Shown: positions 1-64,000 of the stretch, piece by piece
Numbering within the stretch: position 1 is the first letter of the stretch
Layout of the letters: every line of letters starts with the position of its first letter
Virus record (IMG/VR): IMGVR_UViG_3300032268_000986
Location: 124,001-188,000 of that record
Direction: 5' to 3' (one strand)
DNA length: 64,000 bases
The notes under the pieces: model-generated
Told to the model about the DNA's origin: nothing
Databases searched by the model: none
Seen by the model: only the letters and a program-made list of their open reading frames with translations
Position numbers and translations under genes: made by a program

Positions 1-130
1 GTTTTTCAGTCTTGACTGGATCTCGGGGCTTCTTGACAGGAGGTGCCGGCTGCGCATCAGGTTGGGGAGCAGCAGGTGCAGGGTTTACGTTGGCATTCTT
101 ACCAAACCATCCCTTGATTGATTCAAACAT
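1..130 (-). CDS. Hypothetical protein, N-terminal part (runs off window start)
   Basis: ATG at 130 abuts the queE stop; reads MFESIKGWFGKNANVNPAPAAPQPDAQPAPPVKKPRDPVKTEK with no stop. Confidence 0.7.
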   Translation of the reverse strand, partial: MFESIKGWFGKNANVNPAPAAPQPDAQPAPPVKKPRDPVKTEK

Positions 131-1018
131 TTATTTTCCCCATCCATTGCCCCAGAGATCCACATGCAATCTTGGGCTGTAGTTGTAGCCACGCTCCAGG
201 GCCCAGTTAGCCACATTCACACGATTCTTCTCATAAGGCACAGCTACGCCGCCCTGGGGCATGACAAAAACTTTACCTTTGAATCCTGCCTCACGATACT
301 CAGACACAGCCTGATCAACTTCTTCAAAGTGTGCCGCACTGTCAACAACAAACTTGAGATACACTGTGCCAACCCACTCATAGTCCACGACAATCTTGGG
401 TCGGATGGCGTCTGCCCATGATTCGCCACTGGCACTCAACTTTGGACTCACACTGAATGTGAGTGCTGCCGGTGTTCTTTTTTGCGCCAAGGAGTTGTGT
501 TTGCTGTTCAAGGTCCAGTTCAACAAGTATTGTCTAAACGCAGGTTGTAGTTCCTGAGTGCCATTGGTTTCAAATGTTAAATTTTGCAAATTCAACATGT
601 CAGGATGTGACAGCAATTCTTCATACGCACGTTGCCAACCCAGCAACGGCTCACCACCCGTGATCACAAGATGTACATCGTTACCATTGCGTTGTAACCA
701 TGTATGATTGGGAGTAAGCGCCAACATGCGCTCTACTACTTCACCAGTATTATAATTGGGACTTAGATGTTTGTAAGCCGGATGCCATGATGCATAGCTG
801 TCACATCCGGTTTCTACCAGGGGTAGATCTTCAAACCGATTATACATGTGAACAACTTCGGCCACTTCATCTGCACCAGTGGATCGTTCTCCAGGTTTGC
901 ATCCAAACCCTGCACAGGTAAAGTTACATCCAAATGTTCTCAAAAACACACTGGGCACGCCAACAAATCGGCCTTCGCCCTGTGCAGAATAAAATAGTTC
1001 GCTGATTTTTAATTTCAT
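131..1018 (-). CDS. queE: 7-carboxy-7-deazaguanine synthase (radical SAM)
   Basis: ISELFYSAQGEG, FLRTFGCNFTC...GCDS, VITGGEPL, FETNGT, SVSPKL, YSPRLHVDLWG are QueE-family motifs; clustered with queD and folE. Confidence 0.93.
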   Translation of the reverse strand: MKLKISELFYSAQGEGRFVGVPSVFLRTFGCNFTCAGFGCKPGERSTGADEVAEVVHMYNRFEDLPLVETGCDSYASWHPAYKHLSPNYNTGEVVERMLALTPNHTWLQRNGNDVHLVITGGEPLLGWQRAYEELLSHPDMLNLQNLTFETNGTQELQPAFRQYLLNWTLNSKHNSLAQKRTPAALTFSVSPKLSASGESWADAIRPKIVVDYEWVGTVYLKFVVDSAAHFEEVDQAVSEYREAGFKGKVFVMPQGGVAVPYEKNRVNVANWALERGYNYSPRLHVDLWGNGWGK

Positions 1019-1043
1019 ACTGTATTGTACAATAAATTTAATG

Positions 1044-3011
1044 TCAAGTCAATGCCGCAGTTTGCCCACGACGTGCAAAAGTGTCAGTACTGCCCACACG
1101 CTCAATTGATGCTTTGCCAAAGTTACGTCGTCGAGCAAAATAAAACAGCTCTAGGAATCGCGGAAAACTCATGGTTTTTTCTTCGGGAAAGTCCAAGTGA
1201 TAGGTCACTGTTGCTTTTTCAAGTTTGGCATCAGTGGTGATGTATTCCCAAATGTTGTAGTCAAGTTTGAGCTGTTGCGGATAAGACGATATGGAATCAT
1301 ACGCCACTAGATATCTGCGTTGGAATCGCATGACATCGGCCAACAAGTCTTGTGGTAGATCGTAGCGTTGCATGAACTGTTCCAGTCTTTCAAATATGTT
1401 GTCATACTGATGATGCACATGCATGTTCAAGATTGAACGATGAATCAAGTTCCAGCCATGTATCTCAATGCCGCCAATGTCGGGGTGGCGTATTTGGCCT
1501 TGAGTCATCCAGTTTTTGTAATACTGTCTTACTTCTTGCATCTCTTGCACGAACCATGAGTCCTGTTGCAAGAACTCAAACAGATCATCATAGAACTTGC
1601 TGTAATCCACGCCCTGATACTTGTAGACCAGTCGGCTCAGCAGTGTGCTCACACCATTGATATGGAATGTGTTGATGTACCATGAAAACACTTCGGCATC
1701 CAGCATGATTTCGTCGGGCAGATCCTTGGTGGCAGTGATGATGTCAATGCCTTCTTCAATGTGTTCGTTTGAATAACTGCCTGAGAAGTAGTCAGTCACT
1801 CGTGCTGACTTGATCTGAAACAGTTTTTTCTGCAACAGATTCATTTCTGCGTTTTCCAGCAGTTGTGCTTGGAACACAGTGAGGCCAGTGTGATTGCCCA
1901 TGCGGAACAAGCGCCAGAAGTTGTCTTTCCATGTGGTAAGACTTTCGCCGGGCAATCCCAGAATCAGTTCGGTATAAGTGGGAATGTTGCGCTGTTCACA
2001 AAGTTCAAACACTTCTTCCAGCTTGTTCATTTCCATGTTTTTGCGTCGAATGTTTTCCAACACATCCACGTCAAGACTCTGCACCGACAAAGTAAGTCCT
2101 TGGTTGAACCCCGGGGCATCCAAGAGTTTCTTCACAATGTCTACTACTTCTTTTTTTTGATTCTTGGCCCAGGCCACTGAGAAAGTCTTGGGGTAACCGT
2201 ATTTTTCTTGAACTTCAATGATCTTGTCAGCAATCATATTGTCACGCTCGGGAAACATACCAAAGTTGGCATCTGTGATGGATATAAACCCACAACGATG
2301 CTTGGCCATCCATTCCAGTTCGTCAAACACTCGTTCCAGTCCAAAGTGCTTGACCTTGTTGTAGGTCAAGCTGCCCCAGTCGCAAAAGGTACAGGCAAAC
2401 GGACAACCACGATTGGTCTCCAGAGTGCCGTTCCATTCCACGTCGGGATTGTCAGCCATGATCTGATCAAATATTCCTGTTAGATACGGACTGGGCACTT
2501 CTCCCAGGGTTTCTATTCGTTTGGCGTCCGGCGTTTTTACTGCTTCTCCGCCGCGATTGATCAACAGGCCTGGAATATCTTCCCAGCGTTGATTTTCAAA
2601 GTTACGCAGTATTTCGCGAAATGTGATCTCGCCTTCAAAACAGATCACAAGATCCATGTAGGGCTCTTTGCGAAAAATATCAGGATCAGTCACAGCAGGT
2701 TCGGGCCCACCAAACACAATCAAACAATTGGGATTGAGTTCTTTGACCATGCGAGCCAGGGTGTAGTTGTACTGGTGATTCCACACATAGGTGCTGAATG
2801 CTACTACATGATTCTGCGCCAACTGTTGTGCCAAGGGCTCCACAGCATCTCGACGCCACACCATGTCAGTACATTCAAAGTTTTGTCCAATCCACTCATC
2901 GGCCCGGGCATAACTCCAGATCACTCCGGCAGAATAAGGCAAGTAATGGGCATTGAATTCTTTTGGCCCCTGTTGAAAGTTGGGTTGTACCCATGCAATT
3001 TTATATGTCAT
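1044..3011 (-). CDS. Cobalamin-dependent radical SAM protein
   Basis: N-terminal B12-binding-like domain (FSTYVWN, VFGGPEP), ETNRGCPFACTFCDWG CxxxCxxC motif, DANFG, ELILGLPGE. Confidence 0.88.
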   Translation of the reverse strand: MTYKIAWVQPNFQQGPKEFNAHYLPYSAGVIWSYARADEWIGQNFECTDMVWRRDAVEPLAQQLAQNHVVAFSTYVWNHQYNYTLARMVKELNPNCLIVFGGPEPAVTDPDIFRKEPYMDLVICFEGEITFREILRNFENQRWEDIPGLLINRGGEAVKTPDAKRIETLGEVPSPYLTGIFDQIMADNPDVEWNGTLETNRGCPFACTFCDWGSLTYNKVKHFGLERVFDELEWMAKHRCGFISITDANFGMFPERDNMIADKIIEVQEKYGYPKTFSVAWAKNQKKEVVDIVKKLLDAPGFNQGLTLSVQSLDVDVLENIRRKNMEMNKLEEVFELCEQRNIPTYTELILGLPGESLTTWKDNFWRLFRMGNHTGLTVFQAQLLENAEMNLLQKKLFQIKSARVTDYFSGSYSNEHIEEGIDIITATKDLPDEIMLDAEVFSWYINTFHINGVSTLLSRLVYKYQGVDYSKFYDDLFEFLQQDSWFVQEMQEVRQYYKNWMTQGQIRHPDIGGIEIHGWNLIHRSILNMHVHHQYDNIFERLEQFMQRYDLPQDLLADVMRFQRRYLVAYDSISSYPQQLKLDYNIWEYITTDAKLEKATVTYHLDFPEEKTMSFPRFLELFYFARRRNFGKASIERVGSTDTFARRGQTAALT

Positions 3012-3018
3012 TGGGTAT

Positions 3019-3852
3019 TTATTTTGATTTACTGTGTGGATATTTGAATTGCATCATCTGGCTGTTGATATCATTTTGTGCTAATTTCTCCCAGGGGTCC
3101 TGTGTGCCTTTGAATATATTTTGAAAGAATTCCACACTCATGCCAATGTTGTGCATGTGATTGGCCAACTTGATACAATCCTTGTGTCGCAATTCAATCA
3201 TACCGGCGCTATGGAAATCGTTGGGGTCATCAGGCTTGCCCTCTAACATGGGACGATTGCGGAACACATCATCGTTGTTGTTGCCTGTTAGATCATAACG
3301 ATCGTGCAACACATGTACGTCAATGCGCTGGTAAATGTCCAACATATAAGCCTGCTGGCTCACCCAGCCATCTTGTGTGGGATGTGGTGATATGTAGCCC
3401 AGTAACTCATACCACTTGCGCGGTACAATGGGAAAAATGCTATAGGGATGATCTCTGTGAGTGCGGAAAGACAAAAGTTTAAACTGATCAGTATAGCCGG
3501 CAATGACCTGATCCCAGTCCTGTGTTTCCATCACAGCATCATCATTCCACACTATCAACCAGTCAGCATCAGCATGTTTGGCCAAGGCATTGCTGTATTT
3601 GTGCAGGTTCACATAGCCCATGCGACGAAATTGCATGGCAATGAACTGAATGTGGTGTTGTTCCAACCAAGGTTTTAGGTGATCATGGAAATAAGTCAGG
3701 CCCACTTGATCATCATCATCAAACGCAAACAGCAGTTGAATTCGTTCTGGGCAGTCAGCAAGTTCAATCAAACTGCGAACACTGCGACCCAACATGTTGT
3801 CAGTACGTCCACGAGTAGCCAGCAGCACAGCAATGTCAAATCTAGATGTCAT
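3019..3852 (-). CDS. GT-A fold (family 2-like) glycosyltransferase
   Basis: IAVLLATRGR, FAFDDDD, WNDD acidic motif; start moved to MTSRFD behind GAGGAG RBS. Confidence 0.75.
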   Translation of the reverse strand: MTSRFDIAVLLATRGRTDNMLGRSVRSLIELADCPERIQLLFAFDDDDQVGLTYFHDHLKPWLEQHHIQFIAMQFRRMGYVNLHKYSNALAKHADADWLIVWNDDAVMETQDWDQVIAGYTDQFKLLSFRTHRDHPYSIFPIVPRKWYELLGYISPHPTQDGWVSQQAYMLDIYQRIDVHVLHDRYDLTGNNNDDVFRNRPMLEGKPDDPNDFHSAGMIELRHKDCIKLANHMHNIGMSVEFFQNIFKGTQDPWEKLAQNDINSQMMQFKYPHSKSK

Positions 3853-3853
3853 G

Positions 3854-4393
3854 TTACTCCTCGTAGGTTGCACTGTTTCCGGCATGTTCAAATACTTCAA
3901 CTGAACGCAGACGAACTTGTTCATTCATGAGATAACCAATGCTGTAGCCTTGTGATTGACCAGTGCGGTGGTTTGTGAATTCATAACGTTCGTCATCTTG
4001 AAATTTACGCAAGATACGAGCCATTTCTTCATATGCCAGTTTGGCAAATTTTTCACAACCCACACCATTGTCGAATATGCGTATATCACAAATGCCACCT
4101 CGATCTTGTATCCCAAGATCGGCCATGCTCTTGAACAGATCCACATGAGGATCATCACGTGCCACCAGTAGAGTATGATCAAACATGTTTTTAGCCCAGT
4201 CATGGAAGGACTTTAGCACGTCCGAATCTATGACCCAGTTGCAAACATCTAGAGACTCAGACTCAAACACCAAACGAAAGCCAATGGAATAACCATGAAG
4301 CAGACTACGGTGACTGTGGCGACTACGCCACTGTCTAAACACGCAGGAAAATCCTTGATCAGTGCCGTAGGTTTTTGTACTAGTATATTTCAT
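3854..4393 (-). CDS. Second, degenerate QueD-like protein (Cys replaced by Arg)
   Basis: Aligns with adjacent QueD (STKTYG, FRQW, LHGYS, NWV.D, FDH, EKFA, EHAGNSA.YE); HSHRSLLHG instead of HSHCHLLHG; start moved to MKYTSTK. Confidence 0.8.
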   Translation of the reverse strand: MKYTSTKTYGTDQGFSCVFRQWRSRHSHRSLLHGYSIGFRLVFESESLDVCNWVIDSDVLKSFHDWAKNMFDHTLLVARDDPHVDLFKSMADLGIQDRGGICDIRIFDNGVGCEKFAKLAYEEMARILRKFQDDERYEFTNHRTGQSQGYSIGYLMNEQVRLRSVEVFEHAGNSATYEE

Positions 4394-4868
4394 CCAACAA
4401 GTCCTCGTTCCAGTTGTTATGACCTTCGTAGATGGCGCTGTTGGCACCGTGTTCAGCGCACTCAACTCGTACACAATAACAACGATCGTTGGTCTTTTGT
4501 CGAATCAAGTCATCAGCAAAGTTAAAGGCATGTTCAGCAAACTTCTCTGCACCCACGCCATCAAAAATTCTAATCTCAGCTAGATCCAATGCTTCCAGTT
4601 CTTGGAATTTGGCCAAGTGTGGATCATTTTGATCCAAGGCTAGCTTGTGATCAAAGTGATCTTCCAGCCATGCTTTCAGCGGTTTGAGTCCGCCAAAGTC
4701 CACAGCCCAGTTCTTGTTGTCTAATTGATCACATCCAAATGTGAATGTAAACGCCAGACTGTAGCCATGTAGCAAATGACAGTGTGAATGATCTGCGTTG
4801 GGTTGACGGAACACCGCTGACAGACCAATGTTGTGTCCGTAATGTTTTGTTGAGTAATATTTTGCCAT
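4380..4868 (-). CDS. queD: 6-carboxy-5,6,7,8-tetrahydropterin synthase
   Basis: HSHCHLLHGYS (CxxxHG), VDFGGLK, DHFDHK, AEKFA motifs. Confidence 0.9.
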   Translation of the reverse strand: MAKYYSTKHYGHNIGLSAVFRQPNADHSHCHLLHGYSLAFTFTFGCDQLDNKNWAVDFGGLKPLKAWLEDHFDHKLALDQNDPHLAKFQELEALDLAEIRIFDGVGAEKFAEHAFNFADDLIRQKTNDRCYCVRVECAEHGANSAIYEGHNNWNEDLLDEIY

Positions 4869-4940
4869 TGTGATTCCCCTATGTTAGATTATAGCATAGG
4901 CAGCAGAGTTTGTATAGCGGGATGAAGCCAAAGACCGCTT
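4869..4940 (-). promoter_or_regulatory. Structured queD leader (preQ1-I-like stem-loop plus RBS-occluding hairpin) overlapping a possible sigma70 promoter
   Basis: AGCGG/CCGCU stem, A-rich tail, CCUAUG/CAUAGG hairpin over AGGGGA RBS; also TATACA-17-TATAAT with an extended -10 TG. Confidence 0.55.
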
Positions 4941-4948
4941 AAAAATAC

Positions 4949-5344
4949 TTATGCAGGCAGTTGATAGCCGTCTGCTTTGTAGTTGGCTTGCCCGGCAATA
5001 ACTCCACGCACACCGCCAATGGGATCAGCACAGTCACCCACACGGCGTGGTATCAAATGCACATGTGGGTACATCACAGTTTGCCCTGCTTCTCGACCCA
5101 TGTTGATGCCAATGTTAAATGCCGCACATTCACCTGTGGCTACCATTCTACGACCATGCCGCATGGCTGATTCAAAACATTCTATGATTACATCATCGGT
5201 ATTGTACTTGGGCACAAACAACAAGTGTCCATGCGTGACTGGAAACCGGTCCTGAAACACCGAGACATGATAGTCTGATAATTCACCTACCAACAGATCC
5301 CAGGGTGCAACACCATCTTTTTGTGCTTGTTCTAGGTCGGTCAT
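4949..5344 (-). CDS. HIT family nucleotide hydrolase
   Basis: FPVTHGHLLFVPK, GQTVMYPHVHLIPR (HxHxx variant of the histidine triad). Confidence 0.88.
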   Translation of the reverse strand: MTDLEQAQKDGVAPWDLLVGELSDYHVSVFQDRFPVTHGHLLFVPKYNTDDVIIECFESAMRHGRRMVATGECAAFNIGINMGREAGQTVMYPHVHLIPRRVGDCADPIGGVRGVIAGQANYKADGYQLPA

Positions 5345-5346
5345 GT

Positions 5347-6030
5347 TTAACCTCTGGTACAAGCATTGACAATGTTCATGAACTCAGTGCGCACTGATGG
5401 GTCACTGCGGAACACACCACCTAGTCGACTGGTCACAGTGCTGGATCCTGTGTCCTCAACACCACGACTTTTCACACAGTAGTGTTGAGCATTGATTACC
5501 ACGCCAATGTCATCAGTTTCCAAGATGTATTGCAAGGCATGATACACTTGTTCAGTCAGTCGTTCTTGAATTTGAGGACGCTTGGAGAAGTACTCTACGA
5601 TGCGATTGATCTTGCTGAGTCCCAGAACTTTTTGCTTGGGAATATAGCCCACAGTGGCCAAGCCGTCTATGACAACAAAGTGATGTTCACAGTTGCTTTG
5701 TACCGAAACGTTGCGTTCCACAACCATTTCATCATACTTCATTTTGTTGTCTACTGTGGTACACTTGGGAAACGCCTCGTAGTCCAGACCCCAGAAGATT
5801 TCGTTTACATACATCTTGGCCACACGCTTGGGTGTGTCACGCAGGCTGTCGTCATCTAGATCCAGACCCAGTACTTCCATGATGTGTTTGAAATCTTTTT
5901 CAATCAGTTCAATTTTATCTTTGCGATCAACTGAATGTTGAAATGTTGGAGTTTCCACACCACACTTGATCAAGTGCTGATGTACTAGTTGACCCAACTC
6001 GGGGTCGCATTTGGTTTTGTTATAGCTCAT
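5347..6030 (-). CDS. folE: GTP cyclohydrolase I
   Basis: TPKRVAKMY, SNCEHH, LGLSKINR, RPQIQERLT, HYCVKSRGV. Confidence 0.96.
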   Translation of the reverse strand: MSYNKTKCDPELGQLVHQHLIKCGVETPTFQHSVDRKDKIELIEKDFKHIMEVLGLDLDDDSLRDTPKRVAKMYVNEIFWGLDYEAFPKCTTVDNKMKYDEMVVERNVSVQSNCEHHFVVIDGLATVGYIPKQKVLGLSKINRIVEYFSKRPQIQERLTEQVYHALQYILETDDIGVVINAQHYCVKSRGVEDTGSSTVTSRLGGVFRSDPSVRTEFMNIVNACTRG

Positions 6031-6097
6031 TTTGATATCCTTCCTTACACGGATGTTAATTTTGAAGTTTGCTACCGTTGTGTAGCATGTTTATTTA
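6031..6097 (-). promoter_or_regulatory. TAAATA late-promoter motif and hairpin leader of folE
   Basis: TAAATA overlapping the upstream stop; UGCUAC/GUAGCA hairpin; AAGGAAGGA RBS. Confidence 0.5.
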
Positions 6098-6676
6098 GTC
6101 AGTGATTGTGATGGTTCTACAATCTGGATACATAACATGCTTGGGTGGCTCACTAACATATTTTGCCAGCAACTCACTGCCATGCTGGGCTTCTTCTATT
6201 GTGGGTTTGTAGTGATAGCCCACGCGGAAAACACGTTGGTCCTGCCAAGGGGCAATATTCAAATCCCTGCCATCATAACGCATGCGGATAATATCCTCAT
6301 AGGCCTGGTGGTCATCAAGTAGTATAGCACCACCGCGGCCTATTTGTAAAGGCTTAGTGTGTCCAAAACTCAAGCACTGCATGGCACCACCCTTGTACAT
6401 GTCCTGCTCTAGCCTGCGAGCACTATCCCAGATTCTAGTGCCCACAAACTCATATTCGCCTTGCCAGGACGTTGCCGTCAACTCATAATCAATGCCCAGT
6501 CGATGCATGATCATGGGCACACTCAAATAAGTGTAGCAGGTAAATGAACACTGCTTGACTTGATCATATCTCATGCACAGTTCAATTGCATGTGTGCAGC
6601 AATCGGTCATGATGGCATAGGGGGCGCCAGTGAACTTGGCCAGGCTTTTTTCAAATTTTAATATTTCGTCAAACAC
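6095..6676 (-). CDS. Compact DegT/DnrJ/EryC1/StrS-like PLP aminotransferase
   Basis: FEKSLAKFTGAPYA, THAIEL, WDSA, LSFGHTKPLQIGRGGAIL; GTG start overlapping the upstream stop inferred. Confidence 0.8.
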   Translation of the reverse strand: MFDEILKFEKSLAKFTGAPYAIMTDCCTHAIELCMRYDQVKQCSFTCYTYLSVPMIMHRLGIDYELTATSWQGEYEFVGTRIWDSARRLEQDMYKGGAMQCLSFGHTKPLQIGRGGAILLDDHQAYEDIIRMRYDGRDLNIAPWQDQRVFRVGYHYKPTIEEAQHGSELLAKYVSEPPKHVMYPDCRTITITD

Positions 6677-7667
6677 AATTTCTCTCCGGAAAAAAATCTT
6701 GTTTCTCTCCCTGTCGGGCAAGATCCAATGTAATGCAGTGTATGCCACCGTCCCAGAAATATCTATGTCTAAATGGGACAATGTGAGGGGTGATGCCATG
6801 ACGATCAAACGCCTCGAACACTTTTTCATTATAGTTATTGACAATCACATTGGTTGGATCGATGGTCAGCATGTTGACATCAAACACTGTTTCTTCAACA
6901 TAGCCCACCCAATGACTCAACCAGGTTTCCACGCAATCAATTACATCTTGGTCCTGTTCAAAGCCTGGAATCCACCAACGGCCTTGGTTCTTTTGTTTGA
7001 GAGTCATGAAACCTTGTACCTTGGCCCAGCTTTGGTCAGGCAAGTATACAACTTCCCAATCAGGGAATGTTTCTGTATAAGTGGGTATGTCATGCAGACT
7101 TACAATCAATCCCGGAGCCACTGGACAAAATGTACCATCAGTGTGACCAAAAGTTTCAATCACATGGGATCGATAACCAGGAAACTGTGCAGCCGCATAT
7201 TTTTTCATCTCTGCGTATGGCTCTGCTTGATAGCTACCAAAGTACAAGTCCTTGCCGATGCGACTGACCATGGCACCATTGGTCCATGAGTTTTGCATCA
7301 AGTGGGCGTTGTTGCCTTGTTGCTTGACAAGATTCAAAATTGGAGACCAGGTAGTTTGGTCATAGTAACTGTGATAAAACTCATTACCAATCATGATGGC
7401 ATTATCACGTGGCTGCATTGGTGGGCGAGTAATAGTTCCGTATTGGTTAAACGGTTCAGCCGGTAATTCGGGCCTAACCACTGTGACATCAAACTCTTGA
7501 AGTTTGTTGATTATGGCTTGGTAGTCTTCTTCGGTCTCTTGAGCTATTTTTTCAAACAACTCACGAACATGCGGAACCTTGATCCATGAATAAAACTCAG
7601 GTGGATAACTACGGCCCACTGCACACACCTGCAATGGATCCCAGGGTTGATGTACGCTGTAAGTCAT
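6669..7667 (-). CDS. Amidinotransferase family protein (glycine/inosamine-phosphate amidinotransferase-like)
   Basis: WDPLQVCAVG, QPRD, HTDG, DVNML, HRYFWDGGIHCITLD with C-terminal catalytic Cys. Confidence 0.85.
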   Translation of the reverse strand: MTYSVHQPWDPLQVCAVGRSYPPEFYSWIKVPHVRELFEKIAQETEEDYQAIINKLQEFDVTVVRPELPAEPFNQYGTITRPPMQPRDNAIMIGNEFYHSYYDQTTWSPILNLVKQQGNNAHLMQNSWTNGAMVSRIGKDLYFGSYQAEPYAEMKKYAAAQFPGYRSHVIETFGHTDGTFCPVAPGLIVSLHDIPTYTETFPDWEVVYLPDQSWAKVQGFMTLKQKNQGRWWIPGFEQDQDVIDCVETWLSHWVGYVEETVFDVNMLTIDPTNVIVNNYNEKVFEAFDRHGITPHIVPFRHRYFWDGGIHCITLDLARQGEKQDFFPERNCV

Positions 7668-8623
7668 CGCTGATACCAGGCCCATGCATGGCGAATCATG
7701 TCATCTAATTCAAACTGTCGCCAACTTCCGGCAACCTGGGAAAATTTGGCAGCACTGGCTGTGAGCACAGCCGGGTCTCCGGGCCTAGCATTACCTAGCA
7801 CAACTTTTAATTTTCGCCCGGTTACACGTTCAGCTGCGGCAATGATTTCTCTATTGCTAATACCGTTGTTGGAACCCAGATTGTAGACACCAGAAGGCAG
7901 TACTGGATTCAATGCCATGACATGTGCCTGGGCTATGTCTGCCACATGCACGTAGTCACGTACACATGTGCCATCCAGTGTGGGATAGTCTACACCATTT
8001 AATATAAATTCACGATCATCTCTCATGGCTTCCAACACTCTGGCAATGATGTGTGTAGCACCGGGCCTTTGCCCATGACGTTGTTGTGGATCAGCACTGC
8101 AAGCATTGAAATAACGGAATGCCACATACTCAAGCCCATAAGCACGATGATAACTTTTCAACATCATTTCAGTCATGTACTTGCTTTCGCCGTAAGGTGA
8201 GATTGGTTGAGCCACGTCAACTTCATGACAGGGATTCATCATGGGTTCACCATATACTGCGGCCGATGAACTAAAAATAAATCGAGTACGGGGCATGGCC
8301 TGACGAATAATGTCTAGTAAGATCTTGGTCTTGATCACATTGTTTTCGTAGTATGAAGATGGATCTGCAATGCTGGGACCTACCAAACTGGTACCACCAC
8401 AATGAATCACAGCAGAGGGCCGTGCCACAACAATATGTTTCAGTGCATCGTCGCTGGCAAAGTCAGCTAACAAAAATTCGTACCGGTCTGAAGGCTCTAT
8501 CTGTAGAGTTGATGGCATTTTTTGATTGTCAATACCCAGAACACTGTGACCAGCGTCGAGCAATGCCATTACAATTTGTCCGCCAATGTAGCCAGCGGCC
8601 CCTGTTACAATTATTTTATTCAT
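7664..8623 (-). CDS. galE: UDP-glucose 4-epimerase-like NAD-dependent epimerase
   Basis: VTGAAGYIG, FSSSAAVYG, SPYGESK (YxxxK), FRYFNA, RDYVHVAD. Confidence 0.9.
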   Translation of the reverse strand: MNKIIVTGAAGYIGGQIVMALLDAGHSVLGIDNQKMPSTLQIEPSDRYEFLLADFASDDALKHIVVARPSAVIHCGGTSLVGPSIADPSSYYENNVIKTKILLDIIRQAMPRTRFIFSSSAAVYGEPMMNPCHEVDVAQPISPYGESKYMTEMMLKSYHRAYGLEYVAFRYFNACSADPQQRHGQRPGATHIIARVLEAMRDDREFILNGVDYPTLDGTCVRDYVHVADIAQAHVMALNPVLPSGVYNLGSNNGISNREIIAAAERVTGRKLKVVLGNARPGDPAVLTASAAKFSQVAGSWRQFELDDMIRHAWAWYQR

Positions 8624-8624
8624 A

Positions 8625-9470
8625 TTATCCACAATGTTTAATACATTTTTGATTGGTCAAATCAGTGTCAACTTCTTGAATGTGTATTACATTTTGAAAT
8701 TTTTCACTTTTTTCTAAATAACAACATCTACTAATACTACCGTCAGCTGACACGTACACACTTGGAATAGACAAATGCATACAATTTTTAGCTTCAACAG
8801 TAGTTTTGACTCGATTAACTGTTGCTTGCATAAAAGTAGCCGGCAACAATTCAAACTCTTCGCCTGTTTGATAATGCCTGGCTTTTTTATTTGTACGATA
8901 GGTGTGCGCTAGACAAAACTTTTTAAAATTCATCTTTTGGCTCAACATTAGGCATTCAGGAATCTGGTGCTCGTTATGCCGGTAAGGGATAAACTGCCAA
9001 ATTGCATTTCCACCGTGATCAATAAATGCTTGTGCATTTTTTATGATCTTGTTAAAATCTGTGCCTTGCCTGTAGATTTCATGTACGCCAGCTAGTCCAT
9101 CAATACCAAACCAAACTTCATGATTCATGTCGGCAAGTTGTTGTGCAAACTCGGTCCACCAACTTTCGTTACGTAAACTACCATTGGTATGAAGTTGTAT
9201 TTTTTTACCGTATTTTTTTGAAATTGCAATCAAGTCAGTAATGTAGTCAGACGCAATGGGGTCACCGTAATTTCCACACAGTTGTACAGTATGAGAGTTT
9301 GGGAATTGTACAATAATCTCCTCATAGCGTTCCGGCATCAAATCCTGCTTGACAAGATTCGGATTGACACCAAATCCGTTTAGAGTTCGTGGACATGCTG
9401 GGCACCATGCATTGCATTTTGAGCTTGCTTCTACATGTATCCATCCAACGTCCTTGACAGATAGCGTCAC
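8625..9470 (-). CDS. Radical SAM protein with C-terminal SPASM/twitch-like Cys cluster
   Basis: SKCNAWCPACPR, GNYGDP, HTNGS, CCY; paralog of 24992..26035; GTG start overlapping the upstream TGA inferred. Confidence 0.85.
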   Translation of the reverse strand: MTLSVKDVGWIHVEASSKCNAWCPACPRTLNGFGVNPNLVKQDLMPERYEEIIVQFPNSHTVQLCGNYGDPIASDYITDLIAISKKYGKKIQLHTNGSLRNESWWTEFAQQLADMNHEVWFGIDGLAGVHEIYRQGTDFNKIIKNAQAFIDHGGNAIWQFIPYRHNEHQIPECLMLSQKMNFKKFCLAHTYRTNKKARHYQTGEEFELLPATFMQATVNRVKTTVEAKNCMHLSIPSVYVSADGSISRCCYLEKSEKFQNVIHIQEVDTDLTNQKCIKHCG

Positions 9471-10195
9471 TCTTCTATCCTTCTCGGTTTTTCCCATATC
9501 AGTCTCAACGATCCATTGAGATCCCCCAATGTTTGTCCTACATGATTTTCTACTACCAGCCAATGAAACGGCAATTGACGAATTGTTTGGTCAAAAAACT
9601 CAGCCAACTGCCAACTGGTTGGTTCAGCAGTTCCGAGATATTCAATAAACTGATCTGGGCGATTGGTTCTATTAACCATGCCTTGCACTGGTAGTGTCAC
9701 ACATGCCCGTCCACCAGGTGCCAACAAAAGATCAACGTCTAACAAGGATGCAGTAAGCGATCCTACATGATCATGATAGAGACTGTTAAAAGCAGCAACT
9801 GAATCAAACATGCCTGCATGTTCCACAGCGTACTGGTGATCGAAAGCAACAATTTCATCAGCATGCCCTGCAAACTTTTGGTCTATATCTATACCATGCA
9901 CTTGCGGATAAAATTTCTTAAAAATATTCATACCACATCCAATGTCAAGTATGGTAGCTGGTGACTTTTCTGCCACAATGTCGTAATATCGAAAAATTCC
10001 CATACCAAACATAGGTGTAAGAAATCGATCTCTAGGATTAATACCACGCATATCAGCATCGGCAAAAGTAGAATAACCAAATTGTATTCGATCCCCGGTA
10101 TTAAATGCATTACGAACACGTTCTTCGTATTGTTGTTTCTTGGCCGGAGTCCAGAACTCAATTTCGTTATAAGGGTTGATACATAACAATGACAT
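9467..10195 (-). CDS. Class I SAM-dependent methyltransferase
   Basis: ILDIGCG motif I, GIDID, LLAPGGR. Confidence 0.8.
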   Translation of the reverse strand: MSLLCINPYNEIEFWTPAKKQQYEERVRNAFNTGDRIQFGYSTFADADMRGINPRDRFLTPMFGMGIFRYYDIVAEKSPATILDIGCGMNIFKKFYPQVHGIDIDQKFAGHADEIVAFDHQYAVEHAGMFDSVAAFNSLYHDHVGSLTASLLDVDLLLAPGGRACVTLPVQGMVNRTNRPDQFIEYLGTAEPTSWQLAEFFDQTIRQLPFHWLVVENHVGQTLGDLNGSLRLIWEKPRRIEE

Positions 10196-10206
10196 TGATT
10201 ACCTTT

Positions 10207-11454
10207 TTATGATTCAATTTTTACCACTTGATATTTTTCATGGGCCACGTGATCACGATAGCGAGCACCTGAACGATTCCATGGTGTTGCTCGACACTCC
10301 ATGCCACCTTCGGCTATGGTTCCAGCAGTCTGCATGATGTCAATCACACGATCAACAGTGGCATTGTTCCAGTCTGAGATCAAGCCCATGTTGTGATGAG
10401 GTTCACGCAACAACAACTGCATCTTGTGGTAGGCATCATCTATGCTCCAAGGGACATAAAGCCTGTTTGGATCGTTGGCAAAGGTTTCGGGGAAACTACG
10501 ATAGGCAGGATAAAGCACGTTACAGCCAAGAGTGTCAGCCTCGGAAACTGTGTTAGAGACCCAGTCTTGTAAAGCACAATTAAACAACACACGAGTATTA
10601 TTGAGATGAGCATAGTATTCGTTCTTGCCAATGTTGTCGTAAATCTTTAGCTTGCCTTCAGCTTCCATGCGGCGGGCACGTTCAACAAACTCGGGATTGT
10701 TGCTTCGCAAAGGGCCGCCTGAGTATACTGCAAACTCACAGGGCTCACTGGTAAGTTCGCCATACATCTCAATCAGGTCCATGAAAAAGCCCGGTTGCTT
10801 CTCTTGGTCAAAGCGAGCTGCAAACCCCACTCTCCGAGGACGCTGATCAAACGGCTGGATATTTTCTACTCCACCAATACGTTCTAACACTTCCTCTTTG
10901 CCAAATGCCAGGCCAGATATGTTGTAGATGGGAGCCGTCCAACCAGCAATACGCATGTGGGCAACCATTTCTTCGTTTGTGGCAAGAACCGCACCACCAG
11001 AGAATGCCACCATCTCATTGACCATTTTTTCATACAGGTCCATCCACCGGTTCATGCCCCAGACATGCACAAAGTCATCAGGATCAATGGCCTGTGCTAG
11101 ACAACGCACAAAGATTCGTGGGCACTGCTCGCGAGGAATCTGATTCATGATGTAACCAAGACTTTCAAAGCCTGGTTGGAACATGTCTTCAAAGTAGATC
11201 ACATCGTCACCGGCGATGTCTCCGTTCTTCATCAGCTGAACCAGGTTCATCATTTGACTCATGGCAAAGTAACTGCGACCATGTGCGTCTAACACTTGCC
11301 CAACTGAGATGGCCTGTGTGTTGTCAATTGTAGTTCCGGGAACATACACAACATCAAGACCTCTACGATCAAACACGCGGCGGTTCCACTCTGTGAGTTG
11401 TAGAGTGTAGCGAGCTTCGTAACTTTCCAAGCCCATGTAAAATAGTTTTCTCAT
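10207..11454 (-). CDS. GT-B (family 4-like) glycosyltransferase
   Basis: GFAARFDQEKQP, SNTVSEADTLGC (E-x7 region), AYRSFPE. Confidence 0.8.
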   Translation of the reverse strand: MRKLFYMGLESYEARYTLQLTEWNRRVFDRRGLDVVYVPGTTIDNTQAISVGQVLDAHGRSYFAMSQMMNLVQLMKNGDIAGDDVIYFEDMFQPGFESLGYIMNQIPREQCPRIFVRCLAQAIDPDDFVHVWGMNRWMDLYEKMVNEMVAFSGGAVLATNEEMVAHMRIAGWTAPIYNISGLAFGKEEVLERIGGVENIQPFDQRPRRVGFAARFDQEKQPGFFMDLIEMYGELTSEPCEFAVYSGGPLRSNNPEFVERARRMEAEGKLKIYDNIGKNEYYAHLNNTRVLFNCALQDWVSNTVSEADTLGCNVLYPAYRSFPETFANDPNRLYVPWSIDDAYHKMQLLLREPHHNMGLISDWNNATVDRVIDIMQTAGTIAEGGMECRATPWNRSGARYRDHVAHEKYQVVKIES

Positions 11455-11455
11455 C

Positions 11456-12340
11456 TCAGTCCTTTAGTAACCTAATAGTATTATTATACAACGTATTAAA
11501 CAAATGTCTAGTGTTGGATGAATTGTATTTGCTCATACTCTCATTGTATTCTTGAATAATTTTGTTTTTCTCGTATGACATCTTGCCATGCGGTGATTGA
11601 TAGTGTTCAATTACATATTCTGTGGGCATGATCAACACAGATTTTTTTAAAACATATTTAAAAAACAACGAATGATCAAGCACCAACTTGGACATATTGG
11701 TCCAATCGTTATCAATCCAGGTTTGAGTAATAGCAGGCACCTGGAAGTCATAGTTATCCAGGGGGCTTCCTTTTACGTTGTGGAGCACACGATTTGATGC
11801 TATCATTATCCACAAACTACTGGCGCACTCCCATTGGTCTTCTCTCCAATTTAACACAGACGATTCAGCATTTAGAAATCGTTGATCAATACGTCTTGTA
11901 TGTTCAAAACTTTTTTTCCCTTGTGCTTTCCAGGCTTGCTCTAGGTGAGAACTTGCGGTTCTACCGGTAGTAATGATAACACACTCGGCAACAGAATTTG
12001 TGGGCAATACAAAGTCGCACACAATCTCATCTGAAAAACAAAGGTTATTCACCACAGCATTGTTTAACCAAGTAACTTGATCATACGGGTGACACTCGGG
12101 CAACAAGTTTGCTAGATCGTCGGCATGCGTGGATATATGTCTCACAATCCGCACTCCTAGCTCTCGTGCCTGTTGCAGATTTTCTGTAGAAGCGTCTGCG
12201 TGGCAAATTTCATACAGCCCCGGTTTAATATGGTACTTGGCCGACTCTGCCCAGTTACCATGAAACTGCAAATAACTAAATTTGTTTTTGTAAAATTCAA
12301 CTATTCTGCGGTTGCCGTTATGAAAAATGCAAACACTCAT
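11456..12340 (-). CDS. Hypothetical protein with a sulfotransferase-like P-loop segment
   Basis: IITTGRTASSHL resembles the PAPS-binding 5'-PSB motif; AT-richer than its neighbours. Confidence 0.4.
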   Translation of the reverse strand: MSVCIFHNGNRRIVEFYKNKFSYLQFHGNWAESAKYHIKPGLYEICHADASTENLQQARELGVRIVRHISTHADDLANLLPECHPYDQVTWLNNAVVNNLCFSDEIVCDFVLPTNSVAECVIITTGRTASSHLEQAWKAQGKKSFEHTRRIDQRFLNAESSVLNWREDQWECASSLWIMIASNRVLHNVKGSPLDNYDFQVPAITQTWIDNDWTNMSKLVLDHSLFFKYVLKKSVLIMPTEYVIEHYQSPHGKMSYEKNKIIQEYNESMSKYNSSNTRHLFNTLYNNTIRLLKD

Positions 12341-12564
12341 GCAGGGCGGTATCCTGCAAAGCGGCGTAGATCTTCACTCCACATGTTCTTGGCGTTCTTG
12401 CCTTGTGAGAACTTGTTGTACTGTTGCCAGGCATAGGCCTTGAAATTGTAGAGATCGGCTTCGTTGTAGCGATAGCCGTGATCTACACAGAACTCTCGAA
12501 GTTTGTCCAAGTCGTCAAACAGGTCACGCACACGAGGATTGGGTTTGATAGTAAATTTTGCCAT
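12337..12564 (-). CDS. Small hypothetical protein
   Basis: 75-aa ORF tightly packed in the operon. Confidence 0.7.
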   Translation of the reverse strand: MAKFTIKPNPRVRDLFDDLDKLREFCVDHGYRYNEADLYNFKAYAWQQYNKFSQGKNAKNMWSEDLRRFAGYRPA

Positions 12565-12566
12565 GA

Positions 12567-13016
12567 TTAAATTTTAATTGAAAGATTGGGACGAGTGAGT
12601 TCATATTTAATAAAGCAGCCGTTCTCACCATCTTCGGCTATTTCAATCCAGACTGTACGTCCGGGATACTTTTGCACAATCTGATCATATAGATCGTCTG
12701 CGATCATTTCACATGATTTGTAGTCTAACGACAATACACCTTGGTCGCTATGATACAGTCTTTCCAACCAGCGTTTGAATTGTATAAACTCCACATCTCG
12801 GTCATTGTGGAATACGTCAATCCAAACCCTAAAATGAAAAATATGGCGATGAGGATAGCCCAAAAACGAAACATCATATTCATCTCCTGTTGCTAGTTGT
12901 GGGTCTTGTGAGGCTGCTGGATACTTATGGATACCTTCTTTGCGGAACGTGATCCAGATTTTTCGTTCAGCATGTTGTTTGATTCGGTCAACTGTTTCTC
13001 GTTCTTGTTGGTTCAT
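12567..13016 (-). CDS. dpdL: DpdL-like T-fold protein (candidate 7-carboxy-7-deazaguanine decarboxylase)
   Basis: LGYPHRHIF fits the LxxxHRHxF signature as I recall it; KSCEMIA parallels the T-fold PTAENIA motif; near the TGT-like gene. Confidence 0.72.
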   Translation of the reverse strand: MNQQERETVDRIKQHAERKIWITFRKEGIHKYPAASQDPQLATGDEYDVSFLGYPHRHIFHFRVWIDVFHNDRDVEFIQFKRWLERLYHSDQGVLSLDYKSCEMIADDLYDQIVQKYPGRTVWIEIAEDGENGCFIKYELTRPNLSIKI

Positions 13017-13510
13017 AATGGTTCATCCTTGCTGTAATCATCCCATGATGTAAATGCATCACGACTCATTAGACTGTGTAGACTGTGACACCAAACACCA
13101 GGATTGGTGGCATCAAAGTCTTTGTCGTCTATTTTTAACATTGTATTATAATTCCACAACTTTGTATACGGTACACTTACTCGAATCTGTGGAATAAAGT
13201 TGCGGTACTCGCAAAGTGAGCCATCATTGAATTCTTCCACATGCGTGACGGGAATGTCCAGACTGCACAAATAACCCTGGGCCAAGAACGGCTCAATCAT
13301 GCTTTCCCACCTCTGCCACTCTAGACGATCATCAGGATGAAAACTGTGATTGGCACCAAAGAAAATGTGCTCTGCCCCATTCAGGTTCAATGCAATTGCA
13401 TCGGCGGATTGAACACCAACCACAAACAATGTGCGCCGGCCAAATGCTGGGGTTCGTTCTACTTCGGTTCCGGTAAAGAAATTGACATTGCCATGACCTT
13501 CTCGATTCAT
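13013..13510 (-). CDS. Hypothetical protein between dpdL-like and dpdA-like genes
   Basis: 165-aa ORF with ATGA-type overlaps on both sides. Confidence 0.75.
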   Translation of the reverse strand: MNREGHGNVNFFTGTEVERTPAFGRRTLFVVGVQSADAIALNLNGAEHIFFGANHSFHPDDRLEWQRWESMIEPFLAQGYLCSLDIPVTHVEEFNDGSLCEYRNFIPQIRVSVPYTKLWNYNTMLKIDDKDFDATNPGVWCHSLHSLMSRDAFTSWDDYSKDEPL

Positions 13511-15051
13511 ATGCTATCCTCTAATTCATCTAGTTTGTCAGTATCCAACTCATCGGGGTCAATGGTCACAGGTTCATCAAAACTGAACAACACATCAAAC
13601 ATGGGTCTTGCTGACACCAGTTTTTTGCCGGTAAATCCACGTGTGCCAATGATCAGGTCCAGGACTTTTTCATAGTGAGTGATACGGTCCATTCTGCTAG
13701 TATAGCTGGGTTGGCTAAAGATGTCATCCACTATGGCACGGAAATCATGATCAGGAGTGGTACGCCCGGCCAACATTCCAGGCTTGCTGCCCAGATCATA
13801 TTGCTCGTTGGCAGTTTGCACAGCATTGATGTGCTGCCACACATTGTGGCCCATGAGCAATGCATAACTGAAACTGTCCCATGATGTTTTGCCTTCTTTG
13901 CCAATCTTGTTGAGATCACCGGGTCCGTAAACACAAACATCAGAAACCTTGAGCCTGGCCGAAATTGGAGAATCATCAAACTCGGTATGAATACCATCTT
14001 GAATCACTGCATCTCGGAAACTGCGTTGGTCTGTCTTGTACTTTTTGTTGTCGGCAGTGGGTGCCATGCGATAGGTCCACTTGTCACGATTGGGATAACT
14101 GCTTTGATAATACAGTTGACCATTTGCTGTGGCCAGGAACGGTGATGCACAGTCAAACGAAATTGTGAACTGTGGATTGTGATACTTGCGCACCGCACGT
14201 TGGATGTCTGTGAGCAAACACGCCCACTCCAGTTTGCTGGTGCCCAAGAAGTGCATCCAGTCATGTACGCCAGGTTCCAGCAACCGGTCACGCATGAGTG
14301 TGACTATTCTACGCAACACCAAGTGAACATCGCACATGTTCTGTCCGCCCATGCCCCAACCATTGAAGTGGCGTCCGGGGTATTGCACAGGATCAGAATA
14401 CTTCTTCATGGTCTCGTACCAGGAGTCTGCTTCCACATGATTGGCACCTTGCAACACATTGAGCAGTCGTGCTCCACCGTTGTCTATGCCGCGACGATTG
14501 GCAATAAAGTAATCGTTGTTGTAGATTGTGGCATCCACCGCATCTTGGTAGTTGCGGATACCGGTCTTTTCACTGCTGCCAGGCCACTTTGATGTCCATG
14601 TAGGGATATCCAAGGTCAAGCCATATGTGGCCAGGCCGTCTTGCCATTTGAGCACGGCTTCTCGTTTTTTCTGTGCCCGGGGACAACCTGAATTGGCCTT
14701 CCAGTCACCGTCCCACACACCCTTGGCAATTTGGAATCCACCCGAGTCACACAACAATACAGTATTGGGGTCGCGACTGCGCAACATGTCCTCTTTGGGA
14801 TTGTGCTTGGTCAAGTCTAAGTCAGCATGTCCAGCCGAATACAATGCCCAACGATATGGGAACAGTCCTTGCTGTGCATTGAGAAAATTCATGCTCTCCA
14901 TGTCAGGCATGTTCTTGGGCATGCGGGCAGCTTCTACATAGGGTTCAAATCGTTGACGCCCAATGTAGGTACTGTAGAAACTGCTGATGGCCGGCAAGAA
15001 CACAGCATAGTCATGCTGTCTTGCAGTTAGATCATGTTGCTCTATGGTCAT
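13507..15051 (-). CDS. dpdA: TGT-fold transglycosylase, DpdA-like (inserts 7-deazaguanine base into DNA)
   Basis: CDSGGFQ, LDIP, NVLQG, GWGMGG, HFLGTS, SFDCASP; lacks the CxCxxC Zn site of bacterial tRNA Tgt; phage context with folE/queD/queE. Confidence 0.8.
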   Translation of the reverse strand: MTIEQHDLTARQHDYAVFLPAISSFYSTYIGRQRFEPYVEAARMPKNMPDMESMNFLNAQQGLFPYRWALYSAGHADLDLTKHNPKEDMLRSRDPNTVLLCDSGGFQIAKGVWDGDWKANSGCPRAQKKREAVLKWQDGLATYGLTLDIPTWTSKWPGSSEKTGIRNYQDAVDATIYNNDYFIANRRGIDNGGARLLNVLQGANHVEADSWYETMKKYSDPVQYPGRHFNGWGMGGQNMCDVHLVLRRIVTLMRDRLLEPGVHDWMHFLGTSKLEWACLLTDIQRAVRKYHNPQFTISFDCASPFLATANGQLYYQSSYPNRDKWTYRMAPTADNKKYKTDQRSFRDAVIQDGIHTEFDDSPISARLKVSDVCVYGPGDLNKIGKEGKTSWDSFSYALLMGHNVWQHINAVQTANEQYDLGSKPGMLAGRTTPDHDFRAIVDDIFSQPSYTSRMDRITHYEKVLDLIIGTRGFTGKKLVSARPMFDVLFSFDEPVTIDPDELDTDKLDELEDSI

Positions 15052-15057
15052 GCGTGA

Positions 15058-15780
15058 TTACTTGCTTTGTGCCGGCAGTGTGTAATCGTACACAGCAATA
15101 CCTGAATCCACAGTGATTTGCATGGCACCGTCATCGCTGATGCGCATGATCTTGTTGCCACTCAAGGCCAAGATACTCATGACCTGCACAGCTGGCCACG
15201 ACAGTGGTCGTTTGAGAGAATTTTTTACACCGCTGTGAAACACAAAGTTACCGGCATGTGTGCTATGATCACCAAAGAAGAACTTGAGATCACCATTGTC
15301 AGTCTTGACCTGAAAGTTGGCTTGTTCAGAGTTGGCCTGAGCCTGCATACGCAATCTCAGGATAGCAGCCGCGGCAGGCTCAAATTCAATGTGCCAGTTG
15401 ACTCCGTTGAACTTGGGAGTCTTGAGCTTGTCAGTGATGATTTGACTGGCCATGAATCGATAACTGTTACGAAAGTCGCCAGCGGCATTTTCAAAGTCAA
15501 TGCCCTCAAGATCACCGCTGGCCTGTTTCTTAATGGCCAACTTGGCGTTTTCCTTGTATTCGGGCAAGTTCAGCAAAATCTTTAATTTGGCCAAGTTTGG
15601 CATACCAAACGTGCCCACAAATTCTGCCACTGGGTTATGGAATCTAGCGTCCAGTACCACACTGAGGTCTGTGGCCAGGCCAACCACAGAAGTTTTGTCA
15701 GCTGTGCCAACAATTTTGATTAGGTCAATACAACCAAGATCAAGAGTATGACCCACTAGGTCCAATAAACAATCACGCAT
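15058..15780 (-). CDS. Probable DNA sliding clamp (gp45/PCNA-like)
   Basis: 240 aa, beta-rich repeated-domain pattern, ends ITVDSGIAVYDYTLPA; lies next to DNA polymerase. Confidence 0.55.
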   Translation of the reverse strand: MRDCLLDLVGHTLDLGCIDLIKIVGTADKTSVVGLATDLSVVLDARFHNPVAEFVGTFGMPNLAKLKILLNLPEYKENAKLAIKKQASGDLEGIDFENAAGDFRNSYRFMASQIITDKLKTPKFNGVNWHIEFEPAAAAILRLRMQAQANSEQANFQVKTDNGDLKFFFGDHSTHAGNFVFHSGVKNSLKRPLSWPAVQVMSILALSGNKIMRISDDGAMQITVDSGIAVYDYTLPAQSK

Positions 15781-15810
15781 AATTTCTCCTTGTTTAACAG
15801 TATATGCTTT

Positions 15811-16755
15811 TTATTTAGATCGCGCAAGAATTTTGGCCAAACTTTGGCCTCCTCGAATGCTGTGCATTTCTCCAGGTTTACGAAATGCTAGCCAACACAC
15901 ATCACCGCTACCACGATGTCGATCTGTTACTGTCAAACCGGCCACATGTGCCTGTTCCACTAGACAGTGTCCTGGTACATAGCTCATGAATGACTGTTCG
16001 GCCAAGGCCACACCATGTGCCCAGTCGCAGTCGTTGTATGTGATGATAGCTTCGCCGCCGGGTCTCAATTTGTCCGCAATTTCTGTAATGTATTGCTTTA
16101 CCACTTCCAACGGCTTGTAGTTCATGTAGTTGTAGGCCAAAATCAACCCAAACTGATTGGCAGGAAAATTTTTAAGATAAGGTTCAGGGGCATGATCGTT
16201 CACAGTGTATCGTCGCAAACGCCGTTGATACTCAAGAGTGAATTTGTTCACACATGGCTCCAACAATTCATTTCGTTCATCTACAATGTAGAGTGGATCC
16301 CAATTTACCATGTTGTCAACAAATGTATCTAGGCCTGGCCGTATTACCATGGCTGGCATGCGCCAGTCAGAGATATTGTTGACTCTGCCAACTAGCTTTT
16401 CACGATCTTCGCTGTCAATCAACAGTTGACGTTGCAAAATTTGATCTGACTTGTCGGTCAAGGGTTGCATGCGGTGAACTTCGCGACTGTTTTCTAACAT
16501 AGCTGGTTCACGGTCCTGGATCATGGATTCAAGTTGCATGTCCATGGCCCGCATGGTTTCTAGAAAATTAGTCACGCCAGACCGCACAGATTCCAAATGC
16601 ACCACAAGATCTTCCACTCGGTTGGGCAACCTTATGTTGTGCCCATCAACCTGATGTATCAATGACTCCAAGTGCCGAGCAGTGGAATAACACTTGGGGT
16701 CAGGGGAGAACTCGCCTAGCAAATTCTTGAGGTGTACAATTTCACTTAATCTCAT
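15811..16755 (-). CDS. Coiled-coil protein with C-terminal methyltransferase-like domain
   Basis: FGLILAYNYMNY...KLRPGGEAIITY resembles class I MTase motifs IV-VI; motif I degenerate. Confidence 0.5.
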   Translation of the reverse strand: MRLSEIVHLKNLLGEFSPDPKCYSTARHLESLIHQVDGHNIRLPNRVEDLVVHLESVRSGVTNFLETMRAMDMQLESMIQDREPAMLENSREVHRMQPLTDKSDQILQRQLLIDSEDREKLVGRVNNISDWRMPAMVIRPGLDTFVDNMVNWDPLYIVDERNELLEPCVNKFTLEYQRRLRRYTVNDHAPEPYLKNFPANQFGLILAYNYMNYKPLEVVKQYITEIADKLRPGGEAIITYNDCDWAHGVALAEQSFMSYVPGHCLVEQAHVAGLTVTDRHRGSGDVCWLAFRKPGEMHSIRGGQSLAKILARSK

Positions 16756-19418
16756 TCGAATGTAAACAATAAACTAAATGTGTTTTCAGTGTTGGTGGCC
16801 GCGGCTAAATCCCAGTCCAACACGCCCAATAGGTTGTCAACTTTTTTGTCCACCACTGTGGCCTCCATGGCGTCACTGTCAAACGGCAATTCAGTAAACC
16901 AAGTAGGCAGCCGCTGCTCGTCAGTGGGATAGCCAATTGATGTCCAGCCCAGGGGATTGTCTTTGAGTTTGCACACAATGGTTTTCATGCCATCGACGAT
17001 TTGCATGCTGTAGTTGTCTGAGTTCATTCTGCGCATTTGATTCCAGTTCATTGCGGCTCTAACATGTCCTGGCATGTTGGCTTTGCCTTGTTGTTTTTCT
17101 TTCTTGCCATACATGGTCAAGTTGTTCACACGCTTGGGTGATCCTTTTTCCCAGGCTGGACGTTCTTTGAACAAGTATTTGAATTCACGAATCTTTGAAA
17201 CAACATCATCACGTGGCACGCCGCACAACACATCATGTAACACGTCGCTGAGAAAATCCTGAATTACCTTGGGTGTGTCACTGCGTTTGAGATCCAAGCC
17301 CATGGCCTTGACCTTGCCAGGTTTGCCATCTCGATCCAAGCGCCGCCCTTCCTTGTCAATGATCATCACAGCATAGCGTTTCTTGGTGATGAACAGGCCT
17401 TTTGACGCCACAATTTCACGGCCACCTTTGATCACACTGCCCATTTCTCTAGGACAGTGAAATGCCTGCTCCATGAATCCAGGAAAGCTCTTGTTGACTT
17501 CTTCGGCAATACCGTCATACAGGCTGATACAAGTTTCCTTGTTCCATTCCATACGGCCTTCTTCAACTTCTTTCTTGAGCACAGGCCATGCTGAGAAATA
17601 GCACGAGTCAGTGTCACCATAGATAATGGTTTCACCAGTGTGATCATATTTGCCAGTGATACACTCGTTGACATGAGCATCCATGTGACGGGCAATTGCA
17701 CGGCCTGTGAGTGTGGTACTCTGTCCGATACGTTTGTCAAAGAATCTACATCCTGCATTGAGGATAGCGCCATACAACGAGTTCAAGTTGATCTTCTTGA
17801 CCAACTGACGTTTGTCCCAGTACTCGTATTGAGTCTTGTCAACACCCTCTACTTCCTTGGATTTCTTCTGCATGTCTTTGCGTTCAGCGTACCAACGCTT
17901 GAGCAGGCCGGGAATGATACCTTCCTTCTCATAGGTAAAAATTGTACCGTTGGCACTGAGTATCCAAGGGCGGTTGCTGTTGAATATGACATCCCAGAGT
18001 TCGGCAGCTGAGTGTACGGTCTCTTCGCCATTTTCCCAGTCAACAGTGATTTCGGTACCACGCTGTTGTTCCATCACAGCAGTGTATTCAAGACTGCCAA
18101 ACAGGCCTTCCCAGGCACCGGCAAAACTTTCGCCTTTGGCCATGTTTTCTTTGATCAATCGATCTGTCATGATAGGGCGCAGTTGCCCCACAATGGTTTC
18201 TGGACCCATGTTCAGCGCACGAATTGCACTGGGATACAAACTGTTGATGTCAATGCTGCCAATGTATTCATGAATACCTTTTTTGGGGTATGCCACATAG
18301 GCACCGGCAGCTTGAGTGTCCTCGTCGGTGAGTCGCTCACGTCGATTGGGCACCACAAATCCTCGTTCATGTGCTTCGTTGATAATGGCCTGTTCGGTCA
18401 CAGCCACGGCACCCATGGTGGTCTGGAGCAACACAGTGTTCTCATGCGCCAGGGTACTGGCCAAATCCAGAAACTTGAGTTTCTTGTCCAGCTTGTGTAC
18501 CAGTAATGTATCTTGGCGGTTGTATTCAATAAACTTTTTAAAGTGTTGATTGTACAGTTGATCCAAGGTACCTTCAAACTGAGTCTTGCGTTCGTCCAGT
18601 TCGTATTCGCCAATGGCATCCAAGCTGTAGCTGTGACGTTCTTCATAGGTGTACTTGCGATACAGTTGCATATAGTCCATATGCACACGACCCACTAGGT
18701 CAAATGTGATCTGTTCAGCACCGTACCGTTCAAATGTTCTTGGTTTGGGCAGTTGTCCCCACAAACAAAACTTGCGAGTATCGTCTTTGCTGAGTATGCG
18801 TATGGTACGATTCACAGTGTAGGGTATGTCATAGCCTTCTGAGTTCCAGCCACTGATGACATCAGCGTCATCAATCAGGTCCAGAAACGATTTGACCATG
18901 TCCTCTTCACGTTCAAACAATATGGTGTTGTCAAACTCACTCACCAGTTCCTGTGCAGTTTCCCAGCTCAAGCCACGTGGAGGAACTGCCAAGGTCACTA
19001 GTTGATCCAGCCAGTCCAGGTAAACAGAAATTGCTGTGATAGGATTGAATGGATCATCTGTGGGCGAGAACCCTCGCTCTTGGTCAAAGGCCACTTCAAT
19101 GTCAAAGAATGCTGTTTGTAGTTTGGGCGCATCTTGTCCTTTGTAGTTGTCTTCAAAGCAACGAAACACAGGATTGATATCGCTCTCATACAATTTCTTG
19201 CCCGAGTGCATGCGAAGTTCTTTGCGGAACTCTTTGTTGTTGCGAGTTGAAAATCTGCTGACTGGTGTTCCATGTATTGACTGAAACTTGCCTCGCGGAT
19301 CGTCATAATAGAACACATACTGTGCTGGATATTCGCGGTATACTCGTTCGCCATTGCAGCGTTCAACCACGTGAATACGATCGTGTTCACGATCAAAAAG
19401 TGCGTCTACGTAACTCAT
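16752..19418 (-). CDS. Family B DNA polymerase with 3'-5' exonuclease (gp43-like)
   Basis: FFDIEV, GWNSEGYDIPY, YNRQD (exonuclease); SIDINSLYPS, KINLNSLYG, YGDTDS (polymerase). Confidence 0.97.
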   Translation of the reverse strand: MSYVDALFDREHDRIHVVERCNGERVYREYPAQYVFYYDDPRGKFQSIHGTPVSRFSTRNNKEFRKELRMHSGKKLYESDINPVFRCFEDNYKGQDAPKLQTAFFDIEVAFDQERGFSPTDDPFNPITAISVYLDWLDQLVTLAVPPRGLSWETAQELVSEFDNTILFEREEDMVKSFLDLIDDADVISGWNSEGYDIPYTVNRTIRILSKDDTRKFCLWGQLPKPRTFERYGAEQITFDLVGRVHMDYMQLYRKYTYEERHSYSLDAIGEYELDERKTQFEGTLDQLYNQHFKKFIEYNRQDTLLVHKLDKKLKFLDLASTLAHENTVLLQTTMGAVAVTEQAIINEAHERGFVVPNRRERLTDEDTQAAGAYVAYPKKGIHEYIGSIDINSLYPSAIRALNMGPETIVGQLRPIMTDRLIKENMAKGESFAGAWEGLFGSLEYTAVMEQQRGTEITVDWENGEETVHSAAELWDVIFNSNRPWILSANGTIFTYEKEGIIPGLLKRWYAERKDMQKKSKEVEGVDKTQYEYWDKRQLVKKINLNSLYGAILNAGCRFFDKRIGQSTTLTGRAIARHMDAHVNECITGKYDHTGETIIYGDTDSCYFSAWPVLKKEVEEGRMEWNKETCISLYDGIAEEVNKSFPGFMEQAFHCPREMGSVIKGGREIVASKGLFITKKRYAVMIIDKEGRRLDRDGKPGKVKAMGLDLKRSDTPKVIQDFLSDVLHDVLCGVPRDDVVSKIREFKYLFKERPAWEKGSPKRVNNLTMYGKKEKQQGKANMPGHVRAAMNWNQMRRMNSDNYSMQIVDGMKTIVCKLKDNPLGWTSIGYPTDEQRLPTWFTELPFDSDAMEATVVDKKVDNLLGVLDWDLAAATNTENTFSLLFTFE

Positions 19419-19495
19419 TGTTCTCCGTTTATGGCCGGTAAGCCGTGATTCATGTTCCTTACGGGAACGACTCGCTGTTGTAAACAGTATTTATA
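19419..19495 (-). promoter_or_regulatory. TATAAATA late-type promoter and multi-hairpin leader of DNA polymerase
   Basis: TATAAATA at 19495-19488; hairpins CUGUU/AACAG, GUUCC/GGAAC and CGG/CCG; GGAGA RBS. Confidence 0.6.
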
Positions 19496-19751
19496 GGGTC
19501 TTGCCCACGGTCTCAAGGATAGTTTCCAATAACTCATGATCTTGTTTGGCTTTGCCAAACTCGGCCTTGTGTGCCAGTTTGATGGCTTTCTTCAACACCG
19601 CAGGTTTGATTTCCAGCTCTTCTGCAATGGCCTTGATGGTGTCGTTTAATCCACCCTGCAAGGTTTCAATTTCTTGGGTAACTTGCATGCCCTCATTGAT
19701 GATTTGAGTGAGCTTGATCTTTTGATCGCCGTTGAAAGTTTTGGTTTCCAT
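19491..19751 (-). CDS. Small dsDNA-binding protein, T4 DsbA/GapR-like
   Basis: 86-aa helical protein with IKAIAEELEIKPAVLKKAIKLAHK pattern typical of this family. Confidence 0.6.
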   Translation of the reverse strand: METKTFNGDQKIKLTQIINEGMQVTQEIETLQGGLNDTIKAIAEELEIKPAVLKKAIKLAHKAEFGKAKQDHELLETILETVGKTL

Positions 19752-19771
19752 GATCTCTCCGTTAAAAAATT

Positions 19772-19800
19772 AGTATAACACAATTGTCAACGTTTTGCAA
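19772..19800 (-). promoter_or_regulatory. Sigma70-type promoter
   Basis: TTGCAA-17 bp-TATACT with TG extension, upstream of the GGAGAG RBS of 19751. Confidence 0.65.
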
Positions 19801-20596
19801 TTTGATGTTGCTCAAACTGACGACGCTGTTGCAATAACCATTCTGTTGTATTGGTCACACGGGTACGTTCTTGCCACTCTTGCCACATCACTTGTTGAAA
19901 CGGCTCAGTACTGTGTGCAAGGTTAACAATGTTTTCTAGCCCCAGTCTGCCTGCACCGCCTAGTCCATAGTTGATGTGAATACTTTCTCGAATCCGTCCA
20001 GGTGGTACTGGCAAAGTTTTGTGGACTTTTGGGTATCGATTGTCATTGATGTAGCCCCAGTTTGATTTAAACGGCACTGTGAAATACTGATCTTCTGGTA
20101 TGTCCAGATCAATCCGGTGTGAATCAAACATGGTAAAACAATGTTGATTGATTTCAGAATTCAAACAGAATTGTGTTCCCATGGCCGGCTCGTCAAAGTC
20201 TATCATGTACAACTGCACATTGACCAAGAATTCTGAGCTGTCAAAGTGTTTGAAGAAAAAACTGTTGCTGAAATCTTTGTAGCCACGCACTGAAGCAATG
20301 GCCAACTCACAACCAGTCAATTGGTTTAGCTTGGGAATCAAACTGCCCCCAAAATTGATAGCGTTGACCCAATTTTCAGATTCGCACACCAATCGATTGC
20401 CGTACCGGCTGCTCCACAAACTTTCAGTGCATCGCATTTCGCGACAGAGAACATCAAAGTATTCTGGAGACAAGAAATCTTGCAGCACCCAAAGGCTGGG
20501 AGAAACTTGCGTTTTGTTTTCCCAGTTGTACCGGGGTTCCACAATATCAGTAGCGGTAGAGATCACTCTTGAAAGGTCCGTTGCGGGCAATGCCAA
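19787..20596 (-). CDS. 2OG-Fe(II) oxygenase-like protein (start uncertain, possibly GTG 20542)
   Basis: KHFD (HxD), distal H in PKVHK, RES (RxS) in beta-strand context. Confidence 0.6.
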
Positions 20597-21848
20597 TGTA
20601 GCTGGCCTGACGATCAGTCAACATGGTCAATTGCACACCCAGTTGGTCCAGATGCAGTCTAGCAACTTCTTCGTCGATGTGCTTGGGCAACAGATGCACT
20701 TGGCCTGAAACATAGTCAGCGGTGCGATTGAACATTTCAATCTGAGCCAAGACCTGATTGGTAAAACTATTGCTCATGACAAAACTAGGATGCCCGGTAG
20801 CACAGCCCAAATTTACCAAGCGACCTTCGGCCAAGAGTATGATCTTGCGGCCATTGGGCATGTGAATCAAATCCACTTGAGGTTTGATGTTTTCCCAGCG
20901 ATATGGTTTGAGGCTGGCCACATCAATTTCAGTATCAAAGTGACCAATGTTGCACACAATGGCATTGTTTTTCATGGCATGCATGTGTTCGAACTTGATC
21001 ACATCCACGTTGCCTGTGGCAGTTACAAAGATGTCTGCTTTGTCGGCAGCATATTCCATTGTGACCACACGATAGCCTTCCATGGCAGCTTGCAGGGCAC
21101 AGATGGGATCAACTTCAGTGACCCAGACCTGGGCACTGAGAGCCTTCAAGGCCTGAGCTGAACCTTTGCCCACATCACCATAGCCGGCTACCACAGCCAC
21201 CTTACCGGCAATCATGAAATCGGTTGCACGTTTGATGGCATCCACAAGGCTTTCACGACAACCATAGAGATTGTCAAACTTGGTCTTGGTCACAGAATCG
21301 TTCACATTGATTGCTGGAATTTTCAGTGTGCCTGCTGCCACACGTTCTAGTAGTTTGTGAACACCAGTGGTGGTTTCCTCTGTCACTCCAAGAATACCAG
21401 GCAACAAATCAGGACGACGATCATGCACATAAGCAGTAAGGTCATGTCCGTCATCCAGCAGCATGTTGGGCTGCCAGTTGTTGGGACCTTGCAGTGTTTG
21501 CTCAATGCACCACCAGTATTCTTCTTCAGTCTCGCCTTTCCAGGCAAACACCGGAATGCCATTAACAGCCAGTGCTGCCGCGGCATGATCTTGTGTGGAA
21601 AAGATATTACATGAGCTCCAGCGTACTTCAGCACCCAGAGCAATCAAGGTTTCAATCAGTACAGCAGTTTGGATTGTCATGTGCAGGCTACCGGCAATGC
21701 GAGCACCTTTTAGTGGTTGTTCGCCGCGATAACGTTCACGTATTGCCATCAAGCCAGGCATTTCACCTTCGGCAATGACAATTTCTCTTTGGCCCCATTC
21801 GGCCAGGCCAATGTCGGCCACTCGGTAGTCTTGGGTTTGTGTGTTCAT
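20547..21848 (-). CDS. ahcY: S-adenosylhomocysteine hydrolase
   Basis: [68 protein letters not shown]. Confidence 0.98.
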
Positions 21849-21853
21849 AGACT

Positions 21854-21883
21854 ATTATATATGTTTCTACAAACACCATGCAA
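21854..21883 (-). promoter_or_regulatory. Sigma70-type promoter giving a near-leaderless ahcY mRNA
   Basis: TTGCAT-18 bp-TATAAT, ATG only 5 nt after the -10 box, no SD. Confidence 0.55.
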
Positions 21884-21886
21884 GGA

Positions 21887-22291
21887 TTATTTTTGGAAAT
21901 ATCCCCAGATCAAGAACCAAGCAATAACTGGGCCAAGATACAGCATCTGATATTGATGTCCGGTTCGGGCAAACAACTCGTCTCGTGTACATGCTCTACA
22001 GGTCCAGTTGTCAAACCACCAACCATCAGCTTCGCCAACCACATGATACCCATTGGTGGATTTTACCCGATGCAACCGATAGCGATGCAGAATCAACACG
22101 TTCCAGATAAAAGACCATATGTTGCTGCCGCACAGTAACCACAGCACGGTGATGCTGTAGTCATCGCAGTCACCGCGCAGCTGACCATCTTTCTCCTGCA
22201 TCACAAACCAGTAGTCGGTGAAGAAGCTCCTGGGATCACTTTGATAGTGAAACTTTTGATTCACTGTGTCAATTGCGTGTTCAAGTTGCAT
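21887..22291 (-). CDS. Transglutaminase-like cysteine peptidase family protein
   Basis: GDCDDYS...GYHVV...WFDN gives a Cys-His-Asp triad. Confidence 0.6.
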   Translation of the reverse strand: MQLEHAIDTVNQKFHYQSDPRSFFTDYWFVMQEKDGQLRGDCDDYSITVLWLLCGSNIWSFIWNVLILHRYRLHRVKSTNGYHVVGEADGWWFDNWTCRACTRDELFARTGHQYQMLYLGPVIAWFLIWGYFQK

Positions 22292-22303
22292 GATGTTGTT
22301 TGA

Positions 22304-22402
22304 TAGTGCTCACTTCCGGGATTCTGAGTAGCGAATTCAGCCGTCCCGCGCCAGCAGCCTGCGCACACTAGTGGTAACAAGTACCAGTCCTAAGGTGTGT
22401 TC
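22304..22402 (-). ncRNA. Candidate structured RNA (three hairpins plus pseudoknot), family unknown
   Basis: Fully intergenic; stems CACAC..UAG/CUA..GUGUG, UGGUA/UACCA, GCGCAG/CUGGCGC, GGGA/UCCC, CUGA/UCAG; loop UUCGCU complementary to downstream AGUGAG. Confidence 0.55.
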
Positions 22403-22404
22403 TT

Positions 22405-23307
22405 TTAAACCATGCGGCGCTTGATGGCACCTACCAAGGTAATTTGTTCCAACAAGGCCTTGCGGAAGTTGCGTTGAGCTTCGGTCATCTTGGCAGGGAA
22501 CTGCGCATTCACAAATGTCTTGACTCCGTTGAAGTCTTTTGCTGTTTTTGCTCGACGTACCATGTCAACGACTTTTTTCATCGCTTGTGGGCTAAATGCA
22601 GGACGTTGTGATGTCTGCGCGGTAGGCGCAGTCCAAGTTTTGTTGGCAGTCTTTTCTCGGGCAGCACGTTTGCGAATGGCATTGGGAGTCATGCTGACTT
22701 TACCGGCGACCTTGCCACCAGTTCGTTGTTTGACCGGTGTTGTGGCAGCGGCAGTAGTAGTTGCGGCAGTTTTGAGATTGGGGTTGTTGGGGTTAGAGGT
22801 ATGGCGAACTACTCCGCTGCCCACGCCCGAAACTCCTGTGGTAGTACCACCAGTGCTAGACGTAGTGGGTCTTGACGCCAACTGACTTGCCATGTTGCCA
22901 AATACACCTGCACCAGCACCTGGCTCCACAGTAGAAGTTGCAGCAGGCGCAGCAACTGAAGTAGCCCTGGTGGTAAATGCCGGGGTTGACATGTTTGGCA
23001 TGTTACTGGTTGGAACATTGTATGTTGTTGACTTGTACCCAGTAGTGGCTGCCGGTGCGCGGTTCAAGGGACGAATACCTTTGTTGGGAGTCTTGGGCAA
23101 ATACGGGGTGTTGGCAGATCCATCGGCCTTGGTCGTATCGGCCTTGGTCGTATCAGCCTTGGCTGTATCATTCCAGGTTGGTTCAACACGACCGTATGCA
23201 TCTGCACCATCGGCAAAATCATCACTGGTGTACAATTTTTTGGTGCGAGGATTGATTGACGCAGTCTGTGTGGTAATGGCTTCGTTGAATAATTCTGAAA
23301 CAATCAT
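22405..23307 (-). CDS. Low-complexity Thr/Ala-rich basic protein, putative internal head protein
   Basis: N-terminus MIVSELFNE resembles a capsid-targeting motif; largely disordered composition. Confidence 0.7.
   Translation of the reverse strand: MIVSELFNEAITTQTASINPRTKKLYTSDDFADGADAYGRVEPTWNDTAKADTTKADTTKADGSANTPYLPKTPNKGIRPLNRAPAATTGYKSTTYNVPTSNMPNMSTPAFTTRATSVAAPAATSTVEPGAGAGVFGNMASQLASRPTTSSTGGTTTGVSGVGSGVVRHTSNPNNPNLKTAATTTAAATTPVKQRTGGKVAGKVSMTPNAIRKRAAREKTANKTWTAPTAQTSQRPAFSPQAMKKVVDMVRRAKTAKDFNGVKTFVNAQFPAKMTEAQRNFRKALLEQITLVGAIKRRMV
23122..23166. repeat. 15-bp tandem repeat x3 (encodes KADTT-like units)
   Basis: atcggccttggtcgt atcggccttggtcgt atcagccttggctgt. Confidence 0.9.
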
Positions 23308-23308
23308 G

Positions 23309-24064
23309 TTATTTTTCTTCCAGGTAATCTTGGTTTTGTTGTTCTGGCTGTTGACGGCGCTGGAACAACTTTACAGCCATGTCGGCATGTGATAATTTGG
23401 GAAATCGTGTGGGCAGTTGACGTTGGCCATGACGAATTTCAAATCCTTGATCCTCATTGCCCCAGCACTCAAGCACTGTGCCATCTTCCATGGCATAGGT
23501 TTTGACCGGCTGCTGTGCAGCCACGACTGAGGTGGCCACTTGATCTTCAACATCATGTGCAACTTCACTGTCCATGGCAGAACCTTCTTCAGAGTCCCAG
23601 CCTTCTTCTACATCCTCTTCGGCTTGTTTCTGTTTCACAGCCGACTTGGCTTTGTCAATCAAATCACGGTCAACCCGAGCTTTCTTGGCCAGTTTATCTA
23701 GTTCAGGAGTTGAACGTTCACGACGGCCATCATCTCGATGGCTTATGGAATCTTCCAAACTATCCAAGTATGCATTGAGATCTTTCTTGACCTTGCTCAG
23801 CATGTCTTCTTCAACTTCTTGCATGGCTTCTTCGAGGCTGGACTTCTTGGGCTCCACTGAGTCGCCTACCATGTAACCGGCCATGGGATGTTTTTGATAG
23901 GGCTTCTTGGTCAATGTGGTAGAAATGTTCTTGGGCTTGAACAATGCCGGCAACTGAGGCACATCTCGTTGCTGTTGATTGAGTCCGTGCTTGACCGACA
24001 CCGGGGTAGTCTTACCCTCAATCAAGGCCAATCTCTCAATTATCTTGTAGATTGGATCACTCAT
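23309..24064 (-). CDS. Hypothetical protein (acidic/charged)
   Basis: Start MSDPIYK overlaps the dps stop (ATGA); contains LIE/LEE sites. Confidence 0.75.
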   Translation of the reverse strand: MSDPIYKIIERLALIEGKTTPVSVKHGLNQQQRDVPQLPALFKPKNISTTLTKKPYQKHPMAGYMVGDSVEPKKSSLEEAMQEVEEDMLSKVKKDLNAYLDSLEDSISHRDDGRRERSTPELDKLAKKARVDRDLIDKAKSAVKQKQAEEDVEEGWDSEEGSAMDSEVAHDVEDQVATSVVAAQQPVKTYAMEDGTVLECWGNEDQGFEIRHGQRQLPTRFPKLSHADMAVKLFQRRQQPEQQNQDYLEEK

Positions 24065-24501
24065 GCTCTGGCGTCTTTCAAATAACTGCGCAGTTGCCAA
24101 TGATATTTTCCGTGTTGACTCAGGCGCTGACTCACAAAGTCTGCAATGCCTTGTTGATTTTCTTGTTCAGCGTCAGCAAAGCATTGATTTAAAATTTCAA
24201 TCATCTGTTGATTGTTGGCCAGCAGTTCTTCCAGCATGAGCCTGGCACGAGGTATCTTGGTTTGTCCAGATATCTTTGTCAATTCGGCAAAACGTTCAAA
24301 ACTTCCTGGAGCATATTCATCTAGGTATCTGATGTATTCTGCGGTGGGGTCTATGGCCGAATAGGCATCTTCATAGATATTTTGAAAAAACTCATGCAAT
24401 TCACCAAAGTCAGGTCCTTCCACATTCCAATGGAACTGCTGAGCCTTTAGGTAATAGGCAAAATTACTTGCCAGGAGAGTTTTTAAAGTGTCCGCTAACA
24501 T
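24061..24501 (-). CDS. dps: Dps/ferritin-like DNA protection protein
   Basis: KAQQFHWNVEGPDFGELHEFF, D..AEYIR, HGKYHWQLRS ferroxidase-centre motifs. Confidence 0.92.
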   Translation of the reverse strand: MLADTLKTLLASNFAYYLKAQQFHWNVEGPDFGELHEFFQNIYEDAYSAIDPTAEYIRYLDEYAPGSFERFAELTKISGQTKIPRARLMLEELLANNQQMIEILNQCFADAEQENQQGIADFVSQRLSQHGKYHWQLRSYLKDARA

Positions 24502-24664
24502 TCTTGTTCCTTTTGTATTCCCGAGGCGTATTAGGCGTAGGATCAGTTGTATATTTACCATTTAGTAGAGAACCGCCTGATCTTGATACCATGCCCATGG
24601 GTTGTGCCACAGTGGCAATTGATCCTGAAGTAGTAGTCTCTGTCACAATGTCATGTACTTTCAT
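24464..24664 (-). CDS. Small hypothetical protein, putative internal head protein
   Basis: Starts MKVHDIVTE, a capsid-targeting-like motif. Confidence 0.65.
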   Translation of the reverse strand: MKVHDIVTETTTSGSIATVAQPMGMVSRSGGSLLNGKYTTDPTPNTPREYKRNKNVSGHFKNSPGK

Positions 24665-24950
24665 GCCATATCTCCACAATGTTATCATTGACAATACGAC
24701 CTGGGCCATGATCTACGCGAATATTTCGTATTTTTAATCGAGCACCAACATCGTCAACAAACTCAAATCGAATGGGATATTGTCCTGGCACGGCCTCAAT
24801 TTGAAGATTCTCTTCAAGATACATGCCCTGCCAGATCCAGGTGCGTTCGGCAAACAGTTCGTCATTGACATAACATCGATATGTTGGCTCAACTTCATAC
24901 CACTTGCAGTAGACGTCACAGATTACTCGGACATAATTGCGCTTGTTCAT
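24651..24950 (-). CDS. Hypothetical protein
   Basis: 99-aa ORF downstream of TAAATA at 24961-24956. Confidence 0.7.
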   Translation of the reverse strand: MNKRNYVRVICDVYCKWYEVEPTYRCYVNDELFAERTWIWQGMYLEENLQIEAVPGQYPIRFEFVDDVGARLKIRNIRVDHGPGRIVNDNIVEIWHEST

Positions 24951-24955
24951 AAGAA

Positions 24956-24984
24956 TATTTAGCCAAAATCTACGTCTATAAATA
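24956..24984. promoter_or_regulatory. Divergent pair of late-promoter motifs
   Basis: TAAATA on - (24961-24956) and TATAAATA on + (24977-24984) between divergent genes. Confidence 0.65.
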
Positions 24985-24991
24985 TCTCTAT

Positions 24992-26035
24992 ATGATCAAG
25001 TTCAATCAAATCACACGAGTACAGGTTGAGTTAACCACACGATGCAATGCTCGGTGTCCCATGTGTCCACGAAACTATCGTGGGTCAGACTACAACAGCG
25101 GATATCCCGTGACAGAGTTGTTGCTAGAAGATTTTAAAAAGATTTTTACTCCAAAGTTTTTACAACAATTGCGAGAACCTGCGGCTCCTCAGGATGGATT
25201 CAAGCATCGGTCATTCAAGTTCTACGGAGTGATGTTCAATGGAAATCTAGGTGACTTTGGCCTGGCTCGGGACGGAGTAGAAATTGTAGAATATCTTGTG
25301 GCACACAATGTACGTGTGATGATTAACACAAATGGCAGCATGCGAACTCCTGCTTGGTGGAGCCGCTTGGCCTTGCCCGGAGTAGAGATTGGGTTTGCCC
25401 TAGATGGGCTTGCTGACACCCATGGTCTGTATCGTCAAGACACTGACTGGAATCGTGTGATAGAAAACGCCCAAGCATTTATTGCAGCCGGTGGTCAAGC
25501 AGTGTGGAGATTTATTCCGTTTGATCATAACCGACATCAAGAACAACAGTGTCGTGACCTGGCCCAAGAATACGGCTTTGTTAAATTTGAAAACATATAT
25601 GATGGTAGAGACACCGGACCAGTGTTTACACGATCAGGTGAATTCAGTCACCAAATTGGGCATGATCCTTCGGGGGTGACTCCCACACTACAGCCCTTGC
25701 TGGAAAGTCATCAATCATGGTTCAATCACAAGACCATACGCATTGCCAAGGACAAACCTGACCTTGAATTGACCTGCATACACAAGGTCAATGAAGAAAT
25801 ATACGTGGCAGCAGATGGCACTGTGTACCCTTGTTGTTTCTTGGGATTTTATCCCACACAAATGCATCATCCCGGCAACGAACAAGTAAAAAACATTGTG
25901 CAGGAAAACTCAGCACTGAAGCATGGACTGGAACATGCCATGGCCTGGTTTGAACGTGTAGAACAATCTTGGAGTCATGGCAGCATTGCTGAAGGCAGAC
26001 TCTATAATTGTGTGAACAGTTGTGGAAAAATATGA
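24992..26035 (+). CDS. Radical SAM protein with SPASM/twitch-like domain
   Basis: [27 protein letters not shown]; paralog of 8625..9470. Confidence 0.87.
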
Positions 26036-26655
26036 ACTCAGACTTACAAAAATTATTTACTAGATTTTACAATCCAAAAGACCAAGAACCAGAACCCACG
26101 CGAGGGCCCAGCAGCATAGAAGGGACCAAAAAGATTTGTGATGAGCTGTGGCCATTGTTTGAACGGCACGGCATTTGCAGTATGTTTGACGCTGGATGTA
26201 ATGACTGTGTCTGGGCACAAGCAATTGATGCTAGGATTATCTACAGCGGCGGGGATATCAGTGCCGAGATCATTGCCGAAGCACAACGTTGTTACCCCCA
26301 TCTAAACGTCCAGGTGTTTGACATCACAACTGATCCAATTCCTGCAGTGGATGTGCTGTTCATGCGTGATGTTGCAATTCATCTTTGCAATGCAGACAAA
26401 CTTAAGATGTTACAAAACTGGCTTGACAGCGAAATTCCCTGGCTGTTGACCACGACAGAACCTGCGCACCCAGAAAATTTAGAAATTGAATACAACGCTG
26501 ATGGTTTCCCTTGGGCAGGAATAAATTGGCAGCTGCCACCATGGAACTTTCCCGAACCTAGAGACTGCATTGTCGAACAATCACATGAAAGCCGAAGACT
26601 GGCACTATGGCACCGAGATCAACTCAAGGACCTGATATGGCAGTTGCCCGAGTAA
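26032..26655 (+). CDS. Class I methyltransferase-like protein
   Basis: [32 protein letters not shown]. Confidence 0.7.
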
Positions 26656-27515
26656 TGTTCCTGGCCAAGTATCGTGTGCCACATGCGTGTTTTAGTTTGC
26701 AGTGGGATCAACACATTCTAGGCATAGACAAAACCATTGTTGCCAGTCCAGTACCCCGAGATGAACTGTGGCGTGCGTTTGACTCTTACAACATTGATAC
26801 TTCTCGGTTTGAATATGTCAATGATGACATCATTTATCGGCTGTATCCCGAAGTCAACAACTGGGTATTTGAAAATGACTATCGTATATGGTGGCTGCGC
26901 CAACAAGCAATCAAATTAAGTTACATTGATTATCTTGGCGAAGATGTGATGTTGATGTATGATCCTGACACATTCATGATTGAAGATTACCGTTGTTACA
27001 ATCCTGACACTGACACATTGAATTTTATGGCCTTGTTGAATACCACTCAAGGCAGTTACAACCGTGTGTTTGAGTGCATCACTGGTTTGAACAAAGTAAC
27101 TCCGCATTGCTTTGTAACCGAACTGGTGCCAGTGCGCCGCACCGACTGGTTGGCTCTTAGAGAACACCTTGCTCGGCGTTGGCCAGGCAAACACTGGTTG
27201 GATGCCATAATTGATCCTGTGCCAGGTTGGCCTGCTGTGCCGCCTTGGCACTTTGAAGGGCATATTAAGTGGTTTTCTGAGTACGAGTTTGTGGGCAATT
27301 GGGCAGCACGCCGAGGCAACGTCACCTATCAGGCACAACGCAGATTTGAATACGATGAGTTAGACAAGTTGGTTCAACTGGATCCCGCACAACATAATGC
27401 TGTGTGCGATGCTATGACCGACCTATCACGCAGCATGATCATGGACTGGGATACCTATACTATTCACAATTTTGATCGATATCGCAACATGGTCTTGGAG
27501 GCCTTGGCAAAATGA
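26637..27515 (+). CDS. GT-A-like protein (DUF6492-like)
   Basis: WLRQQAIKL, YDPDTF (DxD); paralog of 29985..30806. Confidence 0.55.
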   Translation: MAVARVMFLAKYRVPHACFSLQWDQHILGIDKTIVASPVPRDELWRAFDSYNIDTSRFEYVNDDIIYRLYPEVNNWVFENDYRIWWLRQQAIKLSYIDYLGEDVMLMYDPDTFMIEDYRCYNPDTDTLNFMALLNTTQGSYNRVFECITGLNKVTPHCFVTELVPVRRTDWLALREHLARRWPGKHWLDAIIDPVPGWPAVPPWHFEGHIKWFSEYEFVGNWAARRGNVTYQAQRRFEYDELDKLVQLDPAQHNAVCDAMTDLSRSMIMDWDTYTIHNFDRYRNMVLEALAK

Positions 27516-28627
27516 GATTCTGTTATCCTGTATATGATCCAGTGGGCACAGCATTTGGTGTGCATCGTCAGGCACACTGGGATTGTGATTTGACCACAGA
27601 CCTAGATCTAGTATCACAGCAGCCATTTCGTGTGGCCACAGTGCCAGTATTTTTTAACAGTGAGACATTTTGGCCCGGGATCAACTTATTAAAGATCAAT
27701 CCTGACCTGGCCGCAGTGAGGTTAGATGAATTTGATCTAGTACTGGTTCATGATGTAGAATGTTGCCGTTGGCCAGATGTTGAAGACTGGTTGCAGTCAG
27801 TGGGCATTGTGCGTTATCTATTTGTGGCCAATAATTTAACAGCCACGAGAAATTTGCCCAGTGAGAAATTCTTTTTTAAACCGCATTGGATGATCAAAAC
27901 AGTAGACGACAATCTATCTGTGCCAACCAACCAGTCTGGTGATAAACCATACATGTTTGAAGCCATGATGGGAGCTCGACGGCCGCACCGTGACTACATC
28001 ATGTTGGCCATGACTTGCAGTGGACAACTTGAACATAACATAGTCAACTATCGTGGATTTCCCGGCGGATCTACAGATGTTCACACCGAGGAGTTTCAAA
28101 ACATTTTTCCTGGCACACAGTTGAATTTTCCCTATATCAGTCCCAAGTATGATCCTGCCTGGGAACCAGTCAGCACCGTGCTCAGTAGCAATATCAGTTT
28201 TCCAGTGCCATCGGGAATCTATCAGAAAACACATTATAGCATAGTGCCCGAATCCCAGTACACTGGAGACACATTCTTTGCCACAGAAAAGACCGCCAAG
28301 GTATTGTTGGCACAACGACTGGCAGTGTGGTTTGCTCCTGAAAACTTTTTGCAAAATCTTCGCAGCCTGGGGTTTGAAACGTTTGGAGATGTCATAGACG
28401 AAAGCTATGATCAAGATGACTATCATCGTGATTGGAAACGATTTGAACGTGCCTGGCACACTGTAGAGCACATGGCCAGGTTTGAAGATCCTGTGTTGCT
28501 GTATCAAAAGCTACGCCCAAGACTGGAACACAATCGCAATCACATGCTGACCTTGGAACAACGCACACTGGCAGCTTGGCAACAGCGCCTGCAGGAATTG
28601 ATTCCTGCCGAACACTGGTCAGTTTAA
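27512..28627 (+). CDS. Putative glycosyltransferase-like protein
   Basis: YSIVPES...FATEKTAK...LRSLGFETF resembles the C-terminal motif of GT10-like GT-B proteins. Confidence 0.45.
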   Translation: MRFCYPVYDPVGTAFGVHRQAHWDCDLTTDLDLVSQQPFRVATVPVFFNSETFWPGINLLKINPDLAAVRLDEFDLVLVHDVECCRWPDVEDWLQSVGIVRYLFVANNLTATRNLPSEKFFFKPHWMIKTVDDNLSVPTNQSGDKPYMFEAMMGARRPHRDYIMLAMTCSGQLEHNIVNYRGFPGGSTDVHTEEFQNIFPGTQLNFPYISPKYDPAWEPVSTVLSSNISFPVPSGIYQKTHYSIVPESQYTGDTFFATEKTAKVLLAQRLAVWFAPENFLQNLRSLGFETFGDVIDESYDQDDYHRDWKRFERAWHTVEHMARFEDPVLLYQKLRPRLEHNRNHMLTLEQRTLAAWQQRLQELIPAEHWSV

Positions 28628-29446
28628 ACCAAAGTCATCACGCATTCTCTGCAGGAAGTTTTCGGCAATTTCCACCTGCCCCGATGGTGCCATGTGATAG
28701 CCGGGATCTTGGCCCACATGTTCGTGACGAGCACTGATGGGCAAGTAACTTTGTTTTTCATTCAACATGATGTTGCGGTCTGGAATCATAGAGGGGAATG
28801 CCGTACGCCACTGTGTTTGGTTGGCAGGATCAAACGGCCACAGCAGTATGGGAACCACTATGAAATTGATACCATCTAGATGCAGTTGCATGATGCCTTC
28901 GCGAATGATCCACTCGTCTTGTTGCTTCTTCCAGTCTGAATCATACAGGTTGTTGATGTAGTGCTTGACCGCAGTCTGCGCATCGTGACTGATTTTTTGT
29001 GACCTGTATTGGTGTGGATAGTTTTCAGCCAAGCTGAAAATGGTTTCACAAATCATGCGATAGGGATTGTTGCCATAGTTGACATTGTCAATGCCAGCTG
29101 CTCGATCGTATCCATTTTTCAATTGGGTATTCTGTAGGTGACGCTGTAGGTCTGAACCTCTGCCGCCCCAACCTCTGCCTTTGTCTTCACTATCACTGGG
29201 TTGATACGGAGCCGCTGAAGCAGGTATTTCCATTCTGTCCCAGAACGTGGGAGTGATTATTGCAAAGTCTGGACGCTGGCGTCTTATTTCTTCTATCTGC
29301 ACACGCACACCACCGTTGCTGCACCCCTGACGTGCTAGATTAACAAGGTTCCAGCCCAAGCGTTGAGACATGACTTCGCTCCAGGCTGTGCCGGGCAGGG
29401 TTTGACTGGGTGCTGAATAACTACAGCCTGCTACCATTAACTTCAT
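28619..29446 (-). CDS. SGNH/GDSL hydrolase-like protein
   Basis: VAGCSYS (block I), NLARQGCSN (block II), DPGYH (block V-like). Confidence 0.6.
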   Translation of the reverse strand: MKLMVAGCSYSAPSQTLPGTAWSEVMSQRLGWNLVNLARQGCSNGGVRVQIEEIRRQRPDFAIITPTFWDRMEIPASAAPYQPSDSEDKGRGWGGRGSDLQRHLQNTQLKNGYDRAAGIDNVNYGNNPYRMICETIFSLAENYPHQYRSQKISHDAQTAVKHYINNLYDSDWKKQQDEWIIREGIMQLHLDGINFIVVPILLWPFDPANQTQWRTAFPSMIPDRNIMLNEKQSYLPISARHEHVGQDPGYHMAPSGQVEIAENFLQRMRDDFGLN

Positions 29447-29988
29447 TAGTGATCCTTGAGAAATTCTTTGACTGATGTGGGGATGGTGTACTCGTTGATG
29501 TGTCCCAGACTGTGAAAACCAGCCACAATGTCCTTGTGCATGGGCAGTTCGCTGGAATCATACACGCCCGGGGGAATTACAAAACGATTTGTTCCTTGTC
29601 CGTGTGGTGCAAATGTTGCCAAGTTTGAGTGATTGGCCACTGCGTCATGCACCAAGCGATGGTGTATGTGTCCGTAATCACCTTCAGCATCATGAGTCAA
29701 CACAAGATCAAATCCTTGGGCCAGGTCATACATGCGTCTTTGTGCTTCGGTACTGCTCCAACGAGTGAACTGTTGTTGTTGCTGATCTGCATAGTCATCT
29801 TCAAATCCCAGGAACACTGTTTTGATCCCACGTCGACGCCAAAATGCAGCAACTTCACTGCCGCGTGGACTGGTTTCAGTATAGGTCAAATAACCAATGG
29901 TCCAGTCCAGTCGCTGATAGCGATGGATAAAACTGTATCCAAATATCACACAATCATCAGGATGTGCAACTAGGCATAGTGCTTTCAT
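29446..29988 (-). CDS. PIG-L/LmbE-family deacetylase
   Basis: VAHPDD and LTHDAEGDYGHIHH metal-binding motifs. Confidence 0.82.
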   Translation of the reverse strand: MKALCLVAHPDDCVIFGYSFIHRYQRLDWTIGYLTYTETSPRGSEVAAFWRRRGIKTVFLGFEDDYADQQQQQFTRWSSTEAQRRMYDLAQGFDLVLTHDAEGDYGHIHHRLVHDAVANHSNLATFAPHGQGTNRFVIPPGVYDSSELPMHKDIVAGFHSLGHINEYTIPTSVKEFLKDH

Positions 29989-30806
29989 TTGATTCCCTTT
30001 GTAACTAAAAAGTCTAGGTAACATTGTTGACGTTCACTGTCAAGATTTGACCAGGCATTGCGATGCACACTCACAGTCATGCTGTTTTGCATTTCTGTAA
30101 ACTTGCGATCAAATGATTCAACTTCACTGTGACACACATTGCACACCGGAACCGATTGAATCTGTGTGTTGTACAGTGTGTCAAAGTTGCCATGCATGGC
30201 ATGCACAAATCCCGAATACAAAATAAATTCAGTCAGTCGACCGTGAGCTTGAAACCACTGTGGGAACACCTGACCAGACTGTGTTTCCACAGCAGCAATC
30301 ATGGCTCTAGCTGTGGCATTGTGTACAAAGAACGGCACCCCACCGGGACCAATCTGTTGTGGTAGATCAATCTTGAAAAAATCATTTACAATACTGCGAC
30401 TGGCCTCAAACACTGGATAGATGTCCAGTGTGCCTACCTGCACTCGACCGTGCTGATCAAACAACTTGGCTAACTCAAGCTCATGTACAAATATGGTCTT
30501 GGCATCCAAGACCATGCTCCAGGTGTTGTAGCTCATGCCCGATGCCATGAGCTTGATGGCTTGTTGACTTACCCAACCAGTGGTGTGAAACGAGGTAGAG
30601 AATGCGCTGGCAGGTACAATTCGAACCCTGGACTGCATGCTGCCCCACCAAGCAGTGTCAATTTCTTGAGCCACTGCGTCGTCATCATTTACAAACACAT
30701 AGATGCTGCTGGCACCAATGTTCCGACAGTAGAGGTCAAGGCTCTGAGCCTGCCGACGCAGCACATCAAGCTCGTCTCGAAAAACCACAGTAACAATATC
30801 AATCAT
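29985..30806 (-). CDS. GT-A-like protein (DUF6492-like)
   Basis: GWVSQQAIKL, VLDAKT; paralog of 26637..27515. Confidence 0.55.
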   Translation of the reverse strand: MIDIVTVVFRDELDVLRRQAQSLDLYCRNIGASSIYVFVNDDDAVAQEIDTAWWGSMQSRVRIVPASAFSTSFHTTGWVSQQAIKLMASGMSYNTWSMVLDAKTIFVHELELAKLFDQHGRVQVGTLDIYPVFEASRSIVNDFFKIDLPQQIGPGGVPFFVHNATARAMIAAVETQSGQVFPQWFQAHGRLTEFILYSGFVHAMHGNFDTLYNTQIQSVPVCNVCHSEVESFDRKFTEMQNSMTVSVHRNAWSNLDSERQQCYLDFLVTKGIK

Positions 30807-31204
30807 GCAGTATGTATGAGGTCAAACAGTGGGCCAGCGTGAAATTCTCCTGACTGGGCCGTGATGCCTTGAGACAAATCAGCATGATTAAGTGGTACAA
30901 TATGTGTTTCCACTGGGACGTCACCCTGTAACTGCATCAAGGCCAACATGCGGTGCCGCCCATTGTGTGCAATCACTGCGGGAGGATCTTGGTTGTCAAG
31001 ATACAACACAGGATATCCAATTCCGGGATAAACCAGTCTGTGCTTGATCCAGTCAATGGTGTTCTGTTCTTGTGCGGTAAGCTCAATTGGCCGGCACAAC
31101 GATAGAAATACTGTAGGGCGCATGCTCACCAACAAACGATGCGTATCTGCAGGTAAATGAGCAGCTCCTATACCATAGTCGTTGTTGATGGTGTACGTGG
31201 TCAT
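30803..31204 (-). CDS. ParB/Srx-like domain protein
   Basis: VIAHNGRHRMLAL resembles the DGxHR motif. Confidence 0.5.
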   Translation of the reverse strand: MTTYTINNDYGIGAAHLPADTHRLLVSMRPTVFLSLCRPIELTAQEQNTIDWIKHRLVYPGIGYPVLYLDNQDPPAVIAHNGRHRMLALMQLQGDVPVETHIVPLNHADLSQGITAQSGEFHAGPLFDLIHTA

Positions 31205-32646
31205 TTGTTACGACCCGACTTCATGTTGGCGCACCAGTGATACATGCGGGCCTTCTCACCTGATGCACGTTTGGCACGGGCACGTAGGTCAGTAACTGAT
31301 CCGTCGCAGCTGGCACCTGCCCGTTTCACACGGCCCGGGCGACTCTTGCCTTGGACTTTGCCGTCTGCAAAGTTTTCATTCAAGCCATTTAATTCTTGTT
31401 CACCTTGAGGTGTTAGAAACCAGAACCCGTCACCTGGTGTAACAATCAAGCCGGCATTTTCTAAACTGTCGTATACATTTTGTTGTGCATCAGTTATACC
31501 ACGTATGTCTTGTTGAAAATCCAATCCATGGTTGTTGGCTACATCAATTGCTTTCATTAATAGTAATTTACCGTAACCTTGTCCTTGCCAGCGTGATTCA
31601 ACTTCTGCTTCATTGTTGACGTCATCTGTGTCAGCACTGCGTACAAAATTGAAATACCCTACATGTTTTCCATGCACTGCTAGTGTGATTTGAAAACTGT
31701 GTTTATATCCGTCAGGTGAAGTGACTGTGAATTTTACAGGGTTTCCGCCATCTGCAAAGTTTTCTGCCACAGCTGGTTGTACTCTACTCAATTCATATAT
31801 AACTAAATCGCCAGTGTCTGCACGAAAAGCTCTATAACCCCAGGCCCGAGCATAACGTTGAACCAGTCTGTCATACAACTTGGCACGACTTTCAGGATTT
31901 GGTTGAGGCTGGTCAGGCTCATAATATATTGTTGGGTCAGTTGCTTTACTGGCTGAAAAACTCAATCTTGAAGGTTTGTATTTTTTAATGTACTTTTGTA
32001 TGGAAGCCAACACTGTGGCAAAGATTCTCTGGGCATCGCCTTCGCCAGTGACTTCTTGACTGTTGTTTCTATAAAATTCAACCTGCACTATTTCTTTGCC
32101 CTCGTCATCTTGTTGATTGTTGAACATGATGCTTAAATTTGTTCCGTCGGGCAATTTGGCCAACATATCAACATCACCATACTCACTTTTTTCTGATTTG
32201 GTTTTGTAGGGGTTGTTGAAAGCTTCTGGCACAGGTTCCCAGGCCATGTTTTTACTGCCCTTGACCGCAGGCCGGAATCCCTGTGATCGATAGAACTTCA
32301 TCAGTTTGCTTTGACTGACTTGGCCCTTGTCCCAGGGGTATAATGTGAGTGCAATGTTATCTTCTTGTGCCAGACGTTGCAGTTCCCGCATGGCACGTGA
32401 TCCAACTCCGGCACGCAGGGGATAGGCCTGGAACCATTTGACTTCCACTGCGTCACGTTTGCTGTTGCTGGGTGTGAGTTCAAACATGGCAAACTGTTGA
32501 TCCTCGCCTGAACCGCCCATGGGCATGACATGATTGTTTTGCCAGGTCTGTGGATATGCTGCATAGACTTTTTGAATCCAGTCATATGCTCGTTGCTGTG
32601 GACTCAGCTTGATTGTGTTGTCAACAATGAATTCCTGTGCTCTCAT
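31201..32646 (-). CDS. Modular protein with two GNAT acetyltransferase-like domains and a basic C-terminal module
   Basis: MRAQEF start; AGVGSRAM..KFYRSQGF (GNAT 1); VESRWQGQGYGKLLL (GNAT 2); duplicated ENFADG. Confidence 0.75.
   Translation of the reverse strand: MRAQEFIVDNTIKLSPQQRAYDWIQKVYAAYPQTWQNNHVMPMGGSGEDQQFAMFELTPSNSKRDAVEVKWFQAYPLRAGVGSRAMRELQRLAQEDNIALTLYPWDKGQVSQSKLMKFYRSQGFRPAVKGSKNMAWEPVPEAFNNPYKTKSEKSEYGDVDMLAKLPDGTNLSIMFNNQQDDEGKEIVQVEFYRNNSQEVTGEGDAQRIFATVLASIQKYIKKYKPSRLSFSASKATDPTIYYEPDQPQPNPESRAKLYDRLVQRYARAWGYRAFRADTGDLVIYELSRVQPAVAENFADGGNPVKFTVTSPDGYKHSFQITLAVHGKHVGYFNFVRSADTDDVNNEAEVESRWQGQGYGKLLLMKAIDVANNHGLDFQQDIRGITDAQQNVYDSLENAGLIVTPGDGFWFLTPQGEQELNGLNENFADGKVQGKSRPGRVKRAGASCDGSVTDLRARAKRASGEKARMYHWCANMKSGRNK
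31364..31764. repeat. 14-bp direct repeat TCTGCAAAGTTTTC flanking the second GNAT module
   Basis: Exact copies at 31364-31377 and 31751-31764. Confidence 0.9.
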
Positions 32647-32650
32647 AAAA

Positions 32651-35600
32651 CTATTTAACTACGCCTTCGTCTAGCTCGTCTTCGGTCATGATTGGCACAA
32701 CAGACATTTCTGTGCCGTATGCATAACCGTTGTTCTGCATCCACTGAGTGGCCACACGATTTGCATCACGTTGCTGATTACCAATACCTGAGAATCTATA
32801 CAACTCATTACCATCAGCATCTAGAATCTGCCAAGCACCGGAGAATGTGCCCGGAGTGGCTCGTTGCTGTGCCAAGGCTGCTGTGCTTCCAGGGTAGACC
32901 ACCTCTATATCTGGTTCAATGTCAATGATACCATTTTGAGAAGAATCTTGACCAGTCTGACGAGTTCTCACTTCAAACTCATTGGGATTGTGTCCGTTTT
33001 GGCTTAGCCAAGTTCGTGCTTCGGATTCTGCATTGCGTCGGTACGTGCTGGGCGGGTTGAAGTAAACTTGATTGTTGCTTCTGCTGGCCACTTCCCAGGG
33101 CCCAGGACCGGTGGGTCTCAGCGGGTTAGTATCTGTCTGAGTGTTGGTCACACCGGGGCCACGCCGCATGCCAAATGTTCTTATAGCATCCTGAGTGTTC
33201 AATCTATGCGGCCCGTGCGCACGATAATCATCTAGGCGAATCTGAGCTTCGTCATCGTTGCGTAGCTGTGCAGTGTCAACTACCGCACCAGTTTCTCTAT
33301 TGTAGATTTCGTAATCAACACTGGTGTCCACACCTTGTGGCTCTGGTGCAGCAGGTTCAATCTCTTGAACTGTTAATTCAAGATCATTTCCAGGGTTCCT
33401 TATGTTGTAATCCTGTATCCAGGCTCGAGCAGCGGCCTGGTCTCTAAATCGTCTAGTCACAGACTCGCCGTCAACATTCATTGTTGCAAAGCGATCAAGC
33501 ACTGCTACCCAAATACCCCAATTGCCAGTTGGTGTGCTGTCTTGTTCTTCAGCTGGGCGAATGGGCTGAGCCTGCCAGCCTTTGTCTCTAAACCATTCTT
33601 GTTCAGTGGCACCGCCGGTGTTCAAATTCCATTGTTGTCGGGCTTGTTGCATGGCTTCAAATTTACTAGAAGCAATGACCTCTATGCCTTGACTTTGATA
33701 TGGAGAATCACTTGCACCAGTGACCTTCCATACAAATGGTCTATCCAAACTTTTATTATCAACAGGCTCTTCATACGGACGCACTGGCTTGGCCACAACT
33801 GATTGTCTGGTGTTGGCCCAGCTGGGATAGCCATCTGCACCCAAGGCTTTTTCAATGGCTTCTTCTTTAGTGGTGGCAACAACTTCTATACCGGCTAGAC
33901 TTTGCGGGGGATTTGTCACGCTCCACCACATTTTTTTACCGCTAGTCGCGCCGCGTTTGACCTGTCGTGTCAGCTGAGCCTGCTTGACAAAACTGCGCAG
34001 GGCTGCCTTGGGAATCTTGCCGGCTACGTATTCGGAAAAATATCTTATAGTGTCAGCGTCATCCTTGTTGTTTTCAGTCAACAGCTTGTACAGCTTCTTG
34101 AGGTATTCTTCTCTGTATGCTGCAGGATTCAAGGCAGCACTCATGGCCACTGTGAATCGCAACAGGGTGTTTTCAATTTGATCAAAGTTTTCGTCCAGCC
34201 AGTCGCCACCAGGTGAGCGGAATTCAATGTGCCCGTCCTTGGTATTGATTGATGTGTACTTGCTGGTCACACCCGAGTGTATGGCCTTGGAAGCCAGGCT
34301 GTCCAAGTTGCCTTTCATTTTTTCCAGCAGTTGTTGAGCCGAGTCTGGATCGTTGCGCACCTTGCCCTTGACCATGTCCAGGGCAGACTTGGCATAGGTG
34401 TTGCCAGCTCGGCCAAACAGATCCAGCACATATTTGTCGCCCATCAGCAGGGCCAGTTTTACAAAGTCCAGATTCTCTCTGCTGTAGCCCGGCACTGAAA
34501 TATTGATGTGCAGGCCTGTGGAGTCATTGGTATAGCAGCCATATTCCTTGGCCCAGGCCTTGACCTTGTTCAAGTCGCTGAGTATTTCGTCAATGGGCAA
34601 GGGCGGGCTCACAAACTCCAGGCCAGTGTCGCCAGGATTATCGCCATCCAAGCTGCCGTCTGGTTCCACAATATAGTGTTGTGATGTTGGGCTAGGACGC
34701 GGTACTCGTCCTGAATGATAGCTGCCACTGGCCTTGGTGTCACGACCAATGGCGTTTTCAAACTCCTGTGCCACATCTTCAATGCTGGCTTCGCCACCGC
34801 CTACAGTGGTCCAGTACGGCCAAGAAATCTCATAGGCATTTTCTACACCGCTCATGCGATCCAAGTCTTCGGCATCCAGCCAGTCGCTTTCGTCGTAACT
34901 TTCAAAATTTTCTTCACGGAACTCTTCAAAAGCATCACTACTGCCGGGGTCGATATGCAGGTTGGCAATGTATACCTCTAGTGCTTCCTCACGAGCTTCG
35001 CCCTCCAAGCCGTCGGGATTCCACTCAGATTCGTCTACATTGTTGGGCACCCATTCTTCTAGGAATTCTTCGCCACTGCGTTCCCAGTCTCGATAGAGTT
35101 TGTCATCCAGCCATTCCTGGAAATCATTCTGCATTCTTTCACGCAGGCGTTCTACTTCTCTACGACCATTGTAGTCACCATCATGGAAGAAGGCCACAGC
35201 ATCATCAATGCTGCGGCAGCGTTCGTCTTGGTCATAGTCTGGCTCCAGATCACCGTCATCATCGTTTTCGGTGTTGGGCACAATCATTTCAAATTCCATG
35301 CCGGCAATGGCGCCGGTACGGGCAGCTTCCTGCCGCAGGCTTGACGGACTCATGTTGATCTCACCCAGGAACTCATCTTCCAACAAGGCAAATTCCCAAT
35401 GTAGGTCATTGGCAAGCTCTTCACGCAGGTTGGCAGTCTTCATCAACAGTGCCGGGCGGCCTTGACTGTCAGTGTCCAAGGCCAGCTTGTTGGCTTCTCG
35501 GCCCACTTGTCCAGGCTTGATATCCACAGTCAAGGCCATGCTGTAGCGCGGGTCACGTGCTTCTTTTTTGTTTCGGGGAATGTAGCCCGATGCACTTTCT

Positions 35601-36772
35601 TTGATGGGTGCATCATCAAACTGTTCAGGATGTGCGACGGCCCAGTCACGCATGATAATGCCGGCTCTAGCATTGGCATCGTTTTCCCAGCGTGATCCAG
35701 TTTCTCCTGCGTCTGCAGGCAAGGGGCGAGTCTGATGCTGGGCGCAGTGTACCAGTTCATGTGCCACGGTACGCAGTACATCCAGTATGTGTCGATTTGT
35801 CAAGCTCACATTCAGCGTGTGTGCTTCAGGATCGTAGCGACCAAAGCTGTGATTGCTGGTGCCCCAGTCAGGGTCAGTGTGCAACACCACACGTGGTAAA
35901 GGATCAATATCTAACCGGTTGGCCACATGTTGTATAAAATCATTGATAGTGTCTGGATCCAAGTCATCTTCACAGAACATCTTGGTACTGGGGCTGACAC
36001 CGTCGGGCGTGGATCCTGCATCTTCAGCAAAGCCATAACGGAAACGCTGACGCGGCTTGTTTTGTTCACGCAGACTCAGCTCATGATCACGAGCAGCAGT
36101 TCTAGCATCACGCAAGGCCTTGATGCAGCCCTTGGTTCTTAGAATTTTAAAAACAATGTTTTCGCAGCCAAACTCACCATGCTGGTCCAGCCCACTCTGG
36201 CGCATGTTTCTAATCTTGTCCCATAGCCGGCCCATGGCATCTGCATCACCCGACTGAATGGCGCTGTGAATGCGAGCGTCTAGGTCTTCTACCTTGGCTC
36301 GCACACAGGTGTCATCAATACGAGCACGTTTTTTACGTGGTACTTGTATCCAACGGTCATTCATGACCGAGTATTCGCCTTGGCTTACCGGAGCTTCGGC
36401 AGCATTTTGCACATAGAGTTCAACTGGTATCTTGCCAATGGACAATGTGTGTTCGTCATTGTACTGATATTTCTTGGCGTTGAACAGTTCTTGATACACA
36501 TCATCCTGGCTGGGAAAATCCACCACAAGATGTAGATCAATATCTGACTGCGGAGTATAACTGAAAGCAGCATTGCTGCCGCTCACAGTTATGTCTTTTA
36601 CCTGTAGGTCAGATACACCTAGAAACTCCCGAAAATCAGCAGCAATTTCCAGGAGTTTGTCACGTACCTCGGGCAACATGTTTTCATCTCGTGCCCAAAT
36701 CACAGGATTGAGACGATTGTGAAATTTTACTGCGTCGGTTAATTTAAAAGAATCCAGCTCATGAATGTTCAT
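32651..36772 (-). CDS. 1373-aa multidomain protein: Pol-beta-like nucleotidyltransferase, HExxH module, amidoligase-like domain, C-terminal repeats
   Basis: SGSNA..SDIDLH; AHELVH; GMEFE, EPDGSL, GLEFVSPP, STGLHINIS, KYTSIN, IEFRSPGG. Confidence 0.8.
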   Translation of the reverse strand: MNIHELDSFKLTDAVKFHNRLNPVIWARDENMLPEVRDKLLEIAADFREFLGVSDLQVKDITVSGSNAAFSYTPQSDIDLHLVVDFPSQDDVYQELFNAKKYQYNDEHTLSIGKIPVELYVQNAAEAPVSQGEYSVMNDRWIQVPRKKRARIDDTCVRAKVEDLDARIHSAIQSGDADAMGRLWDKIRNMRQSGLDQHGEFGCENIVFKILRTKGCIKALRDARTAARDHELSLREQNKPRQRFRYGFAEDAGSTPDGVSPSTKMFCEDDLDPDTINDFIQHVANRLDIDPLPRVVLHTDPDWGTSNHSFGRYDPEAHTLNVSLTNRHILDVLRTVAHELVHCAQHQTRPLPADAGETGSRWENDANARAGIIMRDWAVAHPEQFDDAPIKESASGYIPRNKKEARDPRYSMALTVDIKPGQVGREANKLALDTDSQGRPALLMKTANLREELANDLHWEFALLEDEFLGEINMSPSSLRQEAARTGAIAGMEFEMIVPNTENDDDGDLEPDYDQDERCRSIDDAVAFFHDGDYNGRREVERLRERMQNDFQEWLDDKLYRDWERSGEEFLEEWVPNNVDESEWNPDGLEGEAREEALEVYIANLHIDPGSSDAFEEFREENFESYDESDWLDAEDLDRMSGVENAYEISWPYWTTVGGGEASIEDVAQEFENAIGRDTKASGSYHSGRVPRPSPTSQHYIVEPDGSLDGDNPGDTGLEFVSPPLPIDEILSDLNKVKAWAKEYGCYTNDSTGLHINISVPGYSRENLDFVKLALLMGDKYVLDLFGRAGNTYAKSALDMVKGKVRNDPDSAQQLLEKMKGNLDSLASKAIHSGVTSKYTSINTKDGHIEFRSPGGDWLDENFDQIENTLLRFTVAMSAALNPAAYREEYLKKLYKLLTENNKDDADTIRYFSEYVAGKIPKAALRSFVKQAQLTRQVKRGATSGKKMWWSVTNPPQSLAGIEVVATTKEEAIEKALGADGYPSWANTRQSVVAKPVRPYEEPVDNKSLDRPFVWKVTGASDSPYQSQGIEVIASSKFEAMQQARQQWNLNTGGATEQEWFRDKGWQAQPIRPAEEQDSTPTGNWGIWVAVLDRFATMNVDGESVTRRFRDQAAARAWIQDYNIRNPGNDLELTVQEIEPAAPEPQGVDTSVDYEIYNRETGAVVDTAQLRNDDEAQIRLDDYRAHGPHRLNTQDAIRTFGMRRGPGVTNTQTDTNPLRPTGPGPWEVASRSNNQVYFNPPSTYRRNAESEARTWLSQNGHNPNEFEVRTRQTGQDSSQNGIIDIEPDIEVVYPGSTAALAQQRATPGTFSGAWQILDADGNELYRFSGIGNQQRDANRVATQWMQNNGYAYGTEMSVVPIMTEDELDEGVVK

Positions 36773-36787
36773 GGCTGTATTTAGCTT

Positions 36788-37720
36788 TTATTCTGGAGCA
36801 ACCGTGCTTTGTTCCACGGGCTCGATGTTGCTGGCAATCACAGTGGCTTCGGGTTCAACATTGAGTTGTTCCGGAGCAATATCATGTCCACCTTGTGGAA
36901 CCATGCCAGCGACGTCGGCTGCAGGTGCAGAATTCACGGGCGAAAACACCGCGGCAAGATCTTGGTACAGTTTTTCTTGTGTGGTGCCATCAAACACATA
37001 GGTACCAGTGTGGCGCAACAGCACACGCTTGTCTACCCAGACTTGTCCGCCAAGGTCACGCCAGTTTTCACAGAATGTCCAGTCTTCCGAGTAGTAGCGA
37101 TTTTCACGCACTGCTGTGTCAAAATAGGTTTTCATGTACTGATTCAAACTGGCATCTAGGCCAATGTCATTGTTGAAATGACGCACAGCAGGATGGCTGT
37201 TGAGCTTTTCAAACACTTCACGCTTCATCAACAAGAAGCCTGTGCCAGTCTTGGTGACTTCGATCAAGGGATTGTCGGGCGTCTCTACAAATCCAGGAAG
37301 TCCGTTCACACACCATTTCACTGGCAGGCTCTTCATGGGATACAAGCCGCCAATCACGTCTTTTTGTGCATCCAACAGCACCAACACATGCCAGGGTTCC
37401 CAGCCAATGTCTGCGTCAATAAACATCAAGTGTGTGCTGCCTTCAGTGGCCAAGAACTTGGCAGTGAGTGTGTTTCTAGCACGGCTGATCAAGCTCTCGT
37501 TGGTCATGGTTTCCACGGTCCAATCCAGCCCCAGTTGACGGGCTGTGTTGGCCCACTTGATAAAACTCATAAAAGTCTGCTCAGTGAGTTGACCACCATA
37601 ACAAGGCATACAGAAGTGTACTCTTGTGGTTTTTAAATAGTCAAGGTTTACTTGAATATTGGTCTGGTTGGTCTGTTGTGTGTCGCTTGGGGGCGTAGTA
37701 GTGGGTTGGGCGTCTGCCAT
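36788..37720 (-). CDS. GT-A fold glycosyltransferase-like protein
   Basis: FCMPCYGG, ESLISRARN, THLMFIDADIGW, TGFLL, SEDWTFC. Confidence 0.75.
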   Translation of the reverse strand: MADAQPTTTPPSDTQQTNQTNIQVNLDYLKTTRVHFCMPCYGGQLTEQTFMSFIKWANTARQLGLDWTVETMTNESLISRARNTLTAKFLATEGSTHLMFIDADIGWEPWHVLVLLDAQKDVIGGLYPMKSLPVKWCVNGLPGFVETPDNPLIEVTKTGTGFLLMKREVFEKLNSHPAVRHFNNDIGLDASLNQYMKTYFDTAVRENRYYSEDWTFCENWRDLGGQVWVDKRVLLRHTGTYVFDGTTQEKLYQDLAAVFSPVNSAPAADVAGMVPQGGHDIAPEQLNVEPEATVIASNIEPVEQSTVAPE

Positions 37721-37783
37721 GTTTACTCCGTAAAAGTTGTGTATTATTTACAGAGTATAGCATGCTGGATGATTTTTTCCTAG

Positions 37784-38362
37784 CTATTTGACGCCAATGA
37801 TCATGAAACGAGTATATGCAGTTTCAGGATCTTCAAGAGATAGGCTGCCTGAATACAATATCTGACTCAAGGGAAATTGTTGTTGAATATCTTTTGCACT
37901 GAAAAACGGGTTCTCTTCCACATGGTCACGTGCCTGCATGGCCACTAGTGTTCCCGGAGGAATATTCTGAAACCAGTCACTGCCCGCTATGTCGGTCAGG
38001 CTCAGATTGATCACACTGCCTTGGCCGTCCAGTTGTTGGTAGTCAAGACCATTGGCGTCTTTGCGCATGTGTTCAACGCCCTGATATCCCAGTTGATCCA
38101 GCATGGTTTTACCTGTGAACAAACGTTCACTGTTGGTTTCTACATTGATTATCTTGTCTACCTCCAGGGCAGACTGGCGTCTTATCAGCAGAGCCAGGTT
38201 ACTGTACCAAGACCCCAGCACATACATCACAGAAACATAATCGGTAATCTTGGACAACTCCTGGATCAACCACAACTTGCTGAATACCAGGTCTGGTGTA
38301 AAACTACCACTGAAGCTGTAGCCTGAGCTTTCGGCCAGGCCCACTACATCTTCCACAATCAT
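37784..38362 (-). CDS. Class I methyltransferase-like protein with capsid-targeting-like N-terminus
   Basis: VMYVLGSWYS (motif I variant), INVE, TRFMIIG; begins MIVEDVVGLAE. Confidence 0.6.
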   Translation of the reverse strand: MIVEDVVGLAESSGYSFSGSFTPDLVFSKLWLIQELSKITDYVSVMYVLGSWYSNLALLIRRQSALEVDKIINVETNSERLFTGKTMLDQLGYQGVEHMRKDANGLDYQQLDGQGSVINLSLTDIAGSDWFQNIPPGTLVAMQARDHVEENPFFSAKDIQQQFPLSQILYSGSLSLEDPETAYTRFMIIGVK

Positions 38363-39918
38363 TTTTTACGACCCTGACAGTGAGCTCGCTGACTGAATCC
38401 CCGGGGACTGGCGCAGTTGATTGAACTTTTGTATTTTTGACTCCACTTTTCATCAATGTAGTCTTCGTCCACGGGCTGATTTTCTCTACGTTGATAGCTG
38501 GCAGTCATGCCACCCACAAAGTTTTGTGCATCAACTTCGGTCATGTCAGGCTTGTCCATCAGGGGACCACCTGTGACCCAGGCATCGCAGGTTCTGCGAC
38601 TGGCACATTTGAACTTTAGAAACTTGCAGTATCCCAGGTCGCCGGCGTCAATCACACCTTCTGCATCTGCAGGCGAGTCAGCATCAATACCTTGCGCAAT
38701 GCAGTCCAAGGTGTCTTGGCGTATGTCAAATGCCGCACAGTTGCCGCACAGGCTTTGTTTTGCTTCTTCTGCACTGTCAAGATTCCACTCGTCAACTTTT
38801 TTCATCCAGAACTTGCGGTTGGACATGTCTGGGTTGAGTGGGCCATATCCGTATTCGTCAATGGCTTTTTGTCTGTTCTTGAGATTCAGTGTGATGTCCT
38901 GTGTGGCAGGCGGACACTTCTTTTCAGCCTCCGCCACACCTTGTGATTCAAAATTATCTATATTTCTAGAAACTCTACGCTCACTGCCTTGAGCAGGGAA
39001 TCCTGAACTTTGTGATTGCGGCGCAGGTCTTCCTGGGGCATACTTAGATAACTTTTCAGTGGCTTTTTCTCTAGCAATAGTCATCCACATTTGTTGTTGT
39101 CTGCGATCAATAGGCTGGCCACGTGTGGCAACTATTTGTTCATAGATTGCTCGTGCCATTTCCTCTATGTCTTTATTGTGTTGCACACGAGGATCATCTT
39201 GACGCATGTTTTGGAATTCTCTTGAAACATCAACAGGACGTGATTGTGCTATTGCAGATCCAGCTGCACCTGCCACAGCCGCCGCACCTAGTCCACGTAA
39301 GAATCCTCTACGGCTCAAGTCTTCGTCAAGTTCACCGCCAATGGCTGTGTCCAACAGTTTGACAACCGTGGCAGCTAGTCGGGGATTGGTTTGTGTCTTG
39401 GGATACAAGCTCATTACCAGAGCTGTTTTGCGTTGATCATTTAACCGGGGCCAGGCAGCGCGAATTTCTGTGGCCGATGTCATTCCGGGACCAAATTCCA
39501 CAGTGGGCAAGTAGGCCATGTAGGCATGCCGGGCAAATGGTTCTAGTCGGCGAGCACCCATGAGTGGTTGCAGGTATGCAGGTGATCCGTCTTTTTTTAC
39601 ACCACCGGCCTGGGGTGGTTTGTTGGCGTCTTTTTCACTGCGTACAAAGATCAGTCGATCCTGTGCAGGGTCAAATTGAGCAGTGATTTCCTCGGCACGA
39701 AATGGTGATTTGACCTGCACAAAATGTCCAGGCTCAACTCCAGCCAACTTGGCCAGTTTTTCTTTTACAGCAAATGGAAATGGTCTAGCCGATGTGTCAT
39801 TTGTGGCTGCCACAAATACTTTGGCGTCGGGAAATGCTCTGCGGGCAGAGTTGTAAAGGGCTGCATGGCCAGCATGAAAAGGGTGAAACCCACCCGGTAT
39901 AATAACAACGGTAGTCAT
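38359..39918 (-). CDS. Modular protein: HxGH nucleotidyltransferase-like domain, internal Tat-signal module, Cys-rich module, basic C-terminal peptide
   Basis: GGFHPFHAGH; LDE-DLSRRGFLRGLGAAAVAGAAGSAIA; SQGVAE; CGNC...CKFLKFKC..C; KWSQKYKSSINC. Confidence 0.8.
   Translation of the reverse strand: MTTVVIIPGGFHPFHAGHAALYNSARRAFPDAKVFVAATNDTSARPFPFAVKEKLAKLAGVEPGHFVQVKSPFRAEEITAQFDPAQDRLIFVRSEKDANKPPQAGGVKKDGSPAYLQPLMGARRLEPFARHAYMAYLPTVEFGPGMTSATEIRAAWPRLNDQRKTALVMSLYPKTQTNPRLAATVVKLLDTAIGGELDEDLSRRGFLRGLGAAAVAGAAGSAIAQSRPVDVSREFQNMRQDDPRVQHNKDIEEMARAIYEQIVATRGQPIDRRQQQMWMTIAREKATEKLSKYAPGRPAPQSQSSGFPAQGSERRVSRNIDNFESQGVAEAEKKCPPATQDITLNLKNRQKAIDEYGYGPLNPDMSNRKFWMKKVDEWNLDSAEEAKQSLCGNCAAFDIRQDTLDCIAQGIDADSPADAEGVIDAGDLGYCKFLKFKCASRRTCDAWVTGGPLMDKPDMTEVDAQNFVGGMTASYQRRENQPVDEDYIDEKWSQKYKSSINCASPRGFSQRAHCQGRKK
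38928..38942. repeat. GVAE cassette-boundary repeat (variant copy)
   Basis: CCTCCGCCACACCTT shares 13 nt with the 16-mer at 49493, 55816, 56608 and 57217. Confidence 0.8.
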
Positions 39919-39930
39919 ACCGTTATTTAG

Positions 39931-40296
39931 TTAGTATGTGATGGTGACAGAGTTGATGACACCGCCTGAAAAGCCTTCAACTCGTAAGCGTATCCAGGTA
40001 AAGTTTCCGGCAATGGCAGCAGGGTGATAGTCAGTCAGTGGCACAGTGCTGCCATCCCCGTACACATAGGTGGTAAACCAAGCAGCACTATCAGCGGTGT
40101 CGTCCAGTGTGGCTTCCACATAGATGATTCCTTCAAAGTTCTGCACACTGAATGTCAGGGTTTGAATACTGCCGCGACCATGATAGTAGTCGGCCGCAGT
40201 CACAGCTGGTGATGACCAATCTTGACTGCTGCCATCATAATTGCCAGCAGCTTGACCATATGTGGTGGTATCAAGAATGGTTTGTGTGGTGATCAT
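39931..40296 (-). CDS. Hypothetical beta-rich protein (possible virion component)
   Basis: 121-aa ORF, late-gene context. Confidence 0.7.
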   Translation of the reverse strand: MITTQTILDTTTYGQAAGNYDGSSQDWSSPAVTAADYYHGRGSIQTLTFSVQNFEGIIYVEATLDDTADSAAWFTTYVYGDGSTVPLTDYHPAAIAGNFTWIRLRVEGFSGGVINSVTITY

Positions 40297-40463
40297 TACG
40301 CTTGTTCAATTTCAACAATCACGCCGGCACCGGCCAACTCTTCGGCCACGGCCTGAAGCGCATCGCAGATGTCGCTGTTGGCAATCTGCTGATCTGCACT
40401 GTCTTTTTCCTTGATCAATTTTGAGAGTTTGATCACAACTACTTCTTCGTGTATTTTTGCCAT
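40296..40463 (-). CDS. 55-aa hypothetical protein (not in ORF track)
   Basis: MAKIHEEVVVIKLSKLIKE...VIVEIEQA; TAAATA upstream; TAATG overlap with the next gene. Confidence 0.75.
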   Translation of the reverse strand: MAKIHEEVVVIKLSKLIKEKDSADQQIANSDICDALQAVAEELAGAGVIVEIEQA

Positions 40464-40469
40464 AGTGTG

Positions 40470-41135
40470 TTATTTAGCCTGTATTGGTAGTGTTTTTCTA
40501 ATGATCCCGGGAGACACTAGATTCAACATTTGAATGTCACGCACATCGTCATGATCAATAAAAAAGTGACTCTGCACATAAACATGCCGGGATGCGGCGA
40601 GCCGCTCGCGAAACCCCGGGGTCAAACGATAGCAATCGCCTCGATTCAGCAGAAATCTTCGCAGTGCATGCCCTTGCTCTTGCTCCAGCATGCGACCACG
40701 GAAATAACTGCGATACCGGTGTTGTGGTTTTTCCAGTATCACAACATCTCGGGGCAATGCTACCCGAGCTCGAGTACCGTTTCCGTCTGGCTGTGCAGCC
40801 ACCAGCCGGTCAAGATCTGCTAGACTGTTGGTGTACACGTACATCCAGTCACTGTAGAAAATACGCTTGTGGGGTTCTTCAAATGCCGCCAACACATCAC
40901 ACATGTCGTGCAATCGTGCCACCCAGTTGTCATCAATGACTCTAGCCGGGTTTGACCAGCTGTATTTCAACAGTAGAGTGTTTGTTGCACCAACGGCGGT
41001 ACTCACAGCTTCATGGGTGAGAGTGTGCAAGCACCTGGCTCCACGCATGGCAAAGTTGTAGCCAAATTCGTACTGATCATAGAACAGCCGATCTCGCACA
41101 CGATCTTCAAATGTTGTCAAGTCTAATGATGCCAT
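40470..41135 (-). CDS. Hypothetical protein
   Basis: 221-aa ORF following clpA. Confidence 0.7.
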   Translation of the reverse strand: MASLDLTTFEDRVRDRLFYDQYEFGYNFAMRGARCLHTLTHEAVSTAVGATNTLLLKYSWSNPARVIDDNWVARLHDMCDVLAAFEEPHKRIFYSDWMYVYTNSLADLDRLVAAQPDGNGTRARVALPRDVVILEKPQHRYRSYFRGRMLEQEQGHALRRFLLNRGDCYRLTPGFRERLAASRHVYVQSHFFIDHDDVRDIQMLNLVSPGIIRKTLPIQAK

Positions 41136-43371
41136 CGCTGCCTACTGTTTGTGTGCTGGGGGAAATTACCACAAATTCAACTTGATCATCTACTAGATCA
41201 GCCACAACTTCGCAATCTCTAAGTTGATCAAACAAGATGCGTTTGCTGAGTGGCACACGCAACAACTCGTCAATCTTGCGGCTCAAGGGTCTGGCACCCA
41301 ACTTGCTGTCGTAGCCCTTTTTGGCCAACAAGTCCACGGCAGCTTCGCTCACAGTGAGTCGAATGTTGCGCTGGGCCAGGCTGGTTTTGAGATCGTCTAC
41401 AAATTTTACCACGACCTTTTTAATGGACAAATTGTCCAGCTTTTGGAACTTGACCACTGAGTCAATACGGTTTCGCATTTCGGGCTTGAAAAACTCTTTT
41501 ACTGCTCGATCATCTTCGCCGGTTTTCTCAAAGCTACCAAAGCCAATGTTGTTGGTTTCACTATCTCGGGCGCCCAGGTTTGATGTCATGATGATGATGC
41601 AGTTCTTGCAATTGGCTTTCTTGCCATTTGAACTGGTGATAACACCTTCGTCCAGCATCTGCAACATGATGTTGGTGACGTCGGGGTGAGCCTTTTCAAT
41701 CTCGTCAAACAGCACAATGGCAAAGGGATTTTTGCTGAGATCTGAAATCAGTTTGCCACCGCCTATGTTGCCATCTTCAAAACCCACGTAGCCTGGCGGC
41801 GCACCAATCAAGCCGCTGACCGAGTGACGTTCTTGAAATTCACTCATGTCGTATTTCAGCAAGGGCATGTCAAGATTTGCACTCAACAATCGAGCCAGTT
41901 CAGTCTTGCCTGTGCCAGTGGGTCCTGTGAACAAGAAACTGGCCATGGGACGCTTGTCATTGCCAATGCCAGCGAAGGAAATATACACACGTTCCAGCAC
42001 TGTGTCCACAGCTGAATCTTGCCCGTATAACTTTTGTTTGATATTGCTTTCAAGTTCCACAATTTTGGCTGATCGTTCGTTCTGCAGACGGTCTGTGGGC
42101 ACACCGGTCACACGACTCAGTTGAGCTTCAATCAAGGCACGAGTAATGGTCACACAGCCTTGATCCCGCACACGTTCACGAGCACAGGCACCGTCAATCA
42201 AGTCAATTGATTTGTCGGGATTCTTTTTGTCATGAATGTAACGATTTGCCAGTTCCACAGCAGTGGTCATGGCCTCGGTGTCAATCAACACATTGTGGAA
42301 TGTTTCCAGGCGTGGTGAGAGACCAATCAGGATCTGTTCTGTGGTCACTGCATCGGGTTCATCAATGCTGAGCTTGTGAAAGCGGCGCATCAAGGCACGA
42401 TCTTTTTCAAAGCTCTCGTAAAACTCTTCCCAGGTGGTTGATGCCACTACCTTGAGCATGCCCTTGGTGATGGCCGGTTTCAGCATGTTGGCAAAGTCCA
42501 AGCTGGAGTTTGATCCAGAACCGGCGCCACGCATGGTGTGAGCCTCGTCGATGAACAAAATGGTCTTTTTCTTGGTCTCCAAGGCTGCAATCACCTGTTT
42601 GAATTTTTCTTCAAACTCACCGCGGTACTTTGACCCAGCCAGCAAACTACCAATTTCCAGGCTCCACACTTCGTGATCTTTGAGAAACTCGGGCACACGT
42701 CCTGCATGAATTTCCTGGGCCAGTCCATCCACAATGGCAGTTTTGCCCACGCCGGGATCGCCCACCATGAGCACATTGGCTTTGAAGCGTCGAGCCAACA
42801 CCGTGATCATGTCTGACAGTTCGGTGCTGCGACCAATCATGGGTTCCAGTTGATTTTTTGCAGCACGAGCAGACAAATTCATGCAGTATTCTTCCAGCAC
42901 AGCATCGGCCTGTTGCTCAGACATCACTGCCGAAGATTCTTGACTGTAGTTTTTGCTCCAGAACTCAACAAATTCTGCTTTCTTCACTCCATACTTGAGC
43001 AAGAAATAGTGTGCATGACTGTTGGTTTCGGCCATGATAGACAGATACAAGTCAATCGTGGTCAATTGACGTCGTCCAGTAAACATCACTTGTACATTGG
43101 CGCGATTAAAAATGCGTTCCAGTGACTGTGTTTTTTTAGGTTGTGTGTCTGGAGTGTTGCTGATCATGCCCACTAGACTGCCAAGATATGCTGTTATGTC
43201 AGCATCCAGGTTGACCACGTCGGCACCAAAGCGTTCCAGAGTCTTACGGAATGGGTCAAATCGAATCATGCTCAACAACAGGTGTTCAGTCAGCACATAC
43301 TCGTGTTTTTGGTCACGAGCAATTTTCACGGCCTGTTCAACAACAAATTCAATATCGGGGCTATTTTGCAT
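41107..43371 (-). CDS. clpA: ClpA-type Hsp100 AAA+ chaperone
   Basis: Clp N-domain (EHLLL), Walker A GDPGVGKT and GPTGTGKT, FIDEAH, FDEIEKAH, no ClpB middle domain, IGF loop. Confidence 0.92.
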   Translation of the reverse strand: MQNSPDIEFVVEQAVKIARDQKHEYVLTEHLLLSMIRFDPFRKTLERFGADVVNLDADITAYLGSLVGMISNTPDTQPKKTQSLERIFNRANVQVMFTGRRQLTTIDLYLSIMAETNSHAHYFLLKYGVKKAEFVEFWSKNYSQESSAVMSEQQADAVLEEYCMNLSARAAKNQLEPMIGRSTELSDMITVLARRFKANVLMVGDPGVGKTAIVDGLAQEIHAGRVPEFLKDHEVWSLEIGSLLAGSKYRGEFEEKFKQVIAALETKKKTILFIDEAHTMRGAGSGSNSSLDFANMLKPAITKGMLKVVASTTWEEFYESFEKDRALMRRFHKLSIDEPDAVTTEQILIGLSPRLETFHNVLIDTEAMTTAVELANRYIHDKKNPDKSIDLIDGACARERVRDQGCVTITRALIEAQLSRVTGVPTDRLQNERSAKIVELESNIKQKLYGQDSAVDTVLERVYISFAGIGNDKRPMASFLFTGPTGTGKTELARLLSANLDMPLLKYDMSEFQERHSVSGLIGAPPGYVGFEDGNIGGGKLISDLSKNPFAIVLFDEIEKAHPDVTNIMLQMLDEGVITSSNGKKANCKNCIIIMTSNLGARDSETNNIGFGSFEKTGEDDRAVKEFFKPEMRNRIDSVVKFQKLDNLSIKKVVVKFVDDLKTSLAQRNIRLTVSEAAVDLLAKKGYDSKLGARPLSRKIDELLRVPLSKRILFDQLRDCEVVADLVDDQVEFVVISPSTQTVGSDGIIRLDNI

Positions 43372-43427
43372 ATGGTTCCTTGAAATACTTTCAATAATTT
43401 TAACACACTGGCCTGGCTGATGCAACC

Positions 43428-44228
43428 TTATTGGCAGTGTTCCTTGATGGCCTGTGTCACAGCGTCGGGCACATGATCGGGTATGTATGCTGTCAGGCGC
43501 AGCATGAGATCGCCACGACCTGTGCCAGAATCTTGCAGTCCACGCTGTCGCAGCCGCATCACAGTTCCAGGTTGGCTGGCAGCAGGTATGTTGATGGTCA
43601 GTTCATTGCCCAAAAAATCACTCAGGTCAACATCGCCGCCTGTGATCAATTTCCAGATTGAAATCCTAAAATCAGTGTGCAAGTTCAAACCATCTCGGCG
43701 CCACGCAGGATCGGGCTGCACTCGATACTGCACCACAAGGTCTTGTCCCCCGGGCGCTACACCACTGTATTGTACATTGTCCCCGTCCTGGATACCACGG
43801 GGCACTGAAATTTCCACAGTGGTGGTACCGGCACTGCTGCCAATGGACACACGTCGAGTGGATCCCAGTGCAACATCACGCAACTGTATAGTGACCGACA
43901 TGCGAACATGACTGCGTCGAGGCTGTGCGCCACCGGGAAATCCTCCAGTGAATCCACCCTGACGAAACATGCTGAACAAGTCATTGATGTCCACTCCAGC
44001 CGGGTGAAACCCACCACCCCCGCCGCCCTGGAATGGCGAGGGATTGTCATAGGCTGCTCGTTTGTTGGGATCACTCAGGGTGTCATAGGCTACCTGAATT
44101 TCTTGAAATCGAGCTGTGTCGCCACCTTTGTCGGGATGATGCTGGCTGGCCAGTCGACGGAAAGCACGTTTGATTTCATCGGCAGCAGCGGTTCGAGCAA
44201 CTCCTAGAGTTGCATAGTGATCGGTCAT
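43428..44228 (-). CDS. DnaJ/CbpA-type co-chaperone (no Zn finger)
   Basis: J-domain with HPD (HHPDKGG), G/F-rich linker, C-terminal GDL domain. Confidence 0.92.
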   Translation of the reverse strand: MTDHYATLGVARTAAADEIKRAFRRLASQHHPDKGGDTARFQEIQVAYDTLSDPNKRAAYDNPSPFQGGGGGGFHPAGVDINDLFSMFRQGGFTGGFPGGAQPRRSHVRMSVTIQLRDVALGSTRRVSIGSSAGTTTVEISVPRGIQDGDNVQYSGVAPGGQDLVVQYRVQPDPAWRRDGLNLHTDFRISIWKLITGGDVDLSDFLGNELTINIPAASQPGTVMRLRQRGLQDSGTGRGDLMLRLTAYIPDHVPDAVTQAIKEHCQ

Positions 44229-44234
44229 AGAAAA

Positions 44235-44280
44235 GGTCCAGTACAACATTAATTATACTGGACCTGCGGATGATAATCAA
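44235..44280 (-). promoter_or_regulatory. Sigma70 promoter whose -10 box lies within a terminator-like inverted repeat
   Basis: TTGATT (44280-44275)-17-TATAAT (44257-44252); GGTCCAGTA/TACTGGACC stem followed by TTTT. Confidence 0.65.
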
Positions 44281-44499
44281 TTATTTTTTGACTGGAACTG
44301 CTGTGGTGTCTTCGAGTTTTTTGTGAACTTTGACTTCTTTGCAATTCTGTTTGACTTTGCCAGTCTTGGCATCCTTGACTGGTTGACCTTGTTTGTCCTT
44401 GACATCCACACAGACTTGTTTGGTTTCTTTCTTGGGCTCGTCAGCAATGACAAATTGACTACCTAGAGCTAGTGTTAATGCGATCAATAAGTGTTTCAT
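44281..44499 (-). CDS. Small secreted Lys-rich protein
   Basis: Signal peptide MKHLLIALTLALGSQFVIA; two Cys. Confidence 0.7.
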   Translation of the reverse strand: MKHLLIALTLALGSQFVIADEPKKETKQVCVDVKDKQGQPVKDAKTGKVKQNCKEVKVHKKLEDTTAVPVKK

Positions 44500-44501
44500 G
44501 T

Positions 44502-44845
44502 TTAATCCTGTTTAAGTTTACCGACTGAGTTTTTTATACCTAATCGGTCCTCGAGTATAGCAATGTGCTGACGATTTTCAGCAATCATGTCACGATTACG
44601 TTGAATCTCTTTTTCAAGATCTTGGCGTAGTTTTTCTCTAGCAAGTTCAGCACCGGTGTTTGTGGCCTGCTTGTTGTCCGTGGTCACTACCAGACTTACT
44701 TTCTGGTTGAGGATTGTGACATCGTGCTGTATTGCCCCAGGGCCGAAATCAAGTAACCTGTTGAACCAATCAGCAGTGGTAAGAGAGCAAACAACAGTTT
44801 CTCTATAAATGCACCCTTGGCGCTTTCTTTGTTTTCATCTGCCAT
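44502..44845 (-). pseudogene. Membrane/coiled-coil protein gene split by a 1-nt frameshift in a G run
   Basis: MADENK..LISALG continues as AIQHDVTILNQKVSLVVTTDNKQ only after a frame change at CTGGGGCAATA (~44735); span 344 nt is one short of 115 codons. Confidence 0.7.
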
Positions 44846-44869
44846 TTTATTTTCCTTTATAGTTTTTGT

Positions 44870-45439
44870 TTACCGTTCTGGAAACGGTGGAATTATCGGG
44901 GCTGGTTTTCCGCCCCATCCGGCAACGACTTCTGTGAGCATAGGCGCTGGTGCTCCAAGGCCTGCACTACTACCATAGCCTGTTGTAGGTGCGCTTCCAA
45001 AGCCGCTTCCGCCGCCCAGGGGTTGTGTTCCCCAGGACTGTGTGACTGTGGTTGCTGTTGGTGTACCGAACATACTGGTTGTGGACTGTCCCACTGGCGG
45101 CGGTGGCGTGTATGTTGTTCCGACATTTGATGGTAGGGTGATTCCGCCATTGTTGGCTCCTGACATTTTTTCCTGTGTGCGACCATAGGCTGCGATACCC
45201 AGCACAGCACCCATGGCAATGTGGAACAAGCCGGCACCCTGCAAGGTAATGGGTTGCCACTGTATGTTGACCTGGCCTTTGCTCACAGCCTGCAACAGAC
45301 TCCACAGTATGGGAAACAACACAAAGTCCATGACACAAACCAGCATGTACATCCAACCCATCATGGGTCGCCATTTTGAGTTCATCCAGTCTTCTTTTTT
45401 CTTTTCTGACTCACTCATGGGTTTTTGTTCTTCTGTCAT
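44870..45439 (-). CDS. Holin-like membrane protein (3TM holin-like) with low-complexity tail
   Basis: WRPMMGWMY..FVLFP..AMGAVLGIAAYGRTQEK; lysis-gene neighbourhood. Confidence 0.55.
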   Translation of the reverse strand: MTEEQKPMSESEKKKEDWMNSKWRPMMGWMYMLVCVMDFVLFPILWSLLQAVSKGQVNIQWQPITLQGAGLFHIAMGAVLGIAAYGRTQEKMSGANNGGITLPSNVGTTYTPPPPVGQSTTSMFGTPTATTVTQSWGTQPLGGGSGFGSAPTTGYGSSAGLGAPAPMLTEVVAGWGGKPAPIIPPFPER

Positions 45440-45465
45440 GCCAGCTCCTTGTGTAACAAAAGTAT

Positions 45466-46248
45466 TTACCGTCCAACGTAGATTTGGGGCAGAGCGTCTT
45501 GCGCACGTTGTTGTTCTGTGCGGGGGAACAGCCCTGGTCCATATTGAGGATACTTTTGCTGGCGGTCATGTGCTACCCACACAAACACTCCGCCCATGAC
45601 AAATACTATTGTAATGATGGCAACACCTATTGTGAATTCTTCTCTGAGTTGTTTCAATCTGGCCTGACGCCGTCGTTGCTGGGCTTCGTGTACCTTCATT
45701 TGTTTTATCACAAGAGTCTGTTGTTCTGCACTCATTTGTTTCATCATTTCTTCTACTTCGGTGTACAGCGCACCCAGTTCTGGCGGGCTTTGATAGATCA
45801 TTAATTCCCGTAGTTCAACTTCCATTTGTTGCAGTTGTTTGCGCATGAGCACACGTTGTAGAGCACGTTTGCCCAGACTGTCATCGCCGGTGTAAATTTC
45901 ACGCCGGGCTCGACGTTCTTGTTCGTCAAATATGGCCATGCACTTGTAGAAGTTGTCATAGTATGTGCCCAGGTGATTGCCAATTTCTTGATAGACACTG
46001 CTGTGATCGCCTGCATTGGCTTTTTTGTTTAGATCTATTACACGATTCTTTTCTTCTATGTAGGCATTCTTTTGTGCCACAGTGGCAGGTTTTTCAGGAG
46101 GATAGAGTTTTTGAAACTGACTGTCAAGATCCTTGAGGACATCACGGACTTCACCGGCAGCGCCTTTGATGTCTTTGTAAAGTTTACATCCTGCCTTGAC
46201 AGCGGACACAGCCCCGTTGGCCAGGGCAAATAATGTTAAGGGATCCAT
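45466..46248 (-). CDS. Coiled-coil protein with C-terminal TM helix
   Basis: MDPLTLFALANGAVSAVK; TM IGVAIITIVFVMGGVFVWV; paralog of 47026..47523. Confidence 0.75.
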   Translation of the reverse strand: MDPLTLFALANGAVSAVKAGCKLYKDIKGAAGEVRDVLKDLDSQFQKLYPPEKPATVAQKNAYIEEKNRVIDLNKKANAGDHSSVYQEIGNHLGTYYDNFYKCMAIFDEQERRARREIYTGDDSLGKRALQRVLMRKQLQQMEVELRELMIYQSPPELGALYTEVEEMMKQMSAEQQTLVIKQMKVHEAQQRRRQARLKQLREEFTIGVAIITIVFVMGGVFVWVAHDRQQKYPQYGPGLFPRTEQQRAQDALPQIYVGR

Positions 46249-46285
46249 TTTTGATTTTTATATTCCCAGCAGCAGTCATGAAAAA

Positions 46286-46307
46286 GCCCTGTAAGTATTT
46301 ACAGGGC
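46286..46307 (-). terminator. Intrinsic terminator-like hairpin containing TAAATA
   Basis: GCCCTGTAAATACTTACAGGGC followed by TTTTT on the minus strand. Confidence 0.65.
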
Positions 46308-46334
46308 CCGGGATTTATATTAAATGCAGGTTTA

Positions 46335-46880
46335 TTAAATTGCCGGGATCCACAGCCAATAGCCCTGGGCCATCAGCACCAGTCCAACTGCGCCCACCGC
46401 CAGGCTGACATGATACATGCGATTGTTCACGGTCAAAATACTGGCACTCAGCAACACAATGGCCAGTTGGAACAGCATGCCTGAAAATGTCAACCATGGG
46501 CCATGAGCTCTGGCAGCTTCACGTGCAGCTTCTTGTGCTCGTGCTTTGGCCAGCAGTTCCCGCTTGCCTTCGCCGGTGTCGGGTTCACTTTCGTAACGAG
46601 CAATTTTGGCTTCAAGTTTGGCAATGCGAGCAGTGTCTGTGCCTTTGCGAGCTTCTTCCAACTGTCCTTCGGCAAGAGTTTGTTTGATACTCTTGCTTTG
46701 ATAGAATCCGTAAGTGTTGCTGGCCTGTAACAGATTGGTCTGTGCTGTGCTGCTGAATCCGTTGGCAAGATAGGTATTGGCTGCTAAAAACAGCGCCATG
46801 AACACAATGACCAAGCCGGCCTTATCCTTGATCAGTGCTTCACGTTCACTGCGACTCAGATGTTTGTTTTCTTCTGTCAT
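46335..46880 (-). CDS. Membrane protein, DUF4337-like
   Basis: N-terminal TM, Y.FYQSKSIKQ, C-terminal two TMs (LFQLAIVLLSASIL). Confidence 0.65.
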   Translation of the reverse strand: MTEENKHLSRSEREALIKDKAGLVIVFMALFLAANTYLANGFSSTAQTNLLQASNTYGFYQSKSIKQTLAEGQLEEARKGTDTARIAKLEAKIARYESEPDTGEGKRELLAKARAQEAAREAARAHGPWLTFSGMLFQLAIVLLSASILTVNNRMYHVSLAVGAVGLVLMAQGYWLWIPAI

Positions 46881-46903
46881 TTTGTTTTCCTTTTTTGTAT
46901 TTA

Positions 46904-47029
46904 TTAACCAGGTAAAAATCTAAAACCATCAACCAGCCATGAGGCAATGATCACGCCACAAATGATTTTGAGTAATTTGTCAACGTTATCTTTGTAATCA
47001 AAGACTTCATATTTGTGTTCGGGCTTCAT
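46904..47029 (-). CDS. 41-aa single-TM protein (not in ORF track)
   Basis: MKPEHKYEVFDYKDNVDKLLKIICGVIIASWLVDGFRFLPG; ATGA overlap with the upstream stop. Confidence 0.6.
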   Translation of the reverse strand: MKPEHKYEVFDYKDNVDKLLKIICGVIIASWLVDGFRFLPG

Positions 47030-47523
47030 CTACTGCAACTCCTAGATGTTTGGCAATACTGCATGAGTTCATACAAACCCCAGGCCATGCCCACCAGTGC
47101 AACAATGGCCAAAAACACTGCAATGACTATTTCTGTAGTTTCCTCTATCTCTCTCTTGCGTTTTGCAGCAGCTTCCTTTTCTCTTCTGGCATCATGGGCA
47201 GCTTCAAGATCCATGGATTGCGACCTTGCTTTGATTTTATTCCATACGTCAACCTTGCCAGCTTGCATGAACAGCAGTTGCAATTCTTTTTCAAACCGGG
47301 CGGCCTGGTCCAAGGCCATTTCAATTTCAATTGCCGCTGCCATGCTGGACTTCTTGCCACTGGTTTTGGCCTGTACTGCGGCCTTGGTTGCATTGCTTTT
47401 GGCATCAAAATACTTGCCCAACACCGGGCCCAGGGATGAAACATCATCCACGGTTTTTGATACTTTCTTGATTAACGCAACAGCGGATTGTATGCCTGCC
47501 AGTGCGGTGATTGGATCAATCAT
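47026..47523 (-). CDS. Coiled-coil protein with C-terminal TM helix
   Basis: MIDPITALAGIQSAVALIK; paralog of 45466..46248. Confidence 0.75.
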   Translation of the reverse strand: MIDPITALAGIQSAVALIKKVSKTVDDVSSLGPVLGKYFDAKSNATKAAVQAKTSGKKSSMAAAIEIEMALDQAARFEKELQLLFMQAGKVDVWNKIKARSQSMDLEAAHDARREKEAAAKRKREIEETTEIVIAVFLAIVALVGMAWGLYELMQYCQTSRSCSR

Positions 47524-47744
47524 TTTTTTCTTTCCTTGTCAGGTTCTTTTTTGTGCCACTCCAAGCAAACCACAGTTCTATTGTATACATCACCGGTCCA
47601 GGTCCATCTAATGCACCTGGGCGGTGGTTCAGATTTGTTGGCTAGCAATGGTTGTGCTGCCTGAGGTTGAGGCGGTGTAATGGTTTGTGATGACGTGTTG
47701 ATAAACGCCATGACTGCAACAGCAGCAATGATGGGTTTATTCAT
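47520..47744 (-). CDS. Small secreted/membrane protein
   Basis: Start moved to MNKPIIAAVAVMAF; C-x-W-x-W...C motif. Confidence 0.6.
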   Translation of the reverse strand: MNKPIIAAVAVMAFINTSSQTITPPQPQAAQPLLANKSEPPPRCIRWTWTGDVYNRTVVCLEWHKKEPDKERKK

Positions 47745-47823
47745 GGCTCCGGCCCTTTGTATACGCTCGATCTTTGCCGAGTCTATATACTTACAAGGGC
47801 CGGGGTTGAACTTTACAGTGTGT

Positions 47824-47943
47824 TTATTGATCTTTTCGAAATGCAGCAATCACACGTGCCTGTATGCGCTTGGCAAATTCGGGTTGAGGAAAATTCCATC
47901 CAATAAATGCGCCCAATACCAACCAAAATAGTGTTTCCAACAT
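47824..47943 (-). CDS. 39-aa single-TM protein (not in ORF track)
   Basis: MLETLFWLVLGAFIGWNFPQPEFAKRIQARVIAAFRKDQ directly after the endolysin. Confidence 0.6.
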   Translation of the reverse strand: MLETLFWLVLGAFIGWNFPQPEFAKRIQARVIAAFRKDQ

Positions 47944-47946
47944 GAT

Positions 47947-48567
47947 TTATACTCCCAGTACGTGTAATGCGTGTTCGGTGTGCTTGACACGATCTTCTAG
48001 ACCAATGTATCCACCGTTGATGGCTCGTGTGAGGCCACGCACATCATTGGCGTCGGCAAAACGATTCAGGTTGTTTTGTTCCCAGTACCAACAGGCGCTT
48101 TGAGCAGCACCTTCAAATGTGTGCAGATATTCACTGGCTTCTTCTGTGGAGATTTCCAAGCTGCCGGCAAAGAATGTGTAGTTGTCCCGGCCTGTGAGCT
48201 GTATCAAGCCACGACCACAGTAGCGATATCCATCGCCTGATGCTTCGTCACCATTGCCCATGCGGCTGGCGTAGACTCGGTTGGCAATCTTTTCTGGTTT
48301 GTTGGCATATTGTGCCGCCAGTTCAGCTGTGGGAAAATACCGGGGAAATGTCTTTTGCAGGCTGGCAGCACGATAGTTGAGATTCTCTTTGATAAACACA
48401 AAGTTGCCCGACTCGTGTGCGCACTGTGCTACAAAATGTGCCACACGCAAGGGTGTGTTGATGTCATAGTCAGGCAGCAGTTGACTCAGTGCGTCATACC
48501 AGTTGTTGATATAAGGGTTCTTGACCATCTGCTTCAGCTGCGGTAGTGTTAGAATACATTCACTCAT
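47947..48567 (-). CDS. Glycoside hydrolase family 19 endolysin
   Basis: AHFVAQCAHESG, ENLNY, ANRVYASRMGNG, YCGRGLIQLTGRDNY, SACWYW, TRAINGG. Confidence 0.93.
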   Translation of the reverse strand: MSECILTLPQLKQMVKNPYINNWYDALSQLLPDYDINTPLRVAHFVAQCAHESGNFVFIKENLNYRAASLQKTFPRYFPTAELAAQYANKPEKIANRVYASRMGNGDEASGDGYRYCGRGLIQLTGRDNYTFFAGSLEISTEEASEYLHTFEGAAQSACWYWEQNNLNRFADANDVRGLTRAINGGYIGLEDRVKHTEHALHVLGV

Positions 48568-48597
48568 GGTGGGCTCCTTGTTTGATTTATTTTGTTA

Positions 48598-49713
48598 TCA
48601 GCAGTTCCACTTGCGCAGTGCCAGAGCCTTGCGAGTGGGTTTACCATTGGGCTTTTTCATGGGGCCTTTGACGCCGCCCATTCTGGCACAAAATGATTTT
48701 CTGCGCTTGGCTGCTTTGGAACCTGGCTTGAGTTTTGAAGGCTTGGTGGTCACTGCCATTTGCAGTTTGCTACCGGGATTCTCTCTGCGATAGCTGGCCA
48801 CACCCTTGGCATTGAGTCCGCCCTTTTTGCTCTTGCCTTCTTTTCTGCGCCAGGCAGCAGTTTCATACAGCACGTTGTCTGGCAGGGCTTCAAACTGTTC
48901 CCATACTAGATCTTTACTCACACGATTTTTCACTGCCATTTCTTCGGCCAGTTGATCCATGGCTTCAAACATCTCATCCACTTCAGGATCCACTTCGTCC
49001 GACGCTTCTTCAGAGTACATGTAGTCCCACACTGCGACCAGCATGCTCTTGGCCACAGCAATCTTTTCCTGGCACCATTCAGGCAAGTTGTCGCCTGAGT
49101 CAATCAAGTCGTCGATACCTCGAACAGCACGATCCAGGGTTTCTAGATTGTTGTCGGCCATGCCGGCTTCGTCGTCATACTCGGGATTGTAGTTTTCTGG
49201 CATGGTTTGTTCACCAAAACGTTGACGATAGCTGTTGGGGTTCATTGACGATCTGGTCCCGACCACAGCATTGCCTTCGCCACTTAATAACAAATCATAC
49301 ATGAGTTTGATTACTTTTAAGGGGCTATTCATTCTTTCCAGGGCGTTTTTAAACCATTCAACTTTTTCTGGTTTCATTGGCTTGGAACTGGGCTTGCTGA
49401 TCAGCGCCAGGGCCTGAGCCTTTAGCGTGGACAAGTCTCTGATTTGTTCAAGACGTTTTAAATCCTCAATATCAAAGTTGTAATCGGCTTTGCCTTCCGC
49501 CACACCTTCTGACTTGTTGCCATAGTTGCCAGCGCCTTTTTTGCGGCACTGAACCAGGCGTCCTGATGCATAGGCTGACGGCCATACTTTTGCACTAGAC
49601 TTGACCTTGTAGTAACAGGCGTCTTTCTTTTCCATCATCAGCATTTCGCTGAACATGGGGCCACCACAGTGTGGGCATGACTGTTTGGATTCAACCAAGT
49701 CTTTGAATTTCAT
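48598..49713 (-). CDS. Modular putative internal head polyprotein (basic Cys-containing modules)
   Basis: MKFKDLVE start; DACYYKVK..WPSAYASG; SEGVAEG; DNLPEWCQEKI; C-terminal KKGGLNAKG..RRKSFCARM. Confidence 0.78.
   Translation of the reverse strand: MKFKDLVESKQSCPHCGGPMFSEMLMMEKKDACYYKVKSSAKVWPSAYASGRLVQCRKKGAGNYGNKSEGVAEGKADYNFDIEDLKRLEQIRDLSTLKAQALALISKPSSKPMKPEKVEWFKNALERMNSPLKVIKLMYDLLLSGEGNAVVGTRSSMNPNSYRQRFGEQTMPENYNPEYDDEAGMADNNLETLDRAVRGIDDLIDSGDNLPEWCQEKIAVAKSMLVAVWDYMYSEEASDEVDPEVDEMFEAMDQLAEEMAVKNRVSKDLVWEQFEALPDNVLYETAAWRRKEGKSKKGGLNAKGVASYRRENPGSKLQMAVTTKPSKLKPGSKAAKRRKSFCARMGGVKGPMKKPNGKPTRKALALRKWNC
49493..49508. repeat. GVAEG cassette-boundary 16-mer
   Basis: CCTTCCGCCACACCTT exact copy. 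Confidence 0.9.
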
Positions 49714-50273
49714 TTGCGTTTTCCTTTGGTACTTACATTTATGGCTGCGCCTGATCGATTGGCATTGGGATCTTCTCGGCGCTTTCTTGCGGCTGCACTG
49801 GCACGACCCTTTTTGCCCAGGGCATGTGCCTTGGCCTGTGGCAAACACTTGGGCTTGCCTTCTTTGCTACTGCCTCTGGCACAGTCTCCACGTATTTTGC
49901 CGTCGGGTCCAAAACGAACCCATTTTTGTTTGAACCAGTCACGTAGATTTTCTTCCAGCTCTTGTGTGGACATTTTCTTTTCATATCCCTGCACAGAGGT
50001 GGTCTTGTCGGGGTCAGGCGCACCTTGCAATTTGGCAGCTGGCAAAAACTTCCGTATACTCTGCAGGGTCAGCGGACCCATCACGCCATCCACATCCAGG
50101 TTGGCACGGTACTGTTGATTCAGCATCTGTTGTATTCTGCGAACTTGATCTGACGTCATGTCTTGTTCTTCACTCACAGGCACACAATTGGGTACCATTC
50201 GGGAACCTTTTTTCTTCATGCCTTGACGACGATATCCGGTCCAGCAGGCTTCCAATATTTCTCTATATCTCAT
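49710..50273 (-). CDS. Modular putative internal head protein with a peptidoglycan-binding-like module
   Basis: MRYREILE; ACWTGY..VPNCVP; IQQMLN..LDVDGVMGPLT (PG-binding pattern); LEE-NLRDWFKQKW..KPKCLP. Confidence 0.75.
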   Translation of the reverse strand: MRYREILEACWTGYRRQGMKKKGSRMVPNCVPVSEEQDMTSDQVRRIQQMLNQQYRANLDVDGVMGPLTLQSIRKFLPAAKLQGAPDPDKTTSVQGYEKKMSTQELEENLRDWFKQKWVRFGPDGKIRGDCARGSSKEGKPKCLPQAKAHALGKKGRASAAARKRREDPNANRSGAAINVSTKGKRK

Positions 50274-50302
50274 GGCTGCTGCCCTGTTGCCCGGTATTTC
50301 AT

Positions 50303-50911
50303 TTATTTCACACTTTCAAAAATCTTTTTCTGTTCACGATACCACTGCTGCCAGGCCTTTAGTTTTTCGGCGTTTTCGTGGCAGCTTCCGTAGTTGTCGA
50401 CAACGGTTTCGAGGAGGGTAGAGGCTTTAACATCGCTGGGGGTTCCATCAGTTGACTCGGGACCTCGGGCCACTTCATTACGACTGGCGCTGTCGTGCAG
50501 GCTGACAGTAGACCTAGGCAGAGTACACTGATTATCCAGCTGTGCGCCGGCAACTTCGCGAATGATTTCTTTGTTGATGTAAACATTTTCTTTGACCACC
50601 TTTATCTTTTCAACCACACGGGTTTGTACGACTGTGTTGACCTGCTGTGATTTTTCTTCAGCCGTCTTGACCCGGGCTTCTAGTTCACGCACACGTTCGC
50701 GCCAGGTCATTTCGGTGCTGTAGCCACCATAGAAATACGCTGCCACGATCACTGCCACGATGCCCACTAATTCAGCAGGCAGTCGATATTGCCGCATGAT
50801 GGGAATCCACTGCACCAGCTTGGAAGCTGTGTACAGCGCCAGACCCAGTGCAAACAACACATAGGTAACAAACAAGATTATGCTGTCAGGCAGCCAATGC
50901 AGTATCCACAT
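50303..50911 (-). CDS. Rz-like inner-membrane spanin
   Basis: N-terminal TMs, coiled coil, C.LP...V.LHD.A and NY..CHENAEKL segments; embedded lipoprotein gene. Confidence 0.7.
   Translation of the reverse strand: MWILHWLPDSIILFVTYVLFALGLALYTASKLVQWIPIMRQYRLPAELVGIVAVIVAAYFYGGYSTEMTWRERVRELEARVKTAEEKSQQVNTVVQTRVVEKIKVVKENVYINKEIIREVAGAQLDNQCTLPRSTVSLHDSASRNEVARGPESTDGTPSDVKASTLLETVVDNYGSCHENAEKLKAWQQWYREQKKIFESVK
50359..50586 (-). CDS. Rz1-like outer-membrane lipoprotein spanin embedded in the +1 frame
   Basis: Basic N-region, hydrophobic WIISVLCLGL, lipobox LSAC, Pro-rich mature part. Confidence 0.7.
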   Translation of the reverse strand: MFTSTKKSFAKLPAHSWIISVLCLGLLSACTTAPVVMKWPEVPSQLMEPPAMLKPLPSSKPLSTTTEAATKTPKN

Positions 50912-50938
50912 ACTGCTATTTAGTTGTCTATTATAGAA

Positions 50939-51736
50939 TTATTTCAGGCCCAGGCTTTTTCGTATGTTTGTGGCACTGATATTGTGAATACGATCATCAA
51001 ATGTTTCCTGTTCTATTTTGTACCCAACATCCCTGCCGTAGGTGATGTTGACAATGTTGGGCACCACTTGGATTTCGTACTGTCCCTGATACACCATGTC
51101 TAGATCTCTGCGTATATAATTCTTTACTTGATCAATGGCAAATGGGTTTGATCCCTGCCAACCCTGACAGTCCCTGATTTGTATCACAACTTGTCCGGTT
51201 TTGGCAATGGCACGTTCAAACAGGGCACGATGTCCCTCATGCCAGGGCTGCCAACGTCCCAGCATTTGCACAGTTTCCTTCTGCCAGTCAAACACGGGTC
51301 TGCGGCGGTTGTCCAGTACATGTGCGGCAATGAATTCTCCCCATTTTTCTGCATGTTGTTCAGTGATACGGAAATCATATACTTCGGGTGCAACAAACGC
51401 TCGATTTGTGTCCTCGTAGCGGCCACGGTCAATGGTGTCAACCCATACAGTCCAGTCGGCCTTGAAGTTGTTGCGCATTTCCACCAAGGGTGCAACAAAA
51501 TCACAGATGACATAATCCGCATCTGTCATTGCATCTGCTAGACTACGCATACGCAGACTTTGACGAATACGACCTGCTTCGCTGAAGTCCCAGTCATTGT
51601 GCTCTTTGCGCACATCGTCGGCATTGAGCCAACGCACACGTTTCTTTTCGGCCTGCAAGTGCTCAAGAATGTGCTGTGCTAGATATGTTTTGCCTGCACC
51701 GGGCAGGCCCATGATTAGTATTCGTTGTGGGGTCAT
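50939..51736 (-). CDS. APS kinase-like domain fused to a small HxGH nucleotidyltransferase domain
   Basis: GLPGAGKT, LNADDVR, DFS..GR..Q, DFVAP; GRWQPWHEGH. Confidence 0.8.
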   Translation of the reverse strand: MTPQRILIMGLPGAGKTYLAQHILEHLQAEKKRVRWLNADDVRKEHNDWDFSEAGRIRQSLRMRSLADAMTDADYVICDFVAPLVEMRNNFKADWTVWVDTIDRGRYEDTNRAFVAPEVYDFRITEQHAEKWGEFIAAHVLDNRRRPVFDWQKETVQMLGRWQPWHEGHRALFERAIAKTGQVVIQIRDCQGWQGSNPFAIDQVKNYIRRDLDMVYQGQYEIQVVPNIVNITYGRDVGYKIEQETFDDRIHNISATNIRKSLGLK

Positions 51737-51752
51737 TTACGTTTCCTTTGGG

Positions 51753-51977
51753 TTAATCTTTATCTGTGACTATGACAGCAGTTTGGTCAACCCAAACTAT
51801 TCTGCCCTCACAGGCAATGTTCCATTTGGTTACACCGTGCTCGTGTGTGCATTCAGTGTAGGTTTCTCCAATGATGCGAACATCTGTGGCCAAGTGTTCC
51901 ACACCATTTTCAAATATGCGCCACACCAAGTCACTGCCGTGGTGTTGTGTATTGAATCTAACGTGATACTTGTTCAT
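51753..51977 (-). CDS. Small hypothetical protein
   Basis: 74-aa ORF in the operon. Confidence 0.65.
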   Translation of the reverse strand: MNKYHVRFNTQHHGSDLVWRIFENGVEHLATDVRIIGETYTECTHEHGVTKWNIACEGRIVWVDQTAVIVTDKD

Positions 51978-52624
51978 CTGGGCAAGTGAGCCAAAAAATC
52001 ATTTGTTTTTTCAGTTCTGACTCCGGTAAGCTGTAGTGTGACTCGGGCATGGTGTCCTGCGTTGGCTGTTGAATGTGGAATGTTGGCCCAGTCAAACGTG
52101 GTCACAGATCCGGCCCGCCACTGATTCCAGTGATGGTTGCCGTATTCCCAGAACTGTCCCGGTTGCCAGGCCGTGAGCTGAACAAATATTCGCATCACAC
52201 GGGCAGGATCTTCGGGTAGCCATTTCTGCAGTTTGTCAATGTGCAGGTTCCACACTTCGCCGAGCCGTTGCACGTGAATGCGAGCCATGCAGTCTGCCAG
52301 TCCAAATTGATCCACAATCTGTTTCAATGAATCGGGAATTTGCCAATTCATGTGAGTAATGATCATTTGGGGATCAGCGCCCACCCGAGAGATATCATAT
52401 TCTTCGGCTGCCAGGTCCTCGGACGGAACATGCACACCCTTGCCTTTGTAGCCACGTGTGGCCCAGGTAGCAGGTTGTGAATTGGCAATTATCAAGTCCA
52501 AATCTGCCAGCCACGTGGGTTCAATGTGTCCCAGTTGAATCAGTACATCTTCGGCACGGTCCTCACGAGTGGGGTCAAAATGATAGTTTGATTTTTGTTT
52601 TGTGGTGTCCCAACTGCTGTTCAT
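51974..52624 (-). CDS. Cupin/2OG oxygenase-like protein
   Basis: NLHIDK (HxD), HSTAN.G..ARVTLQLTG. Confidence 0.55.
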   Translation of the reverse strand: MNSSWDTTKQKSNYHFDPTREDRAEDVLIQLGHIEPTWLADLDLIIANSQPATWATRGYKGKGVHVPSEDLAAEEYDISRVGADPQMIITHMNWQIPDSLKQIVDQFGLADCMARIHVQRLGEVWNLHIDKLQKWLPEDPARVMRIFVQLTAWQPGQFWEYGNHHWNQWRAGSVTTFDWANIPHSTANAGHHARVTLQLTGVRTEKTNDFLAHLPR

Positions 52625-53250
52625 ATCACTGTTACCTTGATGTCGTTGTTTGTGTAGTTTTGTCTATAATTGCTGTCGGGCCAGGCAATGTTCAATGCAT
52701 CACATAATTCCAAATTGGTAGATACTGGTTTTGATCCGCGATGTTTGTAATCCCACATGGCATCAGTGATGCCTGTGTTCTGTTGTTTAATTATGCCGGA
52801 CATGGTCTTTAAATCTTTATAGTATGTATCATACAATGGATAGGTGATGTCAAAATGTCCACACTTGACCCACCAGCCCAGACAAGCATCATCTGAGCGA
52901 TGTACCAACACAATAGGCGACTCAGGCCAGAGACTCTTTAGTGTGCCAATCTGTGTGGAAAAACAGTGACTTTTGATAATGCGAATACCCGAACCACAAA
53001 ATGGTCTATCAAATTCAGCCTCCAGCATTTCTTTTTTATATTGTGCTAGATTGTCAAATCCTGTGCCAAACTCCATGCCTGGATCCCAGTAAGCACCCAG
53101 ATGCATCAGGTCCATTCGGCCCGCAGCGTCATGGTAGTAGGTACGTGCATCAGAGTAGTCGGTTTGATCAATGCTGGGCGAATAATAAATGTTTTTTACC
53201 ACACTGCTCCATTTTGAGCCTGGGGCACCGGCCACAAAGATGTATTTCAT
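52621..53250 (-). CDS. Hypothetical protein, sulfotransferase-like
   Basis: IFVAGAPGSKWS, IIKSH, IVLVHR pattern of P-loop sulfotransferase folds. Confidence 0.45.
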   Translation of the reverse strand: MKYIFVAGAPGSKWSSVVKNIYYSPSIDQTDYSDARTYYHDAAGRMDLMHLGAYWDPGMEFGTGFDNLAQYKKEMLEAEFDRPFCGSGIRIIKSHCFSTQIGTLKSLWPESPIVLVHRSDDACLGWWVKCGHFDITYPLYDTYYKDLKTMSGIIKQQNTGITDAMWDYKHRGSKPVSTNLELCDALNIAWPDSNYRQNYTNNDIKVTVI

Positions 53251-54209
53251 TGGTTGGGATCAATTCTACGTGCAATGGGTTGCCAGGTCTGTTGCAGGCG
53301 AGCCATGCTGGCTCTAACACCAGCTGGACTGTGTTCTTCGGGTGTGATATACATCATGTTTTCACGAAATTTAGCACCGGCTTCTGCTGACCGTATTGCC
53401 GGCACAAACTGGTCACGATACCATGCTTGTATTTCAGCAGGTGTACCTGGTGGCAACACCATGTTCCAGCAGCCGTGTATGCTGAGTCCAGGGGCGGCTC
53501 GGCTCATTAAAGGAATGTGCTCAAGTCCTGGTAGAGTGCGTGTGTCAGCAATGCCGATAAACTTGAGAAGCCCGGCCTGCGCATGTGGATAGCCCACGGC
53601 CACTGGAGTCACACCAAATTCCACATGTCCGCCCATGACATCTGTCAAGGCCTGTGCCGGTCCTTTGTACATCACAGTTTGCAAGTTGTCGCTGCCAGGC
53701 GCACTGACTCGGTCCACAAGATATTCCACTGCCAGCTTGTGTCCGCCGCCACCAATGGCCACCATTAGTCGCTGTCGATTACGAATGGCAGCCACAAACT
53801 CTTCTGGAGTGTTGATTCGACTGCTGGGGTGTGCCCAGAATGCCAAGGGGCTGCGGGCAATGTTGGCAATGGGTTCTAGATCCATGGGATTATATTTTAT
53901 CATTTTTGGATACCATATCTCAGGTGTGACCCAGTTTGATTGGCAAGCAGGCACAGCAATGGTGTGCCCATCTCGAGGCTGTGTGACAAAGTGATTGATG
54001 GCAATGTTGCCATCAGCACCGGGACGATGTTCTGGCTTGAACACTGCACCAGTTTTCTTCTCCACAATGTCGGCCACGATGCGGAACGAGATTTCGTTGC
54101 CGGCGCCGGGTCCATTGGGGAATATCACAGTCACAGGTTTTGAGGGCTGCCATGCAAATGCTATGGCAGGCGCCAACAACAGCGCAGCAAATAATTTTTT
54201 GATCAACAT
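53247..54209 (-). CDS. TctC/Bug-family tripartite tricarboxylate transporter substrate-binding protein
   Basis: Signal peptide (AIAFA-W), PGAG.E, RPGADGNIA, DGHT, YKGPAQALTDVMGGHV, PPGTP. Confidence 0.9.
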   Translation of the reverse strand: MLIKKLFAALLLAPAIAFAWQPSKPVTVIFPNGPGAGNEISFRIVADIVEKKTGAVFKPEHRPGADGNIAINHFVTQPRDGHTIAVPACQSNWVTPEIWYPKMIKYNPMDLEPIANIARSPLAFWAHPSSRINTPEEFVAAIRNRQRLMVAIGGGGHKLAVEYLVDRVSAPGSDNLQTVMYKGPAQALTDVMGGHVEFGVTPVAVGYPHAQAGLLKFIGIADTRTLPGLEHIPLMSRAAPGLSIHGCWNMVLPPGTPAEIQAWYRDQFVPAIRSAEAGAKFRENMMYITPEEHSPAGVRASMARLQQTWQPIARRIDPNQ

Positions 54210-54218
54210 GTTTTTCCT

Positions 54219-54291
54219 TAAATAATAGTGTTGATTTCAACAAGAGCCACAAATTTTTTGTGGTACTGTTTAAAATTCTACTCTATTTATA
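54219..54291. promoter_or_regulatory. Face-to-face late-promoter motifs
   Basis: TAAATA on + (54219-54224) and TATAAATA on - (54291-54284), with a CCACAAA/TTTGTGG inverted repeat between them. Confidence 0.5.
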
Positions 54292-54300
54292 AAATTTTCT

Positions 54301-55020
54301 ATGAACACCAAAATTTTTAACCTTTTGCAAAAAAATTTGCACACAGCATTTGCTCTGCCCAAGTATGCCAACATTGTGATTGATGCCAACACTCGGGTGC
54401 AAGACCTGCCCTGGACTCCGGCTCGATACCGCAAGTTCAAGGATGCAGTGGATGCTGAATTGAGCCTGCCCTGTGACTACATGGGCACCTTGCGTGAGAT
54501 CACGCATGACCTAAGTGAGCGATATATTCATCGCTTCTTTGCTGAAATATGGAAACCTCGAACCAATGACTATGATTACACTGGCTGGCAACTGGCTGAA
54601 GAAATTAACCAACTCAATCCGCGATCGGTACTGGACGTGGGTTGTGGATACCATCCGTTCAAAGGGAGAATTAATAATCTCACTGGGATCGATCCTTACA
54701 ACAACTGTGCTGATTATATGGTTGACATCTTGGAATACGTGGGATCACATGACGTTGTCATCGCGTTGGGTTCAATAAACTTCAATGATCGCGAAGAAAT
54801 TGAAGCACGATTTGCTCGCTGCGTGAGTGTGCTGGATGTGGGCGGCCGGTTCTATCTACGTGCCAATCCTGGTATCACACATCGCACAGGACCTTATGTG
54901 GAAATATTCCCCTGGACGTTTGAAGTGGTCAAAGAATTTGAATCACGATACAACCTGCGCTTGGACACCTTCAAAAAGGATGCCAACGACCGACTGTACT
55001 TTGTTTATACTCGACTGTGA
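54301..55020 (+). CDS. Class I SAM-dependent methyltransferase
   Basis: VLDVGCG, TGIDPY, VLDVGGRF. Confidence 0.8.
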   Translation: MNTKIFNLLQKNLHTAFALPKYANIVIDANTRVQDLPWTPARYRKFKDAVDAELSLPCDYMGTLREITHDLSERYIHRFFAEIWKPRTNDYDYTGWQLAEEINQLNPRSVLDVGCGYHPFKGRINNLTGIDPYNNCADYMVDILEYVGSHDVVIALGSINFNDREEIEARFARCVSVLDVGGRFYLRANPGITHRTGPYVEIFPWTFEVVKEFESRYNLRLDTFKKDANDRLYFVYTRL

Positions 55021-55653
55021 TCAGCGCCCGGCCACTGCCAAGGCAGCACCGTTGTTGAAACTCTGACTGTGCGACTGCGCCTGACGCAGACCCTTGCGCT
55101 TTGACCACTCATATCCAGCACGATGGCCCGAGCAGTCCTTGGTACAGGGCGAGCCTAGGAACGACAGCTCTTGCAAGTGTTCGGCTGACTCGCCCAGTTC
55201 AATTTCCGGGGTCACGCTCTGAAACGTGCGATCCATCACAGCAGTCTTGAACTGAAACTCTGAGGTTTGTTCGTTGTTGCGGCGTAGGCCAATGCTGAGT
55301 CCAGTATCGGGATCACGCACCCAGACCTTGCTGGCAGCTGGCATGCGCATGAGCTGATCCTGGATGCTGGGCAGTCGGCGCAGAGCTTGATCCACAATGC
55401 CAGGATCTATTTCACGAAAATACACCTGTTCAATGGCATGGCTGTCTACGTCAATGGTCAAGTCGCCAATGTGTAAGTGTCCTTGTGATGTTTCTGCTAT
55501 GTGTGATTTTGATTCACCGCCTCCATCACCGCCACCTTCGCCAGAATCTTCACTGCCGTAGTAGGCATACCCTGGGAAAAAATATCCACCATAACGACTG
55601 GATTTTTTCCCACGACGTTTTTTGCGCTCGGTGACAAACTCTTGGGCTCTCAT
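55021..55653 (-). CDS. Modular putative internal head protein
   Basis: MRAQEFVTE start; basic/Gly-rich segment; IAE and LQE sites; C-terminal PCTKDCSGHRAGY. Confidence 0.75.
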   Translation of the reverse strand: MRAQEFVTERKKRRGKKSSRYGGYFFPGYAYYGSEDSGEGGGDGGGESKSHIAETSQGHLHIGDLTIDVDSHAIEQVYFREIDPGIVDQALRRLPSIQDQLMRMPAASKVWVRDPDTGLSIGLRRNNEQTSEFQFKTAVMDRTFQSVTPEIELGESAEHLQELSFLGSPCTKDCSGHRAGYEWSKRKGLRQAQSHSQSFNNGAALAVAGR

Positions 55654-57551
55654 TTTTTTGGTGGTTGCACTGCTGTGGGCACGTTACGGTACACACGTTT
55701 TTGTGGGTCGTACACTGTTTTAAGTGGGCCCATGCCTGCCAGTTTCTTTACTCTGGCCACCATGTCTTGATAGTCGTCACCGTAGTCGGCTTCGGGTGGC
55801 TCAGACTTCCGGTTGCCTTCCGCCACACCTTGTGATACGCTTTCAAACTCTGGCTTTTTATTTGAAGAAAGTCTATCTAATTTTTCAATAGTGCTACCTG
55901 CATTTCTAAAAAACTGTGCTGATTCTTTTTGGTATAATTCTGGATTATTTTTTAATACTTCTACACTTTGCTTTGCCTTAGGGTAGATGCTATTAACATA
56001 ATCTTTAGCATTGTTTGCATCAATAAACCTCTTAATAGATGCGGCAACTGCTTTAAATAAATCACTATTATCTAACTGTCTATCTTTACAAATTGCGTAT
56101 ACTATTAAAGCATCTATTAGGACATCAAATTCTTCTTTACCAAGATTGCCCATTGCAGATTTTTGTTGTTGTTGAGATTGGAGTGCAGAATTATATTTTT
56201 GATACGCTTCGCTTATACCTGCTCTATACGCATTTAAAAAATCCTGATAACGATTTTTCATATTAGTTAGAAACGCTGACACTAACTTATTCTCTTTATC
56301 TAACCCGGATGCCTCATATGCTTGTTGATTGCAAGTATCAATCACATTTTTTGCATTATATGAATTTGTTTGTCTACAATAGTCAGAGACCCAATTACCA
56401 ACATTAGTGACTAACCAATTTCTTAAATCATATCCTGTGTCCTGGTGAATACGACCCATTGTTCTTGTGGCCAAATCTGTAGCATATTTTGTCCATTGCG
56501 TAACTTCCTGAGCGTCTGCTTTTGTTGCAACACCACCGGCTGCACCTGTCACAGCCGCCGCACCCAAGCCCTTTAGGAATCCTCTACGGTCTATTTCTTC
56601 TAATGAGCCTTCCGCCACACCTTCTTGCATATTGTTTAACAATTCCTGCGCTTTTTCAATGCTGATCATGTATCTACCAAAGCGGTTAGGGTCTGCAGCC
56701 TTTTGTAGATATTCTTTGCTAAAGCCCTGTGGTCCGCTTGGTGAATCTATTCTAGCAGGAGCTGTGACTTGTTGCTTGCCATTTGCTCTGGCCTGTAGTT
56801 CTGCCTTGGCATCAGCAACACTGACCATTGGGCGAGGGTGTTCACCTGAAGCAACTTGTTGTAGATATTGTGTATTATAATTACTCAAGTCTGCCGCCTG
56901 AGCATGACCCATACCACCACCCATTGCCATGGCACCTGCTAATGCAGCTGAGCCCAATGCGCTTTTCCACCCTTCAGTTAAATCAGTTACACCAAAACCA
57001 ATATAGCTGTCACCGTGTTCGTCGCCTGATCGAACAACAAATGCGCCGCCCTCTTCACTTTCAATTTCACCAATTTCCCAACCTTGGCGAGCTAGAGCTT
57101 GTTCAACTTGTTGTTGTACAGCATCATCACCATTGTACCACATACGAGCGTACTTGTGTAGTGTATCTTCTTCACCACTGTCACCGCCATCACCTGGCGC
57201 AAATTCATTCAACGAGCCTTCCGCCACACCTTGGCTTTCACTGACTTCGGCAGCGGTCAGGTACACAGTCCAGGTCTTGCCCGAACTGGCGGATTTCCGT
57301 TCAGCCCACTGCTTCATGTTTTCAAGATTGCTGCGCTCTTCTGCACTGTCTGCTGTGCCACGGCCGGCAACCACTTTCCATGGTCTGCCATTGATGGCAA
57401 TTTGTATATTGTTGCGCTCGTGTGCCAGTTCTTGACGTAGGCCACGATGGTCATCGCCACGGCCCATGCCGCTCACACTGCTGTCGTAGTCACGCTGATA
57501 AGCATCACGACGGTCAAAGCGACTTTCTTGTGTTATTTGACTGACTTTCAT
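55650..57551 (-). CDS. 633-aa modular polyprotein with three GVAEG boundaries and internal Sec- and Tat-type signal peptides
   Basis: MKVSQITQE; QGVAEGSLNE; LTE-GWKSALGSAALAGAMAMGGGMGHAQA; EGVAEGSLEE-IDRRGFLKGLGAAAVTGAAGGVATKADA; QGVAEG. Confidence 0.8.
   Translation of the reverse strand: MKVSQITQESRFDRRDAYQRDYDSSVSGMGRGDDHRGLRQELAHERNNIQIAINGRPWKVVAGRGTADSAEERSNLENMKQWAERKSASSGKTWTVYLTAAEVSESQGVAEGSLNEFAPGDGGDSGEEDTLHKYARMWYNGDDAVQQQVEQALARQGWEIGEIESEEGGAFVVRSGDEHGDSYIGFGVTDLTEGWKSALGSAALAGAMAMGGGMGHAQAADLSNYNTQYLQQVASGEHPRPMVSVADAKAELQARANGKQQVTAPARIDSPSGPQGFSKEYLQKAADPNRFGRYMISIEKAQELLNNMQEGVAEGSLEEIDRRGFLKGLGAAAVTGAAGGVATKADAQEVTQWTKYATDLATRTMGRIHQDTGYDLRNWLVTNVGNWVSDYCRQTNSYNAKNVIDTCNQQAYEASGLDKENKLVSAFLTNMKNRYQDFLNAYRAGISEAYQKYNSALQSQQQQKSAMGNLGKEEFDVLIDALIVYAICKDRQLDNSDLFKAVAASIKRFIDANNAKDYVNSIYPKAKQSVEVLKNNPELYQKESAQFFRNAGSTIEKLDRLSSNKKPEFESVSQGVAEGNRKSEPPEADYGDDYQDMVARVKKLAGMGPLKTVYDPQKRVYRNVPTAVQPPKK
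55816..57232. repeat. Three exact copies of the GVAEG 16-mer
   Basis: CCTTCCGCCACACCTT at 55816, 56608 and 57217. Confidence 0.92.
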
Positions 57552-58132
57552 ATGATTCCTGCTGCGGCTTGTAACACACGAACATCAGCAGTGACTTCGT
57601 GTATGCGCCGGGTGGCCAGGCCAGCTGCGGCACGCATTTCATTTAGATCTTCCTCGTGGGTGCGACGATAGTCATCGGGTGTGCAGGGCACAGCTTTGGC
57701 AAATGTTTCTGGATTCCAAGGCCACTTTTTACCTTCGTAATGCACAGTCCAGTCTTCAGGGTCAAACTCGGTCAAGGTTGACAGGTCATCCAGGAGAGTC
57801 TGCACATGTTCAGGCGCTGACCTGCGTCGACGGATTTCCACATACACCAGGAATCTACTGGGCTTGATTTCACCTGGCGAGCGGTCAGCATCCATGACAA
57901 AGTCATAGCCTTTTTCAAACCAGGCCACTAGATCCTTGGCCGCAGACAAGTCACGTACAAAAAAGCTCAGCACAATGATGTCAGCATCATCGCCCATTTT
58001 GCTGGTGAATTCATCCACGTGAACCGTGGACTTCATTATGCCATCAAGGTCACGATACTGTAGACCCTCAGATAGTCGCTGGCGCCGCGGGTTGGTTGAG
58101 TTGTTGTTGTGCTGCATCAGCTGCTCCGTCAT
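57548..58132 (-). CDS. Hypothetical protein (start uncertain)
   Basis: LSE-GL..DEFTSKMGDD..FEKGYDFV; ATGA overlap with the next gene. Confidence 0.7.
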   Translation of the reverse strand: MTEQLMQHNNNSTNPRRQRLSEGLQYRDLDGIMKSTVHVDEFTSKMGDDADIIVLSFFVRDLSAAKDLVAWFEKGYDFVMDADRSPGEIKPSRFLVYVEIRRRRSAPEHVQTLLDDLSTLTEFDPEDWTVHYEGKKWPWNPETFAKAVPCTPDDYRRTHEEDLNEMRAAAGLATRRIHEVTADVRVLQAAAGII

Positions 58133-58649
58133 TTTGATATTCTTCTTGGTCAAGATCATTTTCATAGGCCTGATCCAATTCATCAAGTTCAATCTCTTCG
58201 TCTTCCATTTCAATGGAACCAGTGCGTATGTCCTGCATCAGGGCCTTGGGCATGGTGATTTCCACCAGCCACACTTTCTGACGCATGAGCTTGGCTTTTT
58301 TGGTGCCGGCTCGATAATCACTGGGATCTTCGATCTTGATGGGAATTTGAATTTCTTTTTTCATGAACTCCACGTTGCAGTCAAACGACAACAACCGGCG
58401 TGCGCCTCTAGGGTCGGGCATGAGTTTCAGGGGCCACATAAACGTGCAGGTCACTCGATAACGGCCAATTTCTGGGCCCGACACCAGCTCGCCAATTTCC
58501 CAGTTTTTGAAAGCATACAGGTCTACTTCGTCCAGCACACGCTCAAAATCCAAGAGTGTGACAAGACTGCCCTCGCTCATGTAGATGTCACGAATGTTGT
58601 CGGCTACTTGCCAGTAGTCGGTGTGATCGCGGAATATTTCTTTGTCCAT
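58068..58649 (-). CDS. Hypothetical protein
   Basis: Start MDKEIF just after TAAATA (58661-58656). Confidence 0.75.
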   Translation of the reverse strand: MDKEIFRDHTDYWQVADNIRDIYMSEGSLVTLLDFERVLDEVDLYAFKNWEIGELVSGPEIGRYRVTCTFMWPLKLMPDPRGARRLLSFDCNVEFMKKEIQIPIKIEDPSDYRAGTKKAKLMRQKVWLVEITMPKALMQDIRTGSIEMEDEEIELDELDQAYENDLDQEEYQNDGAADAAQQQLNQPAAPATI

Positions 58650-58685
58650 GTGGTTATTTATGGGTATATTATCAGTAGCCAAATC

Positions 58686-59426
58686 TTAGAATGGTACAGT
58701 AGCAGTTTGTGTTACTGTGCCGTTGTTTGTGACAGTTTGTGTGCCCGATGTGTCTGTGGTCACAGCCGCACCCAACATCAGGTACTTGGTATTAGCCAGG
58801 CTAGTCAATGGTGCCGACGGTGCTGTCACCGTACTACTGGTGCTGTTATACACTGCTGAGCCCACAGTGATTCTAAGGTTGGTTATAAAGCCAGACCAAT
58901 AGCCGCCATAGAATCTGCCGATCCAGTTACAGACACCTGTATAATCAAGATTGTTGACCTGTGTTCCGCCGCTAGGGCTGGTTCCGCCTGCGGCACCGGT
59001 AGCACGACTGCAGGTCACATAAGCACTAGTATTGACAAAAGTACCCACCCACATGGTTTCTACCTGTGTGCTGGCATTGCGGTTTAGTATGATGTACTGC
59101 CATTTGTTGACCTGCAAGGTGTTGCTGGGGAAAGTATAAGTCCTAGCACCGCCACCGCCGTATTTGTCCAGGGTAAATGACTGTGCATCAGTATTGAATA
59201 GGCTGAGAGCACCCGATTGATCTGTGGCAACCAACGCCTTTTGACTAGCATAGCTACTGTTGTTATAACACCAACCTTCTATAGTGTAAGCACCGGTGCC
59301 TAATGCGGCGCCAGGTGACATTGAGAGATACTGACTGCTTCCGTTGAACTGTAGGCTGCCTGCCAATGGCGTGTAATTTACAGCACTGGGCACATTGCTG
59401 GCCAGTGACATCATGATGCCGCTCAT
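58686..59426 (-). CDS. Concanavalin A/LamG-like lectin-fold tail protein
   Basis: SLQFNGSSQYL, YTIEGW, WQYIILNR, GFITNLRITVG; TAATG overlap with the fibre gene. Confidence 0.7.
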   Translation of the reverse strand: MSGIMMSLASNVPSAVNYTPLAGSLQFNGSSQYLSMSPGAALGTGAYTIEGWCYNNSSYASQKALVATDQSGALSLFNTDAQSFTLDKYGGGGARTYTFPSNTLQVNKWQYIILNRNASTQVETMWVGTFVNTSAYVTCSRATGAAGGTSPSGGTQVNNLDYTGVCNWIGRFYGGYWSGFITNLRITVGSAVYNSTSSTVTAPSAPLTSLANTKYLMLGAAVTTDTSGTQTVTNNGTVTQTATVPF

Positions 59427-62400
59427 TATGACAGTCCTGTTCCGTTGATGAACCAAGTATTGGCTGCGGTGTTCATGATAGTGGCCATGCCAAATGTGGC
59501 CAACACTCGGTTGCCCGCGGTGGCATTACCTGCCTGGTACATGCTTACGCCTGTGCCCTGATTTATCAAGATGCTGGCTGTGCCGGCATTTACAATTGTG
59601 ATAGCAGTGCCCACGGGCCATGCGACTGAAGTGTTGTTGGCAATGGTCAAACTCAAGTTTGATGCACTGACTGAGTAATAATGTCTACCAGCATCTGTAG
59701 CAGCAATGGTTGCGTTGGCAGAGAATGAGACCTGCGGTATATCTCGGTAGCCCACTGCTGTGGCACTACCATTGGGCGCATTGCCCAGGTCCATGTACAA
59801 GCCACGAGTGTTGCCTCCAGATTCAAAGAACCGCATGCCGTTTTGGAATACATCTTGAACCAGGCTTGTGCTCAACACTGTGTTGGCTAGCGCCGGGAGA
59901 GCCCAAAAAAGTTCAGCACCCTCGTTGCCACCCGGAGCATTGTCGATAGTAATGTTGGCACCAGTAAAACGAATGTTACCAATCACATTGCCAGTGACAC
60001 TTAAATTGCCACCTGTAATATTGGCAGTTGTTGTGATATTGGCAGCACTGGTCAACGCTGACACAACGTTGCCACTCAAACTCAATCCTGCGGCATTCAA
60101 TGTATTGGCACTGGTGACATTGCCGGTGGCACTGACACTGCCCGGAGCACTTAAATTACCAATGTTGCTAAATGACCATGTCTTGGCTGTGCCATTGACA
60201 TCGGTCATAATAGTGGCACTGTTAGCATAGGCGGATACAATAGTGTCTGGGTTAGGTTGTGTAGTTCTCCATGACAGCAACTGTGCTGGATTGTCTGTGC
60301 CATTGTTCATGGCCGCAATAGCAATGGCACCATTGGCCACAGTTTTGATAAGCCCGCCCGAGGTACCAGGTATGACCAAGTTGCCTGTGGTATCAAAGGT
60401 CCAGGTATTGGTGCCGTTGCTGGTCACAGTCACGTTGCCATTGCTGGTTGCAACACTTACATTACTATTACCATTGACAATGTTGCTACTTGGACTTGCA
60501 ACTATGCCAGTGAGTTGGCTACCATTACCTAGAATAAAATTGCCGCTGACGTTGCCGGTGGCTGATATTAAGCCACCAGTCAAGATGTTGCCACCTGTAA
60601 CGTTGCCAGCCACGCTCAAGGGAACGTTTTGTACCTGCACAAGCACGTTGCTTACCACAAGATTGTTGTTGCCGCCAGCACCAATATTGATAGCATTGCC
60701 GGGATTTGGTGCAAGGATGTTTGTGACGGTTAGGTTTGTACTGTTGACATTGAGTATATCTCCTATTGTTCCTTGGAGGTTGCCACCAGTGATGTTGCCT
60801 GTAGCAGATATCAGGCCACCTGTGAGTATGTTACCACCTGTGATATTAGCAGTTACACTCACGGTAGTTCCTGTGTGTGTGGTGGCATTGACATTGGCGC
60901 CACCTAGTACGTTGCCACCAGTGATATTGCCTGTGGCTGATATCAATCCGCCTGTGAGGATGTTGCCACCGGTGACGTTGCCGGAACTTACCAGACTGTC
61001 CACATTGGCTGTTTGGAAATAAGCCACGCTGTTGAGGCTGTTGCTGAGTGTGCTGTTGGCCTTGTCGTAGACCAAGCTGATGATACTGTGATTTCCTGCT
61101 ATGCTTACACGGGCCACATTGTCGGCTGCAGGAGTTACTATCTGATTGTTCATCAGTGTAACTACTGTGCCAGCACTGGCAGTGACAGCATTGGCTGTGT
61201 TGCTTGAAGCACGAATTATTGAATCAACAATGTTCAAACTACCTGCAGTGACCTGAGGCATCACGCAATCATTGGCTCCCTTGACCAACACAGCGGCTCC
61301 AGCATTGTTGACCACTAGATTGTCTATTTTGTTGCCAACAATGCTAATAGATCCTGAACCAGATATCAACACATTGCCTGTGACCTGTAGCTCACAATCA
61401 TCAACTTCTACATAGCCTGAACTGCTTTTGGTAAATTGTCCGGTCACAGTTGACATGCTGATATAAGCCTGTGAGTTGCCTGCGATGATCAGATTTGCCA
61501 TTCTGAGTCCAGCAATCCTGCTAGTAACATTGGCCATGGTGACTGTGCCAATGACTATAGTGCTGGCACCAGTGGCATCATAGGTTATTAGTTGTGTATT
61601 TGTACTGGTTATAGTGGGATTTTCTGTGTATTCACCTGGGTGTATCACAATGGTATCGCGACCACCAGCAACCTGTGTGAGTGCGTGAGTTATGGTCAGA
61701 TATGGTCGTAGTATGGTTCCTGTGCCAGTGCTGTCATTGCCGTCTTTGCTGACATGCATCTCATCAGCAAAACTAGTACTGATACCAGTCAGCTGTGATC
61801 CATTGCCAATAAAATAGTTGCCAGTGACGTTGCCTGCGGCTGAGATCAATCCACCTGTTAAGACGTTGCCACTTGTGACATTGCCCGACACTGAAACTGT
61901 GGTGCCTGTATGTGTTGTGGCATTGACATTGGCACCACCAAGTATGTTGCCACCAGTGATATTGCCTGTGGCGGATATCAATCCGCCTGTTAGGATGTTG
62001 CCACCTGTGACGTTGCCCGAAGCTGACACAGTGGCACTTTGTACCAGAGTTGCTGCTATGACGTTGCCGCCGCTGACGTTGCCAGTGGTCACTATCAGAC
62101 CAGCTGTGGTAATATTACCACCAGTTACGTTTGCACTTACTGAAACAGTGGTACCTGTGTGTGTTGTGGCATTGACGTTGGCTCCACCCAAGATGTTGCC
62201 ACCAGTGATGTTGCCTGTGGTTGATATTGGATTTGATCCCAACGCAGCCAAATTGGCCACAACATTGGCGTTGCCATAACTGGCAGCAATACCAGACAGC
62301 AGTGAACCGTTGCCTAGAATAAATCCACCGGAAATGTTAGCAGTGGTTGTGATGTTGCCCGTGCCACTGATAGTGTTGGCTCCCAAACTGGCCAATAGAG

Positions 62401-62776
62401 TAGTCACATTTGAATTGCCATATGTACCGCCCGACGTAATGGTCATTGTGGCCACTGCGCCGTTGGCAGTGACAGCAACGCCTGATCCAGTGAAGTTGAT
62501 TGCTGTGGCGTCTTTTACTATGATATTGCCATCCACCATGACTTCAATATAGTTGGGCACTGTGGGCTTGACGTTGGTAACAGTGGTGCTGCCAGCAGGG
62601 TTAACAGCAACTTCCTGCACAGGCACAACTGCAGGAGTTGTGCTGGCAGTGATGCCCAGTCCTGGTCCAGGTTCCACTGGTGCCGGAGTTCGATCTAACG
62701 GGGCTATTGGTGTTGGTGGGGGTGTAGAAGTGTCTACTGCGGCTGGTGCATAGGTGTAATTGTTATTTGTGGCCAT
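59426..62776 (-). CDS. Tail fibre/spike-like protein with G-N-I/V-T repeats and a beta-helix-like insert
   Basis: Many SATGNITGGNIL units; HVSKDGNDSTGTG..PYLTI..A motif; Asn/Thr/Gly-rich. Confidence 0.8.
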   Translation of the reverse strand: MATNNNYTYAPAAVDTSTPPPTPIAPLDRTPAPVEPGPGLGITASTTPAVVPVQEVAVNPAGSTTVTNVKPTVPNYIEVMVDGNIIVKDATAINFTGSGVAVTANGAVATMTITSGGTYGNSNVTTLLASLGANTISGTGNITTTANISGGFILGNGSLLSGIAASYGNANVVANLAALGSNPISTTGNITGGNILGGANVNATTHTGTTVSVSANVTGGNITTAGLIVTTGNVSGGNVIAATLVQSATVSASGNVTGGNILTGGLISATGNITGGNILGGANVNATTHTGTTVSVSGNVTSGNVLTGGLISAAGNVTGNYFIGNGSQLTGISTSFADEMHVSKDGNDSTGTGTILRPYLTITHALTQVAGGRDTIVIHPGEYTENPTITSTNTQLITYDATGASTIVIGTVTMANVTSRIAGLRMANLIIAGNSQAYISMSTVTGQFTKSSSGYVEVDDCELQVTGNVLISGSGSISIVGNKIDNLVVNNAGAAVLVKGANDCVMPQVTAGSLNIVDSIIRASSNTANAVTASAGTVVTLMNNQIVTPAADNVARVSIAGNHSIISLVYDKANSTLSNSLNSVAYFQTANVDSLVSSGNVTGGNILTGGLISATGNITGGNVLGGANVNATTHTGTTVSVTANITGGNILTGGLISATGNITGGNLQGTIGDILNVNSTNLTVTNILAPNPGNAINIGAGGNNNLVVSNVLVQVQNVPLSVAGNVTGGNILTGGLISATGNVSGNFILGNGSQLTGIVASPSSNIVNGNSNVSVATSNGNVTVTSNGTNTWTFDTTGNLVIPGTSGGLIKTVANGAIAIAAMNNGTDNPAQLLSWRTTQPNPDTIVSAYANSATIMTDVNGTAKTWSFSNIGNLSAPGSVSATGNVTSANTLNAAGLSLSGNVVSALTSAANITTTANITGGNLSVTGNVIGNIRFTGANITIDNAPGGNEGAELFWALPALANTVLSTSLVQDVFQNGMRFFESGGNTRGLYMDLGNAPNGSATAVGYRDIPQVSFSANATIAATDAGRHYYSVSASNLSLTIANNTSVAWPVGTAITIVNAGTASILINQGTGVSMYQAGNATAGNRVLATFGMATIMNTAANTWFINGTGLS
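60840..62230. repeat. Imperfect internal repeats of the tail fibre gene
   Basis: GGANVNATTHTGTTVSV unit three times (~60870, ~61910, ~62160) plus many gatgttgccacc units. Confidence 0.85.
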
Positions 62777-62967
62777 GGTGTTGGGATCCTTGCAATATTT
62801 ACCGCAGTATCAATTTTAATTCAATCTGCCTGGGTCAGCGCCAAACATGTTGTTTGGAGCCTAATACTTAGTCAAGCATGCCACTAAAATCTATCCACAT
62901 AATATTCATTGCACAATGTCGTAAATATTTCTGTCTCAGAACAGAGACTAACCTAGGAGATTTGCAC

Positions 62968-63705
62968 TTGAGCAGAAATCGCGCCGCTAAGGCACAGAAA
63001 CGACAGAGTCCGGAAACAGTGGAAAATACCATTAAATTCAACACAGCATCTAAGGTGGCACAGCGCCGCATAGAATTGATCCCTCGAACACGAAATCAAG
63101 AACAGCTGGTCATGGCTCTGCAAGATCCCAATCAACACATTGTAGTCACCACAGGGCCTGCAGGTACTGGTAAAACATACCTGGCCATGCTGGCGGCTAT
63201 ACGAGCACTAAAAGAAGGAGAATGCGATCGAATCATAATGACACGCCCCGCTGTGGGTGTAGAAGGTGAACAACATGGGTTCTTGCCCGGCAATCTAGTT
63301 GCCAAAATGGAACCATGGACTCGCCCCTTGTTGGATGTCATGCGCGAATATTATCGCCCTCAGGACATCTTGGCCATGATAGAAGATCAGGTAGTTGAAA
63401 TCGCGCCACTGGCTTACATGCGCGGACGCACCTTTAAAAACTCATGGATTATAGCCGACGAAATGCAAAATGCAACTCCGGCCCAGGCCAAGATGCTGAT
63501 GACCCGCATAGGAGTGAATTCACGTATTGTGATCACCGGTGACGTGGAACAGGCCGATCGCCACTCAGGCGAAAACGGTTTGTTGGATTTGTGTGAACGG
63601 CTTTGTTCAACTCCGGTTCGGGGTATAGCCGTGTGTGAAATGACTGCTCGTGATGTACAACGTCACGCCATCATTGGGTCAGTACTGGGACTTTATTCCA
63701 ACTGA
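62968..63705 (+). CDS. phoH: PhoH-family ATPase
   Basis: GPAGTGKT, TRPAV, GFLPG, PLAYMRGRTF, ADEMQN, TGDVEQAD; TTG start 7 nt after AGGAGA. Confidence 0.95.
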   Translation: MSRNRAAKAQKRQSPETVENTIKFNTASKVAQRRIELIPRTRNQEQLVMALQDPNQHIVVTTGPAGTGKTYLAMLAAIRALKEGECDRIIMTRPAVGVEGEQHGFLPGNLVAKMEPWTRPLLDVMREYYRPQDILAMIEDQVVEIAPLAYMRGRTFKNSWIIADEMQNATPAQAKMLMTRIGVNSRIVITGDVEQADRHSGENGLLDLCERLCSTPVRGIAVCEMTARDVQRHAIIGSVLGLYSN

Positions 63706-64000
63706 CCTGTTATCAGCTGGTAGATTTCACGCCAGTTTTTGACCACAGGATACGGGCACTCATGATTCATGTTGTGCCCGTGTTCCATTAGTATGCTCCG
63801 TAAACCCAGTCTATATCCTAGATCAGCGTTTTCGGGTTTGTCTTCAATCCAGTACAGGCCCGACCCACGATAGGGTTCCAGGGCAGCGTCTTTGTCTCCG
63901 CCGGTTTCCAGACACACCACACTTTCAAATGCAGTTTTACCAAACAACTTTCTGAGATTCATTTCTCGCAGTTTCTTGGCATTGGTGTCAGTGCTGAGAC
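63693..64000 (-). CDS. HAD-superfamily hydrolase, C-terminal part (starts beyond window end)
   Basis: DKDAAL...WIEDKPENADLG (motif III/IV); frame stays open to the window end. Confidence 0.7.
   Translation of the reverse strand, partial: LSTDTNAKKLREMNLRKLFGKTAFESVVCLETGGDKDAALEPYRGSGLYWIEDKPENADLGYRLGLRSILMEHGHNMNHECPYPVVKNWREIYQLITGQLE

What the first reader, a model, noticed from the sequence alone, without database searches (positions are those of the whole stretch)
22304..22402. Unassigned ~100-nt structured RNA with a predicted pseudoknot
Seen (minus strand): ACACACCUUAGGACUGGUACUUGUUACCACUAGUGUGCGCAGGCUGCUGGCGCGGGACGGCUGAAUUCGCUACUCAGAAUCCCGGAAGUGAGCAC. It has three consecutive stems, and the third loop UUCGCU can pair with the 3' AGUGAG. 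It fills almost the whole intergenic gap in an otherwise gapless genome and is GC-rich. It does not fit tRNA, hammerhead or SAH-riboswitch consensus as I know them. Inference: a new cis-regulatory motif (it precedes the peptidase-ahcY genes), a ribozyme-like element, or a small ncRNA.
Basis: partly seen in the sequence, partly recalled or inferred. Interest (0 to 1): 0.66.

Follow-up and report, generated by a model that had tools for sequence, protein, structure and literature searches.

The report
Jumbo-phage pseudoknot RNA complementary to 23S
The flagged 100 bases are a real, previously undescribed folded RNA found in hundreds of giant bacteriophages, and its two never-changing loops are complementary, side by side, to one of the most conserved stretches of the bacterial large-subunit ribosomal RNA, so the phage RNA may act on the host ribosome.

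Summary
The element at 22306-22404 (minus strand) is real. It belongs to a large RNA family that Rfam 15 does not contain. I collected 165 distinct copies from uncultured freshwater jumbo phages. Copies also occur in the cultured Pseudomonas phages PA5oct and MIJ3. Covariation supports three hairpins (P1/P1a, P2, P3/P3a). G.U pairs outnumber A.C by 8 to 1, so the folded strand is the gene strand. The link to ahcY is local. In most relatives the element lies at the 3' end of a co-oriented ORF, just upstream of the sigma70-like promoter of a dsbA-like/DNA-polymerase operon. In PA5oct it lies just before an intrinsic terminator. The SAH-riboswitch and 5'-UTR readings therefore fail. Two loops are nearly invariant: L1 (CCUUAGGACC) and L3 (UUCGCUAC). 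They are reverse complements of abutting halves of 23S rRNA 1921-1937 (the 3' strand of helix 69 and the bases after it). Best inference (about 0.4): a 3'-UTR or small RNA that base-pairs with host 23S rRNA. The biological effect is unknown and expression is untested.

The parts
22306..22404 (-). Whole RNA element: conserved 5' flank AAGAA, three hairpins and a 3' tail
   Evidence: CM R1 match 22299-22411, 120 bits, E 3e-29. Single copy in the 342,865-bp phage genome. Coordinates.
22400..22404 (-). 5' flank AAGAA, directly after the TAA stop (22405-22407) of the upstream 300-aa ORF
   Evidence: AGAA precedes P1 in most copies, and the upstream stop codon lies 0-10 nt before P1 in most loci.
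22395..22399 (-). P1, 5' strand (CACAC)
   Evidence: Pairs with 22364-22368. It covaries: CACAC/GUGUG, UCACC/GGUGA, CACUC/GAGUG, ACUC/GAGU.
22386..22395 (-). L1, invariant block CCUUAGGAC(C/U). It is the reverse complement of 23S rRNA 1921-1930 (E. coli numbering). In the window the last base is U, giving U.G with G1921.
   Evidence: Exact in 46 of 50 copies that were not selected on this motif. The 12-nt consensus L1 block with its two flanking bases matches 23S 1920-1931 exactly (12 nt). Duplex -21 kcal/mol.
22372..22386 (-). P1a, a variable hairpin (UGGUA-CUUGU-UACCA) inserted 3' of L1
   Evidence: It covaries (CGGUA/UACCG, CAGUA/UACUG, CCGUUA/UAACGG) and is absent in the short forms of the family.
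22364..22368 (-). P1, 3' strand (GUGUG)
   Evidence: See P1 5' strand.
22349..22363 (-). P2 hairpin (CGCA / GGCG, with an A.G mismatch in the window copy) and its 7-nt loop L2 GGCUGCU (22353-22359)
   Evidence: All 4 pairs show double changes in A3, and 100% of cells are paired.
22353..22358 (-). Pseudoknot, 5' strand (L2 bases GCUGCU)
   Evidence: Pairs with 22308-22314. L2 and the tail co-vary in 15 L2 types, for example GGGUGCU with GUGACC in 9 of 9 copies. Permutation test 0/20,000.
22317..22348 (-). P3 (CGGGA/UCCCG), an internal loop, and P3a (CUGA/UCAG) closing L3
   Evidence: All 9 pairs covary in A3. Frequent G.U pairs fix the strand.
22328..22336 (-). L3, invariant loop AUUCGCUAC. UUCGCUAC is the reverse complement of 23S rRNA 1930-1937.
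   Evidence: Exact in 48 of 50 copies not selected on it. A 9-nt match at 23S 1929-1937 abuts the L1 site. Duplex -13.9 kcal/mol.
22308..22314 (-). Pseudoknot, 3' strand (AGUGAGC, with one bulged G) inside the conserved tail GAAGUGAGCAC (22306-22316)

Best explanation
The element belongs to an undescribed family of phage non-coding RNAs about 95-115 nt long. It is made from the gene strand, at the 3' end of a transcription unit, either as a 3'-UTR domain or as a small RNA. Shown: it folds into three directly abutting hairpins, locked by an H-type pseudoknot between loop L2 and the 3' tail. Stems and pseudoknot change freely by compensatory substitution, while two loops stay fixed. Shown: L1 and L3 are reverse complements of abutting halves of 23S rRNA 1921-1937 (the 3' strand of helix 69 and the bases after it). 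L1, which is 5' in the RNA, matches the 5' half of the target. L3, which is 3', matches the 3' half. The two loops could therefore clamp 17 contiguous rRNA bases. Inferred: the RNA works in trans by base-pairing with host 23S rRNA. The likeliest form of the target is nascent, unassembled or otherwise unfolded domain IV, because these bases are structured in the mature 50S. An invariant target in all hosts would explain why the loops are invariant in phages of different hosts. Not known: the consequence. It could block or steer late 50S assembly, tether the RNA to the large subunit, or guide a protein.
For: Family and fold: there are 165 distinct copies. They came from strict DNA patterns and from 64 of 80 loci fetched only by a neighbouring protein. 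In A3, 17 of 22 pairs show double changes (237 cells against 69 in shuffles, 0/500), and slid controls collapse to about 40% paired. The L2:tail pseudoknot gives 0/20,000 in a permutation test. Strand: 105 G.U against 13 A.C cells. All copies are co-oriented with the flanking genes. The PA5oct terminator lies on the same strand. Not known elsewhere: no Rfam hit, no tRNA, no paper holds these sequences, and a pattern scan of the GTDB species genomes gave only 2 chance hits. rRNA link: L1 has a 12-nt and L3 a 9-nt perfect complement at E. coli 23S 1920-1931 and 1929-1937. No shuffled L1 out of 300 reached 12 nt. The same target sequence occurs in a Latescibacterota MAG. No other GGTCCTAAGG site exists in G000, G001 or PA5oct. 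The L1 variant GGGCC keeps a G.U with U1923. The positions flanking the conserved blocks vary freely. Context: a stop codon abuts P1. A promoter (44 of 160 against 21 of 800 controls) or a terminator follows the element.
Against: No expression data could be obtained: no RNA run was listed, and the PA5oct copy is not among the four ncRNAs annotated from RNA-Seq. Bases 1921-1937 are paired or buried in mature ribosomes (established knowledge), so access is uncertain. Full pairing of a 9-nt hairpin loop is sterically demanding. In PA5oct and a subgroup (L253, L255, L312) the 5' part of L1 is itself paired with an internal UAAGG-containing strand, so L1 is not always free. A small lineage replaces L3 with CCGGGAAU. 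Thirteen of 80 related loci lack the element at this position, so it is dispensable or relocated. The benefit to a phage of binding 23S rRNA is unclear. Part of the data set was selected on L1 and L3, although the unselected sets agree.
Confidence: 0.4

Rival explanations
1. A protein- or RNA-polymerase-binding element at the 3' end of an operon. It would act as a terminator or insulator, a processive antiterminator, or a barrier to 3' decay. A phage protein would read L1 and L3, and the match to 23S rRNA would reflect ancestry only.
For: The element has a fixed position at the boundary between an upstream co-oriented unit and the promoter of the dsbA-like/DNA-polymerase operon. An intrinsic terminator follows directly in PA5oct, L021 and L075. 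In some copies L1 is paired inside the RNA.
Against: In the window, and in L004, L119 and L029, genes with no visible promoter follow the element within about 20 nt, so it cannot be a strong terminator there. A chance or purely ancestral explanation does not account for two loops that stay complementary to abutting rRNA halves over such divergence: the DNA polymerase of PA5oct-type phages is only about 43% identical. No partner protein was found.
Confidence: 0.27
2. A catalytic RNA. It could be a new self-cleaving ribozyme that cuts the polycistronic transcript. Alternatively it could be a trans-acting ribozyme or guide that uses L1 and L3 as recognition arms to cut or modify 23S rRNA near G1930.
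For: The architecture is typical of small ribozymes: covarying stems, a pseudoknot and a few invariant unpaired bases. The element sits between cistrons. The L1/L3 boundary falls at 1930/1931, a classic intron-insertion site in LSU rRNA (L1931; from memory, not checked).
Against: No match to any Rfam ribozyme family, even at E<=10. The element is single-copy and syntenic, unlike most phage ribozymes. Cleavage cannot be tested here.
Confidence: 0.12
3. A riboswitch or other 5'-UTR cis-regulator of the downstream 134-aa/ahcY genes that senses SAH or SAM.
For: ahcY (PF05221, E 7e-130) lies 440 nt downstream in the window. An invariant core with covarying stems also fits an aptamer.
Against: No hit to SAH, SAM-SAH or any other riboswitch model. 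ahcY follows the element only in the window and L001-type loci. Elsewhere the downstream neighbour differs, and a promoter or terminator usually lies between the element and the next gene.
Confidence: 0.02
4. A DNA-level signal, for example a single-strand initiation site or origin next to the replication genes, or a degenerate tRNA-like gene.
For: The element is adjacent to the DNA-polymerase module. Three hairpins recall G4-type single-strand initiation signals (from memory).
Against: In PA5oct the element lies 100 kb from the polymerase gene. The strand-specific G.U excess and the pseudoknot fit an RNA, although G.T pairs in single-stranded DNA cannot be excluded. ARAGORN and the Rfam tRNA model are negative. 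There is no similarity to T4 rnaC or rnaD.
Confidence: 0.04

Closest known systems
EBS2/EBS1 loops of group II introns pairing with IBS2-IBS1
   Same: Two separate loops, in 5'-to-3' order, pair with two contiguous target segments in the same 5'-to-3' order. The result is a split recognition clamp, not a linear antisense.
   Different: There are no group II domains: about 100 nt only, no Rfam intron hit and no domain V. The arms are 10 and 8 nt instead of about 6 each. The target is 23S rRNA, not an exon. Catalysis is not shown.
Box C/D and H/ACA guide RNAs of archaea and eukaryotes
   Same: A small structured RNA with conserved stretches complementary to a functionally central rRNA region.
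   Different: There are no C/D or H/ACA boxes (the CUGA in P3a covaries away). No such system is known in bacteria or phages. No partner enzyme was identified.
Ribosome-binding 3'-UTR elements of plant RNA viruses (e.g. the turnip crinkle virus T-shaped structure)
   Same: It is a 3'-proximal element made of several hairpins and pseudoknots, and the proposal is likewise that it engages the large ribosomal subunit.
   Different: Those act by tRNA-like shape in eukaryotic RNA viruses. Here the link is Watson-Crick complementarity to 23S rRNA in a dsDNA phage. Binding is untested.
SAH riboswitch (Rfam RF01057) and SAM-SAH riboswitch
   Same: A pseudoknotted RNA lying upstream of ahcY in this one window.
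   Different: No covariance-model match, a different architecture and conserved bases, and the ahcY association is not conserved in the family.
Phage T4 stable RNAs rnaC and rnaD, and 3'-UTR-derived bacterial sRNAs
   Same: A small phage-encoded RNA of unknown function at the end of a gene and before a terminator.
   Different: No sequence or structure similarity to rnaC or rnaD (best CM score 9.5 bits). Transcript ends are not known here.
HK022 put antiterminator RNAs
   Same: A phage RNA of stacked hairpins acting at an operon boundary upstream of terminators.
   Different: put has two hairpins, no pseudoknot and no rRNA complementarity. Similarity was not tested by a model; this comparison is from memory only.

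Membership tests
SAH / SAM-SAH riboswitch | Match to the family covariance model | tested here: not met
   No Rfam hit at gathering score or at E<=10 on either strand.
SAH / SAM-SAH riboswitch | Conserved position in the 5' UTR of SAH- or SAM-recycling genes | tested here: not met
   ahcY follows only in the window and L001-type loci. Other copies precede a promoter and a dsbA-like gene, other genes, or a terminator.
tRNA / tmRNA | Cloverleaf with an acceptor stem, detectable by ARAGORN or Rfam RF00005 | tested here: not met
   ARAGORN finds 0 genes in the window. No RF00005 hit. The 5' and 3' ends do not pair with each other; the tail pairs with L2.
Known small self-cleaving ribozymes (hammerhead, twister, twister-sister, pistol, hatchet, HDV-like) | Match to the class consensus structure and core nucleotides | tested here: not met
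   No Rfam match at E<=10. The CUGA in P3a covaries to CCCG or CUGG, so it is not a hammerhead core.
Self-cleaving ribozyme (any class) | Site-specific self-scission | not testable with these tools
   Needs an in vitro transcription and cleavage assay.
Intrinsic terminator | GC-rich hairpin immediately followed by a U tract | tested here: not met
   No terminator-like site at the element in the window. U runs follow only 37 of 160 copies, lie about 10 nt after P3, and are often just upstream of a -35 box. Separate canonical terminators follow in PA5oct, L021 and L075.
Group II intron | Six-domain ribozyme with domain V, besides the EBS loops | tested here: not met
   The element is about 100 nt and there are no Rfam intron hits in the window.
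Trans-acting base-pairing RNA directed at 23S rRNA (proposed kind) | Conserved unpaired bases complementary to the target beyond chance | tested here: met
   12-nt and 9-nt perfect complements at abutting sites, 23S 1920-1937. Shuffled L1 never reached 12 nt in 300 trials.
Trans-acting base-pairing RNA directed at 23S rRNA (proposed kind) | Expression as RNA and physical pairing with the target in infected cells | not testable with these tools
   No RNA run was listed. The PA5oct RNA-Seq study does not annotate this locus.

The most novel reading that the evidence does not exclude
Giant phages encode a dedicated guide-like RNA. Its two invariant loops clamp the universally conserved 23S rRNA segment 1921-1937 (the 3' strand of helix 69 and the bases after it). 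Through this, the phage would intercept large-subunit assembly or function, or direct a protein or catalytic activity to that site. This would be the first natural rRNA-directed guide or antisense RNA known in the bacterial or phage world.
Probability: 0.35. Interest if true: 0.92.

Novelty: categorically new. Interest (0 to 1): 0.82.

Why it matters
This would add a large RNA family to phage biology that has so far gone unnoticed. It has hundreds of members, strong covariation and a cultured representative (PA5oct) in which it can be tested at once. If the rRNA complementarity is functional, it shows a new way for viruses of bacteria to engage the ribosome: through RNA-RNA recognition of an invariant rRNA site. 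That would fit the many translation-related genes seen in huge phages. The split two-loop clamp on a 17-nt target is also a compact natural design for sequence-specific RNA recognition.

Tried and rejected
1. Rfam at gathering score and at E<=10 on the window, and at gathering score on 11 divergent loci: nothing on the element.
2. ARAGORN: no tRNA.
3. MFE significance: none, z = +0.41, so stability alone is no evidence.
4. Replaced by L2:tail.
5. My first idea that L2 (CGGCUGCUGGC) targets the 16S 530 loop: dropped, because L2 varies freely together with the tail.
6. Reading the U runs after the tail as a terminator: weak. They lie about 10 nt after P3 and often sit just upstream of a -35 box.
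7. Homology to T4 rnaC or rnaD: none.
8. Host-genome origin: a pattern scan of the GTDB species genomes gave only 2 chance hits, each scoring about 7 bits.
9. Cultured relatives Phosso, Atu_ph07, SCTP-2, Vibrio 2.275.O, 121Q, fHe-Yen9-03, SE_PL and pEa_SNUABM_47: no copy. The 14-bit hit in 121Q is judged false.
10. blastn of the element against GenBank phages: only chance hits.
11. Expression: no RNA run was listed, so no reads were laid.
12. Literature: no paper holds the motif sequences. The supplements of the 10,006 viral csRNA study are not held, so prior listing there cannot be excluded.
13. A target inside the phage genome: no GGTCCTAAGG site other than the element itself.
14. The 'peptidase' annotation of the 134-aa ORF: no Pfam or PHROG support.

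Full report
**1. The observation**

The quoted sequence lies on the minus strand. It fills the 113-nt gap (22292-22404) between a 300-aa ORF (22405-23307) and a 134-aa ORF (21887-22291). The window is part of a 342,865-bp, about 99% complete virus record, and the element occurs there once.

Alone, the sequence folds into three hairpins, but no better than shuffled sequence (-28.3 kcal/mol, z = +0.41). Rfam 15 has no match at gathering score or at E<=10, and ARAGORN finds no tRNA. From the single sequence, then, the structure could not be told from chance.

**2. Relatives show it is real**

Loci fetched through the flanking proteins carried the same element, with compensatory changes in all three stems. 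I collected more copies in several ways:
- Strict DNA patterns found 26 IMG/VR contigs and 31 metagenome contigs.
- A covariance model (R1) then found the element in 64 of 80 loci that were fetched only because they encode a relative of the dsbA-like protein.

In all there are 165 distinct copies.

On the protein-fetched set (A3, 50 distinct rows), 17 of 22 tested pairs show changes on both sides. That is 237 cells against 69 in shuffles (0/500). Sliding the partners by 1-3 columns drops pairing from 93% to about 40%.

G.U/U.G cells outnumber A.C/C.A cells 105 to 13, and every copy is co-oriented with its flanking genes. The folded strand is therefore the gene strand, which is the window's minus strand.

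**3. Anatomy (window coordinates)**

- **P1:** 22395-22399 with 22364-22368. It encloses the conserved block L1 (CCUUAGGAC[C/U], 22386-22395) and a variable hairpin P1a (22372-22386), which short family members lack.
- **P2:** 22360-22363 with 22349-22352, with the 7-nt loop L2 (22353-22359).
- **P3/P3a:** 22317-22348, with the 9-nt loop L3 (AUUCGCUAC, 22328-22336).
- **Tail:** a conserved stretch at 22306-22316.
- The hairpins abut with linkers of 0-1 nt.

The tail pairs with L2 instead. Examples of matched L2 and tail sequences:
- GGCUGCU goes with GUGAGC (one bulged G).
- GGGUGCU goes with GUGACC in 9 of 9 copies.
- GGCUACU goes with GUAGC or GUGGC.
- GGCCACU goes with GUGGC.
- GACUGCU goes with GAGU.
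- Quite different loops match as well: GGGAACCC with GGGUUC, UCUCCCUG with CAGGGAGA, and GCCCCAU with AUGGGGC.

Across 15 L2 types, each loop's own tail gives a mean duplex energy of -7.0 kcal/mol. Permuted tails give -3.6 +/- 0.6, and 0 of 20,000 permutations reach the real value. In the window the pseudoknot joins 22353-22358 to 22308-22314.

**4. Context**

By DNA polymerase, the closest cultured phages are the jumbo phages Phosso and Atu_ph07 (46-50% identity) and the Rak2/121Q/PA5oct group (about 43%).

In most copies the element follows directly on the stop codon of a co-oriented ORF. It lies 45-160 nt upstream of a dsbA-like gene followed by a T4-type DNA polymerase. In 44 of 160 copies a strict TTGACN-N16-18-TANNNT promoter starts 27-29 nt after L3, against 21 of 800 control windows. 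In L021 and L075 an intrinsic terminator follows instead.

In the window, three genes sit between the element and the dsbA-like gene: the 134-aa ORF, ahcY and a 269-aa ORF. The dsbA-like gene keeps its own TTGCAA-N17-TATACT promoter (19772-19800). Other relatives carry other insertions at the same place. The ahcY neighbourhood is therefore a local accident, and the element is not a 5'-UTR sensor for it. The 134-aa ORF has no Pfam or PHROG match.

A second model (R2, built from A3) found a copy in the cultured Pseudomonas phage PA5oct. It lies at MK797984.1 115458-115569 (33.6 bits, E 1.7e-7), and a copy is also present in MIJ3. In PA5oct the element:
- lies 100 kb from the polymerase gene;
- starts at the stop codon of EST35_0189;
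- keeps L1, L3 and an L2:tail pseudoknot (GCUGU with GCAGC);
- is followed at once by a canonical terminator.

It is not among the four ncRNAs annotated from RNA-Seq in that phage (PMC7318152). Eight other cultured jumbo phages lack it. So do the bacterial species genomes, as far as the strict pattern can see.

**5. The two invariant loops match 23S rRNA**

L1 and L3 are almost unchanged in copies that were not selected on them. L1 is exact in 46 of 50 and L3 in 48 of 50. The bases flanking them vary.

I compared both loops with the E. coli rrnH operon:
- The reverse complement of the consensus L1 block with its two flanking bases (12 nt) matches 23S 1920-1931 exactly.
- The reverse complement of L3 (9 nt) matches 1929-1937, directly abutting the L1 site.
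- No shuffled L1 out of 300 reached 12 nt.

The conserved cores cover 1921-1930 (L1) and 1930-1937 (L3), which is 17 contiguous bases: the 3' strand of helix 69 and the bases after it. I recognise this stretch from memory as the I-CeuI homing-endonuclease site, one of the most conserved stretches of LSU rRNA. It is identical in a Latescibacterota MAG.

Predicted duplex energies are -21 to -22 kcal/mol for L1 and -13.9 kcal/mol for L3. The window's own L1 ends in U, giving a U.G wobble with G1921. The rare variant GGGCC gives G.U with U1923. The rare L3 variant CCGGGAAU is complementary to 1938-1943. Neither phage genome has another GGTCCTAAGG site.

The loop order matters. The 5' loop matches the 5' half of the target and the 3' loop matches the 3' half. 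This is not a linear antisense. It is a split clamp, as with the EBS2/EBS1 loops of group II introns.

**6. Interpretation**

*Shown:*
- a new, widespread, pseudoknotted RNA family, read from the gene strand;
- its position at operon ends;
- bipartite complementarity of its invariant loops to one rRNA site.

*Inferred (about 0.4):* it acts by pairing with host 23S rRNA. An invariant target would explain invariant loops in phages of different hosts.

*Against this reading:*
- The target bases are structured in mature 50S subunits.
- Full pairing of a closed 9-nt loop is demanding.
- In PA5oct and in L253, L255 and L312, the 5' part of L1 is paired with an internal UAAGG-containing strand.
- Thirteen of 80 related loci lack the element at this site.
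- Expression is untested.

*Rivals:*
- a protein- or polymerase-binding 3'-end element (0.27);
- a ribozyme, possibly guided by L1 and L3 (0.12);
- a DNA-level or tRNA-like signal (0.04);
- the SAH/SAM riboswitch (0.02).

**7. Novelty**

No Rfam family, paper text or cultured-phage annotation covers this element. It may be among the unnamed 10,006 viral candidates of Fremin et al. 2023, whose supplements I could not read. The rRNA complementarity has, to my knowledge, no precedent in bacteria or phages.

Noticed in passing
window 19787-22291 (minus strand): The 134-aa ORF, ahcY (PF05221) and a 269-aa ORF sit between the RNA element and the promoter of the dsbA-like gene. Relatives carry different genes, or none, at this exact spot (radical SAM, small proteins with a conserved N-terminal motif). 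It behaves as an insertion hot spot for accessory genes.
   Followed up: partly
window 19772-19800 (minus strand): A sigma70-like promoter, TTGCAA-N17-TATACT, lies inside the 3' end of the 269-aa ORF, 20 nt upstream of the dsbA-like start. Equivalent TTGACT-N17-TATAAT promoters precede the dsbA-like gene in nearly all relatives.
   Followed up: partly
window 22405-23307 and upstream ORFs of L019, L022, L103, L114, L119: Many ORFs upstream of the element begin with M-x-x-x-E-[LFI]-x-x-E (MIVSELFNE, MFLTEMFNE, MNLLDIFTE, MKINELLTE, MRASEFIKE). From memory this resembles the capsid-targeting N-terminus of the T4 internal head proteins. They may be a variable family of packaged proteins.
   Followed up: no
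MK797984.1 (PA5oct) 115458-115640; locus L360 2959-3095: An unannotated copy of the RNA, followed by an intrinsic terminator (AGGAGAC-loop-GUCUCCU-AUUUUU), lies between EST35_0189 and EST35_0190. It is a ready experimental model.
   Followed up: partly
L255 5380-5493, L253 3416-3532, L312, and the PA5oct copy: In these copies P1 is formed by the L1 bases CCUUAG(G) pairing with an internal (C)CUAAGG or UUAAGG strand, which resembles the 23S target itself. This could be a built-in pseudo-target or a switch.
   Followed up: partly
window 24061-24561, 24992-26035, 20547-21848: The phage carries a Dps/ferritin-like gene, a radical SAM/SPASM gene (with TATAAATA at 24977-24984 just upstream) and an S-adenosylhomocysteine hydrolase. 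These are auxiliary metabolic genes, and some of them use or recycle SAM.
   Followed up: no
L281 3823-3947: A second, weak match to model R1 (23 bits, GC 0.33) lies 1.6 kb from the main copy in one contig. It could be a divergent paralogue or a false hit.
   Followed up: no
L130 about 14 nt upstream of the element: In one contig the element is preceded by non-coding AT-rich DNA with a T4-type late-promoter word, TATAAATA. There the RNA could have its own promoter.
   Followed up: no

What the first reader, a model, noticed from the sequence alone, without database searches (positions are those of the whole stretch)
22405..57551. A family of genes sharing a T4-like capsid-targeting N-terminus and internal hydrophobic-x-E sites
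Seen: at least nine otherwise unrelated ORFs begin M-x-x-x-(E/D/Q)-hydrophobic, most followed by a nearby E: MIVSELFNE (23307), MKVHDIVTE (24664), MRAQEFIVD (32646), MNIHELDS (36772), MIVEDVVGLAE (38362), MKFKDLVE (49713), MRYREILE (50273), MRAQEFVTE (55653), MKVSQITQE (57551). Their internal domain boundaries fall at VAE, LNE, LEE, LDE, LTE, IDE, IAE, LQE and LYE. Established: T4 IPII/IPIII start MKTYQEFIAE, a capsid-targeting sequence removed by gp21. Inference: this phage packages many multi-domain polyproteins into the head, releases them as separate modules and injects them as a pre-made host-takeover kit that includes enzymes (GNATs, nucleotidyltransferases, amidoligase, methyltransferase).
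Basis: partly seen in the sequence, partly recalled or inferred. Interest (0 to 1): 0.8.

Follow-up and report, generated by a model that had tools for sequence, protein, structure and literature searches.

The report
Capsid-targeting tags on jumbo-phage polyproteins
An uncultured 343-kb phage carries a cluster of unrelated, often multi-enzyme proteins that start with a short tag resembling phage T4's capsid-targeting signal and are split into modules by the matching protease-cut motif, which points to a kit of proteins packed into the capsid, some carrying hidden export signals.

Summary
The window is part of a 342,865-bp metagenomic jumbo-phage contig, distantly T4-like, with Sinorhizobium phage Phosso as nearest cultured relative.

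- **Tag.** Eight of the nine listed N-termini (all but 36772) belong to one signal class, M-[RK]-x-x-[ED]-[FIL]-[ILV]-x-E. T4 IPII and IPIII start MKTYQEFIAE. In related contigs the strict form heads 13 of 236 genes. It occurs at none of about 22,000 internal Met positions. It sits on at least 12 unrelated protein bodies.
- **Module boundaries.** The tag's last three residues, hydrophobic-x-Glu, also precede 163 of 167 recurring module starts, against a 1.85% background. They fall in the AlphaFold linkers of two window proteins. This is the T4 gp21 cleavage motif.
- **New here.** Every Tat signal (33 of 33) and every Sec-like signal (41 of 41) in these proteins is internal and directly follows such a site.
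- **Protease.** A gp21-type protease (PF03420) lies on a clade contig that also carries the clade DNA polymerase. I did not reach one in the 136 kb I read of the window's own contig.

Packaging, cleavage and injection are inferred, not shown. This is a new variant of known kinds: T4 capsid-targeted internal proteins and polyvalent proteins.

The parts
22405..23307 (-). Protein A, 300 aa, low-complexity and basic. Tag MIVSELFNE at 23281-23307.
   Evidence: Sequence read. It matches the tag pattern. No orthologs covering the N-terminus were found, so membership rests on the pattern only.
24464..24664 (-). Protein B, 66 aa. Tag MKVHDIVTE at 24638-24664.
   Evidence: Seven orthologs carry interchangeable tags, including MRAQEFITE and MRANEFILE.
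31201..32646 (-). Protein C, 481 aa. Tag MRAQEFIVD at 32620-32646 with Asp at the cut position. It has four modules joined at VPE141 (32224-32226), VAE295 (31762-31764) and LNE424 (31375-31377): a GNAT-like module, a DUF6934-like module, a GNAT module and a basic C-terminal 'NFADG' module.
   Evidence: Pfam GNAT hits are above cut-off. AlphaFold low-pLDDT linkers at 126-141, 291-301 and 423-437 coincide with the three sites. Foldseek matches tandem GNAT proteins. More than 4,282 mosaic homologs exist.
32651..36772 (-). Protein D, 1373 aa, polyvalent-type: nucleotidyltransferase-like N-terminus, HELVH motif at aa 338-342, amidoligase at aa 663-804, and further modules. It has no tag. Internal junction candidates are FAE250 and IKE.
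   Evidence: Pfam Amidoligase_2 scores 27 bits above cut-off; NTP_transf_2 scores 19.6 bits, just below. The N-terminus is conserved across orthologs. Orthologs run on through a GVAEG junction to the NFADG module, whereas the window has a stop followed by tagged gene C.
37784..38362 (-). Protein E, 192 aa. 11-residue tag MIVEDVVGLAE at 38330-38362. Its start overlaps the stop of the upstream gene.
   Evidence: Orthologs start MRIQDLINE and MKIFDLLAE, followed by the same SSG..GSFT body. No family hit, so the methyltransferase claim is untested.
38359..39918 (-). 519-aa protein without a tag. Cytidylyltransferase-like N-domain, then LDE199 (39322-39324), then an internal Tat signal at aa 201-229 (39232-39318), then QGVAE330 (38929-38931), then a Cys-rich module.
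   Evidence: CTP_transf_like scores 22.2 bits. TIGR01409 scores 23.2 bits against a cut-off of 16.7. Context read.
48598..49713 (-). Protein F, 371 aa. Tag MKFKDLVE at 49690-49713, Zn-ribbon module, GVAE73 (49495-49497), DUF6321 C-terminus.
   Evidence: JGI calls the same start. Orthologs carry MIINDLFEE, MIIDDLFE and similar tags. The same CPHCGG module occurs internally after hydrophobic-x-E in L020 and L252. DUF6321 E = 1.4e-21.
49710..50273 (-). Protein G, 187 aa. Tag MRYREILE at 50250-50273. Weak peptidoglycan-binding hit.
   Evidence: Five orthologs conserve MRY[RK]EILE. In L021 the same module follows an internal QLDE. PG_binding_1 scores 20.8 bits, below cut-off.
55021..55653 (-). Protein H, 210 aa. 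Canonical tag MRAQEFVTE at 55627-55653. Its C-terminus holds a CTKDCSGHRAGY motif. The start overlaps the stop of gene I.
   Evidence: A small tagged protein with the same Cys motif lies directly after the major capsid gene in contig L052, which belongs to another phage group.
55650..57551 (-). Protein I, 633 aa polyprotein. Tag MKVSQITQE at 57525-57551. Three GVAE sites: E111 at 57219-57221, E314 at 56610-56612, E578 at 55818-55820. LTE193 is followed by a Sec-like signal at about 56886-56972. LEE319 is followed by a Tat signal at aa 320-347 (56511-56594).
   Evidence: TIGR01409, 20.3 bits; all three GVAEG motifs lie in low-pLDDT linkers.
57548..58682 (-). Two genes for homologs of virion structural proteins. 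They lie directly upstream of I and overlap its start.
   Evidence: phrog_13138 and phrog_12928, 'virion structural protein'. The best cultured match is a PA5oct protein annotated 'structural protein' or 'virion structural protein' in the PA5oct records.

Best explanation
The 9-residue N-terminal tag is this clade's version of the T4 capsid-targeting sequence. It would dock the protein onto the scaffolding core of the assembling prohead. Its last three residues, hydrophobic-x-Glu, are the cut site of the gp21-type prohead protease. Many passengers are polyproteins, so one tag carries several modules into the head, and the protease cuts them apart at identical sites such as QGVAE|G, VAE|NFADG and LEE|IDRR. 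The released modules are enzymes (GNAT, amidoligase, nucleotidyltransferase), basic modules whose role I have not tested, and modules whose new N-terminus is a Sec or Tat signal. They would be ejected with the DNA and act in the next host, some after export to the periplasm.

Shown: the tag, its independence from the protein body, the junction rule, the linker positions, the hidden export signals, the gene context, and a gp21 homolog in the clade.

Inferred: docking, cleavage by that particular protease, packaging, ejection and export.
For: 1. Tag resemblance to T4. The tag M-[RK]-x-x-E-F-[ILV]-x-E resembles T4 IPII/IPIII MKTYQEFIAE and Alt MELITELFDE. One homolog starts MRAQEFIAE. Tag positions F, I/V and E align with T4 IPIII residues 7, 8 and 10, which matter for targeting and processing. 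T4 gp21 cuts after L/I-x-E (PMC9026906).
2. The tag is independent of the protein body. It sits on at least 12 unrelated families. It heads 48 of 106 C-like and 19 of 115 I-like database proteins predicted in other public assemblies. Codons vary synonymously.
3. The same module follows either a tag or an internal hydrophobic-x-E. This holds for AFDQPY (53 of 53), NFADG (69 of 73), the Zn-ribbon module and the CW-GYR module.
4. The sites lie in AlphaFold linkers.
5. Tat signals (33 of 33) and Sec-like signals (41 of 41) are never N-terminal and always directly follow such a site, so they are useless without cleavage.
6. Genes I and H overlap start-to-stop with upstream homologs of virion structural proteins. 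A protein with H's Cys motif follows the capsid gene in L052.
7. PA5oct gp333, detected in virions by mass spectrometry and encoded between portal and protease, starts MKINDIITE.
8. Contig IMGVR_UViG_3300027754_003437 carries both a DNA polymerase 81% identical to the window's and a PF03420-type protease with His85 and Ser140 conserved.
Against: - No proteomic or cleavage data exist for any member.
- The protease was not found in the 136 kb I read of the window's own contig.
- Export signals fit processing in the producing cell's cytoplasm just as well.
- The preferred P3 residue is Val, whereas T4 prefers Leu or Ile.
- Protein C and some B orthologs have Asp at the cut position. In T4, Asp there blocks processing.
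- The clade's own gp67-position protein starts MILNEFFKKE, without an exact hydrophobic-x-E.
- D (1373 aa) and the 519-aa protein have junctions but no tag.
- Tagged genes lie far from the head-gene module. On the linking clade contig the protease is about 125 kb from the polymerase.
Confidence: 0.6

Rival explanations
1. Cytoplasmic polyprotein processing. A Glu-specific protease cuts the precursors in the infected cell, outside the capsid. It could be a free form of the gp21 homolog, the HExxH domain of D, or another enzyme. The N-terminal tag would then be a propeptide or protease-docking element. Released modules act in the producing cell, and those with Sec or Tat signals go to its periplasm, for example for superinfection exclusion or envelope remodelling.
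For: - Every Sec-like and Tat signal is unmasked only by cleavage.
- The tagged genes lie away from the head module.
- D carries an HELVH motif.
- Polyvalent proteins with their own peptidase domains are known (PMC5512222).
Against: - The tag resembles the T4 capsid-targeting sequence at its functionally mapped positions.
- Small single-module proteins carry the tag too, with nothing to separate.
- Separate genes would achieve the same result without a polyprotein, whereas one tag for many passengers explains the fusion.
- No MPTase-type peptidase family hit was found in D.
- I and H are coupled to virion structural gene homologs.
Confidence: 0.22
2. No cleavage occurs. Hydrophobic-x-E with QGVAEG is only a conserved flexible linker or recombination joint that eases domain shuffling. 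The N-terminal tag is a conserved translation-start context or a short interaction helix.
For: - Modules are shuffled extensively at exactly these joints.
- The sites lie in predicted linkers.
Against: - Codons at tag and joint vary synonymously, so conservation is not at the DNA level.
- Only P1 Glu and a hydrophobic P3 are fixed while P2 and P4 vary, which is a protease-site signature.
- Internal Sec and Tat signals cannot work unless they are exposed.
- The same rule applies at residue 9 of the N-terminal tag.
Confidence: 0.1
3. Chance, or ordinary family conservation of N-termini.
For:
- Two look-alike N-termini, D and the gene at 15811-16755, are family-conserved and not tags.
Against: - The strict tag is absent from about 22,300 internal Met positions and nearly absent from about 1,660 control genes. 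It sits on at least 12 unrelated bodies.
- 163 of 167 module starts obey the junction rule, against a 1.85% background.
Confidence: 0.02

Closest known systems
T4 internal proteins IPI, IPII, IPIII and Alt, with their capsid-targeting sequence and gp21 processing
   Same: A short N-terminal propeptide is shared by otherwise unrelated proteins. It has an E-F-[IV]-x-E core and ends in the hydrophobic-x-Glu protease site. The set of passengers is highly variable, and the protease family is PF03420.
   Different: - The tag is 9 residues rather than 10, and P3 is mostly Val.
- The passengers include large mosaic multi-enzyme polyproteins cut at many internal sites into separate modules.
- Some modules carry Sec or Tat signals.
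- The genes are clustered between the DNA polymerase and tail or structural genes.
- Nothing has been shown experimentally.
Polyvalent proteins of phages and conjugative elements (Iyer et al. 2017, PMC5512222)
   Same: Mosaic proteins that string together GNAT, nucleotidyltransferase, NUDIX, deaminase, ParB and lysozyme- or chitinase-type domains. They are predicted to be packaged and injected, and their domains are shuffled rapidly.
   Different: No MuF, portal or MPTase anchor domain was detected here. Delivery would rest on a T4-type tag, and separation on prohead-protease sites between modules rather than on a built-in peptidase. I found no mention of such tags or joints in that paper or in the 2021 jumbo-phage survey.
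Ejection and inner-body proteins of phiKZ, 201phi2-1 and SPN3US, processed by a diverged gp21 homolog
   Same: Many head-internal proteins of giant phages are cut after Glu at a three-residue motif and ejected into the host (PMC9026906).
   Different: The motif there is S/A-x-E, and cleavage mostly removes propeptides. No shared N-terminal tag and no export signals behind the sites are described. The phage lineage is different.
Viral polyproteins, for example picornavirus 3C cutting after Gln or Glu
   Same: One translation product is cut at short conserved sites in linkers into functional units.
   Different: Those are RNA-virus replication strategies. Here the polyprotein would serve co-delivery into a capsid. 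This comparison rests on my own knowledge and was not tested.

Membership tests
T4-type capsid-targeted internal head proteins | A short N-terminal sequence shared by otherwise unrelated proteins | tested here: met
   The strict tag heads 13 of 236 clade genes and 0 of about 22,300 internal Met positions. It sits on at least 12 body families.
T4-type capsid-targeted internal head proteins | The tag ends in the prohead-protease site (L/I-x-E in T4) | tested here: met
   Seven of the eight accepted window tags end in hydrophobic-x-E or hydrophobic-hydrophobic-E. C ends in Asp. In 64 database tags, position 9 is Glu (fixed by the selection pattern to E/D/Q) and position 7 is I, L, V or F in 59.
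T4-type capsid-targeted internal head proteins | The genome encodes a gp21-family (PF03420) prohead protease | tested here: inconclusive
   Not present in the 136 kb read from the window's contig. Present on clade contig IMGVR_UViG_3300027754_003437 together with a DNA polymerase 81% identical to the window's. Pfam PF03420 is assigned to the matching proteins. His85 and Ser140 are conserved.
T4-type capsid-targeted internal head proteins | Present in the virion in processed form and ejected with the DNA | not testable with these tools
   The only indirect support is that PA5oct gp333, which starts MKINDIITE, is flagged as detected by ESI-MS/MS.
Polyvalent proteins (Iyer 2017) | Two or more effector-type domains in one polypeptide with mosaic, fast-shuffling architectures | tested here: met
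   C has GNAT-fold modules plus DUF6934. D has nucleotidyltransferase, HExxH and amidoligase. More than 4,282 homologs combine NUDIX, deaminase, ParB, SET, chitinase and other domains.
Polyvalent proteins (Iyer 2017) | Virion-linked anchor or peptidase domain (MuF, portal, MPTase) | tested here: not met
   No such Pfam hit in C, D, I or the 519-aa protein. D has only a bare HELVH motif.
Tat-exported proteins | Twin-arginine signal: RRxFLK, a hydrophobic stretch and an AxA site | tested here: met
   TIGR01409 scores above its cut-off in I (20.3 bits), the 519-aa protein (23.2 bits) and the L005 ORF (24.8 bits).
Tat-exported proteins | The signal lies at the N-terminus of the translated protein | tested here: not met
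   All 33 contexts are internal or lie behind the 9-residue tag. Each is preceded by hydrophobic-x-E. They could qualify only after cleavage.

The most novel reading that the evidence does not exclude
One tag, many passengers. A very abundant group of jumbo phages loads its capsid with polyproteins via a T4-like tag. The prohead protease then dismantles them into modules, and cleavage unmasks Sec and Tat signals. Pre-made phage proteins injected into a new host would then be re-exported by the host's own translocons into the periplasm within moments of infection. No such injected-then-exported route came up in the papers I read or searched.
Probability: 0.3. Interest if true: 0.9.

Novelty: new variant of a known kind. 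Interest (0 to 1): 0.8.

Why it matters
- **Scope.** It would extend the T4 capsid-targeting principle, known from a few small T-even proteins, to thousands of mosaic multi-enzyme proteins. The clade is common in metagenomes: more than 600 polymerase-bearing contigs in IMG/VR and more than 4,000 homologs of one passenger.
- **Annotation.** It gives a simple sequence rule, the tag plus hydrophobic-x-E joints, for predicting which genes of unknown function encode injected proteins and where their functional units begin and end.
- **Biology.** It raises a testable new idea: protease-unmasked export signals on virion-delivered proteins.
- **Engineering.** The tag-and-joint grammar could help in loading cargo into large phage capsids.

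Tried and rejected
**Searching for the window's own protease**
- tblastn with T4, Erwinia phage pEa_SNUABM_47 and Phosso head proteins found nothing in the window or nearby loci.
- Scans of viral contigs with a gp21 alignment and with Phosso gp21 returned other lineages.
- I walked the JGI contig from 78 to 214 kb and found no head genes.
- Exact look-ups of two clade gp67-like variants hit other contigs.
- From the linking contig I expect the protease near contig position 15 kb. I did not fetch that region.

**Other leads that went nowhere**
- The 328-kb contigs (L038, L052, L190) are not the window's clade. L038, the one listed, has 40% GC and tetranucleotide r = 0.44.
- An apparent 1138-aa link between L074 and the contig was false.
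- Cultured phages have no homologs of C, D or I.
- The syntenic Phosso region lacks tags.
- I stopped the PA5oct-wide test of tag against virion proteome after 68 kb. Only one tagged gene turned up, gp333, which is detected by mass spectrometry.

**Rejected as tags**
- D's N-terminus and the gene at 15811-16755 are family-conserved starts.

**Promoter-like motif**
- CTAAATA upstream of some cluster genes did not help link loci.

**Literature**
- A search for the motif strings found nothing relevant.

Full report
**What the window is.** The window is positions 124,004-188,003 of JGI contig 3300032268 Ga0335242_1176572, also held as IMGVR_UViG_3300032268_000986 (342,865 bp). Almost all genes are on the minus strand.
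- Its DNA polymerase is 50% identical to that of Sinorhizobium phage Phosso, 46% to Agrobacterium phage Atu_ph07 and about 43% to Rak2/121Q-type jumbo phages.
- Gene order from Clp ATPase through DNA polymerase to QueE matches Phosso.
- The clade is very common in IMG/VR. More than 600 stretches matched the polymerase patterns, and the 80 loci listed are at least 80% identical to it.

**The N-termini.**
It heads 12 of 68 window genes, against about 10% of gene starts in control phage loci and 4.7% of internal Met.
- The strict form M-[RK]-x-x-E-F-[ILV]-x-E is decisive. It heads 13 of 236 genes in loci related to gene I, none of about 22,300 internal Met positions, and 0-1 of about 800 genes in each of two control sets.
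- Tagged proteins fall into at least 12 families with unrelated bodies.
- Within a single orthologous family the tag drifts among MKVHDIVTE, MKLHEIMED, MRAHEIMED, MRANEFILE and MRAQEFITE. The looser window tags therefore belong to the same class.
- Orthologs also support the tags of E, F and G.
- Codons for the tag vary synonymously, so the peptide is what is conserved.
- Among database homologs predicted in other public assemblies, 48 of 106 C-like and 19 of 115 I-like proteins begin with the strict tag. One begins MRAQEFIAE.
- Two look-alikes are not tags. D's MNIHELDSF is the conserved start of its nucleotidyltransferase domain. The gene beside the polymerase (15811-16755) has a family-conserved start without the terminal Glu.
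- In the 136 kb of the contig that I read, tags occur only between window 23,307 and 57,551.

**Resemblance to T4.**
- Read from the T4 record, IPII and IPIII start MKTYQEFIAE, IPI starts MKTFKEF and Alt starts MELITELFDE.
- A review of the T4 work (PMC9026906) states four relevant points. The first 10 residues of IPIII suffice for capsid targeting. Residues 4 and 7 matter most for targeting, and 8 and 10 for processing. Asp at position 10 blocks processing but not targeting. gp21 cuts after L/I-x-E.
- Aligned from the C-terminal end, the clade tag's invariant F, I/V and E match T4 residues 7, 8 and 10.
- Protein C's tag ends in Asp.

**Internal sites.**
- QGVAE[GA] occurs five times and ENFADG twice in the window.
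- These motifs appear dozens of times in related loci. They are at chance level in about 1.5 Mb of loci from other lineages.
- In 240 database homologs of C and I, recurring module starts are preceded by Glu at -1 and a hydrophobic residue at -3. The counts are 53 of 53 for AFDQPY-type, 69 of 73 for NFADG and 41 of 41 for a Sec-like signal. The per-position background is 1.85%.
- The same module follows either an N-terminal tag or an internal site. For example, MRANEFITE|AFDQPY and ...KQQVAE|AFDQPY both occur. The Zn-ribbon module of F and the CW-GYR module of G behave the same way.
- Where relatives have a GVAEG joint after D's last module, the window has a stop codon and then gene C with its own tag.
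- The AlphaFold model of C has four confident domains. Its low-confidence linkers at 126-141, 291-301 and 423-437 correspond to VPE141, VAE295 and LNE424.
- In the model of I, all three GVAEG motifs lie in linkers.
- Over both proteins, 10 of 16 hydrophobic-x-E sites lie in or next to linkers that hold 18% of residues (Fisher p = 7.6e-5).

**Hidden export signals.**
- TIGR01409 (Tat signal) scores above its cut-off at residues 320-347 of I and 201-229 of the 519-aa protein. In a related ORF it scores at residues 11-41, directly behind the tag MRAQEFVNE.
- All 7 distinct Tat contexts in clade loci and all 26 in database homologs are internal, and all are preceded by hydrophobic-x-E within 1-6 residues of the twin arginines. 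Examples are VAE|DLSRR, LDE|DLSRR and LEE|IDRR.
- A second module, GWK followed by an Ala/Gly/Leu-rich stretch and AQA, looks like a Sec signal. It follows hydrophobic-x-E in every context found: 48 by eye and 41 of 41 by count.
- Protein I holds one of each, after LTE193 and after LEE319. An internal signal peptide is useless unless it is exposed, so this is independent evidence that the sites are cut.

**Context.**
- I and H overlap start-to-stop with each other and with two upstream genes that match PHROG families of virion structural proteins. The best cultured match is a PA5oct structural protein.
- In PA5oct, the 73-aa protein between portal and protease is flagged as detected by ESI-MS/MS and starts MKINDIITE.
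- Small proteins at that position in many metagenomic relatives start MRYLEILKE, MKAKDLLVE and similar. Phosso gene 328, right after its protease, starts MRASELFEF.
- In contig L052, which belongs to another phage group, a tagged protein with H's Cys motif follows the capsid gene.
- C's homologs number more than 4,282. They combine GNAT with NUDIX, deaminase, ParB, SET, chitinase, nucleotidyltransferase and amidoligase domains. This is the polyvalent-protein pattern of Iyer et al. (PMC5512222).

**The protease.**
- I did not find a protease gene in the window or in contig positions 78-214 kb.
- Cultured relatives of this supergroup that were listed, including Phosso at 240,509-241,132, have a gp21 homolog.
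- Tetranucleotide similarity singled out a group of protease loci as likely clade members.
- Searching with one of them returned contig IMGVR_UViG_3300027754_003437, with the protease at about 146 kb. The same contig carries a DNA polymerase 81% identical to the window's at about 20 kb.
- Matching head modules carry Pfam T4_baseplate, Portal_T4, Peptidase_S77 and Gp23.
- The clade protease keeps His85 and Ser140 in T4 numbering. That these are the catalytic residues is from my own knowledge.
- The clade capsid protein has YLKE|NASAGST where T4 gp23 has FLTE|AEIGG. The alignment is by eye, and that T4 gp23 is cut at that position is from my own knowledge.

**Mechanism and rivals.**
- Best reading, about 0.6: the tag is a capsid-targeting propeptide and hydrophobic-x-Glu is the prohead-protease site. 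One tag carries a string of modules into the prohead, where they are cut apart and later ejected with the DNA.
- Main rival, about 0.2: the same cleavage happens in the cytoplasm and serves export from the producing cell.
- Weaker rival, about 0.1: the motifs are linkers or recombination joints that are never cut. The hidden signals and the protease-like fixation of P1 and P3 argue against it.
- Chance is excluded.

**Novelty.** Capsid-targeting sequences and polyvalent proteins are each known. Three things are new here: their combination, the junction grammar, and the protease-unmasked Sec and Tat signals. I found no mention of them in the papers I read or in a full-text search for the motif strings.

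Noticed in passing
window 24951-24957, 32647-32653, 36773-36779, 39919-39925, about 40465-40471, 50912-50918 (minus strand): [CT]TAAATA lies exactly 5 nt (once 7 nt) upstream of the ATG of six genes, all inside the tagged-gene cluster. It resembles the T4 late promoter TATAAATA but is so close to the start codon that transcripts would be leaderless or nearly so.
   Followed up: partly
window 131-15051 and contig 114-124 kb (L276): A large cluster suggests 7-deazaguanine-type DNA modification and sugar chemistry: QueE-like, GTP cyclohydrolase I, two PTPS genes, B12-binding radical SAM, epimerases and an aminotransferase.
   Followed up: no
window 23309-24064 (minus strand): The gene between A and B really starts at an internal ATG, giving MSDPIYKIIE.
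   Followed up: partly
window 31204-31374 and the C-termini of D orthologs (L003, L005, L010, L016): A basic module of about 57 aa, starting NFADG and ending ...HW.ANMK.GR..., terminates many otherwise different proteins. It may be a distant relative of DUF6321. I did not test what it does.
   Followed up: partly
window 41107-44249: The phage encodes a 772-aa Clp-family ATPase (phrog_4871) next to a gene whose product starts like a DnaJ J-domain. Phosso has both at the syntenic place, annotated as a Clp-family ATPase and a DnaJ-like chaperonin.
   Followed up: no
window 53247-54209; L278 13132-14433: Host-like tricarboxylate transporter parts are encoded: TctC with a signal peptide, and TctA elsewhere on the contig.
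   Followed up: no
L004/L201 and L007/L205 compared with window 19-57 kb: In some clade contigs the I homolog lies within about 10-20 kb of the DNA polymerase, against 38 kb in the window. The tagged-gene cluster is therefore a hypervariable region of the genome.
   Followed up: partly
L072, L333, L024, L023 (protease N-termini): The proteases themselves begin with a hydrophobic-x-E: MKTLRE in the clade, MSMLRE in Erwinia phage pEa_SNUABM_47 and MNEPQLLIE in T4. A T4 review suggests LIE-9 as an autocleavage site.
   Followed up: no
window 20547-21848: The N-terminus looks like that of S-adenosylhomocysteine hydrolase. This is my reading of the sequence only; I ran no family search.
   Followed up: no
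contig 196-214 kb (L282, L283): A Peptidase_S8 gene sits among very large proteins of 1043, 1138, 858 and 1150 aa, one with a Gly_rich_2 domain. They are probably tail fibres. This is a second phage protease that I did not examine as a candidate for the cleavages.
   Followed up: no

What the first reader, a model, noticed from the sequence alone, without database searches (positions are those of the whole stretch)
32651..36772. 1373-aa fusion of nucleotidyltransferase, zincin-like and amidoligase-like domains
Seen: Pol-beta-type GS..DxD motif (aa ~60-75), HExxH (AHELVH), an amidoligase/glutamine-synthetase-like motif set interrupted by a very acidic insert, then duplicated C-terminal units (W.VT...GIEV.A..K.EA...A). 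Domains are separated by LRE, FAE, IKE and LGE sites. Established: T4 injects processed Alt to modify host proteins. Inference: a polyprotein of injected protein-modifying or second-messenger-related enzymes (AMPylation, peptide ligation, proteolysis).
Basis: partly seen in the sequence, partly recalled or inferred. Interest (0 to 1): 0.7.

Follow-up and report, generated by a model that had tools for sequence, protein, structure and literature searches.

The report
Modular jumbo-phage enzyme polyprotein
This 1373-residue gene of an uncultivated 343-kb freshwater phage strings together a nucleotidyltransferase, a zinc protease and an amide-bond ligase, joined by conserved 'aliphatic-x-Glu' junctions that look like cutting sites; relatives swap other enzymes in and out at the same junctions.

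Summary
Window 32651-36772 (-) is one intact 1373-aa ORF with these parts:
- a Pol-beta nucleotidyltransferase (aa 1-236);
- an IrrE/SprT-like gluzincin (aa 269-386; invariant H338, E339, H342, E363);
- a conserved, predicted-unstructured segment (aa 393-471);
- a glutamine-synthetase-like Amidoligase_2 domain (aa 472-940) with a conserved acidic helical insert (aa 498-655);
- six small beta-beta-alpha-beta units (aa 944-1366), not two.

It belongs to a very large metagenome-only family: 354 clusters at 50% identity match at E<=1e-30.

Relatives insert deaminase, GH19+LysM, GNAT, M48, ADP-ribosyltransferase or ParB modules at the same borders. Every border carries [LIVM]-x-E. All 8 internal twin-arginine export signals found sit within four residues (one or two in practice) after such a motif, against a 7.9% background. 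That argues for real cleavage into separate enzymes. P1-Glu specificity is that of T4-type prohead proteases.

In this phage the last cassette (GNAT modules plus a basic tail) is a separate 481-aa ORF, 4 nt downstream.

Packaging into the virion and injection are not shown. The gene lies more than 100 kb from the structural modules, and no prohead protease was found.

Verdict: a new variant of the 'polyvalent protein' theme.

The parts
32651..36772 (-). Whole ORF, 1373 aa (core subunit of the modular polyprotein)
36065..36772 (-). Pol-beta-type nucleotidyltransferase domain, aa 1-236 (G65-S66, D77-x-D79, E118 invariant)
   Evidence: Pfam PF01909 at 22.9 bits against a 21-bit cut-off when scanned alone. 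phrog_36119 at E 1.6e-42. Invariant residues in alignment A3. Stand-alone homologues occur in Maribacter, Synechococcus and Lak phages. Atlas clusters.
36536..36580 (-). NTase catalytic motif GS...DxD, aa 65-79
36064..36066 (-). E236 of the conserved L-x-E junction (aa 234-236), between the NTase domain and the linker
   Evidence: [LIVM]xE kept in 93% of 40 homologues; the sequence after it is variable
35615..35968 (-). IrrE/SprT-like gluzincin metallopeptidase core, aa 269-386 (H338, E339, H342, E363 invariant)
   Evidence: AF2 model with pLDDT 84-94. Foldseek against PDB returns PprI/IrrE, minigluzincins, Spartan, Wss1 and CapP. AFDB returns SprT-like, IrrE-like, M48 and DUF4157. BFVD returns phage IrrE N-terminal-like proteins at E 1e-9 to 1e-10. 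Invariant residues.
35360..35596 (-). Conserved but predicted-unstructured segment, aa 393-471. It is bounded by [LIVM]xE at aa 390-392 and 469-471, and 23 of its 79 positions are invariant.
   Evidence: no match in Pfam or the Atlas
33953..35359 (-). Glutamine-synthetase-like amidoligase (Amidoligase_2), aa 472-940
   Evidence: PF12224 at E 7.6e-7, 29.7 bits against a 22-bit cut-off. Foldseek against PDB returns glutamine synthetases and YbdK. All nearest ESM Atlas clusters are Amidoligase_2. Catalytic E, H and R residues invariant.
34808..35281 (-). Acidic helical insert inside the amidoligase, aa 498-655 (33% D+E, net charge -39), conserved in length and in many positions
32675..33943 (-). 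Six tandem beta-beta-alpha-beta units of ~55-60 aa, aa 944-1366; the last unit is near-invariant in the family
   Evidence: no Pfam or Atlas match; only 'beads-on-a-string' fold matches at low probability
31201..32646 (-). Downstream 481-aa ORF, the split-off terminal cassettes. It holds a weak GNAT-like module (aa 1-140), a DUF6934-like module (aa 141-295), a GNAT (aa 300-420) and a basic Cys-containing tail that starts with E-N-F-A-D-G (aa 423-481).
   Evidence: 80-88% identical to the C-terminal parts of fused homologues. Pfam GNAT. The same two-ORF layout is seen in two independent assemblies of the nearest relative and in other runs.
36788..37720 (-). Conserved upstream partner gene, 310 aa (phrog_1574, function unknown)
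38359..39918 (-). Neighbour with the same junction grammar: a cytidylyltransferase-like domain, then L-D-E followed by an internal Tat signal (aa ~200-225), then a basic Cys tail

Best explanation
The ORF encodes the constant core of a modular polyprotein made by a large clade of uncultivated freshwater jumbo myoviruses.

Shown:
- It contains three enzymes that keep all their catalytic residues: a Pol-beta nucleotidyltransferase, an IrrE/SprT-like zinc peptidase and an ATP-dependent glutamine-synthetase-like amidoligase.
- It also contains a conserved unstructured segment and six small linker-like domains.
- The parts are joined by [LIVM]-x-E junctions.
- Relatives add or swap other host-directed modules at exactly these junctions: cytidine/dCMP-type deaminase, GH19 lysozyme-like plus LysM, GNAT, M48 peptidase, ADP-ribosyltransferase and ParB.
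- In this phage the last cassette has become a separate gene 4 nt downstream.

Inferred:
- The precursor is cut after the Glu of each junction into separate enzymes.
- The released enzymes act on different host targets and compartments.
- Modules that begin with a Tat or signal-anchor-like sequence are exported to the periplasm once cleavage has exposed that sequence.

Which protease cuts: a P1-Glu, P3-aliphatic preference is what T4-type and giant-phage prohead proteases show. If that protease is responsible, the protein is loaded into proheads, processed there and delivered with the DNA, like the ejection proteins of phiKZ/SPN3US-type phages. Alternatively the built-in zincin does the cutting in the cytoplasm.

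Chemistry, inferred from the families only: the NTase transfers a nucleotide to a protein or small-molecule hydroxyl, and the amidoligase forms an amide bond between a carboxylate and an amine using ATP. The substrates are unknown.
For: Domains. Catalytic residues are invariant.

Family size and constant N-terminal architecture. In most representatives the zincin starts at about aa 236-245.

Variable cassettes: of 66 variable pieces scanned, 14 carry a deaminase, 13 GH19, 11 GNAT, 9 LysM, 6 DUF6934, 2 M48, 1 an ADP-ribosyltransferase and 1 ParB_N.

Fission and fusion of cassettes. An in-frame 849-nt cassette indel separates lake populations.

Junction grammar:
- Conserved [LIVM]xE at aa 234-236, 390-392 and 469-471, in linker regions.
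- 36 of 36 tail/GNAT module starts are preceded by [LIVM]xE, with a free middle residue.
- Inserted modules are flanked by such motifs.
- 8 of 8 internal Tat-like signals lie 1-2 residues behind one, against a 7.9% background.
- Those signals precede LysM+GH19 or M48 modules, which have periplasmic targets.
- The query ends 4 residues after the same L-D-E junction that precedes the GH19 cassette in its nearest relative.

Literature: giant-phage and T4 prohead proteases all cut after Glu (PMC5694885, PMC10052503). Polyvalent proteins with a zincin peptidase are predicted to be processed and delivered (PMC5512222).
Against: - No cleavage has been observed; the case is comparative only.
- The gene sits at 156.6-160.8 kb, more than 100 kb from the virion and baseplate genes (14-52 kb) and from the terminase and tail genes (300-340 kb). 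Its neighbours are DnaJ, ClpB, a DNA polymerase and small-molecule enzymes.
- The stand-alone NTase homologue of cyanophage S-CRM01 lies among early/DNA-metabolism genes.
- No T4-type prohead protease, portal or capsid gene could be recognised in the genome.
- The zincin does not reach any Pfam peptidase threshold.
- [LI]xE is not enriched within this single protein.
- Much of the junction conservation is shared ancestry, not independent events.
Confidence: 0.6

Rival explanations
1. The protein is an uncleaved multi-enzyme that works inside the infected cell. It would act as a scaffolded pathway: NTase activation plus amidoligase coupling, helped by the neighbouring PIG-L deacetylase, DUF6492, cytidylyltransferase-like and GNAT genes. 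The pathway would build or modify a small molecule, a cell-envelope component or the phage DNA (hypermodification).
For: - Synteny with DUF6492 and PIG-L genes is conserved in all relatives examined.
- Amidoligase genes co-occur with thymidine-hypermodification clusters in viral metagenomes (PMC8989533).
- The NTase family is fused elsewhere to cytidylyltransferase, PAP2, NUDIX and M23 domains.
- The location is non-structural.
- The genome carries several radical-SAM genes.
Against: - The variable cassettes (ADP-ribosyltransferase, deaminase, ParB, M48, GH19+LysM) do not form a coherent pathway.
- Internal Tat signals cannot work without cleavage.
- An invariant peptidase domain and conserved P3/P1 junction motifs have no role in an uncleaved enzyme.
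- No hydroxymethylase, kinase or aGPT-type hypermodification gene was seen next to the gene.
Confidence: 0.2
2. The polyprotein is cut by its own zincin in the cytoplasm after synthesis and is never packaged. The released modules act in the producing cell during middle or late infection (host takeover, envelope remodelling, and a contribution to lysis through exported GH19 or M48 modules).
For: - A zincin is present and invariant in every family member.
- The polyvalent-protein paper proposes such peptidases as the processing enzymes (PMC5512222).
- Tat/SAR-type export of a muramidase is what secreted endolysins do.
- The location is non-structural.
- No prohead protease was found.
Against: - Zincins usually select on P1', which here is variable (Q, S, N, I, V, D, G), whereas P1 is always Glu. 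This is own knowledge of peptidase specificity.
- Neighbours with the same grammar (the 519-aa and 633-aa ORFs) have no peptidase of their own.
- This rival overlaps the best explanation and differs only in which protease cuts and where.
Confidence: 0.15
3. The ORF is an assembly chimera or a chance open frame, and the domain string is not real.
For: It comes from a metagenome assembly. The source run may be the only one holding this exact sequence over its whole length.
Against: - More than 1500 homologues of the same order and length exist.
- Contigs at 99% identity from other samples span its parts and the junction to the next ORF without gaps.
- Independent assemblies of the nearest relative have the same layout.
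Confidence: 0.01

Closest known systems
Polyvalent proteins of phages and conjugative elements (Iyer, Burroughs, Anand, de Souza, Aravind 2017; PMC5512222)
   Same: - A large multi-domain protein of a mobile element built around a zincin-like metallopeptidase.
- Combinatorial shuffling of host-directed modules (GNAT, ADP-ribosyltransferase, lysozyme-type, ParB, NTase) together with uncharacterised linker domains.
- Processing into units is predicted.
   Different: - That survey does not mention amidoligases or jumbo phages.
[quoted passage not shown]
- The zincin here is IrrE-like and gives no match to the Pfam polyvalent-protein peptidase model.
- The gene is not next to virion genes.
- The explicit [LIVM]xE junction grammar and the unmasked Tat signals are not described there.
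Prohead-protease-processed ejection and internal proteins (T4 Alt and IPs; phiKZ and SPN3US ejection proteins)
   Same: - Candidate cleavage motif with Glu at P1 and a small or aliphatic residue at P3 (PMC5694885, PMC10052503).
- The cargo consists of host-modifying enzymes.
   Different: - In the studied phages, cleavage mostly removes N-terminal propeptides or targeting sequences. Here the motifs separate whole enzyme modules.
- Packaging is unproven, and the phage's protease has not been identified.
- This ORF has no ADP-ribosyltransferase domain.
Amidoligase_2 (PF12224) / glutamine synthetase-like carboxylate-amine ligases (GS, YbdK/GCS2, PafA)
   Same: Pfam match over threshold, the GS-type set of metal- and ATP-binding residues, and GS/YbdK fold matches.
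   Different: Carries a 158-residue acidic helical insert after the first strand and is embedded in a polyprotein; the substrate is unknown.
Stand-alone phage nucleotidyltransferases of phrog_36119 (Maribacter phages Molly/Colly, cyanophages S-CRM01 and S-B68, Lak megaphages)
   Same: 33-39% identity over aa 1-234, with the same motifs.
   Different: Those are single-domain proteins of ~230 aa, or are fused to other partners (M23, NUDIX, cytidylyltransferase, PAP2). None has a known function.
IrrE/ImmA (M78), SprT/Spartan and minigluzincin metallopeptidases
   Same: Same fold and the same H-E-x-x-H plus downstream Glu ligands. IrrE and ImmA are site-specific processing enzymes.
   Different: No sequence-level family membership. 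The known family members do not cut after Glu (own knowledge).
Polymorphic toxins (Rhs/CDI-type) and viral polyproteins
   Same: A constant N-terminal part with exchangeable C-terminal cassettes, as in polymorphic toxins; one precursor cut into several enzymes, as in viral polyproteins.
   Different: No immunity genes, secretion domains or toxin-type delivery parts were seen. Polyprotein strategies of this kind are not typical for tailed dsDNA phages.

Membership tests
Pol-beta nucleotidyltransferase superfamily (Pfam NTP_transf_2, PF01909) | hG[GS] motif followed by [DE]h[DE]h on the next strand | tested here: met
   G65-S66 and D77-I78-D79, invariant in 40 homologues
Pol-beta nucleotidyltransferase superfamily (Pfam NTP_transf_2, PF01909) | Score over the Pfam gathering threshold | tested here: inconclusive
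   22.9 bits against a 21-bit cut-off for the domain alone, but 19.6 bits for the whole protein. The profile search against PDB gave only a weak hit to a minimal NTase, 2rff, at E 0.34.
Pol-beta nucleotidyltransferase superfamily (Pfam NTP_transf_2, PF01909) | Pol-beta alpha/beta fold carrying a third carboxylate | not tested
E118 is invariant and is the likely third carboxylate, by inference only.
Zincin / gluzincin metallopeptidases (IrrE-, SprT-, minigluzincin-like) | H-E-x-x-H on the active-site helix plus a third ligand Glu on the following helix | tested here: met
   H338, E339, H342 and E363 are invariant in 50 sequences; the helices are at the expected places in the model
Zincin / gluzincin metallopeptidases (IrrE-, SprT-, minigluzincin-like) | Zincin fold | tested here: met
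   Top matches in PDB, AFDB and BFVD are all zincins, at probability ~1.0
Zincin / gluzincin metallopeptidases (IrrE-, SprT-, minigluzincin-like) | Sequence membership in a curated peptidase family (M78, SprT, M48, or the polyvalent-protein peptidase model) | tested here: not met
   Only sub-threshold Pfam hits (DUF6055 at E 0.015, eCIS_core at E 0.13); the profile search against PDB found nothing
Amidoligase_2 / glutamine-synthetase-like ligases | Pfam PF12224 over the gathering threshold | tested here: met
   27-29.7 bits against a 22-bit cut-off
Amidoligase_2 / glutamine-synthetase-like ligases | GS-type catalytic set (E-x-E strand, Glu strand, His, E-x-R) | tested here: met
   E493/E495, E719, H755 and E850/R852 are invariant. 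Assigning these residues to catalytic roles is my inference from GS.
Amidoligase_2 / glutamine-synthetase-like ligases | GS-like fold | tested here: met
   Glutamine synthetases and YbdK in PDB at weak E-values (~0.05), because the query model is multi-domain. All nine nearest Atlas cluster types are Amidoligase_2 or named amidoligase.
Polyvalent proteins (Iyer et al. 2017) | Large multi-domain protein of a phage or conjugative element that includes a zincin-like peptidase | tested here: met
Polyvalent proteins (Iyer et al. 2017) | Combinatorial variation of conflict-type domains among homologues | tested here: met
Polyvalent proteins (Iyer et al. 2017) | Gene context of virion or packaging genes (for the phage-type members) | tested here: not met
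   The nearest recognisable structural genes are more than 100 kb away. The neighbours are DnaJ, ClpB and small-molecule enzymes.
Polyvalent proteins (Iyer et al. 2017) | Physical delivery into the host with the DNA | not testable with these tools
   Needs virion proteomics of a cultured relative
Substrates of T4-type / giant-phage prohead proteases | Cleavage motif with Glu at P1 in exposed regions | tested here: met
   Conserved [LIVM]xE at all module borders. This shows the motif only, not cleavage.
Substrates of T4-type / giant-phage prohead proteases | A prohead protease of that family encoded by the same phage | tested here: inconclusive
   Pfam S77 gave no match even at E 10. T4 gp20, gp21 and gp23 found nothing by phmmer, while gp18 did. 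The head genes were simply not recognised, so absence is not shown.
T4 Alt-like injected ADP-ribosyltransferase | ADP-ribosyltransferase domain | tested here: not met
   None in this ORF; one relative, P0091, carries PF03496
cGAS/DncV-like or other second-messenger nucleotidyltransferases | Match to a CD-NTase or SMODS-type family | tested here: not met
   The Pfam scan at E<=10 lists only PF01909 and other weak hits, none of them a CD-NTase or SMODS-type family

The most novel reading that the evidence does not exclude
Main reading: the conserved, intrinsically unstructured ~60-80-residue segment (aa 393-471) would end in a C-terminal Glu once cut at the invariant L469-x-E471 junction. It lies directly in front of a glutamine-synthetase-like ligase. 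It could therefore be a phage-encoded Pup-like tag that the amidoligase conjugates to host (or phage) proteins through that Glu, as PafA does with Pup.

More modest reading: a protease-programmed cassette system in which capsid-processed effectors are re-routed to the periplasm by Tat signals that cleavage exposes. I rate this at about 0.3.
Probability: 0.05. Interest if true: 0.95.

Novelty: new variant of a known kind. Interest (0 to 1): 0.66.

Why it matters
- If the junction grammar marks real cleavage sites, these jumbo phages use a polyprotein strategy with exchangeable enzyme cassettes. That gives a simple sequence rule ([LIVM]-x-E borders) for dissecting hundreds of giant unannotated phage proteins into testable units.
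- It would also show that a phage can send parts of one precursor to the periplasm by exposing Tat or signal-anchor sequences through cleavage.
- The constant trio (NTase, zincin, amidoligase) is kept with intact active sites in hundreds of sequence clusters, yet has no known substrate. It is a good target for discovering a new host-modification chemistry.
- The family is abundant in lake metagenomes and has no cultured member.

Tried and rejected
- **DNA search against cultured phages:** a near-identity search found nothing. No cultured phage has the full architecture.
- **Zincin segment against PDB:** the profile search found nothing, so a structure model was needed.
- **Head genes:** Pfam Gp23 and Peptidase_S77, the Atu_ph07 portal, and T4 gp20/21/22/23/24 all failed to find head genes in the genome. 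Only the sheath matched. Three PHROG scans of 27 large ORFs found virion, baseplate, tail, terminase, SbcCD and late-sigma genes, but no capsid, portal or protease.
- **T4 late promoter:** TATAAATA is not enriched (9 seen on the two strands, ~15 expected), so timing of expression could not be inferred.
- **Complex prediction:** the conserved peptide with the amidoligase gave no answer (score 0.01). This is neither support nor evidence against.
- **Atlas and Pfam searches:** searches of the C-terminal units, the conserved peptide and the basic tail gave no lead.
- **Fold search for the repeats:** it matched only other tandem-domain proteins (CcmM, RRM arrays, protein G) at low probability, which I do not take as homology.
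- **GH19/LysM as entry-type virion lysins:** I first read the GH19/LysM cassettes of relatives this way. I now give that less weight, because these modules are preceded by Tat or signal-anchor-like sequences, which point to export from the cytoplasm.
- **Host assignment from MAG bins:** the hits (Haliscomenobacter, other Bacteroidota, Methylophilaceae, Burkholderiaceae) are inconsistent and are not used.

Full report
**What is there.** Window 32651-36772 on the minus strand is a single ATG-started ORF of 1373 codons. The window is bases 124001-188000 of a 342,865-bp IMG/VR virus record judged 99% complete. Its DNA polymerase is closest to those of the Phosso, Atu_ph07 and 121Q group of jumbo myoviruses, at 43-50% identity. 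It has a T4-like tail sheath and a gp55-like late sigma factor. Sequencing runs that hold the region are lake and freshwater metagenomes.

All of them are at the stated places.
- G65-S66 and D77-x-D79.
- A single H-E-L-V-H at aa 338-342.
- An acidic stretch at aa 498-655 (33% D+E, net charge -39).
- The two W-x-V-T ... G-I-E-V units at aa 944-1070.

**Domains.**
- *NTase, aa 1-236.* It matches phrog_36119 at E 1.6e-42. It reaches the Pfam NTP_transf_2 threshold when scanned alone (22.9 against 21 bits). The same ~230-aa domain exists as a stand-alone protein in Maribacter phages, T4-like cyanophages and Lak megaphages. Elsewhere it is fused to M23, NUDIX, cytidylyltransferase or PAP2 domains. 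G65, S66, D77, D79 and E118 are invariant.
- *Zincin, aa 269-386.* The AlphaFold model (pLDDT 84-94) has the zincin layout. Fold searches return only zincins:
  - PDB: PprI/IrrE, minigluzincins, Spartan, Wss1 and CapP.
  - AFDB: SprT-, IrrE-, M48- and DUF4157-type clusters.
  - BFVD: phage 'IrrE N-terminal-like' proteins at E 1e-9 to 1e-10.
  - H338, E339, H342 and E363 are invariant in 50 sequences. No curated sequence family is reached.
- *Amidoligase, aa 472-940.* It matches Amidoligase_2 above threshold. The model matches glutamine synthetases and YbdK, and all the nearest ESM Atlas clusters are amidoligases. The GS-type residues E493/E495, E719, H755 and E850/R852 are invariant.
- *Acidic 'insert'.* It is a conserved helical subdomain (pLDDT 80-90). 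The length of the whole segment varies only between 467 and 495 residues in 120 homologues.
- *C-terminal units, aa 944-1366.* These are six beta-beta-alpha-beta units of about 55-60 residues. They have no informative match.
- *Conserved segment, aa 393-471.* It is strongly conserved (23 invariant positions) but modelled without confidence. It has no match anywhere.

**The family.** The word-indexed search gave more than 1585 homologues of 1235-2076 aa, all from metagenomes. An exhaustive profile search with the zincin segment found 3727 representatives at E<=1e-3 and 354 at E<=1e-30. In most of these the zincin starts near residue 240, that is, behind the NTase. No cultured phage has the full architecture. 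Atu_ph07 and RsoM2USA have only a stand-alone amidoligase.

The first ~1000 residues are colinear across the family. Variable material sits at a few fixed points:
- after about aa 250;
- at aa 392/393;
- at aa 451-471;
- after about aa 1002;
- at the C-terminus.

A Pfam scan of 66 variable pieces found:

| Module | Pieces |
|---|---|
| Cytidine/dCMP deaminase | 14 |
| GH19 | 13 |
| GNAT | 11 |
| LysM | 9 |
| DUF6934 | 6 |
| M48 | 2 |
| ADP-ribosyltransferase | 1 |
| ParB_N | 1 |

.

**The next gene belongs to it.** The 481-aa ORF that starts 4 nt after the stop (TAG, then TTTT, then ATG) is 80-88% identical to the C-terminal parts of fused relatives such as P0045, P0037 and P0015.
- In the nearest relative the same 1325+482 layout is found in two independent assemblies.
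- In another close relative the big protein ends in GH19, and a 198-aa ORF carries only the GNAT and tail.
- Contigs from other lake samples span the junction without gaps.
- Two of those runs carry an in-frame 849-nt deletion inside the 481-aa gene. Cassettes are therefore gained and lost between closely related populations.
- Synteny is conserved: DnaJ, ClpB, several small ORFs, a 310-aa phrog_1574 protein, the polyprotein, a variable ORF, a 133-aa ORF, DUF6492, PIG-L.

**Junction grammar.**
- Within this one protein, [LI]xE is no more frequent than chance (16 against 12.8).
- The copies at the domain borders are conserved: aa 234-236 in 93%, aa 390-392 in 86%, and L469 invariant with E471 in >=90%. 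They lie in low-confidence linkers next to variable sequence.
In relatives it is followed by a ~70-residue insert flanked by V-x-E on both sides.
- All 36 occurrences of the N-F-[AH]-D-G motif that opens the tail or the GNAT cassette are preceded by [LIVM]-x-E. The middle residue varies freely (P, N, D, A, W, K, H, E).
- Inserted modules end in ...P-T-Y-N-V-x-E and are followed by further such motifs.
- After the last small unit the family reads V-V-P-I-M-T-E-D-E-L-D-E, and then the next cassette begins. The query stops four residues after that L-D-E. Its nearest relative continues there with an Ala/Gly-rich hydrophobic stretch and GH19.

**Internal export signals.** Eight internal twin-arginine signal peptides were found. 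Six are in family members. Two are in this window's own neighbours: the 519-aa ORF at 38359-39918 and the 633-aa ORF at 55650-57551. All eight begin one or two residues after an [LIVM]-x-E, against a background of 7.9% for such a motif within four residues. They precede LysM+GH19 or M48 modules, whose targets are periplasmic. A Tat signal works only at an N-terminus. This is therefore independent evidence that the precursor is cut after the Glu.

**Which protease, and where.**
- P1 Glu with a small or aliphatic P3 is the specificity of the prohead proteases of T4, phiKZ and SPN3US (PMC5694885, PMC10052503). That the T4 motif is L/I-x-E is from my own knowledge.
- If that enzyme cuts, the protein must enter proheads, and its pieces would be delivered with the DNA.
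- Against this, the gene lies more than 100 kb from every recognisable structural gene.
- The stand-alone NTase of S-CRM01 sits among early genes.
- I could not identify the phage's capsid, portal or protease genes.
- The built-in zincin is the other candidate, but zincins do not usually select on P1.
- I therefore regard processing as likely (about 0.6-0.7) and virion delivery as open (about 0.35).

**Comparison with what is known.** The closest concept is the polyvalent protein.
- Met: a large multi-domain protein of a phage, a zincin peptidase, and combinatorial conflict-type modules.
- Not met: the virion gene context and the specific peptidase family.
- The 2017 survey mentions neither amidoligases nor jumbo phages, and it found Pol-beta NTases only in conjugative elements.
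- No paper in the library describes this architecture.
- I rate it a new variant of a known kind. The junction grammar and the exposed export signals are its most interesting features.

**Limits.**
- Substrates of the NTase and the amidoligase are unknown.
- The complex prediction testing whether the conserved peptide docks on the amidoligase gave no answer.
- The host is unknown.
- An RNA library holds contigs of the gene, but that does not show transcription.

Noticed in passing
window 38359-39918 (-): This 519-aa ORF has a cytidylyltransferase-like N-terminal domain. At aa ~197-225 it reads L-D-E, followed by a textbook internal Tat signal (S-R-R-G-F-L-R plus an Ala/Gly-rich stretch ending A-x-A). 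It ends in a basic Cys-containing tail resembling that of the 481-aa ORF. It looks like a second small polyprotein with the same junction grammar.
   Followed up: partly
window 55650-57551 (-): This 633-aa ORF has no family match except an internal Tat signal at aa 319-339, directly behind L-E-E. It is a third candidate for cleavage-dependent export.
   Followed up: partly
window 31371-32225: Contigs from two other lake metagenome runs skip 853 nt here and insert 4 nt. That is an in-frame loss of 283 codons from the 481-aa ORF, so a cassette indel separates near-identical phage populations.
   Followed up: partly
window 31204-31389 (-), and the C-termini of 31 homologues: A conserved ~55-residue basic tail starts with E-N-F-A-D-G and ends with H-W-C-A-N-M-K-S-G. 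It closes many family members and has no Pfam match. It may bind DNA or target the protein somewhere; its function is unknown.
   Followed up: partly
window 41107-44249 (-): A ClpB-like double-AAA+ chaperone (772 aa; PHROGs calls it an ATP-dependent protease) and a DnaJ-like protein lie a few genes upstream. They are syntenic with the polyprotein in all relatives examined.
   Followed up: no
window 28619-31204 (-): A 133-aa ORF, a DUF6492 protein and a PIG-L-type deacetylase always follow the polyprotein locus in relatives. They may form a small-molecule or envelope-modifying set.
   Followed up: no
genome 27414-41786 (+), outside the window: A 4790-aa ORF sits inside the virion/baseplate module of the same phage. 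The genome also carries several radical-SAM genes and a 2226-aa ORF at 324756-331436.
   Followed up: no
window 34606-34610: Minority contigs in three runs carry a compensating +1/-1 indel pair 4 nt apart inside the acidic insert. This is a local two-codon difference between strains.
   Followed up: no
L014, L015 (Haliscomenobacter MAG contigs): Two contigs binned with a Haliscomenobacter MAG encode relatives of the amidoligase part (75% and 57% identity). Other hits fall in Bacteroidota, Methylophilaceae and Burkholderiaceae bins. This is a weak and inconsistent host hint.
   Followed up: no
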